A stretch of DNA of 64,000 nucleotides from a virus (lineage: Duplodnaviria > Caudoviricetes), in IMG/VR virus record IMGVR_UViG_3300011947_000001, positions 1 through 64,000 of that record; one strand, written 5' to 3'. The position numbers were made by a program, and so were the translations under genes. Numbering within the stretch: position 1 is the stretch's first letter; each line of letters begins with the position of its first letter. Below, one piece after another: positions 1 to 64,000 of the stretch. The notes beneath the pieces are model-generated. The model saw only the letters and a list, made by a program, of their open reading frames with translations, did not search any database and had not been told where the DNA came from.

Positions 1-1550
1 TTTGGAAGATCATCCTTATCAACCTCAAGAAAAGTCATGTGAGTAGACGCTATATCATCTAAATTCATTTTATAAAATTGCTTTGCCGCAATAGGATTTG
101 TTTTTCTAGTATTTTTAATCTTGTCTTGAGTTTCTTTAGCCTTTACTGGTGTCAAAGCAATGATTTCTGAATTTGATTCAAAAAAAGCTTTATAATCTTG
201 CATGAATTTTTCAACTTCATCGATCTTGTTTTTCCGGCAGCGTAAAATATATACACCAGTATACGATCGTCTAAATAACTCATATGCAGTTGAAATATTA
301 GTGTTGTGGGGTAATAAAATAATAGGCATATCCCTAGTAAACACATCGACTAAATTATGTGAACTTTTCTTCGAACGATTGTACTTTCCATTAAAAGCAG
401 AATAGTATGATGGTGAAGCTTTTAACCATTTACTACCATCCCAATTGTGCATGTTATAATACAAAGATTGATAAAACGATCTTGCCCCAATAATACTTTG
501 TACTACAGGTGTAAATATTGGGTTTGTGATTTGGTTTTTTACAATTGAACGCATATCAACCAAATGTTGATGGTTTTCAAATATGTTTTTCATACTACTA
601 TATGTATTTTCATATGATTCAAAAAAGAAATCCATCATATCACTATCAATATTCAAATTTGATTTTTCTACAATAGTATGAAGTGATTCAATATTTTCAG
701 GAGTGATTTCAATACGTTCGCGGTCTGGCGGAACAGTAATCATTCCAATATCACATGTATAGATTACAAAAGCCGAATTACTATAGGCACACTTAAAACC
801 AATTGATGGGAATTGAGATTGATCAATTGGATAAATTACGCCACCTTGATTAATATAAATATTTTTTGGTAGACCTTTACCATAGTAGACATCACCATAT
901 TTTTTTAATTCATAATAACCAACATCAATAATTTCCCCATCCATATATACATTTGGTTTGGTTGGAAACATTAATAACTGATTACGAATTGCAGTCAACC
1001 ATTCTTCAGTTTCACCACTATCAATTGTGATTTCAATACCACTTGGTTCATCAGTAGGTTTTGATGATAATACGATGCATCTTGGAGTGCCTTTATTTTC
1101 GCGTGAGAAGGCGTATTCAGTTCGAATGCCGTCATGTATAGACACTACTAAAAAATCGTCTGTAACGGTAAATGGCGACTTACAACCGATGCCAAAGAAA
1201 CCAACTGAATCATTTTCTTGATCTTTTGATGAACAAAACAGTTGGCCGAAAAATTTAAGAATATTTTCTTTAGATAGTCCACAACCGTAATCACGAATAA
1301 TAAACTTCCCAGTTAATTCGCTTGGTACATGAATATCAAACGGTTTATCAATAATACCGCACTGCTTATGAATATCTAATGCATTTGCTGATAGTTCACG
1401 AACAGTTGAACCAAATTTATCTTGATAAATTCCATCAATGTTCATACTGAACACTTTGGAACTAATTTGAACCCCCATTGTATACTGTTCGACATTATTA
1501 CCCATCACCATTATATCGGAATCTGGCTTGTCAGAATCATACATCTTCAT
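1..1550 (-). CDS. rIIA: rIIA-like protein (GHKL/HATPase N-domain), 3' end runs off the window
   Basis: Manual translation from ATG at 1550: MKMYDSDKPD...FGSTVRELSANALD...FIIRDYGCGLS...SSKDQENDSVGFFGIGCKSPF...SGIEITI. These are rIIA/Hsp90-like ATPase motifs. The ORF is absent from the track because it is truncated at position 1. Confidence 0.85.
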   Translation of the reverse strand, partial: MKMYDSDKPDSDIMVMGNNVEQYTMGVQISSKVFSMNIDGIYQDKFGSTVRELSANALDIHKQCGIIDKPFDIHVPSELTGKFIIRDYGCGLSKENILKFFGQLFCSSKDQENDSVGFFGIGCKSPFTVTDDFLVVSIHDGIRTEYAFSRENKGTPRCIVLSSKPTDEPSGIEITIDSGETEEWLTAIRNQLLMFPTKPNVYMDGEIIDVGYYELKKYGDVYYGKGLPKNIYINQGGVIYPIDQSQFPSIGFKCAYSNSAFVIYTCDIGMITVPPDRERIEITPENIESLHTIVEKSNLNIDSDMMDFFFESYENTYSSMKNIFENHQHLVDMRSIVKNQITNPIFTPVVQSIIGARSFYQSLYYNMHNWDGSKWLKASPSYYSAFNGKYNRSKKSSHNLVDVFTRDMPIILLPHNTNISTAYELFRRSYTGVYILRCRKNKIDEVEKFMQDYKAFFESNSEIIALTPVKAKETQDKIKNTRKTNPIAAKQFYKMNLDDIASTHMTFLEVDKDDLP

Positions 1551-1584
1551 ATCAAAAGTAACTCATGTGTTAAGATTTAATCAT

Positions 1585-1613
1585 ATTGTATATGTATCAT
1601 ATATGATTGTAAA
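1585..1613 (-). promoter_or_regulatory. sigma70-type early promoter for rIIA
   Basis: TTTACA-17 nt-TACAAT on the minus strand, upstream of ATG 1550. Confidence 0.65.
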
Positions 1614-1621
1614 CACATTTG

Positions 1622-1969
1622 TTATGATTTTCTATAAACTTCCATCAATTCATCAAAATCAATAAGAATGAAGGATAAAGTATAGCCTGATTCGATAATA
1701 CGTTGACGGCAATGTGCATCTACATTATCAACAATAGCATTATATAAAGATTCATTTAATGTATACGAGTCAACAATGACATCAAGACGTTCTTTGATGG
1801 TGTTTTCATGCACATATTTGACTGAAGGAGAAAGGATGTTGGATGGAACCAGAACATAATCTGGATCAAAATCAGTATTGCGTTTTGATGTGCGAATACC
1901 AATGACTGTGTAACGTGTATAAGAATTACCGTTTAGTAAAACAACATCACCAACATTATATTTTTTCAT
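1622..1969 (-). CDS. hypothetical protein (115 aa)
   Basis: ORF track; has its own sigma70-like promoter upstream. Confidence 0.7.
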   Translation of the reverse strand: MKKYNVGDVVLLNGNSYTRYTVIGIRTSKRNTDFDPDYVLVPSNILSPSVKYVHENTIKERLDVIVDSYTLNESLYNAIVDNVDAHCRQRIIESGYTLSFILIDFDELMEVYRKS

Positions 1970-2001
1970 TTTAGAATCCCAATAGATTTCCTGATAACCG
2001 C

Positions 2002-2030
2002 AGTATATCAGCTTGTTAGCTTAAATACAA
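2002..2030 (-). promoter_or_regulatory. sigma70-type promoter, overlapping the divergent TTAAATA at 2021-2027
   Basis: TTGTAT-17 nt-TATACT on the minus strand. Confidence 0.6.
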
Positions 2031-2055
2031 ATATGAAATAAATTGACAATTAGAA

Positions 2056-2811
2056 ATGAAATACAAAGATTATATAACTGAAAGCATTGCCAAATATGAA
2101 AGAAAGAAGGTTATCCAATTAGATGAATGCGTTAATATATTCAAGGATCGCTGTAAAAAGTATGATTTAGATAAACCATTCATTCGTGGTTATACCAGTG
2201 ATAAATCATACTTGATCGTTCAAGGGGATATTACTAAACGTATTAGTCGAACTGGTAGTAATCACGCAAATATGATCATCGATCTTAATATCGAAGATGT
2301 TAGTAAATCAAATCCACGTAGACAATATTCAACTATATTCAGCGGCCCTAAAGCTAAAGAACATGCCTTGCAATTTGGCACTAAAAGTTACGTCCTCATT
2401 CCTTATGACGACTGTTCATTTGGTTATTGCGAAGGTATTGATTTGAACTATATGGAAATGCCAGATATGGGGAATGCACCATACGGATCAGCAATTGGCC
2501 TATCTAAATTCTTAAAGTTGAATGATGTTGGTGATGAAGATATTAAATCTATGGCTGAAGAATGCATGGAGTTATCGAGTGATGAATATGCTATGAGTAA
2601 ATTTAAAAAGATGTTTGAAGGATGTGATAGCATACCAAAAACTATTGAACGTCTGAAAACTTTGTTACCATTGAATAAGTTGAAAATCAAGTTCACGAAA
2701 GATTTAAATACGCTAAAAGATACCAATTATGAAATCTGGACAAATGGTAAATGTCTATTGGTTGAACAGAACCTTTATAAAGAATTTGTGGAAAAAGTGA
2801 AAGAAAAATGA
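2056..2811 (+). CDS. putative internal virion protein, ADP-ribosyltransferase-like paralogue 1
   Basis: N-terminus MKYKDYITE; motifs PFIRG, RISRTGSNH, RRQYSTIFS, FG-x-x-x-YVLIPYD and EIWTNGKC shared with six other ORFs in the window. Confidence 0.6.
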   Translation: MKYKDYITESIAKYERKKVIQLDECVNIFKDRCKKYDLDKPFIRGYTSDKSYLIVQGDITKRISRTGSNHANMIIDLNIEDVSKSNPRRQYSTIFSGPKAKEHALQFGTKSYVLIPYDDCSFGYCEGIDLNYMEMPDMGNAPYGSAIGLSKFLKLNDVGDEDIKSMAEECMELSSDEYAMSKFKKMFEGCDSIPKTIERLKTLLPLNKLKIKFTKDLNTLKDTNYEIWTNGKCLLVEQNLYKEFVEKVKEK

Positions 2812-3521
2812 AATACAAAGATTTTCTGAATGAAAATTCAATGAGGGACTTGATCGACTTATTTTTGGAAAATTGCTCCCAATATGATCTGGATGAACCA
2901 TTTATCAGGGGAACAAAAAATTTAGGATTTATCCGCAAAGTTACCAAAAAAGAACGTGAATCTATTACTGGCTCTAATATGACGAATATCATTATTGATC
3001 ATCTTATTGGGGAACATCCAAAACGAAATCAATCGAATATATTCACAACGTATAGTGGCCGTCATCATGCAAATAGGTTTGATCATTTACACGTGATCAT
3101 TCCATTTGATAATTGTAAATTTACATATTGTGATGCCGAAGACTTCAACTATATCGAAGTTCCAGAACTGGAAGGTGAAGTTGGCGATATATCTATGATT
3201 TTATCTATCAATAACATTGAAGGTAAATCATACGATGAAATTATTAACAAGATATATGAAAAGTCGAAGAAAGCTAGTGAAAATGATTATCTAACCACTG
3301 AATTATTCAAGAACATCAAAAGCAAAGAAGATGTTGATAAACAGATGCGTCAAATATTCGACCTGAATAAATTAGGGATTAAGTTTACTGACAACTTGAA
3401 TTCACTAAAAGGTAAAGCACGTGAAATATGGACTGATGGGGATTGTATATTAGTTGATTATGCAAGAATTAAAGCTTTTAAAAAAATGATTGAAGAAAGA
3501 AAGAAAGAAAAGGATAAATAA
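2808..3521 (+). CDS. putative internal virion protein, ADP-ribosyltransferase-like paralogue 2
   Basis: MKYKDFLNE; PFIRG, RESITGSN, RNQSNIFTT, HVIIPFD, EIWTDGDC; tandem paralogue of 2056..2811 with an ATGA overlap. Confidence 0.6.
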   Translation: MKYKDFLNENSMRDLIDLFLENCSQYDLDEPFIRGTKNLGFIRKVTKKERESITGSNMTNIIIDHLIGEHPKRNQSNIFTTYSGRHHANRFDHLHVIIPFDNCKFTYCDAEDFNYIEVPELEGEVGDISMILSINNIEGKSYDEIINKIYEKSKKASENDYLTTELFKNIKSKEDVDKQMRQIFDLNKLGIKFTDNLNSLKGKAREIWTDGDCILVDYARIKAFKKMIEERKKEKDK

Positions 3522-3522
3522 A

Positions 3523-4200
3523 ATGAAATTTGCAGATTTCCTACTCACAGAAGCACCCCTACCTGATAATTGGGATAAGAAACCATTCAAGAAAGGTGCT
3601 TCGTTCAAAGAAACAGTTTCATATGCACAAGAACGTGCTGCAAAATTAGGTACTGGATCAAGTCGAATCGCTTTTGAGATTGAATACAAAGGTCGTCCAA
3701 CTGTACTAAAAGTTGCCAAGAATAAGAAAGGTATTGCACAAAACGTTGCTGAAGTTGGTTATCTTGAAGATGGATATGCTTCTGAAATGGGCCTTCTAAT
3801 TCCTATGATCGATTACGATGAAGAAAATGGGGATGATGGTGTTAAATGGATTCATATGGAAAAAGCAGATAAGATTACCGATAAAGATTTCATCAAATAT
3901 ACTGGTGGTATGACATGTAGTGGTTTGGTTGTTTATTGTTGGAATCAAGTCGCATATGGTAGTAAACGTATGCCGTATGGGATGCCAGATAAAGAATGTA
4001 TCGATAAGGTTCTAAAACACTTTGAAGATAAGGAACATCACTTAGTTAATGAATTAGTCGATTTCTTCCATAATTATGATGATGCTGGTCAAATATGGAA
4101 AGATTTACGTAATCCGAAAAACTGGGGTATGTATAAAGGACACCCAGTTATTATTGATATCGGCTTTGATGATACCACGGCGCATTTATACACCAAATAA
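3523..4200 (+). CDS. protein-kinase-like (PKL fold) protein with capsid-targeting-like N-terminus
   Basis: Start at ATG 3523 gives MKFADFLLTE; Gly-loop LGTGSSRIAF, VLKVA Lys, NVAE helix-C Glu, catalytic loop DLRNPKN, DFG-like IDIG. Confidence 0.75.
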   Translation: MKFADFLLTEAPLPDNWDKKPFKKGASFKETVSYAQERAAKLGTGSSRIAFEIEYKGRPTVLKVAKNKKGIAQNVAEVGYLEDGYASEMGLLIPMIDYDEENGDDGVKWIHMEKADKITDKDFIKYTGGMTCSGLVVYCWNQVAYGSKRMPYGMPDKECIDKVLKHFEDKEHHLVNELVDFFHNYDDAGQIWKDLRNPKNWGMYKGHPVIIDIGFDDTTAHLYTK

Positions 4201-4203
4201 TTA

Positions 4204-4229
4204 AAAAGGGAATCAATTGATTCCCTTTT
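4204..4229. terminator. bidirectional intrinsic terminator
   Basis: Perfect palindrome AAAAGGGAATCAATTGATTCCCTTTT between convergent genes. Confidence 0.8.
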
Positions 4230-4353
4230 CGTTTATTCTGTATAAAATTTATGATAATCCGAAACATCTAATGAGTTCACCATCTGCAACAGGCACTATG
4301 ATAAACGTGGATTATATCCATTAGTAATCGGTTTATAAATTAATTTCGGTATA

Positions 4354-4713
4354 TTAGATATTCCCCACACCAGTTACTTTATATAACTTACCATTACCAT
4401 CATGATAATGAATTGAGTTAATCTTATACATTTGCACGAAGTTCCCATCTGCATGATAATCAATATCTTTTCCGAATTCGATGTAATTCACTGGATCGAA
4501 ATCATATTCGAAATAATCCTTATCTTCATCTTCCAAGAACGCAATGAACGATGGTAATATTTCGATCAATTGTTCTTCTGTGCAATAAACTGATATTTCA
4601 GGGTATGAAATTCCTTGTTTACACGTGGTCGCTGTAAGACGAATTACGTAATGCTCTTTTTTTATAGGTTGTTCAATCAAAGTGTAATTTAATATTTTGT
4701 CTTCAATACTCAT
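4354..4713 (-). CDS. hypothetical protein (119 aa)
   Basis: ORF track; preceded by a near-consensus promoter. Confidence 0.75.
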   Translation of the reverse strand: MSIEDKILNYTLIEQPIKKEHYVIRLTATTCKQGISYPEISVYCTEEQLIEILPSFIAFLEDEDKDYFEYDFDPVNYIEFGKDIDYHADGNFVQMYKINSIHYHDGNGKLYKVTGVGNI

Positions 4714-4743
4714 TTATATTCATCCATATAAGCCTTGAATTGA

Positions 4744-4772
4744 ATAGTACCAAATGAAATCATATTTGTCAA
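4744..4772 (-). promoter_or_regulatory. sigma70-type early promoter
   Basis: TTGACA-17 nt-TACTAT. Confidence 0.8.
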
Positions 4773-4794
4773 AAAGGAACCATTCGGCTCCTTT

Positions 4795-5919
4795 TTATAA
4801 CGGTTTGATTTCCAAAATTTTAAATAAGTTGATTGTGCGATATACCCGCTTATTTTCCTTTTTAGATAGGTTATTATCAATAACAACTAAAGTGTCAATC
4901 TTTTGTGTAACTTGCGAATCTGAACCTAATAAAGTAAATTCACCAGTACGAATATCCCCATTCAACTTACGATATTTACAATATACCGTAAAATCAGGAA
5001 TCTTTTCAGCTAAAGCCATAAGTGTACGTTTAGAATACTCATTTCTAGCCATAACATGGGCTTCTTTCTCCACGGCTTGATTTGAATTACCCAACTTTGC
5101 TTTTTTAGTATCTGCAACTTCTCTTGATGGAAATTTCTTATCCATTTCCTTAGAAAGTTTTTGTTCAGCATCAGCATCAGTTACCCGACTAAAATTCTTG
5201 ACACTTTTATAACCATCAGAATCCACTTTTGTAGATGCACGGGTTTTCTTAAACATTTCATTTTCTAATTCTTTTTCTATATTAGATAATGTTTTATCAA
5301 CCTTTTTTTCATCTTCTTTAGATTGTTGACTTTGAGTTTTGCCATTGAATGTGACTTCTGGTTGTTCTGAATCTTTTTCTTTTTGTCGATCGCTAATTTC
5401 TTTTGCACGTTGATCACGAAGTTCTTTTTCTTTTGTTGCTAGTTCTTGTTGTTCTTTGCGCTTCTGTTCAGCATATTCGCGCATTTTATCAGCGAATGTT
5501 TGTGGTTTGGGCTTATCTTGATCTTCCGGTTTTTTACCAAATGTATACTGGGTATTCAGATTACTAGATTGTGAGTCTTCTTTCCCGATTTTTTTCTTTA
5601 ATCCAAGACGAACAGCTAAAGATATTTCTTTCTCTTTTGGGTTAACTTCTTGTTCTTGTGAAACATCATTTGGATTATTACGAAGTACCATTTCTTCGAT
5701 TTTAGAATCTTTTTTTGAATCCTTATCATCCGCTTTGATGATTTTAGTACCACCAGATTTAAAATGATTATCATCAGTAATTTTCTTGCGCAATTCATCT
5801 TCGGTAAAATGTTTGAGTACATCATACCCATACAATCCCTTTTCCTTGATTGATTCAATAAAATCATCAACGCTGATTTGTTCATCAACTGATTCAGATA
5901 AGTATACTGCAAAATTCAT
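4795..5919 (-). CDS. highly charged (K/E/D/Q) putative internal head protein with a small C-terminal beta domain
   Basis: MNFAVYLSE N-terminus; long charged low-complexity middle; C-terminal VYCKYRKLNGDIRTGEF resembles DUF2693/WYL_2-type SH3 folds (weak). Confidence 0.55.
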   Translation of the reverse strand: MNFAVYLSESVDEQISVDDFIESIKEKGLYGYDVLKHFTEDELRKKITDDNHFKSGGTKIIKADDKDSKKDSKIEEMVLRNNPNDVSQEQEVNPKEKEISLAVRLGLKKKIGKEDSQSSNLNTQYTFGKKPEDQDKPKPQTFADKMREYAEQKRKEQQELATKEKELRDQRAKEISDRQKEKDSEQPEVTFNGKTQSQQSKEDEKKVDKTLSNIEKELENEMFKKTRASTKVDSDGYKSVKNFSRVTDADAEQKLSKEMDKKFPSREVADTKKAKLGNSNQAVEKEAHVMARNEYSKRTLMALAEKIPDFTVYCKYRKLNGDIRTGEFTLLGSDSQVTQKIDTLVVIDNNLSKKENKRVYRTINLFKILEIKPL

Positions 5920-5938
5920 CGTTAAATCTTCTTTATAA

Positions 5939-6529
5939 TTATTCTAGGTTTCTTCTAATATGCTTCACTTTATAAACGTTATTTGATATTTCTAATTCAT
6001 CCATACCATCAGCAAGTTTTAACTTGAATGATGGAGATATAACATAAGCGATTAATCCATTATCAAGTCGTGTCTTTATTGCTTTGAATTTACCATCTAA
6101 TATGTAAATCGAATAACCTTCTTTTGGCAAGCCAATTGTATTCTTAATATTATTTAAGCTTCCAGTAAAACCAACAACATAATTGTGATCATGTATATTA
6201 TTAGTTGCTATACAATAAACTGGTTTATGGTTATATTCCCTTGCGTTAAAAAGAAGGTCGTCAACTGTTTTATTTGGAAGTGTGCTATATATAAGTGAAT
6301 CAATTGAATCTTCTAAATCAAAATCTACTGGATAATGTTTATCTACATAATCTTTTACTTTTTGAAAAAGCACATCATTATTATAACGATGAAAATTTCT
6401 GATGATAAGTTTATCATCCCGCTTTACATATATATTCTTATTCTTAATATATAAAGGTTCATCTACAAAAGCCGAAAGTTCATTTTCGATTTTTGTAGAT
6501 GACTCGATTAAAAACTGTGAATATTTCAT
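5939..6529 (-). CDS. putative internal virion protein, possibly a degenerate member of the ART-like family
   Basis: MKYSQFLIE; EPLY, SLIYST and YILDGKFKAI echo family motifs, but the Arg and Glu are missing; TTAAATA upstream (6551-6557). Confidence 0.45.
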   Translation of the reverse strand: MKYSQFLIESSTKIENELSAFVDEPLYIKNKNIYVKRDDKLIIRNFHRYNNDVLFQKVKDYVDKHYPVDFDLEDSIDSLIYSTLPNKTVDDLLFNAREYNHKPVYCIATNNIHDHNYVVGFTGSLNNIKNTIGLPKEGYSIYILDGKFKAIKTRLDNGLIAYVISPSFKLKLADGMDELEISNNVYKVKHIRRNLE

Positions 6530-6562
6530 TAAATAAAACTCTTTTTATTATATTTAATGAAG

Positions 6563-7345
6563 TTATCCCATAAATGGTTGGATTGGTAGACTGTACTGAT
6601 CTTTAAGTTTAAGTTCTAGTTCAGAAATTTCCTGTAGAGCTTGTTGTAATAATGCTTCCCCATTCAACATTCCGCCACCCACCAATGGAATATTACTAAA
6701 TTTCCCAATATTTGTCGCCCACTGCTTTTTAATTAAAGCTGTAGTATATTGCTTTAACCAAGGATCATTATATACTGAACCAACATCATCTGGATCATCA
6801 TATTTAAAACAATCCAATCCAATCACATCACCTACTTTCGCTTTATTCCATTTGAAATCTGGAATAGTTAATGATTCCTGATGTACTTTATATACAGTGA
6901 CACGAATTAAAGAATTGTTGAGAATCGAATTGAAAGTCGAAAGGTAGTTTTGAGTTACCGCATAATTTGTAAGACCAGCACCCATTCCACTTGATGATGA
7001 ACTATATGTTTGGGAAATTAAATCAGAAAAATAAGCTTGCATTTGCAAATTTCCTGTATTTCCAGAACCAAACATAGTAGGGTCACTTGGTAAATATACA
7101 CCAATTACTGATAATATACCTGATGGCAACTTAAATTTTTGATTATCAATTTCATCTTGGGTTAATCTATGAACATAAACTTCTCTATATGCACCATCCA
7201 TATGAAAATTAATAAATATATCCAAAGCATCATCAATTCGATCATCTATTTGATCTTCAGTGATATTAATTCGAACAACTGGTGCACCCAAAGCACGTAA
7301 ACAATATTGTGCTAATGTGAACCTATCATTGATCATTTTACGCAT
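6563..7345 (-). CDS. gp13: neck protein gp13
   Basis: YCLRALGAPVVRINITEDQIDDRIDDAL...WLKQYTTALIKKQWATNIGKFSNIPLVGGGMLNG is typical T4-like gp13. Confidence 0.92.
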   Translation of the reverse strand: MRKMINDRFTLAQYCLRALGAPVVRINITEDQIDDRIDDALDIFINFHMDGAYREVYVHRLTQDEIDNQKFKLPSGILSVIGVYLPSDPTMFGSGNTGNLQMQAYFSDLISQTYSSSSSGMGAGLTNYAVTQNYLSTFNSILNNSLIRVTVYKVHQESLTIPDFKWNKAKVGDVIGLDCFKYDDPDDVGSVYNDPWLKQYTTALIKKQWATNIGKFSNIPLVGGGMLNGEALLQQALQEISELELKLKDQYSLPIQPFMG

Positions 7346-7530
7346 TTAATTAATCCCTTCCCCATTAGTAAATCTTCAGCCGACTTTAAAATTTTAATTT
7401 CATTGCAGCTTTTATATTTCTTATCATGAATAATATTCTGAATATCTTTAATATCCTGCAAACAGGCATCAATATCTATATTATATTTTTTACAAAGAAA
7501 TTTAATTTCATCATCGCTTAAAGTTTTCAT
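7333..7530 (-). CDS. hypothetical protein (65 aa)
   Basis: ORF overlapping both neighbours in the late operon. Confidence 0.65.
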   Translation of the reverse strand: MKTLSDDEIKFLCKKYNIDIDACLQDIKDIQNIIHDKKYKSCNEIKILKSAEDLLMGKGLIKCVK

Positions 7531-7772
7531 TTTTCACTTCTCAAGTAGTCTAATACCAAATCTAACTTCTTCTGAAGATCATCTACTTTGTTTTCTAACA
7601 TTTCGTTTTTCTGAATCAGTTCGTCTAATTTTAATTCACGCTGCTTCATTTCGGCTGCTTTTGTGCGTCTGGCCTTGGCCGCATTAAATGCGGCCGTATC
7701 CTTATCAACTATTGCCCCATTGTTACGCTTCACTAATGAATCGTAACCCTGTACTTTTGCATCTTTTATCAT
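7527..7772 (-). CDS. small coiled-coil protein of the type that follows VrlC-like genes in T4-like phages
   Basis: KVQGYDSLVKRNNGAIVDKD...LENKVDDLQKKLDLVL. Confidence 0.65.
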   Translation of the reverse strand: MIKDAKVQGYDSLVKRNNGAIVDKDTAAFNAAKARRTKAAEMKQRELKLDELIQKNEMLENKVDDLQKKLDLVLDYLRSEK

Positions 7773-10700
7773 GTTATCGCTATCGCTCTCAAATTTTCAA
7801 ACACTACTGGTTGTGAAGAATTAGATGATTTTCCAACCAACTTCACACGATAAGCAATGTATTCAATATCATCATTCCAAGTAGATGCATTTTCAGAAAG
7901 CGTTAGGTCATATTCAATCTTATCACCCATTCCATTGCTGAAACGCTTCTTATTATATTGATCTACTTTTATCCACGGTAATGTTGAATCATCCACATTA
8001 TTTTGTGCACTAACAACTTTAACATATACTTCAAAATCAGATTCGCTTGTGCAATACACATCAAAAATTATTTTCATATCTGATGCAGGATTTTCCAGCA
8101 ATACTTTGTGTGATATATGCTTGAACGTTTCTGAACCTGAAGTTGGACTTGTTTCTGAAACTAATCGTGCATTCTTGTTAGGACTTACATTATATTTATC
8201 CGCCGTTAGTAATTCGATACGGTTTGATATAGTAGTCACAGAAAACGAATCCAAATTAAATACAGGGCTAATGTATGGTGATGTTAGACGACACTGTACA
8301 TCAACCTTAAATGAATGTTTATTGGCCCCAAGAATACGTGTTTCATTTACACCAGAAAGCAATACACTTGGTCTTTCCAAATACATGTCATGTTGTGGTT
8401 TAATTTCTTTCGGGTCTTCATAACCACCAGCATGTTTAAACGTATTCGCTACCCATGATACATTTGCATTATAAGATAGATATTGACCAGCCACGTTAAA
8501 TGAATCATATTTAACATTGGTATTACGAATATAAATATTACCACCGCCAAAACGACCTGATTGTTCAAATGCACCTTCAATTTCAATAATAAAAGAATCT
8601 ATTGAATCTACTTCACGAACTATATGTTTTTTGGCAAATAGTGATAATGATTTACCAGCAATATTAGCAGGAATACCAATATCAGTGGTTTTTCTAATAT
8701 ATCCAGTTGCAATATTTTGTGTGATTGGTAAACCACTTGCCCCAGTATCACTAATCAAGAATATATCACGGTATTCATACTGACGGGCTTCACAGGTGAT
8801 TTCCTGACCTTCTTCAAAATAACCTTCCATACCACTAATTGATATTTCATAGAAATTCAATGTATTGGTGATACGAATATCTTTAATATATCCACTACCA
8901 GTAAGTGTAGAAACAGGTTGATCAATTTGCGGCATACCATTAATAATTTCAACAGTATAGTAAACCCCATTATCAAACATGATCGTAGCTTGGTCATTTG
9001 GACGCAATCCATGATTTTTGGCATATATACGTACTTTGTTTACACCCTGTTCAACTTCTATTGGATTATCATCACAATGAACACTATATGAATATGATTC
9101 ATCAGATTGATCATTCTGTGTATTCACTAGAGATAAGTTAAAGAAGTCAGATTTGAATGCACAACGGTAAATATTCAACTTCATTGTATCAAATTGATAT
9201 GCCGTCCAAGTATCACCATTCAATGAACGGAACATTGTATAACCTAATGGTGGCTGTTCAAGGATTGATTCACTGTTAAGTAACTTATCTCCAAGTGTTG
9301 ATACATACACGCGAGTATTTGGAGAATAACCACCTACTACAAATGCATATGATTTAGAAGAATCAACATATACAGGTGCATTAAAAACAACTGTATAAGC
9401 TTTACTAGCATCATCAGATACATAATCAAGTAATGTTCTAGCGTTCACTTCAACATGTGTAATACCTTCATTAGATGGATACCCATTTACCATTTCACGA
9501 ATTTCAAACCATACCACATCACTTCTATCATCAACAGCAGCAAAAAATACATCTACTTTAGAAATAAAACATGATTCATTTACTTTAAAACCTTGGGCAA
9601 TAGGGTCCCAAATCCAACGCGCGCCATTCCAAACCCAGTGCCAAATGCTTGAAAAACCTGGCAATCTTGGCGGCATCTCAGGGCCATCTAAAACTGGTGG
9701 TGCTGGTTGTGGAATATCAACAGTAGATACTTCACGTGATACTGATGTATTTGTTCTATTTTGATTTGATGTATTCACACTATATGTTGGAGTGATCACA
9801 TTCATAGTGTAATCTTGTTTTGTAGTAGATACACCACCAGCAAAGTAGATTGCTTCGCAACGTGAAGTTTCAACATCTGGATTACCAGTATTATTTTGAT
9901 CATTTGTCAAAACAAATACTTTTTCCCCAGTGAAAAAGGTTTCTGCTGGAATACGGAATTCACCAGTCAAGTTACCATCATTATCAGAAATTAATGGTGA
10001 TGCGCCAAATACAGCTTGTGCACGGTTAGTTAACACATCGCCTGATGAGGAAATCTGTTGAGTTTTTTTACAATGTTCTGATACATCAATACCATCAAAA
10101 TAAGCATAGAATTTAGTGTTTGGACTCAACTTGGTTGCATAAAACTGAATAGTTTGAGTACGAATATAAGGGATGATTGATACATCCTTCACAATATCAT
10201 CAATTGAGTAGTTTTGAGTACGTGATCCCACACTCGTTGTAGTTACACTTCGAGTTTGATCAGTAGTCGTGGTCGTTATGGTTTCAGTTGTACGCTGTGT
10301 ATTTGTTTCAGTAGTATTAGTAGATGTAGCAATACTCTGGTTTAAATCGATCCATGTTCCATAATCCACACCTAACAATCCTGCTGCATCAGCTACTTGA
10401 CGTAAAGCTTCAACACCAGTATCTATATTAGCCACAACTGTTGGTAAACGTGTGGTGTCTGACCAAGTATCGATGTTAGGTGATAGAGTCATCGTGCCAT
10501 GCGTTCTATATACCATATATGGATTGATAGATAATGTTTTAGTAGCATATGTGTTAGAGATGAATAAATCATCAGTATAATCACATATCAACACATTACC
10601 CAATCGTTTAACATTACTTGAATTGGTATCAAAATATTCTAAACGGACATTTGATGTTTTGAATTGTGGACGCAATTCACCCATTGAACGATCAATTGAC

Positions 10701-13405
10701 GCTCTGTATTCAACGTTTGTGATATCTGAACCATAGAAGTTTCTAAAATTATCAACCAAGAACCCATTCTTATATCGATCTAGTCCATTTATATCTTTAA
10801 TTGACATATTTACAGTTTGCATTTCCAACATGGATAATGACACAACTTTTTCTAGTCGATCAAGGCGATTGGTGATCTTAGAAATATCCTTCATAGTATA
10901 TCTTCGGTTGTCCACATAACGAACTGAAATATCATTCAGGTTATATGTATATGCCTTGATATAAATTTCATACAGAATCATCGTATCAGGATCAGGTTGT
11001 GGTAGAGAAGCCAGTTCAGAAGGAACACCTTCTTTAATATAGAAACGGCCTTCTGATGACACCAGAAGAAGATCGGCACGATCAAGGTAGTATTCAATAT
11101 CGAATACAGCATTTGTATTAAACGCAACGATAGGTGCATTCTGTTCAATACTATTATCGCGTTTAACAGTACGGAAATCGAATACTTCTGATAACCGATA
11201 TACAGTACCATTAGTTGCTTTATATGTTGGGATATCTTCATATTCTAGATTTAAATCTGGATCATTTACCAACTGGTCATATGAATCAACAGTGAAAAAG
11301 CCTTCATCACCACTATGTTCAAAATAGTAATATGTAATAATCAAACGGTTTTCTGATGTCACAGAAAAAGATTTGTTAACTTTTAATTTGATATTGGTGT
11401 AGAAGACATCAGTTTGACCATTGATGAATTCAAAAGAATCTGTCACATCCTGTTCAAAAGTAGCATCACTGGTAGATATTAATTTAACACTGTCAATTCG
11501 ATAACCATCCACATGTGGTAATACAATTACATCACCAACCACATTACTTGGCGAAGTATTTGTAGTATAAGAATGGCGCGTTAATGTTTTTGTCTTTTCT
11601 TGTTGAGATGTGCGAATGATAGAAGATATATAAGTTACATTTTTACCAGCATTTTCGATACCCAAATTTAGTGTGAGTGAAGTTGGAGTATATGCAAATT
11701 TATTACTATCAACAGTTACTTTCACCCCAGTTGGATTCGAACCAACCCAACATATAGGCAAATTTAATGCTGGTGAAATAAATTGTTCATTCGATTGGGT
11801 AGTAAATGTGATTGAACCTTCGCCATTTAAAATACCACTGAACCTACGCTTCATATAAAGCGATGTATTGCCGTTTTCATCATTATCGTTATCACGCATC
11901 GACTTTATTGATTCGCGGCCTACAGCGAACAATAGTGAAGTATTACTGGCATTTTGTAGATACATCTGTCCTTCGATATTACCCTTCAGTGAATTATCAG
12001 AAATTGATACTGATTTCACCATATTAAGAGTCTTGCCAGCTATTAAATTGATGTCATATACATATAACTGATACTTATTATCACCTAGATTTTGAATATC
12101 ATATATTTTGAATGAACCAATCACAACAGATTTGTCATCTTTAAAGTTAACAATCTGATTTGTTAATATAGATGAACCCGTGTGGTCAATCCAACTAATA
12201 TTATCTTCGGATTTAATTGTGAAGTTTTGAATAGGAGGGAAAGACGTTGATGCACCACGTGCTTTTCTTGTATCACGTGCCTTGCGACCAACCACAACGG
12301 TTTCACTATTATTCTCTACACGATAACCTTTAACATAACCTGATCCAGTGCTTACGATAGCAACGAAATTATCTTCATTGCCACTCATAGCCCAACCTTC
12401 TGCATCAACCAATGATTTCTTTTTTTCATTTAGAAATCGTGCTTTCCAAGGTACATTGGCAAAGTTACCGCTAGTTTCATAAGTACGGCGAGAAAGTTCT
12501 TTCATGATATCGCCGTATTCAGTATCATCTTTTTTATATTCAACAGTATGATTCTGACGCACTTTAGCTAATGTGATGAAATTTGATTCATTTTCATCTT
12601 CAATATAATCACGAATTGCAAGAACCAAATCAATTTTATAACGATCAGCACCTTCAGCAGCAAAATTCGGTTCACCCATATGTGGATCATATAAAGATTC
12701 ATCATCATTTGCTGTCACAACACTTTCAATCACATCCAGACCAACACGATACGTTAAATCAGATGAAATTTGACCATTAGCATCTTTATTAAGATACTTT
12801 TCTGTTGGGATATGTTGAAATGGAGTTTTTACAAAGTATCCATTGTTGTAGAAGATACCTTCTTCCAAGGTAAAGAACATACCTTTACCTAATGGTGGAG
12901 TAGTATCTACCCCTTCATTTTCTGGACATGTAGGACACCGAACTGTAGCGGTATAAACAACAACATTATTTTCATCAATGAAGTTAATATCTTCACCTTG
13001 AATAAAAGTAGTCTGTTCATTGTCTGATCCAACTTTAGTGTAAACCACATATAGAGTAGGTGGATCATTTACATCTTTTTCAGTTGTTTCAATAATCACT
13101 GCTTCTACTGAAGACACAACCCCTGCAACGCGCAAACCATTATAAGAACCCAACACAACATCTTTATCATCATATTTGTTATTCAATCGGACATATGAAT
13201 ATTCAACAAATGATGTTGAACATCCAGTAATTTTAGAATTGTTTTTGAATAAATGATTACCAATGGATGATAACTGGTTCTGTAAAATTGATTGAAGCGT
13301 ATTTAATTCACGTGCCTGAACATAACGATTTGGCTTAAACAATACCTTCAAATGATTCTTTTCTACATCAAAATCATCATTATACGGTGGGGTGTTGAAA
13401 TTCAT
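7769..13405 (-). CDS. large virion structural/baseplate protein, VrlC/DUF4815-like (1878 aa)
   Basis: MNFNTPPYNDDF...VLFKPNRYVQARELNTLQSILQNQ, APGAD-like AEGADRYKI, RRTYETSGNF, GLDRYKNGFLVDNF, DPIAQGF, SQPVVFENLRAIA. Confidence 0.88.
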   Translation of the reverse strand: MNFNTPPYNDDFDVEKNHLKVLFKPNRYVQARELNTLQSILQNQLSSIGNHLFKNNSKITGCSTSFVEYSYVRLNNKYDDKDVVLGSYNGLRVAGVVSSVEAVIIETTEKDVNDPPTLYVVYTKVGSDNEQTTFIQGEDINFIDENNVVVYTATVRCPTCPENEGVDTTPPLGKGMFFTLEEGIFYNNGYFVKTPFQHIPTEKYLNKDANGQISSDLTYRVGLDVIESVVTANDDESLYDPHMGEPNFAAEGADRYKIDLVLAIRDYIEDENESNFITLAKVRQNHTVEYKKDDTEYGDIMKELSRRTYETSGNFANVPWKARFLNEKKKSLVDAEGWAMSGNEDNFVAIVSTGSGYVKGYRVENNSETVVVGRKARDTRKARGASTSFPPIQNFTIKSEDNISWIDHTGSSILTNQIVNFKDDKSVVIGSFKIYDIQNLGDNKYQLYVYDINLIAGKTLNMVKSVSISDNSLKGNIEGQMYLQNASNTSLLFAVGRESIKSMRDNDNDENGNTSLYMKRRFSGILNGEGSITFTTQSNEQFISPALNLPICWVGSNPTGVKVTVDSNKFAYTPTSLTLNLGIENAGKNVTYISSIIRTSQQEKTKTLTRHSYTTNTSPSNVVGDVIVLPHVDGYRIDSVKLISTSDATFEQDVTDSFEFINGQTDVFYTNIKLKVNKSFSVTSENRLIITYYYFEHSGDEGFFTVDSYDQLVNDPDLNLEYEDIPTYKATNGTVYRLSEVFDFRTVKRDNSIEQNAPIVAFNTNAVFDIEYYLDRADLLLVSSEGRFYIKEGVPSELASLPQPDPDTMILYEIYIKAYTYNLNDISVRYVDNRRYTMKDISKITNRLDRLEKVVSLSMLEMQTVNMSIKDINGLDRYKNGFLVDNFRNFYGSDITNVEYRASIDRSMGELRPQFKTSNVRLEYFDTNSSNVKRLGNVLICDYTDDLFISNTYATKTLSINPYMVYRTHGTMTLSPNIDTWSDTTRLPTVVANIDTGVEALRQVADAAGLLGVDYGTWIDLNQSIATSTNTTETNTQRTTETITTTTTDQTRSVTTTSVGSRTQNYSIDDIVKDVSIIPYIRTQTIQFYATKLSPNTKFYAYFDGIDVSEHCKKTQQISSSGDVLTNRAQAVFGASPLISDNDGNLTGEFRIPAETFFTGEKVFVLTNDQNNTGNPDVETSRCEAIYFAGGVSTTKQDYTMNVITPTYSVNTSNQNRTNTSVSREVSTVDIPQPAPPVLDGPEMPPRLPGFSSIWHWVWNGARWIWDPIAQGFKVNESCFISKVDVFFAAVDDRSDVVWFEIREMVNGYPSNEGITHVEVNARTLLDYVSDDASKAYTVVFNAPVYVDSSKSYAFVVGGYSPNTRVYVSTLGDKLLNSESILEQPPLGYTMFRSLNGDTWTAYQFDTMKLNIYRCAFKSDFFNLSLVNTQNDQSDESYSYSVHCDDNPIEVEQGVNKVRIYAKNHGLRPNDQATIMFDNGVYYTVEIINGMPQIDQPVSTLTGSGYIKDIRITNTLNFYEISISGMEGYFEEGQEITCEARQYEYRDIFLISDTGASGLPITQNIATGYIRKTTDIGIPANIAGKSLSLFAKKHIVREVDSIDSFIIEIEGAFEQSGRFGGGNIYIRNTNVKYDSFNVAGQYLSYNANVSWVANTFKHAGGYEDPKEIKPQHDMYLERPSVLLSGVNETRILGANKHSFKVDVQCRLTSPYISPVFNLDSFSVTTISNRIELLTADKYNVSPNKNARLVSETSPTSGSETFKHISHKVLLENPASDMKIIFDVYCTSESDFEVYVKVVSAQNNVDDSTLPWIKVDQYNKKRFSNGMGDKIEYDLTLSENASTWNDDIEYIAYRVKLVGKSSNSSQPVVFENLRAIAIT

Positions 13406-13409
13406 TTTA

Positions 13410-14510
13410 TCATCCTAATACAATTTTTAAATTTATTATTTCATTTGGTTCTGGCATAAATTCATCAATTAAATACATGTTATCCATATGTTTATATCGA
13501 CCATCACTTGTTTTTCTATGAATACCGTAGAAGTTGATTTCTTTTTCGATATTATCAAATGTGCTTGATATAACATATTTATTAGCCCCAATGTGACGCT
13601 TTAAGTCAGCATTGTAACCGTTTAATGGTTCTAATTTTATATTACCTATAATATATTTATTAGAATTCAACACGATCACTTTCGCCCATGTGTAGTTTTC
13701 ACCACCTTCAATTGACACATTTGTTAAAACACCAGCAAATAAGCTATAGTTTACTTCAGCACCAACACCATCACCAAGAACTATTATTTCAATATCGTCG
13801 TAATTTTCGCCATTCGTGAATGATTCAAGTTTAACTTTGCCATCTTCCACATAAACATTAACTTCAGCAATTTCATTTATATTTTGTTCTTTATCAGTAA
13901 TTACAAATATGTCGGTGAAGTCATAATTTTGTCCACCATGTTGAATTAACACATCAGATGGAACTTCTGTAATTTGATCATTTTCAACTACAAAATTAAC
14001 GCCTGTACCACTAACATATTGTTTCTGTAAGTGAAAATTTGAATATTCCCCCACTAAATGTTCACTTTTATGAGTGATATCAATAGATTGTATTGTGCCT
14101 TTCAACACAATATCATCATACTTCTGTTTATATTGAATATAGTCTTTATATACAACTGACTCCACATCAGCTACATAACGCCATACATAGTTATCATCCA
14201 GTAATTGATTGAAAAGACTTTCACCAGATGGAGCAACAAAAGATGCATGTGGTGGGGAATAAAGACACACATATATTTTATTATCTATTTTACAAAATGT
14301 GTTTTCTTCATAGCTAATATTTTCAATCCAATCTTTGATCTCTGAACAATAACGAATATCACTAGCTCTAATATTTTTGGTAACAACTATCCCATCATTG
14401 ATTGACTTTATGTTCAAATCATCAATATCAACATGACCTACAGATATATCATAATTATCAATTATAACTTGTGTGATATCATTCTCTAATAAGTTCACCG
14501 CTAACCTCAA
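13410..14510 (-). CDS. baseplate wedge subunit, gp8-like
   Basis: NKIYVCLY...PSG...DNYVWRYV motif; position in the baseplate operon; true start may be the GTG a few codons in. Confidence 0.6.
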   Translation of the reverse strand: MRLAVNLLENDITQVIIDNYDISVGHVDIDDLNIKSINDGIVVTKNIRASDIRYCSEIKDWIENISYEENTFCKIDNKIYVCLYSPPHASFVAPSGESLFNQLLDDNYVWRYVADVESVVYKDYIQYKQKYDDIVLKGTIQSIDITHKSEHLVGEYSNFHLQKQYVSGTGVNFVVENDQITEVPSDVLIQHGGQNYDFTDIFVITDKEQNINEIAEVNVYVEDGKVKLESFTNGENYDDIEIIVLGDGVGAEVNYSLFAGVLTNVSIEGGENYTWAKVIVLNSNKYIIGNIKLEPLNGYNADLKRHIGANKYVISSTFDNIEKEINFYGIHRKTSDGRYKHMDNMYLIDEFMPEPNEIINLKIVLG

Positions 14511-15816
14511 TATTCGCTATGTTTAGTTTATTTAATTTAGTATATAGGCAATTGAATTTATAGCCAGATGGGTTGTTATATTTTTCTACTACTGCCTTAT
14601 ATTTACTTGCAGGAACATCAGATATAATGTTATATGAGTGAGAATGATGTGTGTCACTATCAAGAGTCATGTTTTTTGGCTTGGTGTCAGTAATATTATT
14701 TTTATACTCACTTCTTTTATAATGTGTGGCAGCAATATTCTTAACAACTAAACCCTCACCATTCACACTATTTATTGCATATACAATATTTCCAGTATTG
14801 TGTACTAAAGAACCTTTATCAATTTGAATATCTTCTACACAACCAATAGTAAATGATTCAGCTTCAAGTATAGCATTTGAACCATTTTTTGATTTTACAC
14901 TAAGCTTAGGCAAATCAGTAAAGTTATATCCCTTATTTTTAATATCAATTTTTATAATAGCGCCATTGCTATCCACTTCTGATACTATTGCTGAAAAATG
15001 AGATTTAATATCTAGTTTTACCTTATCCCCAACTTTATAACCATTTCCACCATTAATGATCTTAACGTTATCAATTGAACCTTTGCTTACTTTAGACACA
15101 ATAAATCTTGAGTTATAAAATACATTGGTGTTTGGAGTAAGGATATCTCCAACTTTGTAATATCTCCCTTTATTAATTATCTTAATATCAATTAAAGGTA
15201 AATGTACTTCATTATATATAAAATTATAATCATAGTTAGTGATTTCAATAGGTTCATTTAAGATGAAACTATCTTCAATATTATTGCAATCGACAATATA
15301 ATATCTTGATCCATTAATATAATATGGCGTGAATGATTCGATGCCACTCCTAGTTCCACTTCTTAATCCATGTAGACCAGAATTCTTAGTTAATTGAAAT
15401 TCACCACTAATTACAATCTGATTAGTTCGTAAATATGTATACGCCGATAAATTCATAAGGTAATCGCGTGGATATATAATTTCCACGCCCTTATTAAACA
15501 TTAGCTGAAATAAAATTTTAAAAGATGTTTTAGTTCCACGTGTTTCTAGATATTCATCAAGTAACTTATATAATAATTCCCCATGTATGTTAGATGCGCT
15601 ATTAAGGCTAATATCCAACCCCATGTTTTCAACAATCTGCTGTTCAAATTTTTCACTGTAAGCATGCTGATATATTAATGCTTTATAAGCATTCAGAATT
15701 GAATTTACACCTTCTGTTTGATGCCATTTATAAATATCAGATTTATACTTTACAAACCCATCATCCCTATCAACATTATAGTCTGGAAAGCGATTGAGTA
15801 AAAACTCTGGTGTCAT
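14479..15816 (-). CDS. baseplate wedge protein, gp7-like
   Basis: RGTKTSFKILFQLMFNKGVEIIYP, IINGGNGYKVGD repeats, HSHSYNIISDVP...KAVVEKYNNPSGYK. Confidence 0.7.
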   Translation of the reverse strand: MTPEFLLNRFPDYNVDRDDGFVKYKSDIYKWHQTEGVNSILNAYKALIYQHAYSEKFEQQIVENMGLDISLNSASNIHGELLYKLLDEYLETRGTKTSFKILFQLMFNKGVEIIYPRDYLMNLSAYTYLRTNQIVISGEFQLTKNSGLHGLRSGTRSGIESFTPYYINGSRYYIVDCNNIEDSFILNEPIEITNYDYNFIYNEVHLPLIDIKIINKGRYYKVGDILTPNTNVFYNSRFIVSKVSKGSIDNVKIINGGNGYKVGDKVKLDIKSHFSAIVSEVDSNGAIIKIDIKNKGYNFTDLPKLSVKSKNGSNAILEAESFTIGCVEDIQIDKGSLVHNTGNIVYAINSVNGEGLVVKNIAATHYKRSEYKNNITDTKPKNMTLDSDTHHSHSYNIISDVPASKYKAVVEKYNNPSGYKFNCLYTKLNKLNIANIEVSGELIRE

Positions 15817-15818
15817 TA

Positions 15819-17582
15819 TTATCCCCTCAATTTAACCACTTCTTCGGCCATAACTTTCTTGATCCGAACAATATTATCTTCTAATGTTTCTATATCTGGA
15901 TATACAGGTGTTGCAGTAATAACCAAACTATCAATCTTTGCAAATGTCGGTACAACCAATTGTAATTTTCCTGTTTTCATATCCAATAACCCACCTTTAG
16001 CAATGTGGGAAAAGTCATTCGCATCGACAATAATAATATTTCCATCTACATCACTTTGAAAGAAACATGTTTTATTGCCATATTCAAATGTATTTGTAAT
16101 TACATTTTTTAAAGTATTGCCAAAATTTATTGTGTATGTGCCACTTGTATAATTAAAATTAAGTGTTTTCTGTAATGTCTTTTCTGTATATGCACTTGTG
16201 ATTGATAAATCTTTATCTTTTACATAATCTACCAAGTCACTATCATAATAGTTGCTACTAAACTTAGATAAAGTTTCAGCATTAAACTGCATCACATTCC
16301 TTTCAATTCTAGATTTAATGGTTGCGATATTATCATTTGTTAGCGCACGATTTATTTTAAATTTAAATTTGATGATAATATCAGTAAAATTTGGGTCAAC
16401 AAATACCAAATCAGTTTTAGATAATACACCATACTTATTAACCAACAAGTCAGTTATAATATTTTTACCAGTTAATGTTAATTTATCATTTGTTTTAGGT
16501 TTAATACAAATATAAGTCTTACCATACTGTCTGTACATTGATGTTCCACCAGACCATACATTAATGCTTTCTACATCTCTATATTCTGAAAGAATAACTA
16601 TTTTAATATCTTCAGGTGTAACTACACGCCCACGTATTTTATTGTGATTAACAACTGAAAATCTTAATTCTTCAACTGTTAAATCATCTAAACCCCCAGT
16701 AGATTGCTCTATAGTGTTCACTTTAATAGCAGTTTGTGGATAATAGTTCAAATCAGTAGTTTTAGTTTCTGAAGCTTTTGATAACACAATAGCAAAGTTA
16801 TTAGTATCATTAGCTGATGCCCCATCAGTCTTTACATATGAAATTTCAATATATTCACCAATCTTTGGTTCACGGCCAAATATATCACGACCAAAATGAA
16901 TTTTATAAACCCCGCTAGTAGATGCTGTGATAAAGTATACCAAACCATCGCTTGACCGATCATAAAAATTTTCGGCTCTGATATGTTCAACTGGGTTACT
17001 AGAATCTTTAGTATTTTTGATTTTTACAGTAATCGTTGATTCATCACAGAATTGATCATTAATTTCATATGCATTATTAACTGCGTCTACACGATAAGTT
17101 TGTGTTCGCATTTGACCTTGAATCAACATAAAATCATCACCAACATATTTATTCAGTGATTCATCTAGATATAGAGTATTATCATATGCACTCATAAAAT
17201 ATATAGTTTTATTATTCTTATCAACACCTTTAAATTGTTGACCTCTATTGATAAGAATATAAGGGACTTGTTCAAGATTAGTAGCATCAACTGAAACATT
17301 AATAGTACATTTGGATGCGGTTATAAACTTAGTCAAGTAATTTCGATTGTTTCCATGTGCAATTAATGCAGTTTTGGTTTTAGCTGAATCAGGCATAGAT
17401 TCATCAAGAACCATTTTCATATAATAACCATTATATGTGGTTGCATATGCATCCATATTAAGAATACGGCTAATATTAGATGCTTCAAAATTGAAATCTT
17501 TATAAAATGGATCGCGTTTTAGAAACTCAATCATTTTTAGTTTGATATCATCAAACTCTAATGTACTAATTGTTGAAGACAT
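15819..17582 (-). CDS. gp6: baseplate wedge subunit gp6
   Basis: LEFDDIK...KDFNFEASNISRIL...YMKMVLDESMPDSAK...IHFGRDIFG...RVVTPED. Confidence 0.9.
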   Translation of the reverse strand: MSSTISTLEFDDIKLKMIEFLKRDPFYKDFNFEASNISRILNMDAYATTYNGYYMKMVLDESMPDSAKTKTALIAHGNNRNYLTKFITASKCTINVSVDATNLEQVPYILINRGQQFKGVDKNNKTIYFMSAYDNTLYLDESLNKYVGDDFMLIQGQMRTQTYRVDAVNNAYEINDQFCDESTITVKIKNTKDSSNPVEHIRAENFYDRSSDGLVYFITASTSGVYKIHFGRDIFGREPKIGEYIEISYVKTDGASANDTNNFAIVLSKASETKTTDLNYYPQTAIKVNTIEQSTGGLDDLTVEELRFSVVNHNKIRGRVVTPEDIKIVILSEYRDVESINVWSGGTSMYRQYGKTYICIKPKTNDKLTLTGKNIITDLLVNKYGVLSKTDLVFVDPNFTDIIIKFKFKINRALTNDNIATIKSRIERNVMQFNAETLSKFSSNYYDSDLVDYVKDKDLSITSAYTEKTLQKTLNFNYTSGTYTINFGNTLKNVITNTFEYGNKTCFFQSDVDGNIIIVDANDFSHIAKGGLLDMKTGKLQLVVPTFAKIDSLVITATPVYPDIETLEDNIVRIKKVMAEEVVKLRG

Positions 17583-17965
17583 TATCTTTTTCTCTCAAAT
17601 TTAATTTGTTCATTAATATCGCGGTTTAACATTTCAACATATACAACAATATCAATAAGACAAAAATGTGAATTATTCACATCTGTATAACTAACAGTTA
17701 CTCTTGGGTCTTTTAATCTACTGTCGAATAATAGAACATCCCGAATTCTTTTTATTAGTTCAGATTCAGTTATTTTATCCGAACTTTCAAATAAGTAATA
17801 TTTAGCATTTGCTGCATACCACTCATTAAATGGGATATCAAATGAAACTAAATGAACAGAATTTATAATTGCTTGTCTTATACAATCTTCATCTGTAAAT
17901 TGAGCAATATCGCCATTTGCATTCAATTTGAAAGTTAAATCGAAATCAGTATATAACTTGCTCAC
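17582..17965 (-). CDS. gp25: baseplate wedge subunit gp25
   Basis: YTDFDLTF...NGDI...DEDCIRQAIIN...PFNEWY; size and position. Confidence 0.85.
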   Translation of the reverse strand: MSKLYTDFDLTFKLNANGDIAQFTDEDCIRQAIINSVHLVSFDIPFNEWYAANAKYYLFESSDKITESELIKRIRDVLLFDSRLKDPRVTVSYTDVNNSHFCLIDIVVYVEMLNRDINEQIKFERKR

Positions 17966-17967
17966 TA

Positions 17968-18261
17968 TTAACCCCCAATTTTCACATTGCCTGATCCAAC
18001 CATAACCTTAGCACCACATCCTGTAGGATCACCTAAGCGTCCAGCTTGACGGCCATTTATTATTACAGTTGATGATCCTGATGCTAAAACAGGCGGATGA
18101 CACCCAGCATGGGGACAGCAATGTGATACAAATTGATCCCCTACTCTCATTGCGCCTTTCCCATTCGTAATCACATTCCCTGATGCACTACTACAAGGTG
18201 AAGGGGGAAAGCATCCATGCCCCGACTGTTGATCACCTAAGCGTGATGCTGGCTTACCCAT
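17968..18261 (-). CDS. PAAR-repeat spike tip protein (gp5.4-like)
   Basis: MGKPASRLGD...HGCFPP...GSSTVIINGRQAGRLGDPTGCG. Confidence 0.93.
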   Translation of the reverse strand: MGKPASRLGDQQSGHGCFPPSPCSSASGNVITNGKGAMRVGDQFVSHCCPHAGCHPPVLASGSSTVIINGRQAGRLGDPTGCGAKVMVGSGNVKIGG

Positions 18262-18270
18262 ATTATTTCC

Positions 18271-18325
18271 TTTTATTTGTATTTAACAAAATCTTTATAT
18301 GGAATTTATTTAAATACAAATAAAA
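18271..18325. promoter_or_regulatory. back-to-back putative late promoters (TTAAATA) forming a 16-bp inverted repeat
   Basis: TTTTATTTGTATTTAA (18271-18286) and TTAAATACAAATAAAA (18310-18325) between the two divergent structural operons. Confidence 0.65.
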
Positions 18326-18337
18326 AGAAGATTTATT

Positions 18338-18988
18338 ATGGCAACAAACAAATATTTCGATCACTTATATAACGAAAGTGAACAAGATACGTTTGCTGAT
18401 TTAATGCAAGAATCAATTCAAATTAATGGGGTAGACGTATTATATATTGTTCGTGACATTGAAAAATTTGATGAATTACTTAGAGAAGAAAAATTAAGCG
18501 TATTCAGAACCACATATGTTATTGAAGCATATATGCAAAATAATGGTCAGAATACAACCATGCAAAAGTATATGTCTAAATTCGGATTCCGGTTTGAAGA
18601 AAATACTGAAATTGTAATTTCATCTAAATCATGGGATGAGTTAGGCACTGGTTTTGCACAGCCACGCGAAGGTGACTATATATATATTGGTGATCCGAAT
18701 GACCAATATGGATCATTTGTGAATTGTATGTTCCAAATTAATCAAATGTGGGATGGTTATCCTGACACTATGCAGTTTGGTACAGTTTCAACATATCGCC
18801 TATCCCTATCTAGCGTAAATAAATCATATAGCAACATCATGGATACGACATACACCGATATTAACGACTTCTTGAATCCAACCAAAGAAAGCGAAAATCA
18901 AACCACTATTAAAAAAGAAGCAGATAAGTTCACTGATATCAATGTCGTTTCAGGTGGCAATCCATTTACTAAATTTGGGAAAAAATAA
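18338..18988 (+). CDS. gp14: neck protein gp14
   Basis: ESIQINGVDVLYIVR, SKFGFRFEE, QPREGDYIY. Confidence 0.9.
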   Translation: MATNKYFDHLYNESEQDTFADLMQESIQINGVDVLYIVRDIEKFDELLREEKLSVFRTTYVIEAYMQNNGQNTTMQKYMSKFGFRFEENTEIVISSKSWDELGTGFAQPREGDYIYIGDPNDQYGSFVNCMFQINQMWDGYPDTMQFGTVSTYRLSLSSVNKSYSNIMDTTYTDINDFLNPTKESENQTTIKKEADKFTDINVVSGGNPFTKFGKK

Positions 18989-18990
18989 CT

Positions 18991-19701
18991 ATGATTGGTG
19001 AATTTTTTTATCATCGTTCAATTAAAAAAGTAATTGCTACTTTTGGTTCATTATTCAGCGATGTAGTTATTCAAGCTGGGAATAATGAAATTGTTACTGT
19101 TCCTATTCAGTATGCACATAAACAAAAATTTATTGAAGTTTTAAGCAATAACACCGATGTGCGGAATTTATATACTGATATTGGTCTACCAGTAATGGGT
19201 TTTGAAATCACCAGTTTTACATATGCGCCAGAACGTATGACGAACCCTTTGAATATTCAAAATATTAGAAAGAGTGAGAATGAAGTGAATATGATATTCA
19301 CATCCATTCCTTATTCTATTGGCATTGAATTATATATTGCCACAAATACAGTGGATGAAGGATATCAAATTTTAGAACAAATTGTGCCTTTCTTCACACC
19401 CCAATTGAACGTGACGATATCCGATATTGACTTTCATAACATTAAAACAAACTTGACTTTTGATTTAACGTCATTTTCCCAAGATATCCAGAATGAAGGT
19501 GCATTTGATGAAAAACGAGTATGTTTATTTAACTTTAGTTTTATTTGTCACACTAAATTCCATAGTAATCCACGCTCTCTTGAAAGGATTAAGAAGGTGA
19601 TCATTGAAATGAAGGATGATGATCATAATGATGCGTTTGATAGATTTGTAGGTGAATACAAATACATGGAGAATGATAATAATGAAGGAAATGAACCATG
19701 A
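18991..19701 (+). CDS. gp15: tail sheath stabiliser / tail completion protein gp15
   Basis: FFYHRSIKKVIATFGSLFSD, VPIQYAHKQKF, LPVMGFEIT, QILEQIVPFFTP. Confidence 0.92.
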   Translation: MIGEFFYHRSIKKVIATFGSLFSDVVIQAGNNEIVTVPIQYAHKQKFIEVLSNNTDVRNLYTDIGLPVMGFEITSFTYAPERMTNPLNIQNIRKSENEVNMIFTSIPYSIGIELYIATNTVDEGYQILEQIVPFFTPQLNVTISDIDFHNIKTNLTFDLTSFSQDIQNEGAFDEKRVCLFNFSFICHTKFHSNPRSLERIKKVIIEMKDDDHNDAFDRFVGEYKYMENDNNEGNEP

Positions 19702-20264
19702 GTAAAGTTGATGTATTGGCCGATATATTCAATACCAGCCATAAGAAGAATTACGCCACTGGCAAATTTGAATCAGTAAATGAACATGATGATTCTGTAG
19801 TAGCAGAAAATACATATTCATTAGTTGTTAATAATGAAGGTAATGAAGGAAATGTTGAAATTGATGATAATCAAGAAGATGAATGTGTTGATCCAATAGA
19901 AGAAGTCGTTGAGTACACTGATCCAGATGATGTGGACTATTTGGTGGATGAAGAAGAAGCCAAAAGAAATATCAAAACCATTATTGAAAATGGTATGGAC
20001 TTAATGGAAGACCTATGTGAAAACGTTCGAGATTCTGAACAACCAAAATCTTTTGAATATGCTGCTGTCTTTATGAAAACTTTGGTTGAAATGAATGAAA
20101 AAATGTTAGATATACATGATCGCAAAAAGAAACGTAAAAATATGGCGAAGCCACAAGGCAACACACCTACTAATAATATTTCTCAAGTGAACAATAATAT
20201 CAATATATATGAAAGTTCTCCAACAAATATTTTGAAGCAAATTAAAGGGAAAAAAGAAAAATGA
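19698..20264 (+). CDS. gp16: terminase small subunit gp16
   Basis: NIKTIIENG...DSEQPKSFEYAAVFMKTL...NNNINIYESSPTNILK resembles T4-like gp16; follows gp15. Confidence 0.75.
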   Translation: MSKVDVLADIFNTSHKKNYATGKFESVNEHDDSVVAENTYSLVVNNEGNEGNVEIDDNQEDECVDPIEEVVEYTDPDDVDYLVDEEEAKRNIKTIIENGMDLMEDLCENVRDSEQPKSFEYAAVFMKTLVEMNEKMLDIHDRKKKRKNMAKPQGNTPTNNISQVNNNINIYESSPTNILKQIKGKKEK

Positions 20265-20977
20265 ACGTAAAACAATTACAAGAATGGTTAAATGAAAAAG
20301 GTGCAAATCCAAAATTGGTTTGTGACGGTTTAGGTGGCCCTAAAACACGTAATGCATTAATTCAAGTATTTACCAACAAAAATGCTGCGGCTGTGACACC
20401 TTTACATATTAGTAAATTAGCCAAGCAGTTAGGGGATACATCTGAAAAGCGCATTAATGCAGTTGCAAAAGTTGAATCATCTGGATCAGCTTTCACAAAT
20501 GATGGATTAGTAAAAATTTTATATGAACGCCACTATTTTTACAAATTTGTGAAACGTGTAATTTATTTCCCAAACACTAAAAATCATTTTTTATCTAATT
20601 CACAATATGGTGGGTATACCACTGATTTCAATAATAATAATATTAATGATTCGTGGGAAAAGCTGGCATATGCTGCATGTATTGATCCAGATGGTGCATT
20701 TCAATCTGTATCGATTGGTAAATTCCAAGTAATGGGTATATATTACGACAAACTTGGTTATTCTCATCCAATCGATATGTTATGGGATGCAAGCCGGAAT
20801 GAAGGCAGCCATTATGATATGCTTGTTGGATATATATTAAATGTGGCAAATTTGAAATCTGCATTTCTCAAATTGTCTACAAATGCGGAAACTTGTAGAC
20901 CATTTGCAAAAGGATTTAATGGTTCAAAATACCAATTATATGATTATCACAACAAATTAGCTAAAGCAATGTTGTAA
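20261..20977 (+). CDS. endolysin: N-acetylmuramidase (DUF3380-type) with N-terminal peptidoglycan-binding-like segment
   Basis: QLQEWLN...CDGLGGPKT; AVAKVESSGSAF, KILYERHYF, SIGKFQVMG, FAKGFNG. Confidence 0.85.
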   Translation: MNVKQLQEWLNEKGANPKLVCDGLGGPKTRNALIQVFTNKNAAAVTPLHISKLAKQLGDTSEKRINAVAKVESSGSAFTNDGLVKILYERHYFYKFVKRVIYFPNTKNHFLSNSQYGGYTTDFNNNNINDSWEKLAYAACIDPDGAFQSVSIGKFQVMGIYYDKLGYSHPIDMLWDASRNEGSHYDMLVGYILNVANLKSAFLKLSTNAETCRPFAKGFNGSKYQLYDYHNKLAKAML

Positions 20978-21325
20978 TTATTCCCCATATTCAGAATTCA
21001 TAAAAAACTCATGTACTTCAATCACTTCCTGTAAGTGATTGTGGTCAAACCCAATAGCATGAACAAGTTCTAATCTTAACTTATTTGATAACCGATCATA
21101 TAAAGCTAAAGCCTGATCTATAGTAAAGTCCTGCAAAAATGAAAAGTAATTTCTAATATGATCATCTTCATGCGATCCAAAAAGAAGATTATATTGTTTG
21201 ATGAGCGAGTTTTTCAAATTAAAATCAAAAATACTTTCGATATAATTTAAACGATCCTCTTTTGTTTTCAACACTAACATCTTCATGGATTCTACATCTG
21301 CGAAGAATAATACCTGTGTCGCCAT
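20978..21325 (-). CDS. hypothetical protein
   Basis: Start refined to ATG 21325 (GGAGGG SD); follows a terminator hairpin at about 21380-21408. Confidence 0.65.
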   Translation of the reverse strand: MATQVLFFADVESMKMLVLKTKEDRLNYIESIFDFNLKNSLIKQYNLLFGSHEDDHIRNYFSFLQDFTIDQALALYDRLSNKLRLELVHAIGFDHNHLQEVIEVHEFFMNSEYGE

Positions 21326-21482
21326 TCTATACCCTCCATTTTTATCGGTCTTTGTTATTTCTTGTAAGAGTATAATAAAAAAAGGTGTATTTGCATACAC
21401 CTTTTTTTGCTTTTTTTCATTTTATTTAGTCAAGCTGTAAAACCCCGTCACCCCAAGTTACAAAATCTAAAAGCAACAGTTA

Positions 21483-21767
21483 TTACATTACTAAACGTTG
21501 ACCTTTATCAGTGTTGACTTTATCTGCTGAATCGATTACATATACACGATTGAATCGGTTAGCACACAAATAGTCATCACGACCTTTTTGTAACATGCGG
21601 TAAACATCTGGTGCACTGATTTCACGTGCATCACTGTCAGTTTGACGTTCCAACCAACGTTTACGGTTAGCAACAGTTTCAAAAGCGAATGCTTGTTCTT
21701 TACCATTTACAGTTTTAACAGCATAAAAGTTGCGACCACTTGTTTTATTAACACTAACTTTAGACAT
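21483..21767 (-). CDS. hypothetical early protein (94 aa)
   Basis: GGAGAG SD; upstream TTGCAT-17-TATATT promoter; host-adapted codon look. Confidence 0.8.
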   Translation of the reverse strand: MSKVSVNKTSGRNFYAVKTVNGKEQAFAFETVANRKRWLERQTDSDAREISAPDVYRMLQKGRDDYLCANRFNRVYVIDSADKVNTDKGQRLVM

Positions 21768-22021
21768 ATCTTCTCTCTCCTAAATAAGTCGTACTTACTG
21801 TGTAGTTGAGATAAATATAATCATAAAAATTCAAATATGCAAATACCGAAATGTCAACAAAGTGTTAATAAACCCTTCATCAACATAACATTCTAATATT
21901 TAGTAAATAATTATTCGAATAAAATCAATAGGATAAAAAAATAACAAAGCAGTTACAATTTTTCCATTATTTTATGAATTTCCTAACTGATATAGGAAAG
22001 CCGCTGAAAAGCGGCTTTCCA

Positions 22022-22279
22022 TCAAAATGCAGCACGTAGCGCATTCAAATTTGCAAAAGAATTGCCGTCTTCATCCACAATATATGGTGCTGAACGAACT
22101 GACGGGTATTTTTGAATAAACTCCATGCGGTCAATTTCTTTTTCTGAATCAACAACTTCGCCTACAATTTTAATAACTTTGTATGGAATATTACGTTCTT
22201 CAAGATATTGAATCGCATTCACACAATTTGGACATGCATCTTTGCTATATACTGTTAACACTTTTATTTTCCTTTTCAA
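22022..22279 (-). CDS. nrdC: glutaredoxin
   Basis: VYSKDACPNCVNA, RSAPYI; directly downstream of nrdB. Confidence 0.88.
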   Translation of the reverse strand: MKRKIKVLTVYSKDACPNCVNAIQYLEERNIPYKVIKIVGEVVDSEKEIDRMEFIQKYPSVRSAPYIVDEDGNSFANLNALRAAF

Positions 22280-22281
22280 AC

Positions 22282-23421
22282 TTAAATATCAAACACTTCA
22301 TCTTCAGAATCATCAATTACTACCCCAACCTTATATGCAGCAACATCTTGTTCTTGTGGTGCTGCTTGAGTAGCATTGATGTTTATCCAATCTTCCAACA
22401 ATGGCATTGGGTTCTTTTTAGGGAACACAAATTCATTAGTTTCAATGCCTAAGAATCTATAAACATCTTTGGCATTGAATAACACCCATTCTTTTAAAAG
22501 TTCTGGTGTCGTTCCAACTAAATTTATACCATCTTCATGAATACCATCAATAAAATCAAATTCGCTTTGAATGATTTCACGACCTAATTCAATCATCCAT
22601 TCTTTCAATTCATTAAAGCAACGTAATCCACGTTCACTCTTTAATTCATATCCTAAAACAGCTTTGCCAAATTCAGAATGAACTTCTAATTCATCTTGAC
22701 AAATTTTTTGAACAGCTTTTCCAATTGGTTGAAACAATCCAGTTGAACAGATGGTGAATGTAATTCCAAAAGATGCCATAAACTGGATGCGTTCTAAGAA
22801 TAATGCGCAAATTACAGTTTTAAGTACAACTTCACGATATAATTCATCCGTTAAAGGGATCAAACCAGCCCAATACTGTTTACTTAAATGTAAAGCCTTT
22901 TCAAGAGTATCTGTTAAAACATTCAACCGTTTTTGTGTAGCCTTAAAATCCATGATTTCTTGAATAACTTCATCAGGATTTTCAAAGGATAACTTAACAA
23001 TTTCTGAATATGTAAACGCATGTAAATGTTCATTATCTGCAATACGAACCAGCGTAGCCCAATATTCAGTAGATGTTGAAAACGGCATTAGAATTGCAAG
23101 GAATGAGCGTGATGCTACAGAATCCGCTTCCCATTGCCATCCAATGGTTTTAATCATCTTTTCAGAAATATATTTTGGAGTGGTTTTGAATTCAACCAAA
23201 CAACGGCTATAATCGAATTCATTTTCATCCCAATCCAAGGATTTCATTTCTTTATATAATTTCCAAATGTTGGGATACTGCTTATAAATTGTATCTACTA
23301 AAGCAGGTTCCGTACCCCCAAACATTGGATAATTTTTATATTGATCAATAGTTTTAAGGCTATTAAAAATTTTTGATCTTTTCAAACCTTCTTTCTTTGT
23401 GGTCACTCTATACTCCAACAC
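22282..23421 (-). CDS. nrdB: ribonucleotide reductase class Ia beta subunit
   Basis: WEADSV, NEHLHAFTYSEI (Fe ligands and radical Tyr), LERIQFMASF, DELEVH; exact start uncertain. Confidence 0.95.
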   Translation of the reverse strand: MLEYRVTTKKEGLKRSKIFNSLKTIDQYKNYPMFGGTEPALVDTIYKQYPNIWKLYKEMKSLDWDENEFDYSRCLVEFKTTPKYISEKMIKTIGWQWEADSVASRSFLAILMPFSTSTEYWATLVRIADNEHLHAFTYSEIVKLSFENPDEVIQEIMDFKATQKRLNVLTDTLEKALHLSKQYWAGLIPLTDELYREVVLKTVICALFLERIQFMASFGITFTICSTGLFQPIGKAVQKICQDELEVHSEFGKAVLGYELKSERGLRCFNELKEWMIELGREIIQSEFDFIDGIHEDGINLVGTTPELLKEWVLFNAKDVYRFLGIETNEFVFPKKNPMPLLEDWININATQAAPQEQDVAAYKVGVVIDDSEDEVFDI

Positions 23422-23646
23422 ATTATAAACTAATATTTATGTGTTAGAATTTTACCAAATCATATTTGATCATATTCAATTGTACATACACGATATCCTC
23501 TTTTTCGTGTGTACACAAATATAAACAATCTCACAAAAAATCACAATACTACATAACCAAAAAAATTGAGTTTTTATTCTATTTCTTTAAATTACCGATG
23601 AATGGTTAATTTAGTTCATTAATTAATCAATATAATTAAATCATAT

Positions 23647-23675
23647 TTGTAATTGTATATACAATATGATAATAT
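23647..23675 (+). promoter_or_regulatory. sigma70-type promoter
   Basis: TTGTAA-17 nt-TAATAT. Confidence 0.5.
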
Positions 23676-23707
23676 GAACTTAATATAAACAATGGCGGTT
23701 GTTTAAA

Positions 23708-24298
23708 ATGAATATTAAACTAGAACGGTTAAGTAAATTGTGTGTTCGTTGGAAGAAATTAAATAAGTCAACTCCAAGTTCAGCCGAACTTCCGCGCCTA
23801 GTTGTAGATATTAATAATTTGGTTAATGAACTTATTGAAGAAAAATCATTCGATTCTAAAGATAGCATCAAAATAGCATTGAAAGAATTGGAAAATAAAC
23901 CAAAGAAAAATGCACTTGTTAAAGTTTGCAGTCGTTGCGGTGGTTCAGGTGTTTATCTTGATATGGGCGCTTGCTTTGGATGTAATGGGTCTGGTATCCA
24001 ACAAACAGCACATGGTAAACGTCTTCATTGCTGGAAAGAAGATATCGCTTTCTACACTAATCAAAAAGAACAAGGATCAGACTACTATACTAATCAATAT
24101 GAATTGGCAATCGCATCAGCCAAGAAAAATATTGAATCGACTAACCATGCTGGGTTAAAAGCTAAATATCAAAGCGATCTTGAAAAGGTTATAAGTGAAT
24201 ACCAAAAACACAAGGATCGTATTGCTAAATTTAATGAAGATTATGCCAAATATGGCGAAAAGGTTCCAAAAGGTTATAAACTACCCCTGATCTTCTAA
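23708..24298 (+). CDS. hypothetical protein with DnaJ-type CxxCxGxG zinc finger
   Basis: CSRCGGSG...CFGCNGSG. Confidence 0.7.
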   Translation: MNIKLERLSKLCVRWKKLNKSTPSSAELPRLVVDINNLVNELIEEKSFDSKDSIKIALKELENKPKKNALVKVCSRCGGSGVYLDMGACFGCNGSGIQQTAHGKRLHCWKEDIAFYTNQKEQGSDYYTNQYELAIASAKKNIESTNHAGLKAKYQSDLEKVISEYQKHKDRIAKFNEDYAKYGEKVPKGYKLPLIF

Positions 24299-24328
24299 TT
24301 AGAAGATCACCCAACCAAAGAGTAAAAT

Positions 24329-24619
24329 ATGAAAACATTAGCTGAATTAAAACAAACTTATGGTAATAATGAATTCTTTATTGCCTTTTATGATCTAAAC
24401 ACATTGATTCAACCAAAAAAGGTTCTGATCGATGATAATCTAATCGTATGGCATGATGGCAGATGTATCATTAACGGCATGAAAGATAAACTATTCGATC
24501 ACGCATTAGATCAAAAGTCTTTAATGATAAATTTGAAACAACGATTGGCCGATGAATATCAATATAATGGTAAAGATGTGGATGTGATTTTCCAGAAGAA
24601 GCAAGCTAAAAAGCTATAA
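24329..24619 (+). CDS. hypothetical protein (96 aa)
   Basis: ORF track. Confidence 0.7.
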   Translation: MKTLAELKQTYGNNEFFIAFYDLNTLIQPKKVLIDDNLIVWHDGRCIINGMKDKLFDHALDQKSLMINLKQRLADEYQYNGKDVDVIFQKKQAKKL

Positions 24620-24624
24620 AGAAA

Positions 24625-24642
24625 GGGGATCATATGATCCCC
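24625..24642. terminator. bidirectional intrinsic terminator
   Basis: Palindrome GGGGATCATATGATCCCC flanked by A and T runs, between convergent genes. Confidence 0.75.
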
Positions 24643-24660
24643 TCTTTTAATTCAATGCTA

Positions 24661-25020
24661 TTACAGCATATCGCTTTCTAAAAACTTAGCAAACGTGAAT
24701 CCTTCATTCATCTTTTCTTCTGGAACACCAATAGAGAATGAACCGCCTTGTGGCTGTGTAAAAGTCCAACCTTTTTTGCGGAATTCAGTGAAGTCTTTAT
24801 CGATAACTGATGAAACGTTTTTAGCACTTGCACCAACACCATCTTCATGTGGTACAGCACGACCTTTAAGAATAGTCACTTCAACGTAACCATCAGCATC
24901 TTGTTTAAGTGTAACATCACCATCAGCTAATCCAAGATCAGGTTTAGTTGATTTAAGAAGCAATTCTTTAATGCGTTGTGCTTCTTTCATTGATTTATCT
25001 TTATTGATTGAATTAGCCAT
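24661..25020 (-). CDS. hypothetical late protein (119 aa)
   Basis: CTAAATA upstream (25051-25057), downstream of the nrdA terminator hairpin. Confidence 0.7.
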   Translation of the reverse strand: MANSINKDKSMKEAQRIKELLLKSTKPDLGLADGDVTLKQDADGYVEVTILKGRAVPHEDGVGASAKNVSSVIDKDFTEFRKKGWTFTQPQGGSFSIGVPEEKMNEGFTFAKFLESDML

Positions 25021-25090
25021 TTTATATAACTCTTTTTATGTATTTGTATTTATTTAGAAAAAGAGTGGCTTTTATACCACTCTTTCAGAT

Positions 25091-25597
25091 TTAGATACTA
25101 CAGCTTTCACATTCTGCTTCAGCTTCAGAAGCGTTCAGATTGATATCTTTTCCGCCTTTAGTGTTCTGGTAGTAGCCTTGCTTCACACCATACTTGTAAC
25201 GTGTATTGAAGCCTGTAATCATTTCCTTGGTTCCGACTTTTTCATCCCCTTGGATTTTACGCCAGCGGTCGGCTGAAATGCCTTGATCACACCATTTTTG
25301 GAAGATCGCATAGATCATCGTCATATTATCAGTTGGGATTTCCCATGCTGATTCATATCGATTGCGAAGTTTTGTTGAATCTGGAACTACATAAGAAACT
25401 GATTGAGTTTCATTAGTTTTGTTCAATACGATGTCACGGATCGGATATAAACCGTTCGTAGTTGCACCAGAAATAGATGAATTGTGAGATATCGTGCCAT
25501 CATCAAGAATATAATGATGTACTTCATCAACATTGATATCCATCGTGATAATACGATCATCTGTAACCTTAATTGATTTGATTTTAACAGCTTTCAT
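25091..25597 (-). CDS. nrdA: NrdA C-terminal fragment, preceded by the C-terminal half of a split intein (39 aa, 25481..25597)
   Basis: MKAVKIKSIK...MDINVDEVHHYILDDGTISHN|SSISGATTNGLYP...QKWCDQGISAD...YYQNT...CESCSI. Intein blocks F/G end in HN followed by Ser; the NrdA C-terminal CxxC is present. Confidence 0.93.
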   Translation of the reverse strand: MKAVKIKSIKVTDDRIITMDINVDEVHHYILDDGTISHNSSISGATTNGLYPIRDIVLNKTNETQSVSYVVPDSTKLRNRYESAWEIPTDNMTMIYAIFQKWCDQGISADRWRKIQGDEKVGTKEMITGFNTRYKYGVKQGYYQNTKGGKDINLNASEAEAECESCSI

Positions 25598-26603
25598 TTA
25601 CTTCGATTTCCTTTTTTAACTCATCTAAACTCTTATCACTTCTTGAACCTTTCGATAGGTTTTCAATTCGTGAAATTATTCTTAAATTTAAATAATGTCC
25701 AATAATGCTTGGATCGACATTATTTACAAAACCATCTTTAACACTATATATGTGATCTAAATGATATTCATATCCGCGCTTTTCAATATCATTAATTAAA
25801 TTACCATATAATTTAATATTAATGTTTGATATTCTATAACACTCTTTTTTATAACATATGAATGATTCAATATCACAAATCGAACCAATAGTATTTCTGT
25901 ATCTATCAATTCTATCATCCCATTTAATCTTCCACATATCACCATATTTTTCTTTGTATTGTTTAATACCAAATGCTTTTTTGGCATCAATAATACTCAT
26001 GAATTCATCAACTTCATCTTTTGAATAACCTTGATTCATCCAATAATAACGATTTGAACCTGAGTTATTTCTATTCCAATCCTTAGCCATATTGATAGAA
26101 GTTAACTCATCATATCCACGCTTCATATAATATTCTTTACACCATTTGGATCGTTCTTTTCGTTCCAATTCAGACATATTATTAACCGTACAACTAACAG
26201 ATGTTTTTTGAAACTGTTCAAACAATTCAGTTCCTTTTTCAACACCATGACGTTTAATAAACCCTTCTAAATTAGTAGCTTTTGATTTCTTTTTCTCATC
26301 AACGATTTTTTCAGCTTCATGTAACGAAATGTTATATCGGAATGCATTATATTTAATATCATATAGACTCGCTGTATTGATTGAATCAAGCGATCCACAA
26401 TAATCATTGAATGATATATAATTATCTTGCCATCCATCTTTAACTCTAATTGATGATAGATATGTATAATATCGTCTACTATCATCAAATTTATTCGAAT
26501 TAAAAAAGTTTATAACATCATCCATTTCATCAACATCGAATAAACCATCAACAAAAACTTTATCAAACCACTTGTTTGAAAACTTCTTCACCGTTTTTCT
26601 CAC
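25584..26603 (-). mobile_element. free-standing HNH-type homing endonuclease inside fractured nrdA
   Basis: C-terminal YHLDHIYSV...GHYLNLRIISRIENLSKG (HNH-like); N-terminal helical repeats (FIKRHGVEKG, YKEKYG); sits between the two nrdA ORFs. Confidence 0.8.
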
Positions 26604-26653
26604 TTTAAATATCAGCTTATATGCCTTTATTTATATATTTGTGAGAAAAACGG
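26591..26653 (-). promoter_or_regulatory. translation-sequestering hairpin with late promoter in the loop
   Basis: 13-bp perfect inverted repeat (26591-26603 / 26641-26653) whose 3' arm begins at the GTG start of the endonuclease; TATAAATA at 26628-26635 lies in the loop. Confidence 0.75.
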
Positions 26654-26665
26654 CATGTGAGTGGA

Positions 26666-29053
26666 TTATTCCATTCGCATGATTTCATCGTCTTCTGTTA
26701 AGTTAATAGCCATTTTCCATTGATACGAATCCCCCGATTTCACAAGGAATTTATGATGGTGTGTACATTTATATACAGCACCATCTTCTAATTCAATCTC
26801 AATGTAATTAGTTCTACCATTTAACCAAACATCGGTAGCTGGCTTTAACCCATCCATAGTTTCAACCATGATAGGTTCAGGTAATTTAAACCATTTACCG
26901 CCTGTCAATGGAGTAATATCTTCAACTTCTTTTTCTAAATCAGCGCCAGTTAAATTGAAAATATCTTCTAATGACATCAAACCGTTTTCAGTTTTGATAA
27001 CTTGTTCTTTTTGAACACACGACTCACTTGGCATATGTGCACAAAGTACACTGTTTAAGATGCCGCCATTGGCCTTGATCTTTTCAGATAAAGTTTTCCA
27101 ATCACGTTTATTTTCAACAGTAACCAGTTTATCCACGTTTCCGCAATATGTATCTAATGGAGTCCAGCCATCAACCCATTTAGTTTTGTACATCCATTTA
27201 GCAACACCATATTCTTTAGATAATTCTAGTGATGCATTAACAAGATGCCAGTAGTGAGTTTCAGCTAATTCATGACAGAAATCACGTCCTTCTTGCGATG
27301 AATATGACAGACCTTTCTTAGCCATCAGATGCGCTAAACCAACAATACCGATACCAGCATTCATACGTGCTTCAGCGGTTTCTTTAAGGTTCTGGAACAC
27401 ATATGATGAATTCAAGATACCAAAACGAACCATCTTCAGAACACGATAACATGAGTTATAGTATTCTTCATCATTTTTGATATTTGAAACGATGATGCCA
27501 CCAATATTACAAAGTGCGATTTCACCTGCTGTAGAACGTTCAACGATTTCATCAACCTTAGTTTCAGAACCATCATCATTAACGATTACATCATCTTCTT
27601 GCAGCTTCAATGCATGCATATCGGTTTTGCGCAAAGTATTTACACGATCAAAGTTGTAAATAATTTGTTCTTTACGTCCAGAACGGATACGGATAAAGTT
27701 TTGGCTTTCATCGTATGATTCATACAGTTCTTTGACTGATTTAAAACCAGATGTCGGCAAATCAATTTCTGAACATAAATTAGATGACCAAATCGTATCA
27801 AGGAATGGCGTATGGATGTTCATCCAGTCTGTCATATGTTCATATGTACGGCCAGTTTCAATAGCTTCAGTCATCGCCATAACAACGATCTTACGTGCTG
27901 GAACCATTGTACGTGGGAGCTTAGAAGCTAGGAATTTTTCATACAGACGTTCGAAGTAATCGTTATCGCCTGAATAAATCGCGTTATAAAGTTCTGGTGC
28001 ATCTTTATATGAGAATAAAGCAATATCTTCATTCTTAGCACATTTTTGAACAACTAAACGGTTTGAACCAAAGCTATAGTCAGAACCACGAATCTGTTTA
28101 GCCAATGGTGTGATTGGGTTTTTCAGTTTCAGTAATGTTTCAATTTCTGGATCATAAGCATTGAAATAAGCTGTACCAGCACCACCACGGCCATTCTGAA
28201 GGTTAGCAGCTAATGCAGTTGAATAAGAACGCAAGTATGGTAATTTACCTTGGTGTTCAATTAAACCACCACGAACAGAATCGCCAATTGAACGGGTTTT
28301 CAAATGGTATCCGATCCCTGCACTCATAACAGTCATCATATACGCAATATGATCCGCTGTAGCTAATGAAGGTGCTTCATCTTTGGCTTGGAAAATACAG
28401 CATGACGCATAACCGTCCAGATGTGTGCCTAGATTCACATAGTATGGCGTAGGAACGTTAATACGGTGATTTGCAAATTCTTCATAGTATGCTTTAACTT
28501 CAGCAATACGACGTTCTTTTGGTTCCTTTTCAGCAAGGGCCATAGCCATACGCATATACATGAATTGTGAAGTTTCGTATTCAATATTTTTAACACGGTT
28601 CTTCAATGCATATTTGTTGCGGTTCTGGTGAATAGCATAATGCGGATATTTAAGGTTGTAATTGTGATTGATTACTTTTTCTAGCTGTTCATATTCAGTA
28701 TCAGTATAATCAAGACAACGCATCAGGCCATCTTTAACCAGACGTGCTTGCACTTCTTTAATGGTAGGATATTCAGATGATTTATGAACCAAACGAACCA
28801 GCAAAGATGAATACAGGCGACCAGCCATCAAATTGTATTCCCATGTACGCTGCTCAAGGCATTTTTTAATCAACGATTCCTGAAGTTCTTTCGAAGTAAC
28901 TGTATTTGGTAATGTTGAAATTGCACTTGTAACGATACTTGCCCAATCGACGTTCCGACCTAGTTTTTCAGCTGCCCAAATTCCCCATCCATTTACTTTA
29001 TTTGGGTTAAAATCTTCTTTGCTACCATCTCGTTTGATAATAGTCTTAATCAT
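26666..29053 (-). CDS. nrdA: NrdA N-terminal fragment (ATP cone plus catalytic core), ending in the N-terminal half of a split intein (117 aa, 26669..27019)
   Basis: Start refined to ATG 29053 (MIKTIIKRDGS); VPTP, ASCC, SNLCSEI, EIALC, AHMPSES|CVQKEQVIKTENG...CTHHHKFLV...NLTEDDEIMRME*. Intein blocks A and B are present. Confidence 0.95.
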   Translation of the reverse strand: MIKTIIKRDGSKEDFNPNKVNGWGIWAAEKLGRNVDWASIVTSAISTLPNTVTSKELQESLIKKCLEQRTWEYNLMAGRLYSSLLVRLVHKSSEYPTIKEVQARLVKDGLMRCLDYTDTEYEQLEKVINHNYNLKYPHYAIHQNRNKYALKNRVKNIEYETSQFMYMRMAMALAEKEPKERRIAEVKAYYEEFANHRINVPTPYYVNLGTHLDGYASCCIFQAKDEAPSLATADHIAYMMTVMSAGIGYHLKTRSIGDSVRGGLIEHQGKLPYLRSYSTALAANLQNGRGGAGTAYFNAYDPEIETLLKLKNPITPLAKQIRGSDYSFGSNRLVVQKCAKNEDIALFSYKDAPELYNAIYSGDNDYFERLYEKFLASKLPRTMVPARKIVVMAMTEAIETGRTYEHMTDWMNIHTPFLDTIWSSNLCSEIDLPTSGFKSVKELYESYDESQNFIRIRSGRKEQIIYNFDRVNTLRKTDMHALKLQEDDVIVNDDGSETKVDEIVERSTAGEIALCNIGGIIVSNIKNDEEYYNSCYRVLKMVRFGILNSSYVFQNLKETAEARMNAGIGIVGLAHLMAKKGLSYSSQEGRDFCHELAETHYWHLVNASLELSKEYGVAKWMYKTKWVDGWTPLDTYCGNVDKLVTVENKRDWKTLSEKIKANGGILNSVLCAHMPSESCVQKEQVIKTENGLMSLEDIFNLTGADLEKEVEDITPLTGGKWFKLPEPIMVETMDGLKPATDVWLNGRTNYIEIELEDGAVYKCTHHHKFLVKSGDSYQWKMAINLTEDDEIMRME

Positions 29054-29198
29054 CTTAATATCTCGCTTCTCTAAACAAACTAAAGATTTATTTAATCTCA
29101 TTCTTACATATAAGAATGGAAGCGATATTAACATGACAAATATGATTAATTTTGTTTGTACATACATGAAAAAGCCACATTTTCATGTGGCCTATTCA

Positions 29199-29378
29199 TC
29201 ATTCAATTTTTTCTAATTCATCCAGAAACGTATCCAGCCGAATAAGAACCTTCTTCAATAATCGCGCTTCATTTTCTGAAACGTGTCGAAGAATAACGTT
29301 TGCCGCAATCCCGATTTTCTTGTCGATTTCAAAATATAAACTTTCAAATTCAGGGTCAATTTGTTGCTGATCACTCAT
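29199..29378 (-). CDS. hypothetical protein (59 aa)
   Basis: Manual translation MSDQQQIDPEFESLYFEIDKK...LDELEKIE*; GGTGA SD; below the ORF-track cutoff. Confidence 0.6.
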   Translation of the reverse strand: MSDQQQIDPEFESLYFEIDKKIGIAANVILRHVSENEARLLKKVLIRLDTFLDELEKIE

Positions 29379-29382
29379 TTTA

Positions 29383-29598
29383 TCACCATTTACCTAATGG
29401 ACATACTGATTTGCTAAACTTCACCTTAGCAGCCATCAAACACCCACATTGTGCACATGTGCCAAATGCTGGTTGAAGTTCAGGACATTCATTACAAATG
29501 GCAATGCGTTTCGATGCTGTATCAGATGAAGTAATAGCCACTTTTCCAGTGGTGACAACATCTTTAACAACATCGAATATTGAATATTTACTACTCAT
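29383..29598 (-). CDS. small Cys-rich protein (DUF6171-like)
   Basis: RIAICNECP...CAQCGCLMAAKVK...CPLGKW. Confidence 0.75.
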   Translation of the reverse strand: MSSKYSIFDVVKDVVTTGKVAITSSDTASKRIAICNECPELQPAFGTCAQCGCLMAAKVKFSKSVCPLGKW

Positions 29599-29642
29599 AA
29601 TCACTTGCACTCAATAATACATATGATTATTTATGCAGATAA

Positions 29643-29816
29643 TTAAATATCTTTTTTCATAAATTCTGGAACATCACCACATTCAATAATATGTTCCAGT
29701 AACAACCTAAACGCCTTGGAATGGGATAATGATTTCTTCTCAAGAATAGTTCTTGATTGTGCCTTAATATCGCTATCTACACGAACGTTGATGATCTCAT
29801 TTTTTTTACTACTCAT
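29643..29816 (-). CDS. RelB/DinJ-like ribbon-helix-helix protein (orphan antitoxin-like)
   Basis: INVRVDSDIKAQSRTILEKKSLSHSKAFRLLLEHIIECGDVPEF matches the RelB/DinJ pattern. Confidence 0.7.
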   Translation of the reverse strand: MSSKKNEIINVRVDSDIKAQSRTILEKKSLSHSKAFRLLLEHIIECGDVPEFMKKDI

Positions 29817-29820
29817 TACT

Positions 29821-31125
29821 TTATACTCCCACACCAAACTTTTTATAAAAGCTTACAACTCGATCATCAACAATTACATCCTCATATTCCAACGGTTTAG
29901 ATAAAATCAATTTATCCAATGTTGTCGCACGTGATAAAGCTACATATAACATACCAGTTGCAAACGCTCCCTTACTCATATCAATATATAAGTTCTGAAT
30001 TGTTGCGCCCTGTGATTTATGAATTGTCATACTCCAAGATAATTTAATTGGCAATTGCCGATATGATCCAACAATGCCGTTTTCATACTTTGATTCTCCA
30101 CCTATAAATGATTTAGAAAGGCCATATTCATCCCATTTAGCATACTCAATTTTAATATCTTTTTGACCATCAAAAAGATCAACAATGATATAATTACTAC
30201 GAAGATCAGTTATTTTACCAATACTGCCATTTACGATACTTGGAGTAAGATTTTTACAGACCATGATTTGTGCACCGACTTTAAGTTTTAAAGTCTGATC
30301 AACAGGGAAGTTATTTGGATTAAATTTCCCCTCCACAGTTCCATAATATGTCATTAATTCAGAATCAAGTTCAGCTAATTTGCGATTATTAGTAACATTA
30401 CTAACTTCATTGTAGGGTGTAATCTGAACATAATTATCAGGTGCTACATGTTCATAACGACAAACTTTATTAAGAATGTCAATCGCAATATTGGCTTTGT
30501 AATCCCGACGGATAGCAGATAGCACTTTAACAAATCGTTCGTCTTTCTGACGCATTACTTTTTTCAACATGATTAGTTCGAATTCATTTTTTTCAATGAC
30601 TTCTTGCATTACATGTGAATCAAAAAAATATTCAGAATCATACAACTCCATGTATGCTTCCATTACAACACGATCGTTACCCACAATAGGTGATAACTGA
30701 CAAAGATCGCCAACAATTAATACAGGGATGCCACCAAATGGCACATTTTGATTCATTGATAATCGCAATGATGAATCAATTGCATCCATAACATTAGAGG
30801 ACACCATTGAAATTTCATCGATAATGATCAAATTTGTCATTCGCAAAAATTTACAAACATCAGGTTTCAAACGAACAATATCGTTTTCCGTCAAAAATGA
30901 AGGAGGGAACTTAAAAAATGAATGTATTGTACGACCACCAATATTAACAGCAGCCAAACCCGTTGGTGCTAGTAATAAAGAGTTAGAAACCAGTTTTCGA
31001 ATATAGTGGATGAATGTCGATTTACCAGAACCAGCTTCACCAGATACAAACGTTACAGCATTCTTAGTGATTGATTGTATGGCTTGTCGGTATTCATCAA
31101 ATACTACTACTTCTTCTGACATCAA
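29821..31125 (-). CDS. Pif1/RecD-like SF1B DNA helicase
   Basis: GEAGSGKS, LAPTGLAAVNIGGRTIHSFF, IIDEISMV, GDLCQLSP, MRQKD, TIHKSQG, YVALSRA. Confidence 0.92.
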   Translation of the reverse strand: MMSEEVVVFDEYRQAIQSITKNAVTFVSGEAGSGKSTFIHYIRKLVSNSLLLAPTGLAAVNIGGRTIHSFFKFPPSFLTENDIVRLKPDVCKFLRMTNLIIIDEISMVSSNVMDAIDSSLRLSMNQNVPFGGIPVLIVGDLCQLSPIVGNDRVVMEAYMELYDSEYFFDSHVMQEVIEKNEFELIMLKKVMRQKDERFVKVLSAIRRDYKANIAIDILNKVCRYEHVAPDNYVQITPYNEVSNVTNNRKLAELDSELMTYYGTVEGKFNPNNFPVDQTLKLKVGAQIMVCKNLTPSIVNGSIGKITDLRSNYIIVDLFDGQKDIKIEYAKWDEYGLSKSFIGGESKYENGIVGSYRQLPIKLSWSMTIHKSQGATIQNLYIDMSKGAFATGMLYVALSRATTLDKLILSKPLEYEDVIVDDRVVSFYKKFGVGV

Positions 31126-31796
31126 GCATCTCCCAACATATTCAAATCGATCATGTTGAAATTGATTTCTGCTTCTTCCAGTAAACGTCGAGTCACTGTA
31201 AAAGTGTCAGAATGTACCGACCATGATTTGCTATTTCCGCCTGTAGAATCGCACATTACAATACGTTTCACACCTACTTGGATAAGCGGTTTAACACAGT
31301 CAGAACATGCAGGTAGACCATAAACGTATACTGTTGAATTGATCAAAGACACACCATTTCGACATGCATTCGCAATCATGTTTACTTCGGCATGTGTAAC
31401 CATTGATAACTTAATATGCTTCACATACAAACGCCAATCATCTTTGATATTTCGTGGGAAACCATTATATCCTTGTGAGATTACTTGACGATCGCGCACG
31501 GCCACACAACCAACTTGTTTTTTTGGGTCTTTTGACCATGTAGAATATTCACGTGCAAGGCGCATGAATCTTACATCATAGTCTGGTTTGTTGTCATACA
31601 TTGATGAATTAAAATAATCAAATGTGGCTATCAGATCATCATCATTTAAATCATTTAATTGCTTTAATTCACTAACGTCTAAATTAAAGATGTTATCAAA
31701 ACCAGTGTTGGTAATACCATCCATTTTTTGTAATCGCTTATATAAAAGCGATGCTGCATCTTCTTTCGTCTTATTTGACATATTTGTTTTTGCCAT
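31122..31796 (-). CDS. cd: dCMP deaminase
   Basis: SKDP, GYNGFP, HAEVN, PACSDC. Confidence 0.92.
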   Translation of the reverse strand: MAKTNMSNKTKEDAASLLYKRLQKMDGITNTGFDNIFNLDVSELKQLNDLNDDDLIATFDYFNSSMYDNKPDYDVRFMRLAREYSTWSKDPKKQVGCVAVRDRQVISQGYNGFPRNIKDDWRLYVKHIKLSMVTHAEVNMIANACRNGVSLINSTVYVYGLPACSDCVKPLIQVGVKRIVMCDSTGGNSKSWSVHSDTFTVTRRLLEEAEINFNMIDLNMLGDA

Positions 31797-31908
31797 TTAC
31801 TCTATGTGTGTACATATTAGCACAACTATAAAATATGTATACACTATTCAACAAAAAAAGCCCTTGATTTGGGCTTTTTTTCATCAAATGTTTTACCGAT
31901 TAGAAAAA

Positions 31909-32334
31909 TTAATTAATATTCAAATGGATACTATAAACATATTTCATATTCATCATATTAAACAAATCAATAAGTAGTTCGCGACTATTAGCTGGTAACT
32001 TGGCAATATTAGAAGCTAATTCCATCATCTTTGTAGAGAATACCAAATAGTTGTCAACGCTATACTTTTCAATCGCAATATTTTTGTCGTATGGAACGTA
32101 TTCTTTAATTAAAGTTGACAATAGATCATTTTTCATAAAACTTTGTATAATCAAATTGATAATCAAGTTGGCTGATTCACCATAATAATCATATTTGATT
32201 TGGTAGCATAGATTTGACACATCATCATTAATTATACCCTCATACGTATATGCATCACTCCATGATACGGAACAGAATAACCCGATTGAATAATAATCTT
32301 TTCCAAACATCTCCACCAAATCAGATTTGACCAT
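31909..32334 (-). CDS. hypothetical protein (141 aa)
   Basis: ORF track. Confidence 0.7.
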   Translation of the reverse strand: MVKSDLVEMFGKDYYSIGLFCSVSWSDAYTYEGIINDDVSNLCYQIKYDYYGESANLIINLIIQSFMKNDLLSTLIKEYVPYDKNIAIEKYSVDNYLVFSTKMMELASNIAKLPANSRELLIDLFNMMNMKYVYSIHLNIN

Positions 32335-32335
32335 T

Positions 32336-33661
32336 TTAGATTCCCTTCAGTAAATCAATATACAATTCACGTTCATTTGTTGATTGTAATTCACTCAACT
32401 TAGTATTAAGCCCATCAATGATCACCTTCAATTCTTCAACCTGATCTTGAGTCATATTGTATACTGGGATCGATACCAGTCGATTAGCCACTTCATCAGG
32501 CACATCATATTGGGTTTTAACCAGTTCAACCAATTCGGCTTTACTATGTTTCATAATCGCAATCTTATTTGAGATTACATCAGTAATAAAGTTCAATTTA
32601 GCATTACACCAGTTCAGGTCTTTTTCAATTCGCTTAATTTCATAATCGATATATTCACGAACCTTCCCAATACGGAATTCAACAAATTTGTTGATGATAT
32701 CGACCTTGTTTTCAAACATCATCAATTTACCTTGTTCATCCAAGGCATTGTAGTTTTCCGTGATTGCTTTTTCCAAGCTGAAGTAATCGATCGGGTCTTT
32801 GGCACACTTCGCATCTTGTACACTATCAGTTTTGATCAAGAAATTGAATCCAGATTCATCACAACGATCTTCAAAATCAGCAATCTTTTTCTTTTCAATA
32901 AGGCTGCTTAGGACTTTGAAATATTTTTCGCGGTCATAACCATATGGAAGTTCTGTGATTTCCCACTTATTACGACCAACACGATTAACCACGCCTTTAG
33001 TGATTACTCGCTTGTGATTAGTTGGATCATGTTCAATTGTACCCTTGAAATGTGGAATTTTGATGGATAACTTATAATCAGATTTCAGTTTTCCGTTTGC
33101 AGCTTTAATCGTAGCCTTCAGGATATCTTTTGGATCATGTGGTAAATATTTACATGCAAAACCAACAGCAATCCCCTCAATCCCATTCACCAGAATCCAC
33201 GGGATTAATGGAAGGTATTGTTGCGGTTCTGGATTATCCACATCAATATTTGGATTACATACTTCATTATGAATAAAGTATTTTTTGAATTCTGGATTTA
33301 GATCACAAAAGATATAACGTGGTGCTGCTGCTTCCTGAATCAAGCGTGAGCCAAAGTTACCGTATCCCCTGAAGATTGGTATGTTATTACTCCAATCGGC
33401 CGCCAGCGTCACTACAGCACTCATAGCAGAACCTTCCGCATGGTGATAGTTATAGCTTGGTAAAGATGAACCCAGTTCAGCAACTTTAACTTTTTTGCCT
33501 TTGAATTGAGTGACCATTGCATATAATAACTTTCTACCAGAAATCTTCAAACCATCAACATAACTAGGTAAAGCCCGATTTTCAATCGTGTACATAGCAA
33601 AAGCACGGTAATCAGTATCTAATATATCAGACACTTTCTTAACAAGAATATCACTCATCAA
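32336..33661 (-). CDS. gp52: DNA topoisomerase II medium subunit (gp52, GyrA-like)
   Basis: RALPSYVDGLK, YHHAEGS, GNFGSR, AAPRY (catalytic Tyr), GIAVGFA. Confidence 0.95.
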   Translation of the reverse strand: MMSDILVKKVSDILDTDYRAFAMYTIENRALPSYVDGLKISGRKLLYAMVTQFKGKKVKVAELGSSLPSYNYHHAEGSAMSAVVTLAADWSNNIPIFRGYGNFGSRLIQEAAAPRYIFCDLNPEFKKYFIHNEVCNPNIDVDNPEPQQYLPLIPWILVNGIEGIAVGFACKYLPHDPKDILKATIKAANGKLKSDYKLSIKIPHFKGTIEHDPTNHKRVITKGVVNRVGRNKWEITELPYGYDREKYFKVLSSLIEKKKIADFEDRCDESGFNFLIKTDSVQDAKCAKDPIDYFSLEKAITENYNALDEQGKLMMFENKVDIINKFVEFRIGKVREYIDYEIKRIEKDLNWCNAKLNFITDVISNKIAIMKHSKAELVELVKTQYDVPDEVANRLVSIPVYNMTQDQVEELKVIIDGLNTKLSELQSTNERELYIDLLKGI

Positions 33662-33688
33662 TTATCCCTTAAATTTATATATGCAACA

Positions 33689-34711
33689 TTATTTACTATA
33701 TTTTAATTTACAACATTTTATATGTCTAATCATATTTGATCTTTCCCCTGCTGTTTTAGGAAACCAATTGCAATATTCACAGATAATAGGTACACAATCC
33801 CCAACAATATTATTAATATTATCGATATTTAATTTACAGTTATTTCCATGAAATCGATTGAAAGTACCTTTATTTTTTACTGACATACAACAATATTCGC
33901 ACGTTATAACTGGGTCATTCTGTCTAGCGATTCTGCTCTTATTTCTAATCGTTTCCTTTTCATCATTGGACAATGAATCCCAAACCTTATTTCTCACTAT
34001 AGTTTTAAATTCATCTGTTTTAGAAAAACTATCAACGCCATATTTCGAAATACATGTTATCTTCCGCTTATCATCAGTAATCTTCAATTTTCTTGGGTGA
34101 CACCCATACTTCATATCAAAAGTTTTACATATCTTTTTCTTGATATCATCATTAGCAAATACACATGCAACACCGTATTTCATTATATTTGTGCTATAAA
34201 CCTTATTTTTTATAACGTCTGATTGCATAGGATATGGTACACCATATTTATCAATATTAGTCATTTTTATTTTATCTTTAATATCAACTCTTTGCCATAC
34301 ATGGTATACGCCATATTTCGATTCATGAATTTTATATCTTTCGAGTATAAGTTTTTCCGATTTCATGTTGTGATCAACGCCATATTTTGCAATCATTCTT
34401 TTTTTAAATTCCTTATCGGAATGACATAAATTATAATCATTATTAGATTTATTTAACCAAACATCTGAATTAGCACAATCATGTTCTATCAAGAATTTAG
34501 TTTCCGCTTCATAGGCATCATTATTTGGATGCTCTATAATATCTATGATCTCAAATGAATCATCTCCATATTCTTTTATCAATTCATGTATAGTTTTAGA
34601 TGATGTGAAGTAAGTTTTCCAAAACTCATTTGGATTTGCATTAATAGATGTTCTACATCCATGATACATTTGTTTTGTAGGCTTAAATAATATTGTGTAT
34701 CGGTATTGCAT
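33689..34711 (-). mobile_element. free-standing GIY-YIG (Seg-like) homing endonuclease with KYG repeats
   Basis: YRYTI...MYHGCRT...YFTSS...YGDDSF...E...WLN N-terminal domain; six roughly 23-aa KYG repeats; TATAAATA late promoter at 34746-34753. Confidence 0.75.
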
Positions 34712-34819
34712 TTTATAACCTTTATGATTTTAGACTTCATATAGTTATTTATACAATTACCGATTTTTACCCATCCATTTTAAACGGTGATATCGTCTAA
34801 AACATATAAAATTAATCTT

Positions 34820-35266
34820 TCAAAAATTTGCATTGAACGCAGCCCCCAGCATTCGAAGCATGTGATGGTTTAGGTTGAAAGATGAAAGCTTATGTTCAAT
34901 CGCTTCTTTCCAAACTTTAGATTTAAGATAAATATCGTTAGCAACATATTGATTTAGTTTATTATAATCATTTAGCGGAATAGGTCGCATTAATGCACCA
35001 ACATTGACAGCTTTATTTTTATGGTATTTCAGTAAAGTTTCAGGGTCTATATTGCTTATCATGCTAGTTTTAAATGATGATGTGTGTGATCCCCATGCAC
35101 CAAAGAACATTTGTTGTTCCCATGCAATGGTTTTACGTGCCAATTTTTCAAACATACTGATTTTAACTTCATCATTCATTTTGAATTTAAATAAACGTTT
35201 TTCAATTATGCGATAAACTTCATCACTCATATGAAAGCCATCATCCCAATCCCAATTATTCATCAT
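34820..35266 (-). CDS. hypothetical protein (148 aa)
   Basis: ORF track; in the topoisomerase operon. Confidence 0.7.
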   Translation of the reverse strand: MMNNWDWDDGFHMSDEVYRIIEKRLFKFKMNDEVKISMFEKLARKTIAWEQQMFFGAWGSHTSSFKTSMISNIDPETLLKYHKNKAVNVGALMRPIPLNDYNKLNQYVANDIYLKSKVWKEAIEHKLSSFNLNHHMLRMLGAAFNANF

Positions 35267-35477
35267 TTTGAATCACCATATCTTCTAGTTGCTCATCACC
35301 AATCTTAGCTGTGTCTTTAACATCCTGAATATCGCCTGTTTCTGTATAATCCAAAGTATAAAATTTATACCGCGTCGTATAATGAACATATGACGTATCA
35401 TAACGAAAGTATGCGGAAGTTTTATTTGACTTCCGCATTTTTTGTTGATTCTTTTGGAATTGAATCAATTCACCCAT
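35256..35477 (-). CDS. hypothetical protein (73 aa)
   Basis: ORF overlapping both neighbours. Confidence 0.6.
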   Translation of the reverse strand: MGELIQFQKNQQKMRKSNKTSAYFRYDTSYVHYTTRYKFYTLDYTETGDIQDVKDTAKIGDEQLEDMVIQNDE

Positions 35478-37311
35478 TTAGAAGCCATTCCTTACGTTTA
35501 TCGGCATCATTACCAAATATCATTTTCAGCATATCCAGATCATCCAAATCTACAGCAACCAATTGTGGATTCACGATAACTGTTTCTTTATAATCGGGCT
35601 TTTCTAATGAACCTAGACCTTTAATATATGATGTATCATATCCGGCCAAATTATCTTTATCAAGATCATATTCATCAAATGTGTAAAAATATTTCGTTGG
35701 TTTATTCTTCTTTGTACAAATAAACAATGGTGTATTCACACGAACAATTCGTTGTTCTTCAAATAGTTCAGGCCAATAGCTAAAAAAGTTTAATAATTGA
35801 CAAAAAATATCCACTCCATCAGAATCGGCATCTGTAAGAATAGAAATGCGTCCATAATTTAGTATTAAGTTACCATCTTCATCGCGAATAGACTTACTAT
35901 TAATATCTAAACCTATGATACTAATAAGATCGGCTAATTCTTTATTCTTCAAAATGTCAGCAAATGACATATCAGATGAATTTAGAACTTTACCCCGCAA
36001 ACTGTAAAAACCATGATATTTTGGATCACGAACATTGGTTCCCATACCAGATGCCGATAAACCTTCAGTGATATAAAGAGTCTTATTTTCTGCAACCTTA
36101 TCATTGGCTGCAATATGTCCTGAAATCTTCTTCTTTTCAGATTTTTTCAAAGCATTAGTAGCAGCACGTTTTTCAATCGCTTCTTTTTTACGTAATATGG
36201 ATTCAATTGCTGGATCAATGATAGTTTCATTTGCAATAACTTTTTTAGCCAGTTTAATGAAATCAATATTCATAAATGATTTGATTTCTCCATTTGTATT
36301 CGTCACGCGCTCTTTTGACTGGCTATCAAATTTCAAGTTTGGGAAATTTCTAACCCAAAAAGCGATTAATAAATGTTGTTTAATCTGATTAGGCAATACA
36401 TCAATTTTCCACTTGCGCTTAATCATAGGAATCAACTCACCACATAAACCATTGATGAAATAGTCGATATGATTACCACCATTCTTAATATTAATACCAT
36501 TAAAGTAAGATAAATTACGGAATTCTTCATCATCGCCAGAAGGCGCAATAACGATATTGTAGTTATCTTCTTCAATTGAAATGGCATTATCATCAAATAA
36601 TTTACCCAGTTGAGTAGGGTTTTTGATCAAAATGCGCTCATCGTTAAAACGAAATGCAATTTTTGGATAACAGATTGCCATATTAGTCAATCTATCTTTA
36701 ATTACATCAATAACGTCTTGTTCAATTGATTGAACCCCAAATCGATTTAAATCTGGATAAAACTTAACTGATGTGCCTTTTGTTTTACATCTATTATGAC
36801 TTGTAGTTATTGTTGAACAATTTTCTTGTGTTTCAACAGTCACACATTCTGTACCATTACCTGATATACCAATAAATGATTTAGAAAAAAAGTTGGTGCA
36901 TGCTGAACCCACACCATTACGCCCAATAGTCACTCGACCATCATCATTGAAATTAGAACCTGCCCGCGGTCTAGTCCAACACAATTCGGCTTGATATATA
37001 CCGTCATGTAATTCTACTGGAATGCCAGATGCATCATCAGTCACTTCAACTGACCAACCCCAAAGAGATTCATCTTTAATCTTAACAGAAATATTAAGAC
37101 CTTCTTTAAAATTACTTCGAATGGTAGCATCTACTGAATTATCAATAATTTCTTCAATAATTTTAACCAATGCTGGAACATAATTTTTCTTTTGATACTT
37201 AAAATTGAATATATTATTAAATTCACTTTTTTGCATTGATCCAATGAAGATTTCCGGTCGGTGTAACATATACTCCCGATCATCCATCACTTTAAAATTA
37301 TTGTCAGCCAT
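35470..37311 (-). CDS. gp39: DNA topoisomerase II large subunit (fused gp39+gp60, GyrB-like)
   Basis: Start refined to ATG 37311; EEIIDNSVD, GIPV, GRNGVG, YITEGLSA, LRGKVLN, ILTDADSDG, YIKGLGS. Confidence 0.95.
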   Translation of the reverse strand: MADNNFKVMDDREYMLHRPEIFIGSMQKSEFNNIFNFKYQKKNYVPALVKIIEEIIDNSVDATIRSNFKEGLNISVKIKDESLWGWSVEVTDDASGIPVELHDGIYQAELCWTRPRAGSNFNDDGRVTIGRNGVGSACTNFFSKSFIGISGNGTECVTVETQENCSTITTSHNRCKTKGTSVKFYPDLNRFGVQSIEQDVIDVIKDRLTNMAICYPKIAFRFNDERILIKNPTQLGKLFDDNAISIEEDNYNIVIAPSGDDEEFRNLSYFNGINIKNGGNHIDYFINGLCGELIPMIKRKWKIDVLPNQIKQHLLIAFWVRNFPNLKFDSQSKERVTNTNGEIKSFMNIDFIKLAKKVIANETIIDPAIESILRKKEAIEKRAATNALKKSEKKKISGHIAANDKVAENKTLYITEGLSASGMGTNVRDPKYHGFYSLRGKVLNSSDMSFADILKNKELADLISIIGLDINSKSIRDEDGNLILNYGRISILTDADSDGVDIFCQLLNFFSYWPELFEEQRIVRVNTPLFICTKKNKPTKYFYTFDEYDLDKDNLAGYDTSYIKGLGSLEKPDYKETVIVNPQLVAVDLDDLDMLKMIFGNDADKRKEWLLNG

Positions 37312-37382
37312 TTCTACTCTCAACCTCAAATTTGAAAAATTATAGTATTTAAATATCGTTTATGTAAACATATTTAACAACG

Positions 37383-37412
37383 AAAAAAGCGATCATATAT
37401 GATCGCTTTTTT
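37383..37412. terminator. intrinsic terminator
   Basis: Perfect palindrome AAAAAAGCGATCATATATGATCGCTTTTTT. Confidence 0.8.
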
Positions 37413-37429
37413 TCAAATTTGATATTTCA

Positions 37430-37759
37430 TTATGATTCAGAATATACATCTAAGTATATACCATTATAAGTATTATTTTCACTAGAATTTAGTAAACTCA
37501 TAATACTTTCAACGTCGGCATACATCACGTCACGCAATTCAAGATGATGAAAAGTATTACCATTATAAATCATATCTTCAATTTCCATATTATGGAATGG
37601 TATTATTCCAGCCTTTGCAATTGTGTCCTTAATATATTGTAGAATTTCTATTTCCATCTCTTTCGAAAAATCAGAAGATTCAACTTGAATAGTTGTATCA
37701 TCCCCTTCCAAGAAATCATCCCAAATATTAATATTACATATCATCGAATATTTTCCCAA
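37430..37759 (-). CDS. hypothetical protein (109 aa)
   Basis: ORF track. Confidence 0.7.
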   Translation of the reverse strand: MGKYSMICNINIWDDFLEGDDTTIQVESSDFSKEMEIEILQYIKDTIAKAGIIPFHNMEIEDMIYNGNTFHHLELRDVMYADVESIMSLLNSSENNTYNGIYLDVYSES

Positions 37760-37971
37760 GTAATCAACTCAAATCCATCTTCAACTGGATCACCATCATC
37801 AGTGTAATTATTATAAAGTATACCGTCTATAACTACTATATGGGTTACATCAGAATTATCATCAAATACTAATTCACAATTATTTTCCCAAGTGATTCCA
37901 GCGCGGAAAAACATACGTTGGAATTCCATATATTCCTTCTGTGAATTAACAGCGATACATACGTTGTTCAT
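37741..37971 (-). CDS. hypothetical protein (76 aa)
   Basis: ORF track. Confidence 0.65.
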   Translation of the reverse strand: MNNVCIAVNSQKEYMEFQRMFFRAGITWENNCELVFDDNSDVTHIVVIDGILYNNYTDDGDPVEDGFELITWENIR

Positions 37972-37972
37972 T

Positions 37973-38167
37973 TTAACTTCTTCTTCCTAGTAGAATTTCA
38001 ATATCATCGGCTTCACGAACTTGATCTATGGTTGCGTCTAATTTAGCCGAACTAATTATGTTTTTTAATACTATCATATTTGATGATATTTTGTCAATTG
38101 AATAGATAAATCTATCTTTTCCACTTTTAAAAACTACAAGATGACCAATATTGAACATTCTATCCAC
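37973..38167 (-). CDS. hypothetical protein (64 aa)
   Basis: ORF track, abutting neighbours. Confidence 0.65.
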   Translation of the reverse strand: MDRMFNIGHLVVFKSGKDRFIYSIDKISSNMIVLKNIISSAKLDATIDQVREADDIEILLGRRS

Positions 38168-38467
38168 TCACTTTTGTTTAGACATTTTCTTTTCAGAAAA
38201 ACACCCAATATAGCTAATGCCTATATTTAGTGATTCTTCTTTAGACAATTCTAAACCTGTCCCAACTTCAATACGCTTATTATCCATATCTTCAGGTTTA
38301 ATAATGTCTTTACTGGATACATACACGATACATTCTTTATCTTCTACACTAAACATATAGTAATGCATCATAGACTCATCCTTCATATGATGCATTATAC
38401 CATGCCTAATCGTCACCCCAACAAATATGACAAACACAGCGATTAAAATCCAATCAATCACGCTCAT
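38168..38467 (-). CDS. hypothetical membrane-anchored protein (99 aa)
   Basis: N-terminal hydrophobic helix WILIAVFVIFVGVTI; GGAG SD. Confidence 0.7.
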   Translation of the reverse strand: MSVIDWILIAVFVIFVGVTIRHGIMHHMKDESMMHYYMFSVEDKECIVYVSSKDIIKPEDMDNKRIEVGTGLELSKEESLNIGISYIGCFSEKKMSKQK

Positions 38468-38572
38468 TTATATTTCTCCACCTATCCAACAACACATCCC
38501 AAACCGACCAAAATGTATATATCAAAACTGAAAATAGAAAAACCCCTAACATAATATTAACTATATGATTCA

Positions 38573-39292
38573 TCATTCAATCTCTATCATGGTAAGATTC
38601 GCCCAAGGATAATACGCATTAAAAACACATCCAGTATCAATAAATGCATAATTCATCCGTTCTTCAACTTTCTGATTTACTGTGTGTCCAAAATAAACCT
38701 TTTCAACACCTTCAAATGGTTTCAACTGATAATTAATATTCAAAACATTTTTTATCAATTTTCGCCCCCAAAGAACTGTATTAACATACAATTCTTGATT
38801 AGGTGAATTTAAACCTGACACAAGATCATCAAGATTTCTCCAATGGGAAGGTAAATCACCATGAACCACAAGATATTTTTTATCACCACGATTCAGAATT
38901 AACGCGATAGGCATATCATTAACGTCATTGGCTATTTTTCGCATTACATCTACTGGTAGTTTATAAAACCATTCACCACCATTAGCCACATGTGAATTCC
39001 TTAATTCAGTTTCAAGATTATTTTGACAGGCTAATAAATAATCAGAACAGAACTGTTCATGATTGCCACGAACAGCCTTAAACCAGCTTTTATAAGTTAA
39101 ATTGAAACAATCTAGTGACTTAGGGCCACGATCTACCAAGTCCCCAACCGATAAACATAAATCTTCATCATAGTTAAAACCAACATCATCGAGTTTTTTA
39201 ATCAAAACATCATAACAACCATGTAGATCACCAATAACAAATACTCGCCCTGTATTGTGTGTAATTTCCTTAACTAGATTATTCATATTCAT
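38573..39292 (-). CDS. Ser/Thr protein phosphatase (metallophosphoesterase, lambda NinI/PphA-like)
   Basis: GDLHG, GDLVDRG, RGNHE, HG, FGHT, IDTG. Confidence 0.93.
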   Translation of the reverse strand: MNMNNLVKEITHNTGRVFVIGDLHGCYDVLIKKLDDVGFNYDEDLCLSVGDLVDRGPKSLDCFNLTYKSWFKAVRGNHEQFCSDYLLACQNNLETELRNSHVANGGEWFYKLPVDVMRKIANDVNDMPIALILNRGDKKYLVVHGDLPSHWRNLDDLVSGLNSPNQELYVNTVLWGRKLIKNVLNINYQLKPFEGVEKVYFGHTVNQKVEERMNYAFIDTGCVFNAYYPWANLTMIEIE

Positions 39293-39311
39293 TCCAATAT
39301 TTTTTAAATTA

Positions 39312-39809
39312 TTATTTATCTATAATTTTATAAACATACATTTGCTTCATCCATGTTGATGTATAATTATGAACCAAGGTCTTTACCATTTCATCTATGT
39401 TTTTATATACAAATACTTTACCAACTTCACGGATATGATTTCCATCAGATTCAACTTCATATTTGAATTCATATTTCATTAGTTCAAGGCCACTATTAGA
39501 ATTATACCCAAACAGGAACCCAACCAATTCTTGCTTCAGTATATGATCAGAAATATATTCTCTATTGAAACTTTGAATCAGTCCAGAAATCACGATTTCT
39601 AACAATCGATGTCCAGAATCAATAATAAATTGTCCTTCATTATTTGGGTTCTGAAACCATTTAATAATACGTTCGATTAGGTATATTTTATAGATATCGT
39701 CATAAACCCCGATATAAGGAATCCGCCAAGTTTCAGCGGCCTTGACGGATTCAATTTCAGGAAAGTCTATTTCAAGTATGATCTTTTTTGATGACATTTT
39801 TCGTTCCAT
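39312..39809 (-). CDS. hypothetical protein (165 aa)
   Basis: ORF track. Confidence 0.7.
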   Translation of the reverse strand: MERKMSSKKIILEIDFPEIESVKAAETWRIPYIGVYDDIYKIYLIERIIKWFQNPNNEGQFIIDSGHRLLEIVISGLIQSFNREYISDHILKQELVGFLFGYNSNSGLELMKYEFKYEVESDGNHIREVGKVFVYKNIDEMVKTLVHNYTSTWMKQMYVYKIIDK

Positions 39810-39836
39810 TAAGAAAGGGGATGTAATCCCCTAATC

Positions 39837-40580
39837 TTACAAGCGATTGTTCAAGAACTCAACAATATCTTTTGATAATTTCAAATCAGCGTTGCCATTT
39901 GGCTTACATTTGATTTCGATACCTTCGACTAAGGTGCGTTCGAAATCTTTATCTCCATATTGGTGATTAATTATGCTTTTCACATCAACAACACTGACAT
40001 TTTGGTTCAGGAAGTTACGGGCAACCATTGACACTAATTGGCTTAGGGCATGTTCTGCATAACCACTGATGCGGCTACCATTTACTAGGTTGCGGACAGT
40101 GTTACGTGTTTTGTATTCAGTTTTCGGCTTATTATAATCACCGATGTTGCAGCGAAGGAATTGACGTGCGATGCTTTCATCGTATGAAGTATCTTCAACC
40201 ATGTATTCATTTACGAATGCAGTCAAAGTATCAACGTTTAATTCAACTTCTTCCATGTTGAAGTAACGACCATGACGCGGTTGATATTTCTCAACAATAC
40301 GATCAGCTTTTTGATCGCCAAGGTGTTTATGCAACTCAATTGCTTTGAAGAATTCACGCCAGAAACGTTCAAGGATGCGGCCTTTAAATACATTTTGAAG
40401 ATCAACAAGGCGTTTGTCTTTTACCGCAGACCAGATCGATGCATCTTGTGAAAACAGATTGTAAACGATATCAGCATCAAAATCAGAGTCGATCATGACT
40501 TGTGCCAGATTATTTGTTTTAGCTAGTTCAGCTTCAAATTTAGCAACAGTAGTTTCGATGATAGTAGCAAATTTATTCAT
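39837..40580 (-). CDS. hypothetical early protein, possibly DUF4942-like
   Basis: ORF; ILERFWREFF and IKCKPNGNADL are reminiscent of DUF4942 (weak). Confidence 0.6.
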   Translation of the reverse strand: MNKFATIIETTVAKFEAELAKTNNLAQVMIDSDFDADIVYNLFSQDASIWSAVKDKRLVDLQNVFKGRILERFWREFFKAIELHKHLGDQKADRIVEKYQPRHGRYFNMEEVELNVDTLTAFVNEYMVEDTSYDESIARQFLRCNIGDYNKPKTEYKTRNTVRNLVNGSRISGYAEHALSQLVSMVARNFLNQNVSVVDVKSIINHQYGDKDFERTLVEGIEIKCKPNGNADLKLSKDIVEFLNNRL

Positions 40581-40655
40581 TTTAACATCCTTCAATGTCA
40601 TGTTGTTTAACTGATAAGGTATTGTAGCATATTAAATCTAATTTGTGTATACAAA

Positions 40656-41051
40656 TTAGATTTTAATTTCGTATTTGATTAATAAATCTTCAATGGCCTG
40701 AACTGTGAAATCAGGAATTACCAAACGGCTATTTGAATCATAGTTTTCCCACACTGACTTATAATCATTGAAATTAACTTTTTCAATAAGTTTAATATCA
40801 TGGATTAACTTGAGCCAGTATCGTGAACGAATGCGGTATTTCATCACACGATGAATATTCAAAGAATTCGGTGTTTCATCTGGAAGTATATCAAGATCAT
40901 CATCGCGTTCAGTTAAAGAACGATAGATGTTAATAGGTAATTTTGCCAATTCATTAGCTGCAACCTTGGCATGTGCGATCTCGTAATCATACAACATAAC
41001 CATTTCTTGAATTTTACCACCAAAAACCTGTTCTGTAATAATATCTGACAT
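40656..41051 (-). CDS. hypothetical protein (131 aa)
   Basis: GGAG SD and upstream promoter. Confidence 0.75.
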   Translation of the reverse strand: MSDIITEQVFGGKIQEMVMLYDYEIAHAKVAANELAKLPINIYRSLTERDDDLDILPDETPNSLNIHRVMKYRIRSRYWLKLIHDIKLIEKVNFNDYKSVWENYDSNSRLVIPDFTVQAIEDLLIKYEIKI

Positions 41052-41091
41052 ACTCGATTCTCCACTAAATCATTTCTTCATTTCGATATCG

Positions 41092-41120
41092 AGTATATCA
41101 AATCATATTTGTTTTTGCAA
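41092..41120 (-). promoter_or_regulatory. sigma70-type early promoter
   Basis: TTGCAA-17 nt-TATACT. Confidence 0.75.
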
Positions 41121-41121
41121 A

Positions 41122-42489
41122 TTACAACTTAATTGCATTATCGTATTGCTTTAATACATCACTAAGATCATCAGCATAATCTTTGTCAATACGATATACA
41201 TCCTCGGCTAAACGTGGCAAGAATAGAGAATGTGTGGATTTGCGTTCAGTCGGTAACATGATATCATTTGATACAACTGATACAATTTTACCAATCCATT
41301 CATCAGGATCAGATTCAATAATATCACGCATCTTTTCATTCTTAATCGTTACATTAACTAGAACTTCACCACACGACGTTTTACAATGTAATGCTGCTGG
41401 TCGGCCTTCAACTTTGGTATCTTTCTTACCTTCAGCAATACCAGTGATTTCTAGATCAACAATGAATTCGACCTTCAATTTGATCTGTTCTTTACTGGTT
41501 CCATCTTTCCAGAACATATCTCGTTTTTTCACGATCGTACCTTCCAGCCCTCTTTTAATGGCTTCTTTGGCATGCTCAACACATTCTTCTTTTGAATAAA
41601 GAATTTTGTATTCAGCAATGCGAACATTTTCCTTATCGGATAGAAGTGATTCTAGCAATTCAACACGTTTCCAGTATGGCACTTTATATTCACCTTTAGG
41701 AACTGCACATTCAATAGGAATGATATCCCATACAGTGTAAACCACTTTCTGGTTTGCTTCTAACTGGCCGTCACCCTTGATCATGCTGGTGATGATACCA
41801 TTACCAATTTGACGTGGTAATGTTTCCCCATCCTGTTCAATGGTAAATTCCCCGTGTGTCTGATAACCATCTATATGTGCTAAATCAGCCGCAATTTCAG
41901 GGAATTTCTCCATTGGGATGTTTGTACCTTGGCGTGTGGTACATTGTGTTGTAAATACGATACAGTTCGCATTATTGAACATACCGTCATATTTGATTTC
42001 AGAAAACACACCTTTTGCATAATCCTCACCTGTGATCTTAGAATCAACAGGTAAAGAACAACGCATATATGGGTATTTCGGGATCAGACCTTTCCAGATT
42101 TTATTCGCTGTAGATTCAGAGAATCCAGCACGAAAATCTTTACGGATGATACGAATGAATAATTCAACAGATGCATCATTCAATGAATACAGATGTTCAA
42201 CGATGGCATCACGTGCTGCATGGCCTGTAAGATTACGTGTGACCAGATCATCTAGAATCTGGAAAGTTTTATCACTGAAGTCATCTTGACGGCTTTCGTA
42301 TAGATCACCTTTCACACCCCATGATGAATTAGGAATGATCCCATACACGAATTGTGGATTCAGTGCGTAGTAAATGACTTTCTTGAACAGATCATCCCCA
42401 GCATGCGACTGGATAATTGATTGTTTTTCTTTACCTTTGGTCGTAGCGGCTACTTGTTGGATAACCCCAAATATTTCTGAACTATTCAT
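41122..42489 (-). CDS. gp30: ATP-dependent DNA ligase (gp30)
   Basis: EIKYDG, HGEF, YTVWDII, EGTIVK, WKDGTSKEQIKLK, SLFLPR. Confidence 0.95.
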   Translation of the reverse strand: MNSSEIFGVIQQVAATTKGKEKQSIIQSHAGDDLFKKVIYYALNPQFVYGIIPNSSWGVKGDLYESRQDDFSDKTFQILDDLVTRNLTGHAARDAIVEHLYSLNDASVELFIRIIRKDFRAGFSESTANKIWKGLIPKYPYMRCSLPVDSKITGEDYAKGVFSEIKYDGMFNNANCIVFTTQCTTRQGTNIPMEKFPEIAADLAHIDGYQTHGEFTIEQDGETLPRQIGNGIITSMIKGDGQLEANQKVVYTVWDIIPIECAVPKGEYKVPYWKRVELLESLLSDKENVRIAEYKILYSKEECVEHAKEAIKRGLEGTIVKKRDMFWKDGTSKEQIKLKVEFIVDLEITGIAEGKKDTKVEGRPAALHCKTSCGEVLVNVTIKNEKMRDIIESDPDEWIGKIVSVVSNDIMLPTERKSTHSLFLPRLAEDVYRIDKDYADDLSDVLKQYDNAIKL

Positions 42490-42588
42490 TATTTCCCTGC
42501 AATACAAGATTTTGATTGGTTAATATATCATATTTGACAAATATGAAAAGATGATGTGATCTATTTAATCACATCATCCAATATAATT

Positions 42589-43221
42589 TTATAGTGCGAT
42601 TGAGTAGGTACTACCACCGTAGTATATTTTAACTAACGTACCATCTTCATTGATACTCAAAGTTGGATCATAAAGCTCAAGGTATCGTTTCAAGAAATCT
42701 TCTGGTTTTAATTCAATATTTTGGAAGTAGTTATTTGCAGCATCATATGCATAATCATCAGTATACTTGCTATCAACCTGAACCTTGGTATATTGCTTGT
42801 TTACGATGATTTTAACAACATCATCATAACGGATTTTGTTGTGACCTTTGAATGCAAACGGTTTGATGTGTTTAACGCTGAATGGATTATATGCTTCAAC
42901 ACGCTTTGTTCTAATAGAATCTGGTTCCCCAATCACTTCCTGAAGAAGTTCATGACTAAGTTCACGACCAGCTTCAATCTCATTAGCCAAGTTATACAAC
43001 TTATTAACGTAACCAGAATTTACCACATAAGTACGTGTTTCACCATTACGATAGAATCTTGATGTATCAGTAACTCGCAACTGGTTCCAACCACGATTAA
43101 AGTGAATAGACCAATTACCATCAGTAGTGACAAGCCAGAAGTCATGCTCAACAGCCAGACGTTTAAGAGATGAAGCTGTTACTTTCTTAACAATAGTCGG
43201 TTTAGTTTGTGCAATTGTCAT
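42589..43221 (-). CDS. hypothetical early protein (210 aa)
   Basis: ORF with its own promoter. Confidence 0.75.
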   Translation of the reverse strand: MTIAQTKPTIVKKVTASSLKRLAVEHDFWLVTTDGNWSIHFNRGWNQLRVTDTSRFYRNGETRTYVVNSGYVNKLYNLANEIEAGRELSHELLQEVIGEPDSIRTKRVEAYNPFSVKHIKPFAFKGHNKIRYDDVVKIIVNKQYTKVQVDSKYTDDYAYDAANNYFQNIELKPEDFLKRYLELYDPTLSINEDGTLVKIYYGGSTYSIAL

Positions 43222-43256
43222 ATCAAATACTCATCAGTAATTCATTCGATAAAACA

Positions 43257-43285
43257 ATCTTATCAAATGTGTATACAAATGTCAA
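43257..43285 (-). promoter_or_regulatory. sigma70-type early promoter
   Basis: TTGACA-17 nt-TAAGAT. Confidence 0.75.
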
Positions 43286-43296
43286 ATTTGATCTAA

Positions 43297-43893
43297 TTAG
43301 AATAAACTTCCAATCTTCTTATCACTAATAACCACGCCATTATTCGCCAGAATTGTATCAACCACATATTCAGCGGTGCATCCTCTAAACATAGTAGCCA
43401 GATTATAAATTCGGATTCCAACAGCTTTTGATAAACGCATTGCCTGTGCAGTACCACCTACCAAAGCACCATTTGGTGTCCAACAAATAATAAATTCACT
43501 ACTTGGTTCTCCAATCATCCCATGTACTTGAAAGAAATTTCGTGTCATCATCTGTTTACTTCTAGGTGATAAATCATATCCTTTTGGATGATATCGAAGA
43601 CTTTCATATGCACGGGCATAGTTTGGATCATTTATATCATCTGGTATATAGATATAACAAGACCTTCTAGAATCGTATGAGTGCGCGTTATTGAAGCCTT
43701 CAAATGGAATATATATGTTCATAGCCGAATCATTTTTAACGCCTAATTCGAACGCTAAATCGGCCCCTGTAGCGTGTCCTGAACGCAAGATGTATCCCTT
43801 GGTTTCTAGAATCGCTGCTATTTCAGTCATTAGATTCTGAATTGATTGTTCTGTATCTCTTGAACCTATACCAGCATAATATTTCTTATTCAT
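43297..43893 (-). CDS. SLOG/DprA(Smf)-like protein
   Basis: YAGIGSR, LRSGHATGAD-x-AFE, RN-x-x-QV-x-G, CWTP...GGTAQA. Confidence 0.8.
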   Translation of the reverse strand: MNKKYYAGIGSRDTEQSIQNLMTEIAAILETKGYILRSGHATGADLAFELGVKNDSAMNIYIPFEGFNNAHSYDSRRSCYIYIPDDINDPNYARAYESLRYHPKGYDLSPRSKQMMTRNFFQVHGMIGEPSSEFIICWTPNGALVGGTAQAMRLSKAVGIRIYNLATMFRGCTAEYVVDTILANNGVVISDKKIGSLF

Positions 43894-43948
43894 AAAACAT
43901 CTCTATTTTCTTTATACAATAATCAATTACTATATAATGATATAATTT

Positions 43949-44386
43949 TCACCAAGCTAACATATTGGCTGATGAATTACGCTTCTCAATCAGTTTAGTC
44001 AAAACTATCATTTGGGTTTTTGAACGATAATTACTGATACGAAAAACTAACTTGTGTTGTTCCAGTAGTTGTTTGCGTAATAAACTCAGATTATCAGTAG
44101 ATGTAATATTTAAGGATTGGTTTAATAGATTTGATAATAAAAGAGCTATAGCGTTTTCATACTGATCCATACAATCAATGTGAGTAATATAATGGTATTT
44201 ACCCTTATAAGATAATCTGACTCGATATCCATCTTTGTACACACGATCACGAATAAAAAATGTAACAAATCCCTGACCAATCAATTGAGAAATTTCATTG
44301 CTGATAAGTGGGGAAGATATATTATTGGCTACTATACCCATTTTACATATAACTCCAAAAATAAAATTGGAGATTATTATCTCCAA
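43949..44386 (-). CDS. hypothetical protein
   Basis: ORF track; start uncertain. Confidence 0.55.
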   Translation of the reverse strand: MEIIISNFIFGVICKMGIVANNISSPLISNEISQLIGQGFVTFFIRDRVYKDGYRVRLSYKGKYHYITHIDCMDQYENAIALLLSNLLNQSLNITSTDNLSLLRKQLLEQHKLVFRISNYRSKTQMIVLTKLIEKRNSSANMLAW

Positions 44387-44398
44387 AACTCAACATAT

Positions 44399-44722
44399 TT
44401 AATTGGTATTATCTAGAAAATATATAATACTACCAATATCAGTATCATAGTTTGAACGTAGTGATTGTTTAATCACATAATTAAAATCTGTTAAAATATC
44501 TAATACAATAGGATTCAGCTTTTTAAAGATTTCATTTTTATCCCCAATGAATCCATCATCAGCATTATCACCAAAGTTATAATACACAACAACAATATCT
44601 TTCGCTTCAAGAATAGATCGAATTGAGATTTTGTTTTCTTTAGCAGCAGTCACTATTGCGCTTTCTACTTCTGGCTTAATTGCTTTTGCATTCTTTCCAA
44701 CTAGAAAGTCTTTAATTTTCAT
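44399..44722 (-). CDS. hypothetical protein (107 aa) with partial capsid-targeting-like N-terminus
   Basis: MKIKDFL (no Glu at position 9-10); TTAAATA at 44752-44758. Confidence 0.65.
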   Translation of the reverse strand: MKIKDFLVGKNAKAIKPEVESAIVTAAKENKISIRSILEAKDIVVVYYNFGDNADDGFIGDKNEIFKKLNPIVLDILTDFNYVIKQSLRSNYDTDIGSIIYFLDNTN

Positions 44723-44754
44723 GATGAATCCATTTGATGAAATAATATCTTTAT

Positions 44755-44910
44755 TTAAGATTTGAACTCACTACCAAACACACTACAACTATATTCTTGA
44801 ATCATCGAAATCATTTCTTCTTTGTATTGATTCAAAGAGTATTCAATATCAATTTTTCTGATACTATTCACTTCAATCATATCTTCATTAGATAATTGAT
44901 TTAATTCCAT
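44755..44910 (-). CDS. hypothetical protein (51 aa)
   Basis: Manual translation MELNQLSNEDMIEVNSIRK...EFKS*; fills the gap between neighbours. Confidence 0.5.
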   Translation of the reverse strand: MELNQLSNEDMIEVNSIRKIDIEYSLNQYKEEMISMIQEYSCSVFGSEFKS

Positions 44911-44911
44911 T

Positions 44912-45415
44912 TTACACACCAAATATATTATCAAATTTGTTAATCGCTAACTTATATGCAGTATAGTCGAATCCAGTTATATTATCAACATATATAAAGC
45001 GATTTGTATGCTGATAACCCCCAGCCCCGAACATATCATCTATAACAATATAATCAACATATATATTTTTATCCAACCATTGTTGAATCTGAAGACCACG
45101 CAAATCATTGTTTTCTATGTTATATGGCAAGTTTTCAGTCGTGGTATAATCAACCAACTGACAAGTAAAACCGATGTATTTGAATAGTTGTTTCATATAT
45201 GGCAATTCATAATCTTGTCGCCATGTACTGGAAAATACAACCTTCAGATTATACCGATCACACAACGCATTGATATTTCGTACCAGTTGTGGTTTATAAT
45301 AAATTGTAGGGAATACACATCCGTCGATATTAAGTTGTCTGTTGTCCTTACTCAATAATTTATTCTCTATCGTATTGAATACCCCGTCAGCATCTAGGAA
45401 CAGGAAGTTATCCAT
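44912..45415 (-). CDS. HAD-family phosphatase (HAD_SAK_2-like)
   Basis: FLDADGVFN, VFSSTWR, RGLQIQQWL, IVIDD. Confidence 0.85.
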   Translation of the reverse strand: MDNFLFLDADGVFNTIENKLLSKDNRQLNIDGCVFPTIYYKPQLVRNINALCDRYNLKVVFSSTWRQDYELPYMKQLFKYIGFTCQLVDYTTTENLPYNIENNDLRGLQIQQWLDKNIYVDYIVIDDMFGAGGYQHTNRFIYVDNITGFDYTAYKLAINKFDNIFGV

Positions 45416-45490
45416 ATTTGTAAAACTCCAATAATTTAAATATAATTAAAACAAACATAATTTATTATATAATGAAAGAGTGTCAAAAAG

Positions 45491-46222
45491 ATGAATTTTC
45501 AGGAATTTTTATTAACTGAATCGATCAATGACAAGGGCCGTTTAAAAGCCCTGATGGTTATTGGTTCTGCTGGTGCGGGGAAATCGTATACGATTTCACA
45601 GTTGAATGGTGTCGTAACGCCTAAGATCGTGAATACGGATCGCTTCCTAGAGTTCTACGCTAAAAAGATTGGTGTCAAAGCTACACCTGATAACTGGCGT
45701 TCCTTGTTCCGTGAAAAGACCAAGGCTACTACAGAGAAAATGACCTACAACTATCTGAATGGTTTACTACCACTATTCATTGACAGTACCAGTAACAACG
45801 TATCAAACATTATTTCACGTGCTGCTGTGCTTGAATCTATTGGGTATGATGTCGGTTATGTATTCGTCAATGCCAACATCGAAACAGTGTTGAAACGTGT
45901 ACAGGATCGCAATTCTAAGATTGATCGTGAAGTTGATCTGGATTTCGTTAAAAAAGTACATTCTAAAGTGAATGATGATGTTGAATTCCTTCGCAATAAA
46001 GGTAATTTCTTCTTAGAAATTAACAACTCTGAAGGTGAACTTACAAACGATATCATCAATTCTGTATTCAAGAAAGCCCAAAGTTTCTTCAGTGGTGAAC
46101 TTAAAAATCCAATCGGGAAACGCATTATTTCAGAAATGGAAGAATCCAAGCAAAAATATCTGGTTCCTGAAGTTTACAGTGAAGAAGATTTGAAAAAGAA
46201 AGTTGAACGCTGGTACAAATAA
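45491..46222 (+). CDS. zeta-toxin/AAA_33-like P-loop kinase with capsid-targeting-like N-terminus
   Basis: MNFQEFLLTE; GSAGAGKS, IVNTD, FIDST, LKRVQDR; TTAAATA at 45436-45442. Confidence 0.78.
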   Translation: MNFQEFLLTESINDKGRLKALMVIGSAGAGKSYTISQLNGVVTPKIVNTDRFLEFYAKKIGVKATPDNWRSLFREKTKATTEKMTYNYLNGLLPLFIDSTSNNVSNIISRAAVLESIGYDVGYVFVNANIETVLKRVQDRNSKIDREVDLDFVKKVHSKVNDDVEFLRNKGNFFLEINNSEGELTNDIINSVFKKAQSFFSGELKNPIGKRIISEMEESKQKYLVPEVYSEEDLKKKVERWYK

Positions 46223-46224
46223 TA

Positions 46225-46248
46225 AAAAGGGATCATATGATCCCTTTT
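46225..46248. terminator. bidirectional intrinsic terminator
   Basis: Perfect palindrome AAAAGGGATCATATGATCCCTTTT. Confidence 0.8.
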
Positions 46249-46260
46249 CTTTTGGAATAA

Positions 46261-46650
46261 TTATTCCCAAACAGTAACTTGCTTAACAACAGGCTTCACT
46301 TCATGATAACCTTCATATTCAGAACCATAGTGTGATGCGTACCAACCATGAAATTTGATTGCTACAGATTCATCACCACGTGTGAATTTCCAGATGTAGT
46401 AATAATCGCGCCCGCAATCTTCACCACCATAATTATCAACATATTCAAACGTGATATCCTTGGCAAGCTTGATGATTTCAAGATCAAGTTCGGTGAAGTC
46501 TTTACTATCTGACTCTAACTGTGCAACAACAAGTTCTTCGAAGCTATTTTCCTTATTAGGATAAGCTGAAAAATCTTCATGGAAAAAAGCATTTTCCATA
46601 TCCTCACAATGACCAATAATCTTAGTCAAATCTTCATACAATGTACCCAT
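46261..46650 (-). CDS. small acidic paralogue family member A
   Basis: C-terminal WKFTRGDESVAIKFHGWYASHYGSEYEGYHEVKPVVKQVTVWE; start at ATG 46650 (GGAG SD). Confidence 0.75.
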   Translation of the reverse strand: MGTLYEDLTKIIGHCEDMENAFFHEDFSAYPNKENSFEELVVAQLESDSKDFTELDLEIIKLAKDITFEYVDNYGGEDCGRDYYYIWKFTRGDESVAIKFHGWYASHYGSEYEGYHEVKPVVKQVTVWE

Positions 46651-46663
46651 GTCTTCTACTCCA

Positions 46664-47019
46664 TCACTCAAAAGTTAATACCGACTTCACTACAGGATTC
46701 GCACGATAGAAAACATGAAATGTATTACCATAATGGGAATGATGAATCCCCATCAAATTTGATATGCACTTCTTCATCATTTCGTGTAAATTTGTAAATT
46801 TTGAAGTATGATAACCCATCTTTTTCGTTATTACCACCAAATTCTTAAATTATTTCAAATATGATTTCATTTGATAGATGGGTTACAAATTTGTATGTTG
46901 GAGTTAGTCACAGCTAAGGCGATGATATAAAAAAGGGTATTACTAGAGTAACACCCGTTAAATAATGATTCAATCACATCAGTACAAGGTTGATAAGAAA
47001 ATCAACTGCTTATATTCAT
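46664..47019 (-). pseudogene. disrupted copy of the small acidic paralogue family
   Basis: ...FEII*EFGGNNEKDGLSYFKIYKFTRNDEEVHIKFDG, then a shifted frame IHHSHYGNTF...NPVVKSVLTFE*. In-frame TAA at 46845-46847, an extra G in the GGGG run at 46748-46751, and further upstream lesions. Confidence 0.7.
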
Positions 47020-47041
47020 AAAGTGAATGCATCATATATGC

Positions 47042-47359
47042 TTATTCGAAGAAATAAACAACTTTTTCTTTCTGTTCGACCAATTGAATATCATTTCCAT
47101 ATGAAAGACCTTCGCAGGAATTTTCATACTTTGTAAATTTCAAGAATACAACTTGATTTTCACGTTCGAATTTCATAATAGTAAATAAGTATTCATGTTG
47201 TGCCACTTCATGACTGATATTCATATTTTTTATAATATCGCGTATGCCGTGATGATTGCCTTCAATGAATTGAGTATATTCATAGCTATCATCAATAGCA
47301 GAAAAGAAGTCAACTAACATTCCGCCAAAAAATTTCTGTAATTCAGTATACATATTCAT
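47042..47359 (-). CDS. small acidic paralogue family member B (divergent)
   Basis: IMKFERENQVVFLKF...SCEG...VEQKEKVVYFFE. Confidence 0.7.
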   Translation of the reverse strand: MNMYTELQKFFGGMLVDFFSAIDDSYEYTQFIEGNHHGIRDIIKNMNISHEVAQHEYLFTIMKFERENQVVFLKFTKYENSCEGLSYGNDIQLVEQKEKVVYFFE

Positions 47360-47459
47360 ATGTCCTATTTTAATTCGATGATAATATAAGATTTAGGAGT
47401 AACCATTGAATAACCATCATTATTCGCCAATTTGAAAGAGCTAGAATGTCAGTCATCAG

Positions 47460-47783
47460 TTATGACTTCTTAGGCATAACGCTTAAATCGATATATGCGT
47501 GGCTACCGAAGTATAAAACCCAAGATAGCCTACCATGCGGTTTTGCTTCTGGTTCAGCGTGAAACTTCTCAAAAGCAACTCCTGCAAACATATTTAAATG
47601 TTCAGCAAGTGTTTGCGCTAATTCAGTTGCTTCAATAGCACTATCAGTCCAAGGGATAGCAACCAAATCAAAATCAAGATTCATTGTTCCATGTACAGCA
47701 AGTGCATATCCATTATCTCTAGCAATATCACACAACCCACAGTACATGGATGCAAAAATAGGTGAAAAGGTTGGTTCTTTCAT
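47460..47783 (-). CDS. hypothetical protein, possible minimal nucleotidyltransferase-like motif
   Basis: ALAVHGTMNLDFDLVAIPW (GS/T...DxD pattern). Confidence 0.55.
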   Translation of the reverse strand: MKEPTFSPIFASMYCGLCDIARDNGYALAVHGTMNLDFDLVAIPWTDSAIEATELAQTLAEHLNMFAGVAFEKFHAEPEAKPHGRLSWVLYFGSHAYIDLSVMPKKS

Positions 47784-47807
47784 TATGAGTTATTCCACAC
47801 GATATTC

Positions 47808-47990
47808 CTAAATAGAAACATAACACAGATCAATTACACACGTTATTCCGTAGAGCCATTTAAATTTACTTAAAGCAGATTTAATACTTTCGATGATACG
47901 TTCTTTATGCTGAAGACAATCCAACTGAAATATCTTTTCGTTGTGAGTCTTTGCACTATTGTATGCGTCAATCAAATTCTTGTTCGTCAT
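47808..47990 (-). CDS. hypothetical protein
   Basis: Start refined to ATG 47990, overlapping the upstream gene end. Confidence 0.5.
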   Translation of the reverse strand: MTNKNLIDAYNSAKTHNEKIFQLDCLQHKERIIESIKSALSKFKWLYGITCVIDLCYVSI

Positions 47991-48291
47991 TTGCATATTT
48001 CTCATTATATTCTTTCCAAAGCTGATCATATGTGATGTAACAATCTAGCGGGAAAAATTTAATATGTTCTTTAGTATATTCACGAATCTGATGACCAAGT
48101 TCATGAGATAGGTTTTGGAATGATGGATATGGCAATCTACCTTCATCTTCCAGATGACTAGAAGCTTCTAGGAACATCCCAATTTGATATAAAAAATCAA
48201 GCGGAACGGTAACGGTTTTACCGTCCAGCTTTCCTTTTACAACTTCCAGCATTTGTGCTGCATATTCTTCACGCGAAATTTCTTCAGTCAT
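47968..48291 (-). CDS. hypothetical protein (107 aa)
   Basis: ORF track. Confidence 0.7.
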   Translation of the reverse strand: MTEEISREEYAAQMLEVVKGKLDGKTVTVPLDFLYQIGMFLEASSHLEDEGRLPYPSFQNLSHELGHQIREYTKEHIKFFPLDCYITYDQLWKEYNEKYANDEQEFD

Positions 48292-48304
48292 ATATCACCA
48301 AATA

Positions 48305-48961
48305 TTATTCTTCAGTTGAATCCTCAACATCTTCAGTCAAAACTTCAACTTCGATCTGTTCAACTTCTTCCAGTAAGATACCCAATGCTTGTTCACGCAA
48401 GAAACGTGCATTGTTGGTTTGTGGTTCTTGATGACGCAATTCAATTGATACGTCTTCAGTCAAAGAACGGAATTCGAATGAACGGCCGCCAATCTTAGAA
48501 TAGAATTGAGTTTTGATATTGCCAAATGTAGCATTACCAACTTTTACCTTTTTGTTGTATTCGATCCAGTCGCATTCTTTAGATGTTCCCCAAAGATACG
48601 CATTCTGACCACCTTGTGGAATGATCAATACAGAATCTTGCTTGTATTTGTAGCCAAGGCGGAAAATAAATTTATCGAATTCATTATCAGTTAAACCCGT
48701 GTTCTGAACAAAGAAAGAAAGTTCTTTTACAACTGTTTCTTTTCCTTCTGCATCCACTTCGACATAGTTTCCCTGCACTTGTGTATAGGACAAACCTTTT
48801 TTTGAAAGAAGCCCAGCTAATTCAGCATTACGTTTACGTTTTTCTTGCTTGGTTGCGTCCCCACGGAATGCAGTCAAGATTGCGCAACGGGATTCTTCAG
48901 TTTTACGAAGAACTTTTGTTAAAGAAGATTCAGCCAAGTATTGTGTGAATTCATTAGACAT
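48305..48961 (-). CDS. putative internal virion protein, DUF3293-like domain
   Basis: MSNEFTQYLAE; AILTAFRG...RN-x-x-L...V-x-GNYVE...ELSFFV...YKQDSVL; TTAAATA at 49004-49010. Confidence 0.6.
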   Translation of the reverse strand: MSNEFTQYLAESSLTKVLRKTEESRCAILTAFRGDATKQEKRKRNAELAGLLSKKGLSYTQVQGNYVEVDAEGKETVVKELSFFVQNTGLTDNEFDKFIFRLGYKYKQDSVLIIPQGGQNAYLWGTSKECDWIEYNKKVKVGNATFGNIKTQFYSKIGGRSFEFRSLTEDVSIELRHQEPQTNNARFLREQALGILLEEVEQIEVEVLTEDVEDSTEE

Positions 48962-49019
48962 TTTAATTAACCTGTTAATAATTTAGTATTCAAATAATAA
49001 CATTATTTAATCAAATTTG

Positions 49020-49250
49020 TCAAATATGATTTTGACTAGCTCTTTCGAATTCAGCAATTACTTCTTCAGGGGTAGAAAGATTAGAATTAATAATATTATT
49101 ATCATTCCAGTAATCATCCCCAACATCAACTGTAGTAGTAGATACGCATCTGATCAATTGTTCACATGATTGTTTAATATCAACCAATATATCTTCAACT
49201 TCAAATGATTCAAAATCAACAACAATTAATTCAATTCGATGTAGTTTCAT
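49020..49250 (-). CDS. hypothetical protein (76 aa)
   Basis: ORF track; AAGG SD. Confidence 0.7.
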   Translation of the reverse strand: MKLHRIELIVVDFESFEVEDILVDIKQSCEQLIRCVSTTTVDVGDDYWNDNNIINSNLSTPEEVIAEFERASQNHI

Positions 49251-49461
49251 ATTTCAATTCCCTTCCTAGTTCATCATCACATTCGACATTTCGCATCAGT
49301 AATTCACCGTGGCGTGATTCTAATTCGTTCATGGATACCAATTCACATCCACATTTACAGCGGGTGATCTTGACTGGGTATCCATAACAACCACACATAT
49401 AACCGCTACAACACGTTAATAATTCAAAGCCAGTATCATCACATGTACTACATTCACTCAT
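49231..49461 (-). CDS. small Cys-rich hypothetical protein
   Basis: MSECSTC...CCSGYMCGCYG...CKCGC; GAGG SD. Confidence 0.65.
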   Translation of the reverse strand: MSECSTCDDTGFELLTCCSGYMCGCYGYPVKITRCKCGCELVSMNELESRHGELLMRNVECDDELGRELKYETTSN

Positions 49462-49789
49462 ATCGAACCTCATGGGTAAATACCATTCTTGCGCCATCCA
49501 CCAGTTCCCCGAAAAACTCAATTATACATGGATATTTTTCTATTGTTGTATCTTCTGGCAACCTATATGCATTCATGATAATTATATTTTCAAATTCATT
49601 GTTTATGCGCCAAATATCACATTCCAGACGTTGAATCATGAATTTTAAATCATTTACATAATTAGCTTCTTCACCGGATGTAGTTTTAACAAACCCATTC
49701 AGAATTTCCAAATCACCAGCATAGAAAAAATCTTTATACGCATTATAAAGAATTCTTCTATGTGCATGTCTTATTTCCTGCTTATTCAT
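49454..49789 (-). CDS. hypothetical protein (111 aa)
   Basis: ORF track with ATGA overlaps. Confidence 0.7.
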   Translation of the reverse strand: MNKQEIRHAHRRILYNAYKDFFYAGDLEILNGFVKTTSGEEANYVNDLKFMIQRLECDIWRINNEFENIIIMNAYRLPEDTTIEKYPCIIEFFGELVDGARMVFTHEVRYE

Positions 49790-50120
49790 ATACAGTAATA
49801 ACTTGCTGTTTTGGTTCTACAAATTTCCAACCATGATAATTTTCCCCAATATATGATTGATATGATCCAAAAAAGCGAACATAAAATTCATCAGAACCAT
49901 ATGTAAACTTATATACTGAATATTGGGTGCAACCATCACCATTATAGTAAATATCGCCAGCGATCAAGGTTTCAATGCGGAAATATTTAGTGCATTCTTC
50001 ATTTGCATAAAATGTAAGATCGTCTGTATTATAACCATTGAATAGATAATTGATTTCGCGATCATCTATGCTATCCAATTGTTTAGCTAGACAATCTTTT
50101 AAATCATGCATCTGTTTCAT
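49782..50120 (-). CDS. small acidic paralogue family member C
   Basis: YKFTYGSDEFYVRFFGSYQSYIGENYHGWKFVEPKQQVITVYE. Confidence 0.75.
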   Translation of the reverse strand: MKQMHDLKDCLAKQLDSIDDREINYLFNGYNTDDLTFYANEECTKYFRIETLIAGDIYYNGDGCTQYSVYKFTYGSDEFYVRFFGSYQSYIGENYHGWKFVEPKQQVITVYE

Positions 50121-50448
50121 ATATCACCACCGTTTTTTCTTTAGGAGAAACAAATTCCCACCCATCATATTCAGTACCATTATAAGATTCATATGTCCCA
50201 TAGAATCGAACAAAATATTCCTCATCTTCATATGAAAACTTATATACAGAAAACCGTTCTAAGCCATCACCTGTATAATGAATTTCAGCCGATTTAACAC
50301 ATTCGTCATCAAAGTATCCGACTTCTTTATCGCCATCCAATATTACAAGTATAGGATCATAACTAAAACTACCAAGAACAAGTTTTAGTAAATCACTTTC
50401 TTTAAGCTTATTCAAACCAGCTTCCAACTGACTTTTATACTTATTCAT
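50104..50448 (-). CDS. small acidic paralogue family member D
   Basis: YKFSYEDEEYFVRFYGTYESYNGTEYDGWEFVSPKEKTVVIYE. Confidence 0.75.
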   Translation of the reverse strand: MNKYKSQLEAGLNKLKESDLLKLVLGSFSYDPILVILDGDKEVGYFDDECVKSAEIHYTGDGLERFSVYKFSYEDEEYFVRFYGTYESYNGTEYDGWEFVSPKEKTVVIYETDA

Positions 50449-50770
50449 ATATAATCACCTTTTTTACTTTCGCTTCGACAAATTCATAATTTACATATTC
50501 AGCGCCAATATAAGAATGATAATGACCATTAAATTTCACCAACTGCTTTTCCCCAGTCACCTCATCTGTAAACTCATATACTGTGTAGTATTCCAGACCT
50601 TTGTTTTCCCCGCCTTGTTGGTGAATCTGTTTATACAGAAAACCATACATTTCAATTACATATTTTCTGGTTTCTTCTTCAAGAATAGTTAATAAATCAC
50701 CATTAAACATATACTTACAAATACTTTCATCTTTCAGTAATTCGGTTAACTTATCCTTTAAAGTAGACAT
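50441..50770 (-). CDS. small acidic paralogue family member E
   Basis: YEFTDEVTGEKQLVKFNGHYHSYIGAEYVNYEFVEAKVKKVIIYE. Confidence 0.75.
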   Translation of the reverse strand: MSTLKDKLTELLKDESICKYMFNGDLLTILEEETRKYVIEMYGFLYKQIHQQGGENKGLEYYTVYEFTDEVTGEKQLVKFNGHYHSYIGAEYVNYEFVEAKVKKVIIYE

Positions 50771-51593
50771 GATCCTTTCCCTCTTTCAATTTCAAATAGT
50801 CTTCAATCATCAAAAACCGAACCTTTCTGAACAGTTTATTTACCAATTCTGGATAATTATCAATTGCATAATCACGGAACCAGCCGCTAGTCAATGTGGT
50901 ACAAACCTTATCCAAGGATAAAATAAATGCAGTCTGATAACCAAATTTGTAATCCCTTGGGATCAGGAATCGTTCAAACGCAATAACAGTTGCTTCTTCC
51001 ATGATACATAGAAGCTTTTCCTGATGTGTAAACTGATCCCATTTATCTTTGATACACCAAACAGAATCAACACTGGTATCTTGCATGCGCTTATACATGG
51101 GTACATCATTATATGCCACTACTTCATGTAGATAATCATGATCGAATTTCTTCACCACGAAATCATCAAAAAACTGATCCTTGGTTTTCTTCAATGATGG
51201 ATGTTTATATGGGTATGCTTGCATAGTTAATTCAGTACGTTCTTTTAATAACGCATGATCATACTCATCATATTCAAACGATCCATCCATGATATGTTTA
51301 TGATACATGGTGATGTGCTTCTGGAACCCTAGATCACGCCACAAATGGCTTCTTTTGACGATAGATAGACCTTTCAGGTTTAGAGGGTATAACTCCACCC
51401 CATTGTGTATAATAGGCGGTAAAGTGGCGTAGCGTTCCAATTTGAAGCAGTTTAGGTGATCTGGATCATGGACTTCAGCCCAATCTAATTTATCATAGGT
51501 GATTACATCCCAATCCGTCCATTCACGGATATGAGAATTGTAATCTGGTTTATTAGCTGCTAATGCACGTGATCCAATTAGTATATTCTTCAT
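50751..51593 (-). CDS. phage protein with N-terminal nucleotidyltransferase-like motif
   Basis: LIGSRAL...TDWDVIT; HDYLHE; KVCTTLTSGWFR. Confidence 0.65.
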   Translation of the reverse strand: MKNILIGSRALAANKPDYNSHIREWTDWDVITYDKLDWAEVHDPDHLNCFKLERYATLPPIIHNGVELYPLNLKGLSIVKRSHLWRDLGFQKHITMYHKHIMDGSFEYDEYDHALLKERTELTMQAYPYKHPSLKKTKDQFFDDFVVKKFDHDYLHEVVAYNDVPMYKRMQDTSVDSVWCIKDKWDQFTHQEKLLCIMEEATVIAFERFLIPRDYKFGYQTAFILSLDKVCTTLTSGWFRDYAIDNYPELVNKLFRKVRFLMIEDYLKLKEGKDHVYFKG

Positions 51594-52195
51594 TGTGATT
51601 CCAACCACTTTGTAACAAGTTCTTCAGATGCAGTCTTTGAATTAAAAACCCAGCAACCGTCCATAAGAATATAGTGATCAGGGAAATCCACGACCGAAAC
51701 CTTACATTTACGCATATATTGACCCCATGAATCACGATCTACAAATTGACGCTTATATCCAAGATCATGAACATAATCATATAACTTATCACATTGCGCT
51801 TGAAAATTATCATAGTCCAAAAGGAACCAGCGACCTTCATGTAAATCACCCTTCACCCCAAAAATATTATTATACTCAAAGGTATATAAAGACGATAAAT
51901 CTAGGTGCTTCAAATCTTCAGTCGAATAAGCTCGAATATTTGGAGCAACATGTTTTTCATAAAATTTAGTGATATAGTAATTGTCTGTTATATCAATTAT
52001 ATAATCATCAATCGATTCAGGTTTAATAATGAATGCTTGTTTACCATTATAATAAAAGTTTGTTGATTGAACATATGGTTCAGTATTATCCAGTGATTCA
52101 ATTATAGAAACTGCCGATAATCCACTCACTTCCTTAAAATGAATTCTTTGAGTTTCAATAGTTCTTTTTTTACTTTCTATTTTTAGCTTATTCAT
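51590..52195 (-). CDS. hypothetical protein (201 aa)
   Basis: ORF track; no clear SD at ATG 52195. Confidence 0.65.
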   Translation of the reverse strand: MNKLKIESKKRTIETQRIHFKEVSGLSAVSIIESLDNTEPYVQSTNFYYNGKQAFIIKPESIDDYIIDITDNYYITKFYEKHVAPNIRAYSTEDLKHLDLSSLYTFEYNNIFGVKGDLHEGRWFLLDYDNFQAQCDKLYDYVHDLGYKRQFVDRDSWGQYMRKCKVSVVDFPDHYILMDGCWVFNSKTASEELVTKWLESQ

Positions 52196-52214
52196 AGAAT
52201 GAACACATATGGTA

Positions 52215-52371
52215 ACTATATTTGCGAAGTAAACTTATACAGCTATCATCAGCTAAAATTCACTTCCAAATATAATTGATCTCAACATCGTGGTAATTTT
52301 AACATCATCACGATGTTGAGATCACCGCTTCCAATCACCCAAGGGTTTAGTTAAACGGTTCGCTGTTTACG
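52215..52371 (-). ncRNA. candidate structured RNA or leader with two abutting long hairpins
   Basis: 16-bp perfect stem (52277-52292 / 52309-52324) and an 18-bp bulged stem (52215-52233 / 52259-52276), downstream of a TTGACA-18-TATAAT promoter at 52378-52407. Confidence 0.4.
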
Positions 52372-52403
52372 AATTTGATTATATAATAACAAATATGAGT
52401 TTG

Positions 52404-52721
52404 TCAAACTTTTTTAAGGGTTGTTTTATATAACCAAGCGTTATTATGAATTTGAGGATCACGATATAATTCTACTGATTCAACAGTATAGCCATCAACT
52501 TTATCCCCAATTACATGTGGGGGAGCTATTTCTAAATACCCTTCTTCTGGATAATCACCCGACCAAATCCACATAGAAGTATCACGCATTTTCTGAATCA
52601 GATTTTCAGGTATAGGAATATAACCAAAGTCATTTAACCAGTCTTCATCACAACCTGACAACCATTGAATAGATACTAAATCTTTTTCACTAACAAGATC
52701 ATATTTGTAATTAATCGACAT
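52404..52721 (-). CDS. hypothetical protein (105 aa)
   Basis: ORF track; GGTG SD. Confidence 0.7.
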   Translation of the reverse strand: MSINYKYDLVSEKDLVSIQWLSGCDEDWLNDFGYIPIPENLIQKMRDTSMWIWSGDYPEEGYLEIAPPHVIGDKVDGYTVESVELYRDPQIHNNAWLYKTTLKKV

Positions 52722-52780
52722 TTCATTTCACCATTTTAATTTAAATAAGAACATAATATATATTTAACAGTGTAGATACA

Positions 52781-53587
52781 ATGAAATACGTTGATTTTTT
52801 AATCGAAAAGAAAAAATACGATAATACCGATGAAATCGATATAGAAGAATTCAAAAAAATATACGCTAATCTTGATAACAAGAAGCCGTTCTACCGTGGA
52901 ATGAAAAGTGCCCCTAGTGATATCATGATTGTCGATGGTTCCAAACGAGAACGAAAATCATTGGACATCGGGAACCATTACACCGTTCTGTTTGATGAAA
53001 TGAATAAAGATTTACCAAACCGAAAAAATGCAGTCTTTTTTTCTGGTAGTAACAACGTTTCATTCTTTGGCACAGTTTATTATGTGTTTCCATTCAACAA
53101 TACCAAGATCGTATGTGTTAATAAAAAGGATATGTGGGGAGTACCAGTTTATACTCCATTGAAATCTAAAAGAAAATCATTTATCGATATGCAAGATGTT
53201 ATCAATATATTTGACACGCTAAATATTCCTGATGATAGTTTATCTAGTATCGTCAGTGGAATCAAAAAGATTGTGAAAAATTTTGTTGATAAATATCCAC
53301 AAAAAGTAGATCATGAAATGATTGAATTCATTGATGCAACTCATATCAATAAGTTATTACATGACGATAAATATGACGAAGTATTAGCTATTATGTTTGA
53401 ATATAATGATGCTACTGTTGAAAGTCAGCTTAAACAAATGTTTAACTATGAAAAATTGAAGTTCAGTGTATATAATTCATCTAAAGATTTACCTGATAGC
53501 TATCTACCCTATGAATATTGGATTGATGGTAAAGCACTGATTATCGATAAATCATTATTCGATTCCATTAGAAAAGACCTTGAATAA
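52781..53587 (+). CDS. putative internal virion protein, ADP-ribosyltransferase-like paralogue 3
   Basis: MKYVDFLIE; PFYRG, RKSLDIGNHYT, RKNAVFFS, FGTVYYVFPF, EYWIDGK; TTAAATA at 52741-52747. Confidence 0.62.
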   Translation: MKYVDFLIEKKKYDNTDEIDIEEFKKIYANLDNKKPFYRGMKSAPSDIMIVDGSKRERKSLDIGNHYTVLFDEMNKDLPNRKNAVFFSGSNNVSFFGTVYYVFPFNNTKIVCVNKKDMWGVPVYTPLKSKRKSFIDMQDVINIFDTLNIPDDSLSSIVSGIKKIVKNFVDKYPQKVDHEMIEFIDATHINKLLHDDKYDEVLAIMFEYNDATVESQLKQMFNYEKLKFSVYNSSKDLPDSYLPYEYWIDGKALIIDKSLFDSIRKDLE

Positions 53588-53596
53588 GGTCTTTTC
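53571..53596. terminator. bidirectional intrinsic terminator
   Basis: GAAAAGACCTT-GAAT-AAGGTCTTTTC. Confidence 0.75.
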
Positions 53597-53598
53597 TT

Positions 53599-53985
53599 TT
53601 ATAATCCCATTTCTTTAGTAATTGGTATGCATATCGCCATGACCTGCTTACATTGCATTACTGTGAACATACCAATATGACAATCCTTAGCTTCGATTCT
53701 CATTTTTTCTGACAGCATCTTATATGCTTCAGATCGTGACATTTTTCCAGATTTCCAAAGCTTATCAAATACATTATGCGCCAAAAGCTTATTCTTTCTT
53801 AGTTCCGCATTAGCCAATCGCCCTAATGGATTATCTGTATTTGGATGACAACCCACATACGCACCACATGGATTACAAAGATAGAAGTTTTTTTCATGTA
53901 GCTTTGATAAATGTGGATATATTACATCACCTTTCACCAAAGATGATTTCTGATCACAATAAGGACAGATAGGATGCTTAGACAT
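53599..53985 (-). CDS. zinc-finger protein (DUF3268-like)
   Basis: Start refined to MSKHPICPYC; CNPCGAYVGCH...PLGRLANAELR...AH...FD-x-LWK...CHIG. Confidence 0.8.
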   Translation of the reverse strand: MSKHPICPYCDQKSSLVKGDVIYPHLSKLHEKNFYLCNPCGAYVGCHPNTDNPLGRLANAELRKNKLLAHNVFDKLWKSGKMSRSEAYKMLSEKMRIEAKDCHIGMFTVMQCKQVMAICIPITKEMGL

Positions 53986-54001
53986 ATGATTTATAAAATA
54001 T

Positions 54002-54031
54002 AAAATGGTATGATCGGAACCATACCATTTT
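54002..54031 (-). terminator. terminator of the four-gene ART-like operon
   Basis: AAAATGGTATG-8 nt-CATACCATTTT. Confidence 0.7.
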
Positions 54032-54049
54032 TGTATACACAAAGTCAAA

Positions 54050-55030
54050 TTAGACTTTCTTTTTGATTTCTTCCCATTTGTCATAAGCCACGGCAACACA
54101 TTTGTCGCCAAACCAACATTCAATATCTTCATGATCCGTGTGTTGATTCAAACGTTCAGTTTTGATCAATTCAAACCCTAAGTCATACGGATCATATACA
54201 TCGCGAATAACTTTTTCTATTTCATCGCGGGAAAGTTCTTCATAACCAAACATTCTAACAAGAATAGCATATTTTGCCATATTACTATCTTCCAATGCAT
54301 CAGCAAGGGCATCTGCATCATTAGCCAAATCAAATCCAAAATGTGTTTCTGTATCATTCACAATATCTTTGATTGCATCTTCATCAGCTTCATAATCTTC
54401 ATCATAATCATCATCATCTTCATCATGCGAATCGTGATATATATCTTCAGCATATTGCTTTATTTCCATAAGACCGTCGCGATGATCACGCACCAACACA
54501 TTAAGAATATCATAATAATTAGAATCGCTGATATTCATGAATTCGAACACACGGTTCCATTGATTGATTTTTAGATCAAAATCACCAATTTCTATATCTG
54601 TAGTCCAAATATCTTCAGTACCAATATAACCAATATCAACACCTTTGAATGGCAAGATCACATACAATTTTCCGTAGTGTTCAGCCGTCTTTTTAGATGT
54701 CGAACAGATGATTGATTCAGAACGTAACGGGTAATTCTTATAATTAGCCCCAGTTTTGAGAATTTCATCAATGATCACGGTATAATAGTTAGTCGTATTC
54801 TTAGATGTACGTTTTCCCTTGGAACCATCAATGATATAGAAATCACCCTCATCTTCAAACCCACGATATAGATAGTTCTTGACATCACATTTATCTTTGA
54901 TCAACTTGACGATTTCATCTTCATTGTCGATCTTCTTGCGATAATTTGTCATGTCCTTGAACATTGGATGCGGGTCTTTATCTTCTTTTTTATCTGATTC
55001 AATGATCAGTTTGTATTGTTTAAATTTCAT
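54050..55030 (-). CDS. ADP-ribosyltransferase-like paralogue 4 (with poly-Asp/Glu insert)
   Basis: MKFKQYKLIIE; YLYRG, RTSKNTTNYYT, PLRSESIICSTSKKTAEHYG, YVILPF, ECWFGDKC. Confidence 0.68.
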   Translation of the reverse strand: MKFKQYKLIIESDKKEDKDPHPMFKDMTNYRKKIDNEDEIVKLIKDKCDVKNYLYRGFEDEGDFYIIDGSKGKRTSKNTTNYYTVIIDEILKTGANYKNYPLRSESIICSTSKKTAEHYGKLYVILPFKGVDIGYIGTEDIWTTDIEIGDFDLKINQWNRVFEFMNISDSNYYDILNVLVRDHRDGLMEIKQYAEDIYHDSHDEDDDDYDEDYEADEDAIKDIVNDTETHFGFDLANDADALADALEDSNMAKYAILVRMFGYEELSRDEIEKVIRDVYDPYDLGFELIKTERLNQHTDHEDIECWFGDKCVAVAYDKWEEIKKKV

Positions 55031-55039
55031 TAGATAACC

Positions 55040-56167
55040 TTAGTAAAAAATAAAATATTCATAATCTTTATTATATTTGTCATTATGGATTTTAAAACCA
55101 TCAATATCTAAATATTCAACAAACTCATCAAAATCAGCGTATTTCAGATATTCGATTATTGTGTCAGTTTCTTCAATATCTTCCAATTTAGAGTCGAGAA
55201 GTTCTTCAAAATCAGCCTTTCCACTTGACTTAACATGCTTTGCGAATAACTTAAAGAAATCTTCGGCCGAAATTTTATCTGCCAATGTTCCACCAATTTC
55301 AATAATTTTCTTTTCTTTCAGATTGATTAATTCTGGTTCATAATCATCATCTGCATATTCCACATATTCATATGCATACTTATCAACATTGTAATGTTCA
55401 TCCTTTTTAAACAAAATAATATGATCTTCATCAAGATTGTGTAATATATAATCTAACTTTTCATATTGTTCCGATTCAATCAGAAGGCACTTACCCCCAA
55501 TCCAAACTTCACCCTCACTACCTTTATAGTCTTTACTTTGAATAAACTTGAACCCTAATTTATCTAAATCATACATTTCACGGATTTGTTGTTCAACGTT
55601 TTCTTGAGATTTTAAGTTGCCCCCAAAGTGATCTTTAAATTCGTCTTCAGACATACTTTCGATTTCTTCAGCTATATTACCAATACTACCTGAAGGTATA
55701 CCAGCTTTTGAAAAAGTATCATTCATGGAACTCAAACTCTTACTACCAAGAGCTAATTTAACCCTTAAATCCCAAATATCTTCTGATGGTACAACCCCAA
55801 TCCATGTATCGTCATATGGAATTACGTTATATACAGTCCCATATTTCTTTGCATAGTTTCTATCTGTTGATGCAATGATAGAAGCTGAACGCAATGGGTA
55901 ATCTTTGTTCTTTTCTGCAATTAATTCATCAAAAATTAAAGTATAATGATTCGATGTATTTTGTGACTTACGCTTGCCTTTCTGACCTTCAATGATATTG
56001 TATGTTCGATGCTTACTTTTGGTTCCCCGATAAATATCAGCTTTGTTAGCCATACAATGTTTTTTGTATATTTCAACCATTTTAGCAAATGTGATATCTT
56101 CATAATAAGCAGCATCATTATCAGCAGCTTCATTTAACACTAAAATTTTATAAGTATTGTATTTCAT
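55040..56167 (-). CDS. ADP-ribosyltransferase-like paralogue 5 (acidic C-terminal extension of about 130 aa)
   Basis: MKYNTYKILVLNE; IYRG, RKSQNTSNHYT, PLRSASIIASTDRNYAKKYG, YNVIPYD, EGEVWIGGKC. Confidence 0.68.
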   Translation of the reverse strand: MKYNTYKILVLNEAADNDAAYYEDITFAKMVEIYKKHCMANKADIYRGTKSKHRTYNIIEGQKGKRKSQNTSNHYTLIFDELIAEKNKDYPLRSASIIASTDRNYAKKYGTVYNVIPYDDTWIGVVPSEDIWDLRVKLALGSKSLSSMNDTFSKAGIPSGSIGNIAEEIESMSEDEFKDHFGGNLKSQENVEQQIREMYDLDKLGFKFIQSKDYKGSEGEVWIGGKCLLIESEQYEKLDYILHNLDEDHIILFKKDEHYNVDKYAYEYVEYADDDYEPELINLKEKKIIEIGGTLADKISAEDFFKLFAKHVKSSGKADFEELLDSKLEDIEETDTIIEYLKYADFDEFVEYLDIDGFKIHNDKYNKDYEYFIFY

Positions 56168-56952
56168 TATTCGAATTTCCCATCTTTAAGCATTTTTTTA
56201 TATGTATCTAACTCAATAGCGACACATTTGCCACTAAACCAAACTTCGTGAGCACCACTAAGATCAAGTTCGTCGATTTTTCCAAACTGAAACTTCAAAA
56301 CCTTAATAGGATCATATGCCACGGCTAGAACTTTTTCGACGACATCTTTCTTATCAGCCTTACTAAACGGCATTATTTTCAAATCTTGATATTCTTTTTT
56401 GAATGCCTGATATAAATTCTTTTCTTCATAATCTGTTATATCACCTTCATCCTGTTCAAGAACTTTGGATAAATCCGAAACGATCTGTTTGAATGTTTCT
56501 GGTTCCTTTGAAAATCTATTCAAATATTCATTGAATGATCTTAGACGACCATGTTTATTTCCAAGGACAACGACGGCATCCCAAATATCATCTGATACAC
56601 ACCTACCCATCTGAATACCATCATATGGAAAGATTGCATAAGTAGTACCATACATCAAAGCAGTTGCACTCCTAGTAGCACACATTAAAGACTTAGAACG
56701 CAATGGTGCATTAATTTTCTTTAATTGTTCATCTATAATTAAAGTGTAATGATTAGTTGTATCAATTGATTTTCTTGTACGTTCTTCACCATGTAACGCA
56801 AGAAATTTACCAGATTTCTTGATGCCGCGATAAAGCGGCTTTTTCAAATCAATATTTTTACAATTCTTTTTAATCAGTTCAATTGCTTGTTCTTCGCTAA
56901 TTTCCTTTTTGTAATCAGCATAGGCTTCGTTTATAAACTCAATAAACTTCAT
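56167..56952 (-). CDS. ADP-ribosyltransferase-like paralogue 6
   Basis: MKFIEFINE; PLYRG, RKSIDTTNHYT, PLRSKSLMCAT...ALMYG, YAIFPYD, HEVWFSGKC. Confidence 0.68.
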   Translation of the reverse strand: MKFIEFINEAYADYKKEISEEQAIELIKKNCKNIDLKKPLYRGIKKSGKFLALHGEERTRKSIDTTNHYTLIIDEQLKKINAPLRSKSLMCATRSATALMYGTTYAIFPYDGIQMGRCVSDDIWDAVVVLGNKHGRLRSFNEYLNRFSKEPETFKQIVSDLSKVLEQDEGDITDYEEKNLYQAFKKEYQDLKIMPFSKADKKDVVEKVLAVAYDPIKVLKFQFGKIDELDLSGAHEVWFSGKCVAIELDTYKKMLKDGKFE

Positions 56953-57785
56953 TCGAATTTCCCATTTCTTATCATCATTTTAAATTCTGTAATCTCAATA
57001 GCAACACATTTACCCCCAAACCAGAATTCATGTTCGGTATCAAGTTCATCGATTTCTAATTCCTTATACGTACCAAATTCAAATTCCAATGAATGTTCAG
57101 GATCATAAGCCTGTTCTAGAACCCCTTCGACAACATCTTTCTTATCGACTTCATCCCATTCTTCATCATCACCCCATTCTTCCCACGTATCCTTGAATGC
57201 AGCATATATTTGACCAGCCCAACCCTTAGCGCCATCATTTGAATCATCATTAAGAAATTTTGTGATTGCATTTACAATATCGCTGTATGACTTTGGATCA
57301 GACACAACATCATTCAAGTAATTGTTGATGTCATCAATCGTACCTCTTATATCACCCAATGCTATTCTCGTATGCCAAATATCAAAATGTGGACATTTGC
57401 CAATTTCAGTATCATCGTATGGAAAAATTACGAACGCATCACCATAGTTATATGTATAAGATAAGTCATTGGTACAAATTAAAGATTTTCCACGAAATGG
57501 AACCCTATTCCCATACTTCGAATTAAGAAAATGATCAATAATCAGGGTATAGTGATTGCTGGTATTTTGAGATTTTCGACTTCCTTTATCAGCCTGTATT
57601 GAATAAAAATCTTCCCCATATTTGCGTTTCATACCACGGTATAATGGCTTTTTAATGTTTACATTCTTACAATGAGTCTTGATCAGTTTAATCGCTTCTT
57701 CTTCAGAAATAGTGTTTTTATAACTTGGTTCATCCAGAACTGGTTTCTTTCCGCTTGTTTCCAGTAGGAATGTTTTGTATTTCAT
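56949..57785 (-). CDS. ADP-ribosyltransferase-like paralogue 7
   Basis: Start refined to ATG 57785 (MKYKTFLLE); PLYRG, RKSQNTSNHYT, PFRGKSLICTN...YG, FVIFPYD, HEFWFGGKC; TTAAATA at 57864-57870. Confidence 0.68.
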   Translation of the reverse strand: MKYKTFLLETSGKKPVLDEPSYKNTISEEEAIKLIKTHCKNVNIKKPLYRGMKRKYGEDFYSIQADKGSRKSQNTSNHYTLIIDHFLNSKYGNRVPFRGKSLICTNDLSYTYNYGDAFVIFPYDDTEIGKCPHFDIWHTRIALGDIRGTIDDINNYLNDVVSDPKSYSDIVNAITKFLNDDSNDGAKGWAGQIYAAFKDTWEEWGDDEEWDEVDKKDVVEGVLEQAYDPEHSLEFEFGTYKELEIDELDTEHEFWFGGKCVAIEITEFKMMIRNGKFE

Positions 57786-57837
57786 TATGTATATCTCAAA
57801 TGATTTGTATCTGATTATATTTAGAATATTTGGCGAT

Positions 57838-57866
57838 TTGACTATTTTAATCATATTTGATACTAT
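57838..57866 (+). promoter_or_regulatory. sigma70-type promoter, overlapping the divergent late TTAAATA
   Basis: TTGACT-17 nt-TACTAT. Confidence 0.7.
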
Positions 57867-57906
57867 TTAATCATCAGATAGATCATTGGATTATCAGGAA
57901 AACGTC

Positions 57907-58524
57907 ATGAATAAGAAATCACTTTACTTCGCAAATCGCATCTCTCGTCACGCTAATGTTGCAGCTAGAATCACTGAACACAACATGAAAGATTCTTATT
58001 GGGCGAATTACTTCAACGTTGATCCAAATGATCCAGAATTGTTCTATCATGGTAGTCCTGTTCAATCACATTTTGTCGATTTAGTTAGAAAACTTCGCCT
58101 TCATCATGGCGAAACTTATAGCGTTGAAGTGACAATTGGGAACCCACTTCGCGAAGCAATCAAAAAACATACTGCTGGCGTTGCTGATCCAGATAAAGTG
58201 ATTGATATTACACTTGACCTAATCAACAAAACTCGTTTATTCATGGATGACTGTAACAACACCGCTAAAACTGTGTTTAAAGATATCCTTCATATCTGTG
58301 CTGAAGATTTTGGTGCTGGTAAAGCCCTGAAAATTGTAATTGAAGTTATCGATAATGTTGAAGAAGGTTCTTTAGCGTATGACTTCAAAGCGAAGAAATA
58401 CATCCACAATGCCAATGAAATTGACTATGGTACTTGTGTTCTGACTAAAGACCTTCTGAAATCAATCATCAATATACGTGATCATAATGAGATTATTGAA
58501 AAATTGTACGGTTTCACATTATAA
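57907..58524 (+). CDS. hypothetical protein
   Basis: ATG 57907 with AGGA SD. Confidence 0.75.
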   Translation: MNKKSLYFANRISRHANVAARITEHNMKDSYWANYFNVDPNDPELFYHGSPVQSHFVDLVRKLRLHHGETYSVEVTIGNPLREAIKKHTAGVADPDKVIDITLDLINKTRLFMDDCNNTAKTVFKDILHICAEDFGAGKALKIVIEVIDNVEEGSLAYDFKAKKYIHNANEIDYGTCVLTKDLLKSIINIRDHNEIIEKLYGFTL

Positions 58525-58633
58525 ATATACTCCTTTTCCCCAAATATGCTAAATAAACATATAGATTTAGCATATTTGGTCATATCCAATTATAAAAATA
58601 ATATCATAACAAGAAAATAAAGAGGAAAAGAAC

Positions 58634-59230
58634 ATGTCATTCGCTGACTTTTTAACTGAAGCCAAAGCAGCATTAAAACGTAAATACAAGATTCGCTTCA
58701 ACCTTGGTAAAGGCGAACACTTTATGTTTTGGCAAATCGAAAATCTAGAAACTGGTGAAAAAGTTTACTACGATCCTAAGAAATATTCACTTGCTTTAGA
58801 AAACGCTAAACTACATAACCAAAAAGGCGGCGCTAACAAGATCAATACTGGGGAAACTACCAAAACTGTTGTTGCATGGACTGAAGCAGAAAAAGTAATC
58901 GTACTTAAAGCAAAATCACTAAGCCCTGCTTTATATGGCACTCGTTTAGCCTACAATCCACACGTTCTTCCATTCTGGCATCGTACTGCTACTGAAGAAG
59001 AAACTAAGTCTGGTAAAGCAACCAAGGTTCCAGAAAAAAATACCCGTGGCGATGATATTAAAAATGCTGGTGAAATGGTTGTTGATATCGACAAAACCAA
59101 ATATACAAATGTTCTAACTGACGGTAGCAGCATGTATGTTCTTAAAGATGCTAAACTTAAAGAACTGGAAGATGATATTGAAAAAGACCAGACTAAACAA
59201 CTTTATGAAGCAGTTGAAATCATTGAATAA
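58634..59230 (+). CDS. putative internal virion protein, unknown function
   Basis: MSFADFLTE; KIRFNLGKGEHFMFWQ...YYDP; TATAAATA at 58520-58527 and CTAAATA at 58549-58555; GAGG SD. Confidence 0.65.
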   Translation: MSFADFLTEAKAALKRKYKIRFNLGKGEHFMFWQIENLETGEKVYYDPKKYSLALENAKLHNQKGGANKINTGETTKTVVAWTEAEKVIVLKAKSLSPALYGTRLAYNPHVLPFWHRTATEEETKSGKATKVPEKNTRGDDIKNAGEMVVDIDKTKYTNVLTDGSSMYVLKDAKLKELEDDIEKDQTKQLYEAVEIIE

Positions 59231-59243
59231 TATTCAATAGTTA

Positions 59244-59270
59244 AAAAAGCCGATCATTGATCGGCTTTTT
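59244..59270. terminator. bidirectional intrinsic terminator
   Basis: AAAAAGCCGATCA-T-TGATCGGCTTTTT. Confidence 0.8.
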
Positions 59271-59691
59271 TAACACCACGGATTTTTATGCCATAGCTTT
59301 GATCTTCAAATGAATATATAAACCTAAAATCCGACAATACGATATCATTGACATCATTATACATATAAGTTTGAGTCATAAATTGTTGATCATTATAGAC
59401 GAATGTTGGGGAATCTACGATCCCAATGTTCAACTTTTTTAGGTCTAAAAATGAAATGAAGTATTCACGAAATCTACTACGTGTAATGAATTGAATATAG
59501 GCTTTATCAGTTATATTCGGTAAACTTTCCAGATACTTCATAATAGAATCTTTAACACCACAACCCAAATGAGGAATTTTATAATCATCGAATTCAATAT
59601 ACGTTTTGTTACTGAAATCATCCGCATTTTTAGTGCGGGTAAATTTGACAGTCAATTCATCAACATTAAGAAAATCTAATACTTCATTCAT
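59254..59691 (-). CDS. hypothetical protein (145 aa)
   Basis: ORF track. Confidence 0.7.
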   Translation of the reverse strand: MNEVLDFLNVDELTVKFTRTKNADDFSNKTYIEFDDYKIPHLGCGVKDSIMKYLESLPNITDKAYIQFITRSRFREYFISFLDLKKLNIGIVDSPTFVYNDQQFMTQTYMYNDVNDIVLSDFRFIYSFEDQSYGIKIRGVKKADQ

Positions 59692-59742
59692 GGAACAACA
59701 CCTGCATAATATAAAAATCTATTTATGCAGGTGCATTTGGTC

Positions 59743-60060
59743 TTATCCATAAAGTTTATGACAATATGATTCGATGATATTCAATGCTTCAGCATCAGTG
59801 AATTTTCCCCATTTGAAGAATCCATCAGCACCACCTTCCAACACATCCATATATGCCATTAATGGGATTTCAGATTGAATAACTTCATATATGTTGCGAA
59901 CATGGTCATATAACCAAGCTGTCATCTGCTTACATTCATCTAAGAATAACACATTGTTGAAATCGCCATTATATTTTCTATATACAAGTTTGAATATCGC
60001 GTTTGCAAACGCAGCACGATCATCCAGATAATTCCAGTTAAAATATTCTTCTTCAGCCAT
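59743..60060 (-). CDS. hypothetical protein (105 aa)
   Basis: ORF track. Confidence 0.7.
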   Translation of the reverse strand: MAEEEYFNWNYLDDRAAFANAIFKLVYRKYNGDFNNVLFLDECKQMTAWLYDHVRNIYEVIQSEIPLMAYMDVLEGGADGFFKWGKFTDAEALNIIESYCHKLYG

Positions 60061-61444
60061 TATTTTTCGCCTTCATAGTTACTAATACATTTTCATTGGA
60101 ATCCCAATTACCGAATTCATAATTATATTCAACAACAATATCTTCCCCAAGGGCCGATACATCCAGAATAGTATGGGAGCCGATTCCATTTTGATTATCT
60201 TTAAAATCATCATAATCTACTATATGTACCGCCCAAAGATCAGTACACACATAACCCATATTTTCATAATTAGGAAAATCTTCTTCACAAATACAATCTT
60301 CACAATCACAATGACATTCATCATCACTTCTACCGATAATGACTTCGCCTTTATTGTTCTGTAAAATATCAGGAGATGTATTACCACAATGCATATATAG
60401 GAAATTATGGTTAGCCCAATGATTAATCATCCTCATCATACCAAATTTATAATTGATGGAATTATATCCTACCATCTCATTTTCCTGATAGATTGGTAAT
60501 GAATCTAGGATGTTAGCTATCACAATCTTTCCAGATGGACACTTAAAATCGTATTTGAATATCTTCTGATCATAAATTTCAGTGCAAGGGTTTTCTAATG
60601 AACCGTACTGACCTGCATTCCTTTCCACATAAGTCTTATGACTTTTATTAAATTCATCATGGATGGAAACATTCACAGTTAGGTTCTTAAAATCAAAATC
60701 ATAATGGGCAGACATAGTATATTGACAACAATCACATTTGATCACGCTATGTGAATCAATACCGTTTTCAATAATATAATTGATGAATTCTTCGCTGTTC
60801 ATCATATCTATACCATATTTGCTAAGATCACCATCACGTTCTTTTAACATTTTAACCAACGATATTGTCAGTCCTGATGATGCTTTTTGGTAAAAATCAT
60901 TTCCACCTTCAATAATATTTCTGAAAACGTGTATATCATGATTAGTGATGCGATCATCAATCACATTCACTTTGAACAATGGGTATATTTCATCAATCTT
61001 ATTGTATATCTCAATATTTGGATGGTGTAGAATATATTCAGCCAGTGGGAATAGATCGACATAATGATTCTTACATTCCTTATGTTCATCTTTTATTGCT
61101 TCATCAAACCATAGACCAATTACACCTTCATTGAAATCCATCGTAAAACGCGCTTTAACGCTCGTTAGACAGCGATCACACTTAACCTGTACATGAGTAT
61201 CAATACCATATTGAATGACGTGATGTGGGCCTTTCTGTTCCATCAAAACATCGAATTTATCATACACCGTGGTTGCTAGGGCATGAGGGTAATACTTCTG
61301 AATTAAAAAGATGTGATCCCCAACAAAATAATTTGAATTGGCATATTTCATATCCAATTTCATATTTGTGATCAATGCGGTTAACTTCTCCATAGTGGAT
61401 AAAGTTTTATCTGTGACAATCGCTTTTAATTCTTCTTTCATCAT
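60053..61444 (-). CDS. hypothetical protein (463 aa) with internal duplication and Cys clusters
   Basis: HVQVKCDRC...FTMDF and HSVIKCDCC...YDFDF repeats; C-terminal CHCDCEDCIC. Confidence 0.7.
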   Translation of the reverse strand: MMKEELKAIVTDKTLSTMEKLTALITNMKLDMKYANSNYFVGDHIFLIQKYYPHALATTVYDKFDVLMEQKGPHHVIQYGIDTHVQVKCDRCLTSVKARFTMDFNEGVIGLWFDEAIKDEHKECKNHYVDLFPLAEYILHHPNIEIYNKIDEIYPLFKVNVIDDRITNHDIHVFRNIIEGGNDFYQKASSGLTISLVKMLKERDGDLSKYGIDMMNSEEFINYIIENGIDSHSVIKCDCCQYTMSAHYDFDFKNLTVNVSIHDEFNKSHKTYVERNAGQYGSLENPCTEIYDQKIFKYDFKCPSGKIVIANILDSLPIYQENEMVGYNSINYKFGMMRMINHWANHNFLYMHCGNTSPDILQNNKGEVIIGRSDDECHCDCEDCICEEDFPNYENMGYVCTDLWAVHIVDYDDFKDNQNGIGSHTILDVSALGEDIVVEYNYEFGNWDSNENVLVTMKAKNNG

Positions 61445-61767
61445 ATATTCTCAATCATATTAATTACACTATCGCCACCGCTGTAATACTGTTGGATATA
61501 TGGCTTAATTTCCCCCACAATTTCCAATCCATATTTGGCGGCGCATTCTATAAGGTGTTCTTTCTCTTTAATAATAGCAGCTTCATCATACAGTTTAAAC
61601 TCAAAATCCCAACATTCTTTGTAAAAAGAATAGGTATACATGAATTTACCATTGTATGTTAACCCCACTTCATCATAATTAATATCGTTACGCATATTGA
61701 ATTCTTCATGGTCGATTGGTTCTTTTAATTCTACAATCGCACCATATGTTATATATGTTTCCGACAT
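61441..61767 (-). CDS. hypothetical protein
   Basis: Start refined to ATG 61767 (GGAGAG SD). Confidence 0.75.
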   Translation of the reverse strand: MSETYITYGAIVELKEPIDHEEFNMRNDINYDEVGLTYNGKFMYTYSFYKECWDFEFKLYDEAAIIKEKEHLIECAAKYGLEIVGEIKPYIQQYYSGGDSVINMIENI

Positions 61768-61780
61768 TATTTCTCTCCAT

Positions 61781-62042
61781 AAAAAAAGTCGGTTATGTCT
61801 AGGGGAAGCATAACCGACTATAAAAAGAATATGTTTGTGTATCTTTAAGTGTCTTACGTTTATCAATACACATTCATGGAGATAGTGACTATATACAATC
61901 AGTCATCAGTACGTTCCAATTTACCGAATACCATTATTTCTAATGATACCTTTACCTAATCAAAGCAGAATTTTGGCAAACTCGTTGTCGCTCTAAGATT
62001 AATGGTAACAGTTTGATTGTGCTTTTGTTCAATCATTCCTTG
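61781..62042 (-). ncRNA. candidate small RNA or attenuated leader of about 260 nt
   Basis: TTGACA-17-TATATT promoter at 62049-62077; intrinsic terminator at 61781-61819 (11-bp stem plus U7); internal hairpins; only a 26-codon ORF inside. Confidence 0.4.
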
Positions 62043-62136
62043 AATACAAATATACTAAAACAAATTTGATGTGTCAAATATTTTTATAAATATTTTTAAT
62101 TAAATATAGATATAATAAATCTATTGGAAATTAGAC

Positions 62137-62604
62137 ATGAAATTTAAAGACTATCTAGCTGAAGAAGAACTAAAACATAAGTTGTATACGAAAGAAGAAA
62201 TTCGTGAACTTCGCGCTAAAAGTAAAGCTGATGCTGATAAACAATCAACTGAAGATAATGATCAAAAGGAAGATACAGAATCTTCAGCAAATAAAAATGC
62301 AGAAGATACCAGTGATAGTATCATTGGAGAAATAAAAGCGGCCTTAAAACAAGTTACTGAAGATGCAGACATAGTTACTGATGCTGATGTTTATATTGCT
62401 AAACAAGATGCCAAAGAATATCTTGGATATTTTGTTTATAAAAAAGCTATTGGTGATGAACAAGATGATTTCTATGTAGGGAAATTCATATATCGTGTCA
62501 CTGAACAAAAACTAGAAAGCTTAATTGATGATATTAAGGAATCATTCAAGAATCTGGCTGAAGCTGAAGAATACATCAAAAGCTATCAAGGCGTAAAAGC
62601 ATAA
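62137..62604 (+). CDS. acidic putative internal virion protein
   Basis: MKFKDYLAE; TATAAATA at 62085-62092 and TTAAATA at 62100-62106. Confidence 0.65.
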   Translation: MKFKDYLAEEELKHKLYTKEEIRELRAKSKADADKQSTEDNDQKEDTESSANKNAEDTSDSIIGEIKAALKQVTEDADIVTDADVYIAKQDAKEYLGYFVYKKAIGDEQDDFYVGKFIYRVTEQKLESLIDDIKESFKNLAEAEEYIKSYQGVKA

Positions 62605-62607
62605 TAA

Positions 62608-62631
62608 AAAAGACCTGTAATCAGGTCTTTT
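62608..62631. terminator. bidirectional intrinsic terminator
   Basis: AAAAGACCTG-TAAT-CAGGTCTTTT. Confidence 0.75.
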
Positions 62632-62636
62632 CTTTT

Positions 62637-62903
62637 TTAGTTGATTAGAACAATTGGTTCCAATTCATCTTTATAGTCTTCATATTCTTCTGGATCGTTT
62701 TCTTTATCGATCACAGTATCGAAAGAATACCCATCTTCCTCAATCATTTTATAACGCACCGATGGACTGAATACGCTGGTTGAATAACCATTACCTTCAT
62801 CATCTTTGGCATATGCCACTTCAACGTCGCCTAGTTCTGGATTTGCTGCAAGCAATTCCTGTAATTGTTGAATATATTCATTCAATTTCATTTTGTTCAC
62901 CAT
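62637..62903 (-). CDS. hypothetical protein (88 aa)
   Basis: ORF track. Confidence 0.7.
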   Translation of the reverse strand: MVNKMKLNEYIQQLQELLAANPELGDVEVAYAKDDEGNGYSTSVFSPSVRYKMIEEDGYSFDTVIDKENDPEEYEDYKDELEPIVLIN

Positions 62904-63168
62904 CCTTCATTAAATCAGATTTACGGATATGGTGATGACCACCAAACCCAAACAATCCCCAACCAGCATTAGGTTTTTGTGCACCAGTACAGTTATCACA
63001 TAGCGGGAAACCACAAACAAATTGTGCTGTATGGTCACATTCGCCAGTAGCTTGTTCCCCACATACGCAACACTTAATATCCTTGTGATCCTTACAACCA
63101 CATTCAGAATCTTCAATTTCGACCTTACAGCGGCCTACCCAAGCTTTATCAAAGTTACACTTCTTCAT
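62878..63168 (-). CDS. Cys-rich hypothetical protein
   Basis: CCVCGEQAT...C...CGFPLCDNC. Confidence 0.65.
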   Translation of the reverse strand: MKKCNFDKAWVGRCKVEIEDSECGCKDHKDIKCCVCGEQATGECDHTAQFVCGFPLCDNCTGAQKPNAGWGLFGFGGHHHIRKSDLMKDGEQNEIE

Positions 63169-63604
63169 AATCATCTTCCTTTTGAACACTTATATTCGGT
63201 TCATATTTGCCAAACAACACAATATATGTATGTTCAACATCCCCACCTTCTGGATGTGGATCATGCCATAATTTACCATTGTGATAGATTACACAATGCA
63301 TATAATCACGTGGGGATTTTCCGACAACTTGATAATATATATTAGGATTGGCTTTTAAATGTTCCTGAATCACTTCATCATCATATAGATACCAGTATTC
63401 AGCAAGATCATATTTCTTCAGGAAATCAGCGATTCGTTCATTGAATATCCGATTCTTTTCTTCTTGTGGCAAATCACAATCTTCACCTAGACCGTGATTA
63501 TAATAAGGTACTTCATCGATTGATAAACCAAGGAACGTGGCGTGAACTGCTGAAGCACAATTCCCACCTAATCCAAATTTAGTTTGATAAACTTTCTGAA
63601 ACAT
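63155..63604 (-). CDS. hypothetical protein with possible papain-like Cys/His pair
   Basis: QTKF...GNCASA...HCVIY...WHDPHP. Confidence 0.55.
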   Translation of the reverse strand: MFQKVYQTKFGLGGNCASAVHATFLGLSIDEVPYYNHGLGEDCDLPQEEKNRIFNERIADFLKKYDLAEYWYLYDDEVIQEHLKANPNIYYQVVGKSPRDYMHCVIYHNGKLWHDPHPEGGDVEHTYIVLFGKYEPNISVQKEDDYEEV

Positions 63605-63972
63605 TAAATCACCAGTGCATAGTATTGTTTCTTTTCCGATGTATCATTTGCGTCACCAGTAAATGGTAAATGGCCGCCAGCATCCAGAATTAATTTGCAG
63701 AATTCAAAATCACATGCATTTGGATATATTCGTTTATCTGGAATGAAATCTATATTCTTTTCGATTTCAATTATGTTATATGAATATATGCATGGTTTCC
63801 CATTCATTTCACCTTTTATATGGTGTTTAAATTCAGATGATTCATTCTCATATGACCAGTCATATACTAGCGTAACAATCTGACCATCCTTGAGATATAC
63901 ATGCCATGTATCACGGTTACATGTATATCCATACAATAATGTGCGATCTGTTTTATTAATCAGATCATCCAC
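63604..63972 (-). CDS. hypothetical protein (122 aa)
   Basis: ORF track. Confidence 0.7.
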   Translation of the reverse strand: MDDLINKTDRTLLYGYTCNRDTWHVYLKDGQIVTLVYDWSYENESSEFKHHIKGEMNGKPCIYSYNIIEIEKNIDFIPDKRIYPNACDFEFCKLILDAGGHLPFTGDANDTSEKKQYYALVI

Positions 63973-64000
63973 ACTAATGATATGAGGAACACCACGATAT

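What the first reader, a model, noticed from the sequence alone, without database searches (positions are those of the whole stretch)
2056..57785. Expanded family of seven (possibly eight) putative virion-packaged ADP-ribosyltransferase-fold proteins
Seen: ORFs at 2056, 2808, 52781 (+) and 54050, 55040, 56167, 56949 (-) share an ordered motif set: (F/L/I)(Y/I)RG ... R-x-S-x-x-x-x-N-(H/Y)-x-x-x-x-x-D ... R-x-x-S-x-x-(C/A/F)-(S/A/T)-T ... (Y/F)G ... Y-x-I-x-P(Y/F) ... E-x-W-x-x-G-x-C. They lie in a tandem pair, a four-gene operon and a singleton. All begin with M-K-(F/Y)-x-x-...-E and have TTAAATA upstream of the first gene. Established: R-S-E clade ARTs (cholera-toxin-like toxins; T4 Alt, ModA, ModB) have a beta1 Arg in Y-R-G, an STS-like beta2 motif and a late catalytic Glu, and T4 Alt is packaged and injected. 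Inference: this is an Alt-independent, duplicated and diversified set of injected ARTs. The variable acidic inserts and extensions (poly-D in 54050, about 130 extra aa in 55040) could set target specificity, for example RNA polymerase, defence proteins or nucleic acids. I do not recognise the family as described.
Basis: partly seen in the sequence, partly recalled or inferred. Interest (0 to 1): 0.88.

Follow-up and report, generated by a model that had tools for sequence, protein, structure and literature searches.

The report
Head-packaged ART-fold phage protein family
A fragment of a giant T4-related phage carries eleven diverged copies (seven in this window) of an unannotated protein that is predicted to have the fold of ADP-ribosylating enzymes and starts with a T4-style "load me into the head" tag, so these are probably enzymes injected with the DNA, although no activity has been shown.

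Summary
Seven ORFs in the window, and 11 in the 82-kb record, are paralogues with the stated motifs. The family spans about 4,300 protein clusters in public data and has no Pfam, NCBIfam or PADLOC match.

Packaging is well supported:
- The N-terminus MK[FY]xx[FY][LI]xE matches the T4 capsid-targeting sequence (IPII/IPIII MKTYQEFIAE) and the gp21 cleavage rule L/I-x-E.
- Eight or nine unrelated proteins in the record carry the same leader, including a zeta-type kinase and two ART-PolyVal proteins.
- In the cultured relative Atu_ph07, all 13 genes starting with that phage's leader are in the published virion proteome (P = 1.6e-10).

The scan has already met this family on other DNA, with the same reading. 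It is a new family within a known theme.

The parts
2022..2027 (+). TAAATA late-promoter-like motif (CTTAAATA), 34 nt upstream of the first gene of unit 1
2056..2811 (+). family member, 251 aa, leader MKYKDYITE
   Evidence: E 1.6e-87; AF2 model m279c2b900127
2808..3521 (+). family member, 237 aa, leader MKYKDFLNE
   Evidence: E 2.7e-77
3523..4200 (+). non-family cargo with the same leader (MKFADFLLTE); phrog_4301; protein-kinase-like motifs visible in the sequence; last gene of unit 1
   Evidence: leader score 14.9 against a background maximum of 7.1
4204..4229 (+). terminator-like hairpin ending unit 1
52742..52747 (+). TAAATA motif (TTTAAATA), 39 nt upstream of the singleton
52781..53587 (+). 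family member, 268 aa, singleton unit
   Evidence: E 1.6e-88
53570..53597 (+). terminator-like hairpin (12-bp stem) ending the singleton unit
57818..57823 (-). TAAATA motif (TCTAAATA), 38 nt upstream of the four-gene operon; it lies inside the longer mechanical ORF, which argues for the start at 57785
56949..57785 (-). family member, 278 aa, first gene of the four-gene operon, leader MKYKTFLLE
   Evidence: E 2e-106
56167..56952 (-). family member, 261 aa; reference for residue numbering; AF2 model m60d450568c72 (pLDDT 95.3)
55040..56167 (-). family member, 375 aa, with a roughly 130-aa C-terminal extension of unknown fold
54050..55030 (-). family member, 326 aa, with a 131-aa highly acidic insert (charge -29)
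54002..54031 (-). terminator-like hairpin (13-bp stem) ending the four-gene operon
5939..6529 (-). non-family protein with the leader (MKYSQFLIE), no family assignment; TAAATA at -27
   Evidence: score 22.8
4795..5919 (-). non-family protein with the leader (MNFAVYLSE), downstream of 5939-6529
   Evidence: score 12.5
45491..46222 (+). zeta-toxin-family P-loop kinase with the leader (MNFQEFLLTE); the same module is fused to the family domain in Atu_ph07 gp53
   Evidence: (Zeta_toxin 7.5e-10)
58634..59230 (+). non-family protein with the leader (MSFADFLTE)
   Evidence: score 22.7
62137..62604 (+). non-family protein with the leader (MKFKDYLAE); TAAATA at -36 and -50
   Evidence: (score 24.5)

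Best explanation
These genes encode a large, so far unannotated family of ADP-ribosyltransferase-superfamily (ART-fold) proteins that this T4-related jumbo phage loads into its head and delivers into the host with its DNA. The proposed sequence of events is as follows. The genes are transcribed late from (T/C)TAAATA promoters in small self-terminated units. The 9-residue leader MK[FY]xx[FY][LI]xE docks the protein onto the prohead scaffolding core, as the T4 capsid-targeting sequence does. A gp21-type prohead protease cuts after Glu9 (the L/I-x-E rule). The mature 25-41-kDa proteins stay in the head and are ejected on infection. In the host each paralogue most likely uses NAD+ to ADP-ribosylate a different target. 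The conserved core (Arg42 on beta1, Glu236 on beta5, plus R60, S62, N67, D74, R85 and D122) would do the chemistry, and the hypervariable, mostly acidic helical insert between beta4 and beta5 (61-131 aa) would choose the target. Shown: paralogy, the leader and its spread to unrelated cargo, virion presence of homologues, and fold-level similarity. Inferred: cleavage, injection, NAD+ use and targets.
For: - Family: 15 invariant columns; 11 copies, E down to 2e-106; 4,322 representative clusters at E<=1e-3; invariant R60, P109, D122, E236, W238; R42 99%.
- No dead copies: all 11 paralogues keep R42, R60, D74, R85, D122, E236 and W238.
- Leader: it matches T4 IPII/IPIII MKTYQEFIAE once one residue is deleted, and it keeps L/I-x-E. 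PMC9026906 reports that the first 10 residues of IPIII suffice for packaging and that gp21 cuts after L/I-x-E.
- Leader on other cargo: a PSSM built only from foreign homologues scores 8-9 non-family N-termini at 8.8-24.5 bits, against a maximum of 7.1 for 393 internal Met 9-mers. These proteins include a Zeta_toxin kinase and two ART-PolyVal proteins; a SAM lyase has a register-shifted version.
- Leader as a separate module: hhalign of the family against ART-PolyVal aligns only the 11-aa leader.
- Leader varies by lineage: Atu_ph07 uses M[RK]WxQL[TN]E and RsoM2USA uses MTTFKEYLTE.
- Virion data: Atu_ph07 gp53-gp63 were all detected by ESI-MS/MS (PMC6102473 Table S5). All 13 Atu_ph07 genes with the leader pattern are in that proteome, with identities fixed by exact MW matches (hypergeometric 1.6e-10; the two non-family ones P = 0.033).
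- Protease: gp21-type Peptidase_S77 is present in both cultured relatives.
- Late motif: (P = 0.0012).
- Nearest named family: DUF2441 in the ESM Atlas. DUF2441 is in Pfam's ART clan (PMC7955679) and BC2332-like is SCOP d.166.1.6 (PMC3000352).
- Local motif: the best hhalign segment against ModA, ModB and their profile is the beta1 catalytic-Arg motif.
Against: - Foldseek finds no PDB match at E<=1e-3.
- No member of the 125-sequence alignment hits any ART-clan Pfam model even at E<=1, and the profile finds no ART among PDB sequences.
- There is no [QE]xE and no conserved STS.
- Six further near-invariant polar residues (R60, S62, N67, D74, R85, D122) belong to no classical ART signature and could mark a different active site or chemistry.
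- I could not inspect model coordinates, so juxtaposition of Arg42 and Glu236 in a cleft rests on strand order only.
- The 82-kb fragment (about 22% of the genome) contains no prohead protease gene.
- There is no proteome for this phage itself.
- MS shows presence in virions, not location in the head, cleavage or ejection.
Confidence: 0.6

Rival explanations
1. The proteins are head-packaged and ART-fold but do not transfer ADP-ribose. They act as binders or inhibitors of host defence proteins (as T4 IPI* blocks GmrSD), or they carry out other chemistry on the ART scaffold, such as NADase, a Tpt1-like phosphotransfer or NAD+ phosphorolysis.
For: There is no [QE]xE or STS. The closest structures include non-classical ART-fold proteins of unknown or different function: BC2332/DUF2441, AvrPphF and Tpt1. 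An extra invariant R/S/N/D/R/D constellation is not explained by ART signatures. T4 internal proteins are diverse non-enzymatic counter-defence factors that share only the targeting sequence (PMC3012670).
Against: Fourteen near-invariant positions, mostly polar, are kept across 125 sequences of about 30% identity and in all 11 paralogues. That is typical of enzymes and not of target-specific binders. Arg on beta1 and Glu on beta5 are the ART catalytic positions. NADase or Tpt1-like chemistry would still be NAD+-dependent, so this shades into the main explanation.
Confidence: 0.25
2. The proteins are structural or scaffolding components of a large head, comparable to an inner body or core (as with the paralogous inner-body proteins of phiKZ-like phages). 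They are abundant in virions but have no effector role after ejection.
For: There are many paralogues per genome (11, 13 and 4). All were detected in Atu_ph07 virions with good coverage. They share a core-targeting leader with other head proteins.
Against: An enzyme-like invariant polar constellation sits on an enzyme fold. The same leader heads clear enzymes (zeta-type kinase, ART-PolyVal, possibly a SAM lyase). One homologue is fused to a zeta-toxin kinase. The proteins are mostly acidic (pI 4.5-6), unlike DNA-condensing internal proteins. Sequence diversification is concentrated in one surface insert, as expected for target recognition.
Confidence: 0.1
3. The ART-fold resemblance is a chance similarity of a small alpha/beta arrangement, and the family has an unrelated new fold and function.
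Confidence: 0.1

Closest known systems
Phage T4 Alt (head-packaged, injected ADP-ribosyltransferase)
   Same: It is a late-made protein of a T4-type phage that is incorporated into the prohead core, processed by the prohead protease and ejected with the DNA. It has the ART-superfamily fold with Arg on beta1.
   Different: There is no detectable sequence or profile similarity. Alt is a 682-aa single-copy R-S-ExE enzyme. This family has 240-380-aa proteins in 4-13 paralogues per genome, with a single Glu and a different conserved motif set.
T4 capsid-targeting sequence system (IPI, IPII, IPIII and gp21 protease)
   Same: It has a roughly 10-residue N-terminal leader of the same pattern (T4 MKTYQEFIAE against MK[FY]xx[FY][LI]xE here and MTTFKEYLTE in RsoM2USA) ending in L/I-x-E followed by a small residue. 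The leader is shared by otherwise unrelated cargo proteins, and the cargo set is hypervariable.
   Different: The leader is one residue shorter here. The cargo is mostly enzymes on an ART-like fold rather than small basic proteins. There are about 20 tagged genes in 82 kb, against a handful in T4.
T4 ModA/ModB (Pfam PF26816, R-S-E ARTs)
   Same: They are of similar size. The helix plus beta1 segment 'P-x-[YW]-R-G-[IM]' is the one segment that hhalign aligns.
   Different: Probability is only 9-16%. There is no Pfam hit. ModA/ModB have ExE (E171-x-E173) and are early, non-packaged proteins without the leader.
DUF2441 / BC2332-like (PDB 2aua; Pfam ART clan, SCOP d.166.1.6)
   Different: The DUF2441 HMM does not match the record. 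DUF2441 proteins are about 150-210 aa and lack the helical insert and the leader. Their function is unknown.
ART-PolyVal domains of phage polyvalent proteins
   Same: They are ART-fold domains predicted to be packaged in phage heads and injected. This phage also encodes two of them with the same leader.
   Different: The family does not match the ART-PolyVal HMM, and hhalign aligns only the leader. These proteins stand alone rather than being domains of giant polyproteins or MuF fusions.
AcrIF11 (phage anti-CRISPR ADP-ribosyltransferase, PDB 6kyf)
   Different: There is no sequence similarity. AcrIF11 is made after infection and is not known to be packaged.

Membership tests
ART superfamily (fold level) | Split beta-sheet core whose best structural neighbours are ART-fold proteins, with the match covering the core domain | tested here: met
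ART superfamily (fold level) | Catalytic residues from beta1, beta2 and beta5 juxtaposed around an NAD+-binding cleft | not testable with these tools
   Model coordinates are not exposed. By strand order alone, R42 lies on the first aligned core strand (40-44) and E236 at the start of the penultimate strand (236-239).
ART superfamily (sequence level) | Significant HMM or profile match to an ART-clan family | tested here: not met
   No ART-clan Pfam hit for any of the 7 paralogues or any of 125 members at E<=1. The profile against PDB sequences finds no ART. DUF2441 HMM: no match.
R-S-E clade of ARTs | Arg on beta1 in an aromatic-R-[GA] context | tested here: met
   [YWVF]41-R42 (99%)-G43 (98%) on strand 40-44. 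It aligns locally to ModA 'PLWRG' and ModB 'QLYRG'.
R-S-E clade of ARTs | [ST]-[ST]-[ST] motif at the end of beta2 | tested here: inconclusive
   S88 (93%) starts strand 89-92. At the strand end, C91 is 73%, position 92 is A/T/S/G and position 93 is T/N/S/G. The residues are small and polar, but this is not a conserved STS.
R-S-E clade of ARTs | [QE]-x-E on beta5 | tested here: not met
   A single invariant E236 is followed by x-W238. Position 234 is E 18%, D 16%, A 11%, S 11%.
T4 Alt / ModA / ModB families | Detectable homology over the catalytic domain | tested here: not met
   hhalign against Alt: probability 0.3%. Against ModA, ModB and their 7-sequence profile: 9-16%, 14-44 columns only. 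No PF26816 hit.
T4-type capsid-targeted cargo | N-terminal leader of about 10 residues resembling the IPIII targeting sequence and ending in L/I-x-E | tested here: met
   Position 7 is L 86% or I 10%, E9 is 98%, and position 10 is mostly S, A, N or G. The rule comes from PMC9026906.
T4-type capsid-targeted cargo | The same leader on unrelated proteins of the same phage | tested here: met
   Eight or nine non-family proteins. hhalign aligns only the leader between the family and ART-PolyVal.
T4-type capsid-targeted cargo | A gp21-type (Peptidase_S77) prohead protease in the genome | tested here: inconclusive
   None in the 82-kb fragment, which is about 22% of the genome. Present over the Pfam cut-off in Atu_ph07 and RsoM2USA, which carry the family.
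T4-type capsid-targeted cargo | Protein physically present in virions | tested here: inconclusive
   There is no proteome for this phage. In Atu_ph07 all 13 leader-bearing genes (11 of them family members) are in the published virion MS list (PMC6102473 Table S5).
T4-type capsid-targeted cargo | Leader removed by the protease; protein ejected into the host | not testable with these tools
   This needs N-terminal or semi-tryptic peptide MS and infection assays.

The most novel reading that the evidence does not exclude
This is a previously unrecognised clade of the ART superfamily, marked by Arg-beta1 and Glu-beta5 plus its own R-x-S/N/D/R/D constellation and invisible to all current profile libraries. 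It would be the dominant pre-loaded cargo of a large group of T4-related jumbo phages. Each genome would inject a battery of 4-13 active NAD+-dependent modifiers, each aimed at a different host target (defence systems, RNA polymerase, nucleic acids) by a swappable acidic insert, together with co-packaged kinases, SAM lyase and ART-PolyVal enzymes.
Probability: 0.4. Interest if true: 0.8.

Novelty: new variant of a known kind. Interest (0 to 1): 0.62.

Why it matters
Head-packaged ARTs were known from T4 Alt and predicted to be widespread in myoviruses (PMC9503650). This family is missed by Pfam, NCBIfam, PHROG function labels and PADLOC, yet it comprises thousands of clusters and is the most expanded gene family in these jumbo-phage genomes. 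The cultured phage Atu_ph07 carries 13 copies that are already shown to be in virions, so the idea is directly testable. If the proteins are active, they form a large unexplored reservoir of host-modifying enzymes and probable counter-defence factors. They would also be a natural example of one catalytic core re-aimed by a variable insert. The leader also gives a simple sequence rule for listing the injected proteome of T4-related giant phages from sequence alone.

Tried and rejected
- Foldseek against PDB, both models: no match at E<=1e-3.
- Family profile against PDB sequences: only spurious coiled-coil rows.
- Pfam, NCBIfam and PADLOC on the paralogues: nothing meaningful.
- All 125 members scanned individually against Pfam at E<=1: no recurrent family and no ART-clan family.
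- DUF2441 HMM on the record: no match. The control genomes also gave none, so I obtained no DUF2441 sequences for a profile-profile test. 'relatives' is not available for a virus record.
- hhalign against T4 Alt: nothing. Against ART-PolyVal: only the leader.
- megablast of 6 kb against the phage collection: no near relative.
- The search for related loci with the alignment failed, and with one protein gave a single 15-kb contig.
- Search for fused forms of 658-2000 aa: none, which is weak evidence because the candidate list was crowded.
- RsoM2USA proteomics covered only 10 gel bands and is uninformative for the family.
- Supplements of PMC9503650 are not held, so I could not check whether that survey lists Atu_ph07 gp53-63 as ARTs. 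Its text does not mention Atu_ph07 and names Bacillus phage G (at least 10 ARTs) as the richest phage.
- A simple accession-to-gp mapping for Atu_ph07 fails beyond the array. I corrected it by +53 using the gp481 anchor and exact molecular weights.

Full report
**What is there**

The window is the first 64 kb of an 82,102-bp IMG/VR virus record that CheckV rates about 22% complete. It is 33% G+C. It carries T4-type genes: a baseplate wedge protein (phrog_219), topoisomerase II large subunit, NrdA, and a weak GHKL ATPase at the 5' end.

They align end to end with 15 invariant columns. All hit the first 250 positions of phrog_12810, which has no assigned function. A profile of the seven recovers them at E 2e-106 to 3e-77. 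It also finds four more copies beyond the window, at record 65153-65881(-), 67029-67757(-), 78084-78830(+) and 79584-80285(+).

The family is very large. A profile search of 1.84 billion representative proteins gives 4,322 clusters at E<=1e-3 and 2,759 at E<=1e-10. In a 125-sequence alignment (A2, about 30% identity to the reference), R60, P109, D122, E236 and W238 are invariant. R42, G43, S62, N67, D74, P83, R85, S88, I90 and G102 are at least 93% conserved. Numbering follows the 56167-56952 protein. All 11 paralogues keep R42, R60, D74, R85, D122, E236 and W238, so none looks like a dead copy.

**Gene organisation**

- Unit 1: 2056, 2808 and the non-family gene 3523-4200, ending at a hairpin at 4204-4229.
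- Unit 2: the singleton 52781-53587, ending at a hairpin at 53570-53597.
- Unit 3: four genes on the minus strand from 57785 to 54050, ending at a hairpin at 54031-54002.

Each unit has (T/C)TAAATA 34-39 nt before its first start codon. TAAATA is under-represented in the record (75 and 66 sites per strand, against about 113 expected). Even so, it lies within -60..-16 of 11 of 20 leader-bearing genes against 17 of 94 other ORFs (Fisher P = 0.0012). The leader genes that lack it are mostly internal operon genes. The T4 late promoter consensus is TATAAATA (established knowledge), so late transcription is a reasonable inference.

**The N-terminal leader is a T4-type capsid-targeting sequence**

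- *Conservation.* The first nine residues follow M-[KN]-[FY]-x-x-[FY]-[LI]-x-E (E9 98%, L/I7 96%), followed by a small residue. Among the 11 paralogues this is the most conserved segment: 54% mean identity, against 32% and 30% in the core and 21% in the insert.
- *Match to T4.* Translating the T4 genes by reference gives IPIII and IPII MKTYQEFIAE|A and IPI MKTFKEF.... With one residue removed, the T4 sequence matches this leader position for position. PMC9026906 states that the first 10 residues of IPIII suffice for incorporation into the head and that gp21 cleaves after L/I-x-E.
- *Spread to unrelated proteins.* A PSSM built only from the 118 foreign homologues scores the N-termini of eight or nine non-family proteins of this record at 8.8-24.5 bits. 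The maximum over 393 internal Met 9-mers is 7.1. Those proteins include a Zeta_toxin-family kinase (45491-46222) and two ART-PolyVal proteins (record 70772-72657). An S-adenosylmethionine lyase (48305-48961) has a register-shifted version of the leader.
- *A separate module.* hhalign of the family profile against an ART-PolyVal protein aligns the 11-residue leader and nothing else.
- *Co-variation with lineage.* Atu_ph07 homologues start M[RK]WxQL[TN]E. RsoM2USA homologues start MTTFKEYLTE, MTFKAFLQE or MKLEDLFE.

**Experimental support through homologues**

Agrobacterium phage Atu_ph07 (490 kb) has 13 family copies, 12 of them in one region at 41-50 kb. RsoM2USA has 4. Both genomes encode a T4 gp21-type Peptidase_S77 above Pfam's cut-off (also Table S3 of PMC6102473, gp204).

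The published ESI-MS/MS virion proteome of Atu_ph07 (131 of 714 proteins) lists gp53 to gp63, which are exactly the array. Sizes match one for one, with 3-31 unique peptides each.

I then scanned the Atu_ph07 genome for ATG-[KR-type codon]-TGG-N6-YTN-NNN-GAR. There were 13 hits, and none for the reversed-pattern control. Ten are array members. One is the distant family copy. Two are non-family genes. I calibrated the paper's gp numbering with the gp481 anchor and with molecular weights that agree to within 0.01 kDa. These three are gp408, gp381 and gp482, and all are in the MS table.

So 13 of 13 leader-bearing genes are virion proteins (hypergeometric 1.6e-10). The paralogues are not independent, but the two non-family genes alone give P = 0.033. 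This is the strongest evidence that the leader marks virion cargo.

**Fold**

An AlphaFold2 model from the seven paralogues (pLDDT 81) and a second from the 125-sequence alignment (pLDDT 95.3, pTM 0.89) agree.

- Foldseek finds nothing significant in the PDB.
- BC2332-like is SCOP d.166.1.6 within the ADP-ribosylation fold (PMC3000352). It probably belongs to DUF2441, which is in Pfam's ART clan (PMC7955679) and is the nearest named family in the ESM Atlas both by features (0.82) and by structure (TM 0.40/0.47).

**Active site**

The aligned ranges start at residues 32-38 and end at 247-250. The first core strand is therefore 40-44, carrying R42-G43. The last two are 236-239, starting with E236, and 242-247. 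These are the positions of the beta1 His/Arg and the beta5 Glu in ARTs (PMC7955679 for the triad scheme).

The only segment hhalign aligns to T4 ModA, ModB and a ModA/ModB profile is the helix plus 'P-x-[YW]-R-G' of beta1. Probability is only 9-16%.

Three observations weigh against R-S-E membership:
- There is no [QE]xE. Position 234 is unconserved.
- Positions 92-93 at the end of beta2 are merely small or polar.
- The closest structures are mostly H-Y-E-type.

The extra near-invariant residues R60, S62, N67, D74, R85 and D122 match no classical ART signature. I could not check 3D juxtaposition because coordinates are not exposed. NAD+-dependent chemistry is therefore an inference, at about 0.5.

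**Diversification**

The region between beta4 and beta5 (residues 137-220) is a four-helix insert. It varies from 61 to 131 residues, is the least conserved part (21% identity) and is mostly acidic (down to -29 in 54050).

Two paralogues (55040, and 66612 beyond the window) have C-terminal extensions of about 130 aa that are only weakly similar to each other. Extended forms of about 370-382 aa recur among the metagenomic homologues.

In Atu_ph07, gp53 fuses the family domain to a Zeta_toxin P-loop kinase, and gp54 is a tandem duplication of the domain. In this phage the zeta-type kinase is a separate leader-tagged gene, so the two modules appear to be functionally linked cargo.

**Comparison with what is known, and novelty**

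Functionally the closest analogue is T4 Alt together with the T4 internal-protein/CTS system. By fold it is the ART superfamily. By sequence it belongs to no described family: Pfam, NCBIfam and PADLOC give nothing, and the PHROG is labelled unknown.

The Aravind-lab surveys predict that head-packaged ARTs are common in myoviruses and jumbo phages. They name Bacillus phage G, with at least 10 ARTs, as the extreme case. Atu_ph07 is not mentioned in that survey's main text, and its supplements are not held. So this family appears to have been missed, though I cannot be certain.

Earlier follow-up notes of this scan on other genomes describe what seems to be the same family and reach the same reading. 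I reached mine before reading them.

I class it as a new variant (a new family) of a known kind.

Noticed in passing
window 3523-4200 (+): A leader-tagged protein (MKFADFLLTE, phrog_4301) is co-transcribed with two family members. Protein-kinase-like motifs can be read directly in the sequence (GTGSSR, VLKVAK, DLRNPKN, IDIG). No Pfam, NCBIfam or PADLOC hit.
   Followed up: partly
window 45491-46222 (+): A leader-tagged Zeta_toxin-family P-loop kinase (Pfam 7.5e-10). It matches phrog_12810 positions 260-461, which is the module fused to the family domain in Atu_ph07 gp53 (a Rosetta-stone link).
   Followed up: yes
window 48305-48961 (-): An S-adenosylmethionine lyase family protein (PF23780, 4.9e-14) whose N-terminus MSNEFTQYLAES looks like a register-shifted leader. 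If packaged, it would be a pre-formed anti-restriction enzyme.
   Followed up: partly
L003:6775-8654 (-) = record 70772-72657, beyond the window: Two tandem leader-tagged proteins with bona fide ART-PolyVal domains (Pfam 3e-26 and 2.9e-23, two matched stretches each). The second also has a weak DUF3990 hit.
   Followed up: partly
window 5939-6529 (-), 4795-5919 (-), 58634-59230 (+), 62137-62604 (+), 44399-44722 (-): Five more leader-bearing proteins with no family assignment. 44399 has the weakest leader (8.8 bits) and lacks the Glu.
   Followed up: partly
window 56949-57854 (-): The longest ORF starts at 57854, but the leader Met is at 57785 and the TAAATA motif (57818-57823) lies inside the extension. 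The true start is very probably 57785.
   Followed up: yes
window 53599-54132 (-): A 177-aa ORF with CxxC...CxxC zinc-ribbon-like motifs overlaps the 3' end of 54050-55030. The operon terminator (54031-54002) lies inside it, so its real start is probably further downstream.
   Followed up: no
window 3-1550 (-): An ORF that is open at the window edge, with a weak GHKL (HATPase_c) match. It is possibly rIIA-like, as in T4-type phages.
   Followed up: no
window 17968-18261 (-): A 97-aa ORF next to the baseplate wedge genes. By eye its N-terminus resembles PAAR-type spike-tip proteins. Not tested.
   Followed up: no
whole record: TAAATA is under-represented (75 and 66 sites per strand, against about 113 expected from base composition), as expected if the hexamer acts as a promoter signal and is avoided elsewhere.
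   Followed up: partly
Atu_ph07 MF403008.1 (L001, L009, L010): The gp numbers of PMC6102473 equal GenBank accession order for gp1-gp63 but are shifted by +53 around 290-350 kb. Anyone mapping the MS table onto the record needs anchors or molecular weights.
   Followed up: yes

Follow-up and report, generated by a model that had tools for sequence, protein, structure and literature searches.

Proteins injected along with the DNA are known for a few model phages, and in phage T4 the ADP-ribosyltransferase Alt is packaged in the head and injected. For T4, a targeting peptide has been proven sufficient for sending a protein to the head (PMC9026906). In the internal protein IPIII, mutagenesis mapped residues 4 and 7 (Tyr and Phe) as those that direct targeting and residues 8 and 10 as those of the processing site; the motif cleaved by gp21 is L/I-X-E (PMC9026906). 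In the T4 record (NC_000866), ipII and ipIII both start with MKTYQEFIAE, ipI starts with MKTFKEF...ITE, and gp61.1 starts with MKTFKEFIKE.

The DNA analysed here is a viral contig of 82,102 bp, a fragment with an estimated completeness of about 22% (CheckV), and the window, a stretch of 64,000 nt, corresponds to its bases 1-64000. A first-pass annotation of the window, made from the letters alone, had proposed that at least 14 of its genes begin with a peptide resembling the T4 targeting sequence, and that this peptide labels a cargo delivered with the DNA. We consider it likely that the tag is the T4-type capsid targeting sequence of the contig phage, and that the tagged cargo is packed, cleaved and injected with the DNA.

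Identification of an N-terminal tag on 20 genes

When the sequence was checked, all 14 start peptides were found at the coordinates and on the strands given for them. The whole-contig gene call yielded six further tagged starts past the window (contig positions 65881-, 67757-, 71725-, 72654-, 78084+ and 79584+). A total of 20 of the 119 genes on the contig are therefore tagged, comprising 5,354 codons or about 20% of the contig. The consensus in the contig phage is M-[KNS]-[YF]-x-x-[FY]-[LI]-x-E, and the core [YF]-x-x-[FY]-[LI]-x-E is common to these tags and those of T4. The four conserved positions (aromatic, aromatic, L/I and E) are the four mapped residues of IPIII, and all 20 tags end in L/I-x-E, which bears out the proposed likeness to the T4 sequence. 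Position P3 is occupied by L in 16 tags and by I in the other four, P1 is E in all 20, and 12 of the 20 have Ala or Ser directly behind this Glu.

When the tag was written as a loose regular expression, it matched internal protein positions at 0.0019 per site, so that 0.23 N-terminal matches were expected against the 20 observed, while a tighter pattern gave 14 N-terminal and 0 internal matches among the contig proteins. Among the 744 Met-initiated frames of at least 40 aa in all six frames, the pattern matched solely the starts of tagged genes. The motif [LI]-x-E ending at residue 7-13 was present in 20/20 tagged versus 13/99 untagged genes, and the aromatic-x-x-aromatic pair in 20/20 versus 5/99. 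The statement that replication, metabolic and structural genes start differently holds for the contig. The tagged proteins are 155-381 aa long, with mostly one domain each, and in both structure models obtained the tag region (residues 1-10 or 1-11) is disordered and precedes a confident fold.

Predicted functions of the tagged proteins

The 20 tagged genes comprise 11 ART-like paralogues, two ART-PolyVal genes, one protein with a kinase fold, one Zeta-toxin-like P-loop kinase, one S-adenosylmethionine (SAM) lyase, and four proteins without a recognisable enzyme domain. At least nine unrelated sequence families carry the tag, in agreement with the large modular cargo proposed at first, and most of the tagged genes are predicted to encode enzymes. 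The paralogy, with 11 of 20 genes in one family and two more as a pair, had not been reported there; judged from sequence comparison, it accounts for part of the tag sharing, not all of it.

Within the window, ART-like paralogues are encoded on the plus strand at 2056..2811 (MKYKDYITE, 251 aa), 2808..3521 (MKYKDFLNE, 237 aa) and 52781..53587 (MKYVDFLIE, 268 aa), and by a four-gene unit on the minus strand, which runs from 56949..57785 (MKYKTFLLE, 278 aa) through 56167..56952 (MKFIEFINE, 261 aa) and 55040..56167 (MKYNTYKILVLNE, 375 aa, with a C-terminal extension) to 54050..55030 (MKFKQYKLIIE, 326 aa). The protein of 56167..56952 was modelled with a pLDDT of 91, its residues 1-11 being disordered. 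In a wide VIA-align search with the ART-like model, most of the first 26 rows were ART-fold chains, all at weak scores (Z of 6 or below); they included Arr (Z 6.0), diphtheria toxin (5.6), tankyrase, cholix, PARPs and CteC, with DarT lower. Foldseek found no match to this model in the PDB, a profile search of PDB sequences with the family returned only noise, and the family has no Pfam match. The BFVD matches of the model were uncharacterised members of the ART-like family alone. Across the family, Y-R-G, P-x-R-S-x-S and E-x-W are invariant or nearly so and are ordered as in the ART R-S-E motif, a correspondence of sequence order alone. From the modelled structure, the 11-gene family probably has an ADP-ribosyltransferase fold.

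The two ART-PolyVal genes lie on the minus strand at contig positions 70772-71725 and 71722-72654, and both match PF18760 in two stretches each (E 3e-26 and 2.9e-23; 93 and 84 bits, gathering cut-off 31.2). An hhalign comparison of the ART-like family with this pair gave no significant alignment.

The gene at 3523..4200 (+; MKFADFLLTE) encodes a protein of 225 aa, whose model (pLDDT 88.9) had 236 Foldseek matches at E ≤1e-3. The best 50 of these 236 were all protein kinases, with a probability of 1.00 and TM scores of 0.30-0.40. Its family conserves G-x-G-S-S-R, V-L-K, D-x-x-R-x-A-N-W-G and I-I-D-x-G, and the model combines a bilobal fold, Gly-rich loop, beta-3 Lys, catalytic D..N and DxG, by which we class the protein as predicted protein-kinase-like. 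The gene at 45491..46222 (+; MNFQEFLLTE, 243 aa) encodes a putative P-loop kinase of the Zeta-toxin/AAA_33 type. The protein encoded at 48305..48961 (-; MSNEFTQYLAE, 218 aa) belongs to the S-adenosylmethionine lyase family PF23780 (E 4.9e-14; 52.9 bits, gathering cut-off 28), and its domain begins at residue 28, past the tag and a linker.

The four proteins without a recognisable enzyme domain are encoded at 4795..5919 (-; MNFAVYLSE, 374 aa), 5939..6529 (-; MKYSQFLIE, 196 aa), 58634..59230 (+; MSFADFLTE, 198 aa) and 62137..62604 (+; MKFKDYLAE, 155 aa, acidic). A WYL_2 assignment for the protein of 4795..5919 was a weak Atlas lead (score 0.81) and was not relied on.

Promoter-like boxes and terminators

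A promoter-like box, TTAAATACAAATA, is located at 2021..2033 (+), 35 nt upstream of the first tagged operon. This exact 13-mer was found only there and upstream of the baseplate and neck operons, where a divergent pair of boxes at 18274..18322 precedes the PAAR/baseplate operon (-) and the neck operon (+); this pair served as the late-type promoter for comparison. The first-pass annotation had described many of the tagged genes as islands, each with an upstream box and a downstream terminator. The box (TTAAATA/TATAAATA) was present upstream of 8/11 tag-led units, for instance as TTAAATA at -28 of the gene at 5939..6529, versus 14/48 other units (p = 0.013); the description therefore stands for these eight and fails for the remaining three. 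Most of the tagged transcription units, though not every one, have a hairpin terminator; such terminators were found at 46224..46249, directly after the gene at 45491-46222; at 53570..53597 (+), at the end of 52781-53587; at 54002..54031 (-), after the four-gene unit 57785-54050; and, in bidirectional form, at 62606..62633, directly after 62137-62604. A sigma-70-type promoter close to the consensus (11/12) additionally precedes the SAM lyase gene, which might therefore be expressed early too. Since the number of sigma-70-type promoters equals the shuffled expectation (111 versus 110), such promoters tell little.

Conservation of the tag in homologues

The ART-like family, which is unannotated, comprises about 5,500 sequence clusters. 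Among 146 diverse members, the tag was present in 110 by a strict pattern and in 125 by a loose one. In the kinase-like family, most of the 120 homologues listed keep the tag, with the Glu followed immediately by APLPDDWD; in the protein of 3523-4200, the conserved mature start APLPD likewise adjoins the tag Glu. Nearly all of the 33 homologues found for 4795-5919 retain it as well. Three tagged families therefore retain the tag in distant homologues.

Eleven homologues of the ART-like family (E 1e-45 to 3e-13), starting with M[KR]WxQLxE, are encoded by the Agrobacterium phage Atu_ph07. In mass they are equal to gp53-gp63 as tabulated in the published MS/MS data on the virion, and gp53-gp63 were detected by ESI-MS/MS in purified virions (PMC6102473 Table S5), so that all 11 are virion-associated. 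Atu_ph07 gp53 consists of a tagged ART-like domain and a P-loop kinase, and the protein of 45491-46222 is homologous to its residues 250-454. In one protein of 2,645 aa, five stretches are matched.

Peptidase_S77 is encoded by Atu_ph07, by RsoM2USA, and by all three complete viral records that carry the kinase family. Identical proteins are carried by a contig of 167,767 bp. Searching the phage collection for near-identical DNA gave no close relative, and a search for the locus in viral contigs with one ART-like paralogue found nothing.

Proposed mechanism and alternative explanations

We propose that the tagged proteins would be made late, alongside the head proteins, and that the two aromatic residues of the tag would dock them on the scaffolding core of the prohead. 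Cleavage after the Glu of L/I-x-E by a prohead protease of the gp21 type (Peptidase_S77) would follow, and the mature cargo would stay with the DNA in the head and pass into the host when the phage infects it. Domains of the polyvalent type would here be split into individually tagged genes, and may serve in host takeover or counter-defence. The contig has no gene for a prohead protease, scaffold, portal or capsid, and Peptidase_S77 (PF03420) was not found on these 82,102 bp. Because the contig is a fragment without head genes, the partner machinery of the targeting system is out of view, and we infer that such a protease exists, that it cuts the tagged proteins and that these are injected. 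Late expression and the function of the cargo are likewise proposals.

The tag might also send proteins to the prohead to serve there as core, scaffold or DNA-condensing parts, and not as injected effectors. The T4 core holds both assembly and internal proteins, and IPIII mutants have head-assembly defects (PMC9026906); IPIII, gp67 and gp68 of T4 partly play such roles, and the eleven near-equal ART-like paralogues could serve as bulk filler; in four of the tagged proteins, moreover, an enzyme domain is not recognisable. However, most of the cargo has predicted enzyme folds with conserved catalytic-type residues (R, R and E-x-W in the ART-like family; the kinase motifs), and the SAM lyase and ART-PolyVal matches exceed the Pfam cut-offs. 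In addition, the pI of the mature tagged proteins ranges from 4.5 to 9.2, whereas the T4 internal proteins are basic and bind DNA. We therefore regard a purely structural role as unlikely.

It is quite improbable that the tag has another purpose, such as that of a translation-start enhancer, a degradation signal, or an address for the tail, the membrane or a phage compartment, given that the gp21 cleavage motif ends the tag in 20/20 genes and that the tag co-occurs with Peptidase_S77 phages. AT-rich codons past the ATG are common in AT-rich phages, but the highly expressed structural genes lack the tag, and the tag has no hydrophobic stretch. The Atu_ph07 proteome does not separate head from tail; the head is nevertheless favoured by the matching T4 peptide, with its proven sufficiency for head targeting (PMC9026906).

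That the shared N-terminus is a functionless leftover of shared descent or of recombination at gene starts is very improbable and largely refuted: although 13/20 tagged genes fall in two paralogous groups, at least nine groups of different fold and without detectable sequence similarity carry the tag, orthologues down to about 40% identity differ at the x positions but hold the four key ones, and the tag varies at synonymous sites (its Leu is encoded by five different codons) with unconserved DNA upstream, which points to selection on the peptide and led us to reject a recombination cassette.

With capsid targeting as the preferred reading, the tag marks about a fifth of the coding of the fragment, and most of the marked genes are predicted to encode enzymes that modify proteins or break down a cofactor needed by restriction systems. 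Thousands of unannotated phage proteins conserve this tag, and in Atu_ph07 such proteins are already known to be virion-associated. The tag therefore offers a simple way of listing candidates for injected effectors of jumbo and T4-like phages, and singles out the ART-like family, the compact kinase family and the tagged SAM lyase. A further possibility, which we advance tentatively and at somewhat less than an even chance, is that arsenals of separately tagged, pre-made enzymes are injected by the contig phage and by many jumbo and T4-like phages besides, with the ART-like family as the largest and its paralogues directed at different host or defence targets. If this is true, a short tag would be a general key to injected counter-defence effectors that domain databases do not name.

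Comparison with known systems

The phages phiKZ, 201phi2-1 and SPN3US resemble what is proposed for the contig phage: a protease related to gp21 cuts many of their head-internal proteins behind a Glu, and their cargo includes paralogous families (PMC9026906). They differ in the cleavage motif (S/A-X-E), in their longer propeptides without a short conserved N-terminal tag, and in belonging to another lineage.

Polyvalent proteins, in the account of Iyer et al. 2017 as cited in PMC7824862, share the ART-PolyVal and Zeta-toxin-like kinase domains and a proposed delivery with the DNA. A polyvalent protein is one giant fusion, whereas in the contig phage the domains are separate genes with a tag of their own; the tagged proteins, none of which is one very large multi-domain fusion, thus share domains with this class and fall outside it. 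Intermediate fused forms exist between the two states, namely Atu_ph07 gp53 and the 2,645-aa protein with its five matched stretches. The findings suggest that one kind of delivery can be reached in two ways, by fusing domains into a polyvalent protein or by tagging each protein separately.

T4 Alt, which starts with MELITE, is likewise an ART-type enzyme of the head, with a short N-terminal propeptide cut at an L/I-x-E site, as is predicted for the contig phage. Unlike these tagged proteins, Alt lacks the aromatic tag of the internal proteins, and it is a single gene compared with up to 13 ART-like genes here. HMM searches with Alt, ModA, ModB and all T4 open frames detected nothing related to either the ART-like or the kinase-like family, and no cargo protein proved homologous to a protein of T4.

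Like the tagged proteins, IPI, IPII and IPIII of T4 begin with a peptide of about 10 aa in which two aromatic residues serve for targeting and an L/I-x-E site for processing (Mullaney and Black 1996; PMC3012670, PMC9026906). In both cases the tag stands on otherwise unrelated proteins of a T4-like myovirus, and the cargo is variable and thought to act in counter-defence. The tag of the contig phage is one residue shorter, lacking Thr3 of T4, and is found on 20 genes in 82 kb compared with 3-4 in 169 kb. Its cargo is mostly of 17-43 kDa and largely enzyme-type by predicted fold or family, whereas that of T4 is small and basic. Judged at the level of sequence, this is the targeting system already known from T4, its cargo being unusually large and rich in enzymes.

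Twenty genes share an N-terminal tag

The first-pass annotation had listed 14 N-termini resembling the capsid targeting sequence (CTS) of T4, and all of them were found in the sequence, letter for letter. The version of the tag in this phage reads M-[KNS]-[YF]-x-x-[FY]-[LI]-x-E. Gene calling over the entire contig (82,102 bp, of which the window covers bases 1-64000; G+C ~32%, linear according to IMG/VR) gave 119 genes, including six further tagged genes past the window end: 65132-65881 (-, MKYQDFLILE), 66612-67757 (-, MKYKNFKMLVE), 70772-71725 (-, MKFEEFLME), 71722-72654 (-, MKFEEFLVE), 78084-78833 (+, MNFKQFLNE) and 79584-80315 (+, MKYKNYLTE). The 20 tagged genes together span 5,354 codons, roughly one-fifth of the contig. 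A count of 20 in 119 is unusually high, because one complete 205-kb relative carries ~11 T4-style tags among 330 genes and T4 itself has 3-4. By chance, the loose pattern would be expected to match 0.23 N-termini, while the tight pattern matched 14 times at N-termini and never inside proteins. Among 744 Met-started frames of at least 40 aa, the tag pattern was confined to the starts of tagged genes. An [LI]-x-E ending at residue 7-13 was present in 20/20 tagged genes versus 13/99 others, and aromatic-x-x-aromatic in 20/20 versus 5/99. A weaker tag-like start, MNSYQMLIE, in which a single aromatic residue precedes an L-I-E site, belongs to the 116-aa gene at contig 68745-69095 (-), past the window. 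This gene may be a 21st member but is excluded from the 20.

PHROG matches identified the contig as a T4-like myovirus, with rIIA, baseplate wedge subunits, a PAAR protein, neck/head-closure proteins, a tail sheath stabiliser, a small terminase and a 1,878-aa structural protein. The phage collection contained no close relative, the best match for a baseplate protein being ~33% identical. Genes for capsid, portal, scaffold and prohead protease are absent from this fragment, estimated by CheckV to be 22% complete. The 1,878-aa protein (window 7769-13405, -; phrog_358/phrog_877, of unknown function) is encoded at the 3' end of the baseplate wedge operon and is presumably a very large component of the baseplate or of a fibre. 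Directly 3' of the small terminase gene, in the position of the large terminase in T4, a 238-aa protein (window 20261-20977, +) matches endolysin-labelled PHROGs (phrog_1224, E 4e-53); its N-terminus, MNVKQLQEWLNE, ends in an L-N-E site.

Paralogy and selection on the peptide

BLAST of the contig proteins without their first 14 residues revealed one family of 11 (starts 2056, 2808, 52781, 55030, 56167, 56952, 57785, 65881, 67757, 78084 and 79584), one pair (71725/72654) and seven tagged genes similar to no other contig gene. With at least nine unrelated sequence groups carrying the tag, paralogy accounts for its sharing in part only. In the tag DNA, Leu is encoded by five codons and Tyr, Phe, Asp and Glu each by both of theirs, and no conservation was found in the DNA upstream of tagged genes, which indicates that selection acts on the peptide; the same observations rule out a recombination cassette.

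Expression signals

Of the 61 copies of TTAAATA on the contig, 29 fall in the 7 kb of intergenic DNA. Twenty-four are located no more than 70 nt upstream of a same-orientation gene, among them copies before the baseplate, neck and tail-fibre-assembly units. Three copies of the exact 13-mer TTAAATACAAATA are present in the window, preceding the tagged operon at 2056, the PAAR/baseplate operon and the neck operon. Many of the tagged genes had been described as having a box upstream and a terminator downstream, which held in part: TTAAATA or TATAAATA precedes 8/11 tag-led units versus 14/48 others (Fisher p = 0.013), leaving three of the 11 without a box, and the genes that end at 46222, 53587, 62604 and 54050 are each followed by a hairpin terminator. 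On the + strand lie 9/20 tagged genes versus 16/91 others. The box, terminator and strand pattern would fit late-type expression of the tagged genes. The SAM lyase gene (48305-48961) has an additional sigma-70-type promoter scoring 11/12; this near-consensus element (window 48994-49023, -; TTGACA, 18 nt, TATTAT, a TG) overlaps its TTAAATA box, hinting that the gene may be transcribed both early and late.

Tagged cargo

Genes 70772-71725 and 71722-72654 encode ART-PolyVal (ADP-ribosyltransferase, ART) domains (PF18760, E 3e-26 and 2.9e-23, each protein matching in two stretches), 48305-48961 a SAM lyase family protein (PF23780, E 4.9e-14; domain from residue 28), and 45491-46222 a Zeta-toxin/AAA_33-type P-loop kinase (E 7.5e-10). 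No function was assigned to 4795-5919, 5939-6529, 58634-59230 and 62137-62604.

The kinase-like protein 3523-4200 has 272 homologues, and a 42-sequence alignment gave the motifs G-x-G-S-S-R, V-L-K, D-x-x-R-x-A-N-W-G and I-I-D-x-G. Its structure model (pLDDT 88.9) had 236 Foldseek matches at E <=1e-3, and all 50 of the matches listed were protein kinases.

The 11-gene family matched no Pfam family, and its PHROG matches, phrog_12810 (N-terminal 250 positions) and phrog_11975, are all of unknown function. Columns invariant across the family are Y-R-G, another Arg, P-x-R-S-x-S, Pro, Asp and E-x-W. Foldseek of its confident model (pLDDT 91.3) against PDB returned zero matches. In a search independent of Foldseek, most of the first 26 matches, all at Z <=6, were ART-fold chains (Arr, diphtheria toxin, tankyrase, AvrPphF, cholix, KptA/Tpt1-type, PARPs, CteC), with DarT at row 43. 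An ART fold is thus probable but unproven, as judged from the model.

Homologues and virions of other phages

A full-library profile search with the ART-like family gave 5,474 cluster representatives at E <=1e-3 (615 at E <=1e-30), and the tag begins 110 (strict) or 125 (looser) of the best 146, with lineage variants MKTFKQFLxE, MITFKEFLTE and MKLxELLxE. P0250 (2,645 aa, starting MDLSLVKEILNE), in which five stretches match the profile, is a fused, polyvalent-style version. In the 4795-5919 family, nearly all of 33 homologues, to 38% identity, keep M-x-F-x-x-Y-L-x-E. Among the 120 kinase-like homologues listed, most show M-K-h-x-[DE]-h-[LI]-x-E, and directly after it comes APLPDDWD. This segment, right after the tag Glu, ranks among the protein's most conserved residues (3523-4200, +; homologues P0017-P0135). 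Several members carry a doubled leader ahead of it, e.g. MKFEQFLNE then YYLNE, which suggests redundant cleavage sites.

In the Agrobacterium jumbo phage Atu_ph07, 11 adjacent genes, AUZ94865-AUZ94875, match the contig paralogue profile (E 1e-45 to 3e-13), and the N-terminus of most of their products is M[KR]WxQLxE (MRLFQLLE in AUZ94875). In calculated mass these proteins agree with gp53-gp63 to within 0.01 kDa, and ESI-MS/MS of purified virions detected 11/11 of them, from 3-31 unique peptides apiece (Attai et al. 2018, Supplementary Table S5). The 778-aa gp53 joins a tagged ART-like domain to a P-loop kinase 32% identical (E 3e-25) to the separately tagged kinase of the contig; thus the same module would reach the virion fused or individually tagged. 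Among small virion-detected proteins near the cluster (Atu_ph07 30000-58000), AUZ94855 (MRLIDLLE), AUZ94859 (MRYKDLKLNE) and AUZ94875 have leader-like starts, and the tag of Atu_ph07 therefore extends past the ART-like family. RsoM2USA homologues have N-termini such as MTTFKEYLTE. Peptidase_S77, the family of the T4 prohead protease gp21, is encoded in T4, Atu_ph07 and RsoM2USA, and in 3/3 complete viral records with the kinase-like family.

Comparison with T4

In the T4 record, ipII and ipIII start with MKTYQEFIAE, ipI with MKTFKEF (cut after ITE, residue 19) and Alt with MELITE. The core [YF]-x-x-[FY]-[LI]-x-E is common to T4 and the contig, whereas Thr3 of the T4 peptide is absent from the contig tag. 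The core motif matched one extra T4 gene start, that of 61.1 (NC_000866 18966-19130, -), a 54-aa hypothetical protein whose N-terminus, MKTFKEFIKE, is a near-perfect CTS with an I-K-E site; the protein is a candidate for a fourth small internal protein of T4 that has gone unrecognised. Residues 1-10/11 were unstructured before the compact fold in both structure models, as expected for a removable leader.

The earlier reading of the tag as marking cargo delivered with the DNA agrees with the best-supported interpretation, a T4-type CTS on modular, enzyme-rich cargo, given the match to IPIII at key positions and the at least nine sequence groups. A prohead protease in this phage, and the packaging, cleavage, injection and activity of its tagged proteins, are predicted. 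New are the extent of tagging, which takes in a fifth of the fragment; the predominance of probable ADP-ribosyltransferases in the cargo; a tagged kinase-fold protein and a tagged SAM lyase; and the recognition of two large unannotated phage families as consistently tagged, one verified in another phage's virions.

In T4, residues 1-10 of IPIII are enough for incorporation into the head, residues 4 and 7 matter most for targeting, residues 8 and 10 are needed for processing, and gp21 cleaves after L/I-X-E (PMC9026906); these four positions are exactly the four conserved in the contig tag. T-even internal proteins are diverse defence-countering proteins with the CTS as their sole common feature (PMC9026906, PMC3012670). 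The principle is therefore already established, and the tag system here amounts to a variation on a known system, not to a new kind.

Follow-up and report, generated by a model that had tools for sequence, protein, structure and literature searches.

The window analysed here, a 64,000-nucleotide stretch, belongs to an uncultured jumbo phage whose IMG/VR fragment measures 82 kb and is about 22% complete. It carries a class Ia nrdA in pieces. According to the ORF list the order on the minus strand is NrdA-N fused to IntN, a 62-nt spacer, an HNH-like ORF, and IntC fused to NrdA-C (Table 1). The first ORF spans 26666..29167; the start supported by homologues is at 29053, the homologous loci L013 and L005 beginning at the equivalent Met. 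It reads ...CAHMPSES↓C (arrows mark junctions) and then runs on through another 117 aa before its TAA. The third ORF, 25091..25597, has 168 aa, of which 39 aa ending in ...TISHN precede SSISGATTNG.... The intein halves are encoded by separate ORFs, i.e., IntN is closed by its TAA and IntC has its own ATG. This ATG is located within the final stretch of the HNH ORF, the two ORFs overlapping by 14 nt, and an AAGGAA is positioned about 10 nt upstream. The initial annotation had described the same layout: an NrdA-N ending in AHMPSES↓C plus a 117-aa IntN, a separate ORF with a 39-aa IntC ending in SHN↓S, and between the halves a 339-aa HNH ORF overlapping the IntC start. The ORF list agrees on every count. 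The three ORFs occupy three different frames, and a single frameshift error is thus excluded as cause.

Table 1. Features of the fractured nrdA locus and its surroundings in the window.
Feature	Position	Strand	Basis
nrdA N-extein, 678 aa	27020..29053	-	ORF list, Pfam, NCBIfam; ends ...AHMPSES
IntN, 117 aa + TAA stop	26666..27019	-	intein motifs and profile matches
RNA hairpin, 14-bp stem, between IntN and HNH gene	26590..26654	-	folding versus shuffles
Free-standing HNH-like endonuclease gene, 339 aa from GTG 26603	25584..26603	-	homologues, structure models
IntC, 39 aa	25481..25597	-	ORF list, 18-sequence alignment, TIGR01443, PF14890
nrdA C-extein, 129 aa + stop	25091..25480	-	ORF list, Pfam, NCBIfam; begins with Ser+1, SSISGATTNG
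nrdB (RNR small subunit), intact, downstream of nrdA halves; context only	22282..23421	-	ORF list, Pfam

The base composition of the element is foreign relative to the exteins: its GC content is 0.28-0.34 (0.28 in the HNH gene, 0.34 in IntN) compared with 0.38-0.40 in the exteins. A free-standing endonuclease ORF between an IntN-bearing and an IntC-bearing half, all on the same strand, is the arrangement by which fractured genes were recognised by Dassa et al. (2009).

Exteins, junction and split intein

The N-extein takes in the ATP-cone, the all-alpha domain and the larger part of the barrel, with the thiyl-radical Cys in N425-L426-C427. Pfam assigns ATP-cone, RNR all-alpha and RNR barrel (profile positions 1-394) to the first ORF and barrel positions 442-522 to the third. 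The NCBIfam model of E. coli-type NrdA, PRK09103, aligns with the third ORF from residue 37 onward (model positions 622-756), which makes Ser+1 correspond to a position near 625 of the E. coli protein and bears out the earlier claim that the exteins are collinear with E. coli NrdA. The C-extein holds the radical-transfer tyrosines of the YYQN motif and the C-terminal CxxC; together with NLC, all catalytic motifs of NrdA are kept.

When both parts were used separately as tblastn queries, the match up to N-extein residue 678 and the match from C-extein residue 1 onward were contiguous, gap 0, in 77 of 81 IMG/VR nrdA loci. The joined exteins align without a gap to the intein-less P0066 over 807 residues, with 16 substitutions and no indels. 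Judged from these alignments, the fit at the extein junction is far beyond chance. From the zero gap and the near-identical intein-less alleles it follows that the exteins meet exactly and that the insertion is polymorphic. By alignment, the insertion separates the counterparts of the E. coli codons T624 and S625 within the loop MPSE(T/S)↓S, which is conserved.

The intein halves carry the expected blocks. Cys1 of IntN (27017-27019) directly follows ...MPSES and does not vary in the four IntN sequences aligned, nor in over 30 N-fragments. Block B, T86-H-H-H89, is at 26753-26764, and T-H-H-H-K-F-L is invariant in the four-sequence alignment. In IntC, a basic N-terminus is followed by block F (...ITMDINVDEVHHY...) and block G (...SHN); the net charge of IntN is -11. 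H38 and S40 are invariant in 18/18 aligned IntC sequences, and N39 is kept in all 17 intein-bearing fragments, the sole exception being the intein-less comparator P0026. The class 1 catalytic positions, Cys1, TxxH, the terminal HN and Ser/Thr+1, are invariant across relatives which are just 40-60% identical.

Curated intein profiles all score slightly under their cut-offs: TIGR01445 (model 1-83) matches residues 679-771 with 21.6 bits (cut-off 24.5) and begins exactly at Cys1, TIGR01443 matches IntC residues 20-40 with 14.5 bits (cut-off 15.6), and PF14890 matches in two halves with 16.9 + 16.7 bits (cut-off 35.8), model positions 39-106 on IntN and 96-155 on IntC, the latter ending exactly at 25481. 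A PDB sequence search with the intein returned no significant relative; DnaE and gp41-1 chains matched weakly, in block B, with E values of 0.04-0.06. As in Npu/Ssp DnaE and gp41-1, the predicted chemistry is of class 1 and the chain is broken at the canonical point between blocks B and F, and the DnaE halves are similar in size to the 117 and 39 aa found here; lacking a significant sequence relative in the PDB, the present intein is a distinct lineage. The Cys1/Ser+1 pair had been considered as potentially new. This does not hold for the pair in itself, which also occurs in gp41-1, NrdJ-1 and IMPDH-1.

The HNH-like gene and its hairpin

The endonuclease ORF has two candidate starts, GTG 26603, which yields 339 aa, and GTG 26591, which is backed by the homologue P0067. 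The protein consists of N-terminal helical repeats and a C-terminal beta-beta-alpha nuclease domain (about residues 245-339) with predicted strands at 280-284 and 307-311 and a helix at 312-318. D283, H284, N306, N315 and K318 are invariant in the family; the first four were so in alignments of 50 and of 55 sequences. The AF2 models reached pLDDT values of 90.8 and 97.0. The top VIA match was the Gme HNH nicking endonuclease 4h9d_A (Z 5.0, rmsd 3.3, 65 aa), a modest value, the next match being 1.5 Z lower. The Foldseek list comprised mostly Cas9-HNH, colicin E9, PtuB and McrA, all at E >= 0.5. Sequence models from Pfam, NCBIfam and PDB profiles gave no HNH match, even when 50 homologues were scanned. 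Pfam likewise returned neither GIY-YIG nor Vsr for this ORF; instead it displays a D-H...N...N motif and an HNH-like fold. We designate the protein as HNH-like, an assignment resting on the invariant motifs and the modest structural match.

The family is large, with 1668 representatives at 50% clustering. Homologues reside within other split genes, i.e., rnlA of Acinetobacter phage 133, the tail sheath gene of Campylobacter phage CP21 and nrdA of Klebsiella phage KP13-7. No T4 or Aeh1 record was among the tblastn matches to the protein at E <= 1e-5.

The hairpin ahead of this gene has a dG of -28 kcal/mol (z -5.66), and none of 200 shuffled sequences folded as well. Its 3' arm spans both candidate GTG starts and its loop contains TATAAATA at 26628-26635. 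L013 and L014 possess analogous hairpins, also with TATAAATA. This octamer is the T4-type late promoter sequence. Seven copies are present in the window, of which only four precede an ORF, and in this phage it is a putative late promoter.

Relatives, empty sites and known fractured genes

The element is not unique. Dozens of metagenomic protein clusters, and no fewer than 13 IMG/VR contigs, contain the same split intein; it is usually accompanied by a homologous HNH gene (as in L013 and L014), sometimes by none (as in L005), and sometimes the site holds a contiguous mini-intein (P0043, CP220). At least 30 NrdA-N+IntN fragments end at the same split point, and at least 16 IntC-NrdA-C fragments are on record. 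When IMG/VR was searched with the HNH-motif pattern, 13 of 21 matches were positioned between ...MPSES↓C... and ...SHN↓SS.... On this comparative evidence we are dealing with a widespread family. Cultured phages carry unannotated or partly annotated relatives, Klebsiella KP13-7 and Campylobacter CP21, CP220 and F355. The CP21 locus, in the same genus as CP220, is fractured, its endonuclease gene being truncated and its NrdA-C carrying a frameshift; it is visibly decaying, so loci of this type can be non-functional.

Empty sites exist in close relatives. The intein-bearing P0217, P0220 and P0221 share a 90% cluster with the intein-less P0219, P0218 and P0066, the latter with differences at only 5-12 of the 678 N-extein positions (98.2-99.3% identity). 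In P0033, the nearest intein-bearing relative outside this cluster, intein and extein are equally diverged at about 86% identity each, and a recent loss in the intein-less alleles is therefore as possible as a recent gain here. The insertion is real and recurrent, and probably still mobile.

Substitution rates were computed on relatives and not on this phage. There, IntN had a dN/dS of 0.18-0.27 and the HNH gene one of 0.18-0.22; by this measure of about 0.2 both are under purifying selection in the relatives. dS of the cassette was 0.05-0.36 versus 1.2-2.2 for the exteins. The far lower value argues for a younger cassette which moved as a unit, and indicates transfer of IntN-HNH-IntC between diverged host genes in these relatives.

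Fractured genes were described from GOS metagenomes (gp41-1..8, NrdA-1..7, NrdJ-1/2, IMPDH-1..3, DnaE, ligase, terminase; Dassa et al., 2009; PMC2677866), and the initial annotation had placed the locus next to these and to Aeh1 mobE, which is without an intein; both comparisons agree with the literature (PMC2677866; PMC3045599). The likeness to the former is extensive: a conserved phage DNA-metabolism gene is divided into two ORFs bearing IntN and IntC, a homing endonuclease gene stands free between the halves and shares their strand, a hairpin, often with TATAAATA, is located upstream of the endonuclease start, and an acidic IntN faces a basic IntC N-terminus, as reported for NrdA-2, NrdJ-1 and IMPDH-1 (PMC2677866). 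Two properties differ. The earlier NrdA split inteins immediately precede the thiyl-radical Cys (NL↓C), whereas the present site, MPSES↓S (E. coli T624/S625 equivalent), is about 250 residues further on; and the earlier endonucleases were GIY-YIG or Vsr-like only, an HNH type being merely predicted (PMC2677866), while the present one is HNH-like. L014 and Klebsiella phage KP13-7 combine both kinds in a single nrdA.

In Aeromonas phage Aeh1 a class Ia nrdA is likewise in two ORFs with an HNH-type free-standing gene between, and a hairpin plus a late promoter control mobE (Friedrich 2007; Crona 2011). There, mobE splits the gene between the equivalents of C439/E441 and C462, a position other than the present one, intein motifs are absent, and the subunits, whose mature forms keep their unique tails, assemble non-covalently into a working (a/b)2 complex (PMC3045599). 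An intein-less split NrdA of the Aeh1 type was rejected for our locus, where the appended sequences bear all intein blocks. The contiguous nrdA mini-inteins of Campylobacter CP220 and vB_CcoM-IBB_35 (annotated) and of F355 are homologous (IntN 31-35%, IntC about 51-55% identical) but differ as single-chain, cis-splicing inteins without endonuclease. CP220 uses the same codon boundary (...PPAGN↓C...SHN↓SS...), F355 one residue upstream (...APTA↓C...SHN↓TS...).

Competing readings and meaning of the element

We consider it highly probable that this nrdA carries a composite selfish element made up of the two halves of a trans-splicing intein and a free-standing HNH-type homing endonuclease gene. 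IntN is fused to the end of NrdA-N, IntC to the start of NrdA-C, and the HNH-type gene has its own start. The acidic IntN and the basic IntC N-terminus would bring the two NrdA polypeptides together, and protein trans-splicing would proceed via a Cys1 thioester, attack by Ser+1 and cyclisation of Asn39 to yield an 807-aa NrdA with a restored active-site loop. The HNH enzyme would cut intein-less nrdA of co-infecting phages near the insertion site, and repair would copy the entire IntN-HNH-IntC cassette, i.e., homing. The hairpin over the HNH start may hold down its translation on read-through transcripts, and transcripts starting at TATAAATA in the loop may release it, as in T4 I-TevI and Aeh1 mobE. 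That RNR assembly needs trans-splicing, as initially inferred, is supported by the family-wide conservation of catalytic residues and by the dN/dS of about 0.2 in relatives.

Conceivably the intein halves no longer splice and act only as affinity tails which hold NrdA-N and NrdA-C together non-covalently, in the manner of the unrelated tails of Aeh1 NrdA-a and NrdA-b. Split NrdA of Aeh1 does work without splicing (PMC3045599), and profile scores just under the cut-offs would be in line with such a role. Against this stand the splicing residues Cys1, TxxH, terminal HN and Ser/Thr+1, invariant at 40-60% identity, and the low dN/dS of IntN in relatives. Further, the split is inside the conserved MPSE(T/S)↓S motif, a loop which binds the substrate phosphate and where a 156-aa appendage would be hard to tolerate; and in P0043 and CP220, where the intein is contiguous at this very site, splicing is required for an intact loop. 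We regard affinity tails as improbable.

More improbable still is that a selfish insertion has broken nrdA and left it as a decaying pseudogene, the phage using the host RNR. The homologous CP21 locus with its truncated endonuclease gene and frameshifted NrdA-C is a case in point, and nrdA degeneration was suggested for these phages (Dwivedi et al., 2013); here, on the other hand, all three ORFs are intact, NLC, the YYQN tyrosines and CxxC are present, nrdB is intact downstream, and the exteins differ from the intein-less P0066 by a few substitutions only, all without indels. Least credible, with a probability close to nil, is removal at the RNA level, by a group I or II intron with an HNH gene, or a contiguous HNH-containing intein which an assembly or frameshift error makes appear split. 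Phage RNR genes often bear group I introns with homing endonuclease genes (PMC3653736), yet no Rfam intron model matched at E <= 1 over 24900-29300, where three chance-level matches concerned unrelated families, and the insertion is flanked by in-frame intein halves with all splicing blocks. An artefact is further contradicted by ORFs in three different frames with a 62-nt spacer that is structured, and by the repetition of the three-ORF layout in at least 13 independent, diverged contigs.

The composite-element reading rests on a principle known since 2009; new are the nrdA site and an HNH-like in place of a GIY-YIG or Vsr-like endonuclease. The class of fractured genes is thereby extended to a second nrdA site and to the endonuclease type which Dassa et al. 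predicted and did not observe. The series of states is unusually complete: the empty site in near-identical N-exteins, the contiguous mini-intein, the split form with and without endonuclease gene, the doubly fractured gene and the decaying locus, including sequence evidence that the cassette moves between diverged host genes. An endonuclease family missed by current domain libraries is identified, and mis-annotated 'hypothetical proteins' and 'nrdA_1/nrdA_2' are flagged in jumbo phages already in culture, Klebsiella phage KP13-7 among them. A natural split-intein family without a close solved or characterised relative is also a source of candidate protein ligation tools.

A broader view, for which we see slightly less than an even chance, is that this large HNH family, unmatched in Pfam and NCBIfam, specialises in breaking genes and travels as a unit with split-intein halves. 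If true, the pairs would be diverged and naturally co-evolved, maybe orthogonal to current tools. Homologous inteins at the two adjacent nrdA codon boundaries E↓T and T/S↓S, found as empty site, contiguous, split with or without the homing endonuclease gene, and decaying, would then record in full a life cycle which Dassa et al. only modelled.

Three reading frames and two intein halves

The window makes up the first 64 kb of its parent IMG/VR virus record, which comprises 82 kb at a completeness of about 22% (CheckV); it is therefore a fragment of a jumbo phage. Its nrdA gene is distributed over three consecutive ORFs in three different frames, the last two of which overlap by 14 nt (see table). 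The first ORF ends in ...CAHMPSES, followed by 117 residues which start with a Cys, the N-terminal half of a split intein (IntN). The third starts with the C-terminal half (IntC) and continues with RNR barrel positions 442-522, the YYQN tyrosines and the C-terminal CxxC. The locus has no close cultured relative: megablast against 50,697 phage records returned only a 41-nt match. Single-protein scans of IMG/VR yielded few relatives of the C-fragment and none of the HNH protein.

Features of the fractured nrdA locus and of related loci (a bar within a motif marks the intein boundary)
Feature	Record	Positions	Strand	Content
NrdA-N + IntN ORF	window	start 29053, stop 26666	minus	ATP-cone, RNR all-alpha, RNR barrel positions 1-394 (Pfam)
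HNH-like ORF	window	25584-26603	minus	339 aa, no Pfam match
IntC + NrdA-C ORF	window	25091-25597	minus	168 aa; 39 residues ending ...TISHN, then SSISGATTNG...
Extra NrdA loop	window	27512-27772	minus	~60-75 extra residues between ...NLCSEIDLPT... and ...GEIALC...
TATAAATA sites	window	854, 8530, 15729, 26628, 34746, 58520, 62085		
Doubly fractured nrdA	L014 (IMG/VR contig)	1244-6501		split intein + GIY-YIG gene at NL|C, window-type element further downstream
Near-identical tract	L013 (IMG/VR contig), against L014	5834-6133		HNH C-terminus (catalytic end), IntC, first ~25 nt of C-extein
nrdA of Klebsiella jumbo phage KP13-7	L084, OP617745.1	31590-39336		GIY-YIG-fractured NL|C site + HNH-fractured site one residue upstream of the window's (MPGE|T)
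Fractured, decaying copy	L086 (Campylobacter phage CP21)	3085-6400		IntN intact
Homologous inteins at two adjacent codon boundaries	L084; L088; L087	2303-4818; 3955-5337; 2638-5334		

For a comparison with 81 IMG/VR nrdA loci by tblastn the proteins were cut into N-extein (678 aa), IntN (117), HNH (339), IntC (39) and C-extein (129). In 77 of the 81 loci the match of N-extein residue 678 abuts that of C-extein residue 1 with a gap of 0. Joined, the exteins (807 aa) align without gaps to P0066, an intein-less full-length NrdA, with 16 substitutions and an identical junction, ...CAHMPSESSSISGATTNG.... Both results bear out the split at MPSES|S between collinear exteins as described in the initial annotation. 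The profile search for the insertion site which it had proposed gave a position: in the E. coli-type NrdA model of NCBIfam the first C-extein residue, Ser+1, corresponds to about position 625. This puts the insertion in a strongly conserved loop, between the equivalents of T624 and S625. When the empty-site peptide was searched for as a degenerate DNA pattern, viral and metagenome contigs gave 0 matches; the predicted cleavage target is known at the protein level only.

IntN possesses Cys1 and a block B (T86-H-H-H89), IntC a block F (...ITMDINVDEVHHY...) and the terminal His-Asn ahead of Ser+1. The catalytic positions of IntC are kept in 17 of 17 intein-bearing IntC-NrdA-C fragments, those of IntN in three other IntN sequences which are merely 40-60% identical. 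The whole TIGR01445 model (positions 1-83) aligns, starting exactly at Cys1, and the TIGR01443 match ends at Ser+1, each with a score slightly below the curated cut-off. The N- and C-terminal parts of PF14890 are matched by IntN and IntC, respectively, the latter match ending at the last IntC codon, also at scores below the curated cut-offs. The PDB contains no significant relative, only weak block-B matches to DnaE and gp41-1 inteins (E 0.04-0.2). The net charge of IntN is -11, that of the first 15 IntC residues +3; the split inteins NrdA-2, NrdJ-1 and IMPDH-1 have the same charge polarity (Dassa et al., 2009; PMC2677866). From the sequence we infer that the NrdA halves would be united by trans-splicing.

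Removal at the RNA level, by a group I or II intron, is rejected, as an Rfam scan gave no intron match in the region. A single frameshift in a contiguous HNH-containing intein is rejected as well, and an assembly artefact is very improbable: the ORFs occupy three frames, the spacer is structured and the same layout recurs in other contigs. The split intein is the reading retained here.

The HNH-like gene and its upstream hairpin

At E <= 1e-3 an exhaustive HMMER search with the HNH protein reached 1668 cluster representatives, and 30 of them passed E <= 1e-30. Five residues, D283, H284, N306, N315 and K318, show no variation in an alignment of 50 homologues or in one of 55. Confident AlphaFold models (pLDDT 90.8 over the full length and 97.0 in the C-terminal domain) predict helical repeats followed by a strand-strand-helix core. 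For both models the Gme HNH nicking endonuclease ranks first among the structures compared (Z 5.0, rmsd 3.3, 65 residues). The Foldseek list comprises mostly Cas9 HNH domains, colicin E9, PtuB, McrA and Cap5, no single match being significant, and the full-length model likewise had no significant Foldseek match. The sequence profiles of Pfam, NCBIfam and the PDB do not recognise the nuclease domain; the PDB profile search produced chance matches only. With moderate confidence the protein can be called HNH-like. It is the genomic context that designates the protein as a putative homing endonuclease, which would be expected to cleave DNA. Homologues from cultured phages reside in other broken genes, among them the rnlA gene in Acinetobacter phage 133 and a tail-sheath gene in Campylobacter phage CP21. 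In phage 133 (L085, HM114315.1) the homologue is located between the split rnlA-A and rnlA-B, overlapping both; in CP21 (L083) it is located between fragments of a gp18-like tail-sheath gene.

The 62-nt spacer between IntN and the HNH ORF contains a 14-bp hairpin with a dG of -28 kcal/mol (z -5.66), a stability reached by 0 of 200 shuffled sequences. TATAAATA lies in the loop, and the 3' arm spans the two GTG codons at which the HNH ORF may start; the second of these (26591) is favoured by the homologue P0067. The spacers of L013 and L014 are unrelated in sequence to that of the window, yet they form a significant hairpin, again with TATAAATA. Such a feature precedes 15 of 16 fractured-gene endonucleases (Dassa et al., 2009; PMC2677866); the hairpin of the window resembles these and the mobE mechanism which the same authors cite. 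TATAAATA is rarer in the window than by chance (7 copies versus 13.5 +/- 3.3 expected). Four of the seven are positioned 30-150 nt upstream of ORF starts, compatible with a use as a candidate promoter element. Towards its end the HNH ORF includes a separate purine-rich Shine-Dalgarno-like sequence for IntC, as in most related loci examined.

States of the element in related phages

In the protein database more than 30 NrdA-N fragments end at an identical position behind IntN, and in some of them further inteins occupy other sites. A hand-made degenerate DNA pattern of the HNH motif identified 21 IMG/VR contigs, and in 13 of these the gene is placed between nrdA halves of the type ...MPSES|C... 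and ...SHN|S(S/V).... L013 and L014 have the three-ORF layout of the window; the identity of their HNH homologues to the HNH protein of the window is about 30%. In L005, another IMG/VR contig, the endonuclease gene is absent and the IntN and IntC ORFs overlap each other. In the database protein P0043 the halves are joined by about 5 residues, i.e., they form a contiguous mini-intein at the same nrdA site. Homologous contiguous mini-inteins exist in Campylobacter phages CP220 and F355; for this site, annotations of contiguous inteins in Campylobacter phages date back to about 2010. In the nrdA copy of CP21 the HNH domain is missing from the intervening ORF, of which the helical N-terminal part is left, and a frameshift interrupts NrdA-C soon after IntC. 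The two adjacent boundaries occupied by these homologous inteins are X|T-S-S (Thr+1; KP13-7 and F355) and X-(S/T/N)|S-S (Ser+1; the window family and CP220).

In L014 and KP13-7 a first split intein interrupts nrdA at the thiyl-radical site NL|C, which Dassa et al. (2009; PMC2677866) described, and a second one at or near MPSE(T/S)|S. These doubly fractured genes are predicted to encode three NrdA pieces, whose assembly would take two trans-splicing reactions; the KP13-7 pieces are listed as hypothetical proteins and as nrdA_1/nrdA_2. Outside the 90%-identity cluster of the window, the closest relative with an intein is P0033, a protein from a 28-kb Logan contig. Three inteins occupy its nrdA: the first, of about 318 aa, follows residue 308, the second is a mini-intein at NL|C, and a window-type IntN forms the end. 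The extra NrdA loop of the window, where E. coli has 13 residues, follows the thiyl-radical Cys; P0066 and P0033 possess it too, L005 and L013 do not. An intein remnant was considered and rejected: the similarity of the loop to the NL|C mini-intein of P0033 is not significant (E 2.6), and P0033 possesses the loop next to this bona fide mini-intein.

Probable mobility and relation to known fractured genes

The 90%-identity cluster of the window's N-fragment contains the intein-bearing alleles P0220 (the window itself), P0217 and P0221. Full-length alleles without the intein (P0219, P0218 and P0066) belong to this cluster as well; they differ at 5, 7 or 12 of 678 N-extein residues. This may be read as a recent gain in the window or as a recent loss in these intein-less alleles. 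In base composition the element is richer in AT than the nrdA around it, with a GC of 0.28 in HNH and 0.31-0.34 in the intein halves, versus 0.38-0.40 in the exteins. In the related contigs L098, L104 and L106 dN/dS is 0.18-0.27 for IntN and 0.18-0.22 for HNH; therefore, both encode selected proteins. In the same contigs dS of IntN, HNH and IntC (0.05-0.36) is several-fold below that of the flanking exteins (1.2-2.2); therefore, the cassette is younger than the host genes.

L100 (3300009474_000081) and L106 (3300009451_000093) are practically identical in HNH, IntC and C-extein (dS <= 0.005), whereas IntN is diverged (dS 0.59) and the N-extein saturated. This mosaic has its breakpoint in or near the IntN-HNH spacer. 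The tract of about 300 nt shared by L013 and L014 is 95-100% identical against a background of about 70%, a sharp footprint of recombination or co-conversion. Footprints of this kind are what homing would leave; they stem from relatives, not from the window.

The arrangement belongs to the class of fractured genes reported by Dassa et al. (2009), in agreement with the initial annotation. The window differs in using another nrdA site and an HNH-type endonuclease; theirs are GIY-YIG or Vsr-like, and an HNH enzyme in fractured genes was merely predicted (PMC2677866). The precedent of Aeh1, where mobE splits nrdA without an intein, was also confirmed (PMC3045599); there the split is at a different place from the window element, within the same loop as the window's insert of ~60-75 residues. 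In the literature, which was incompletely covered so that absence is unproven, we found no report of a split intein combined with a free-standing HNH gene. Real, useful and well supported as it is, the finding adds a variant to a principle already known.
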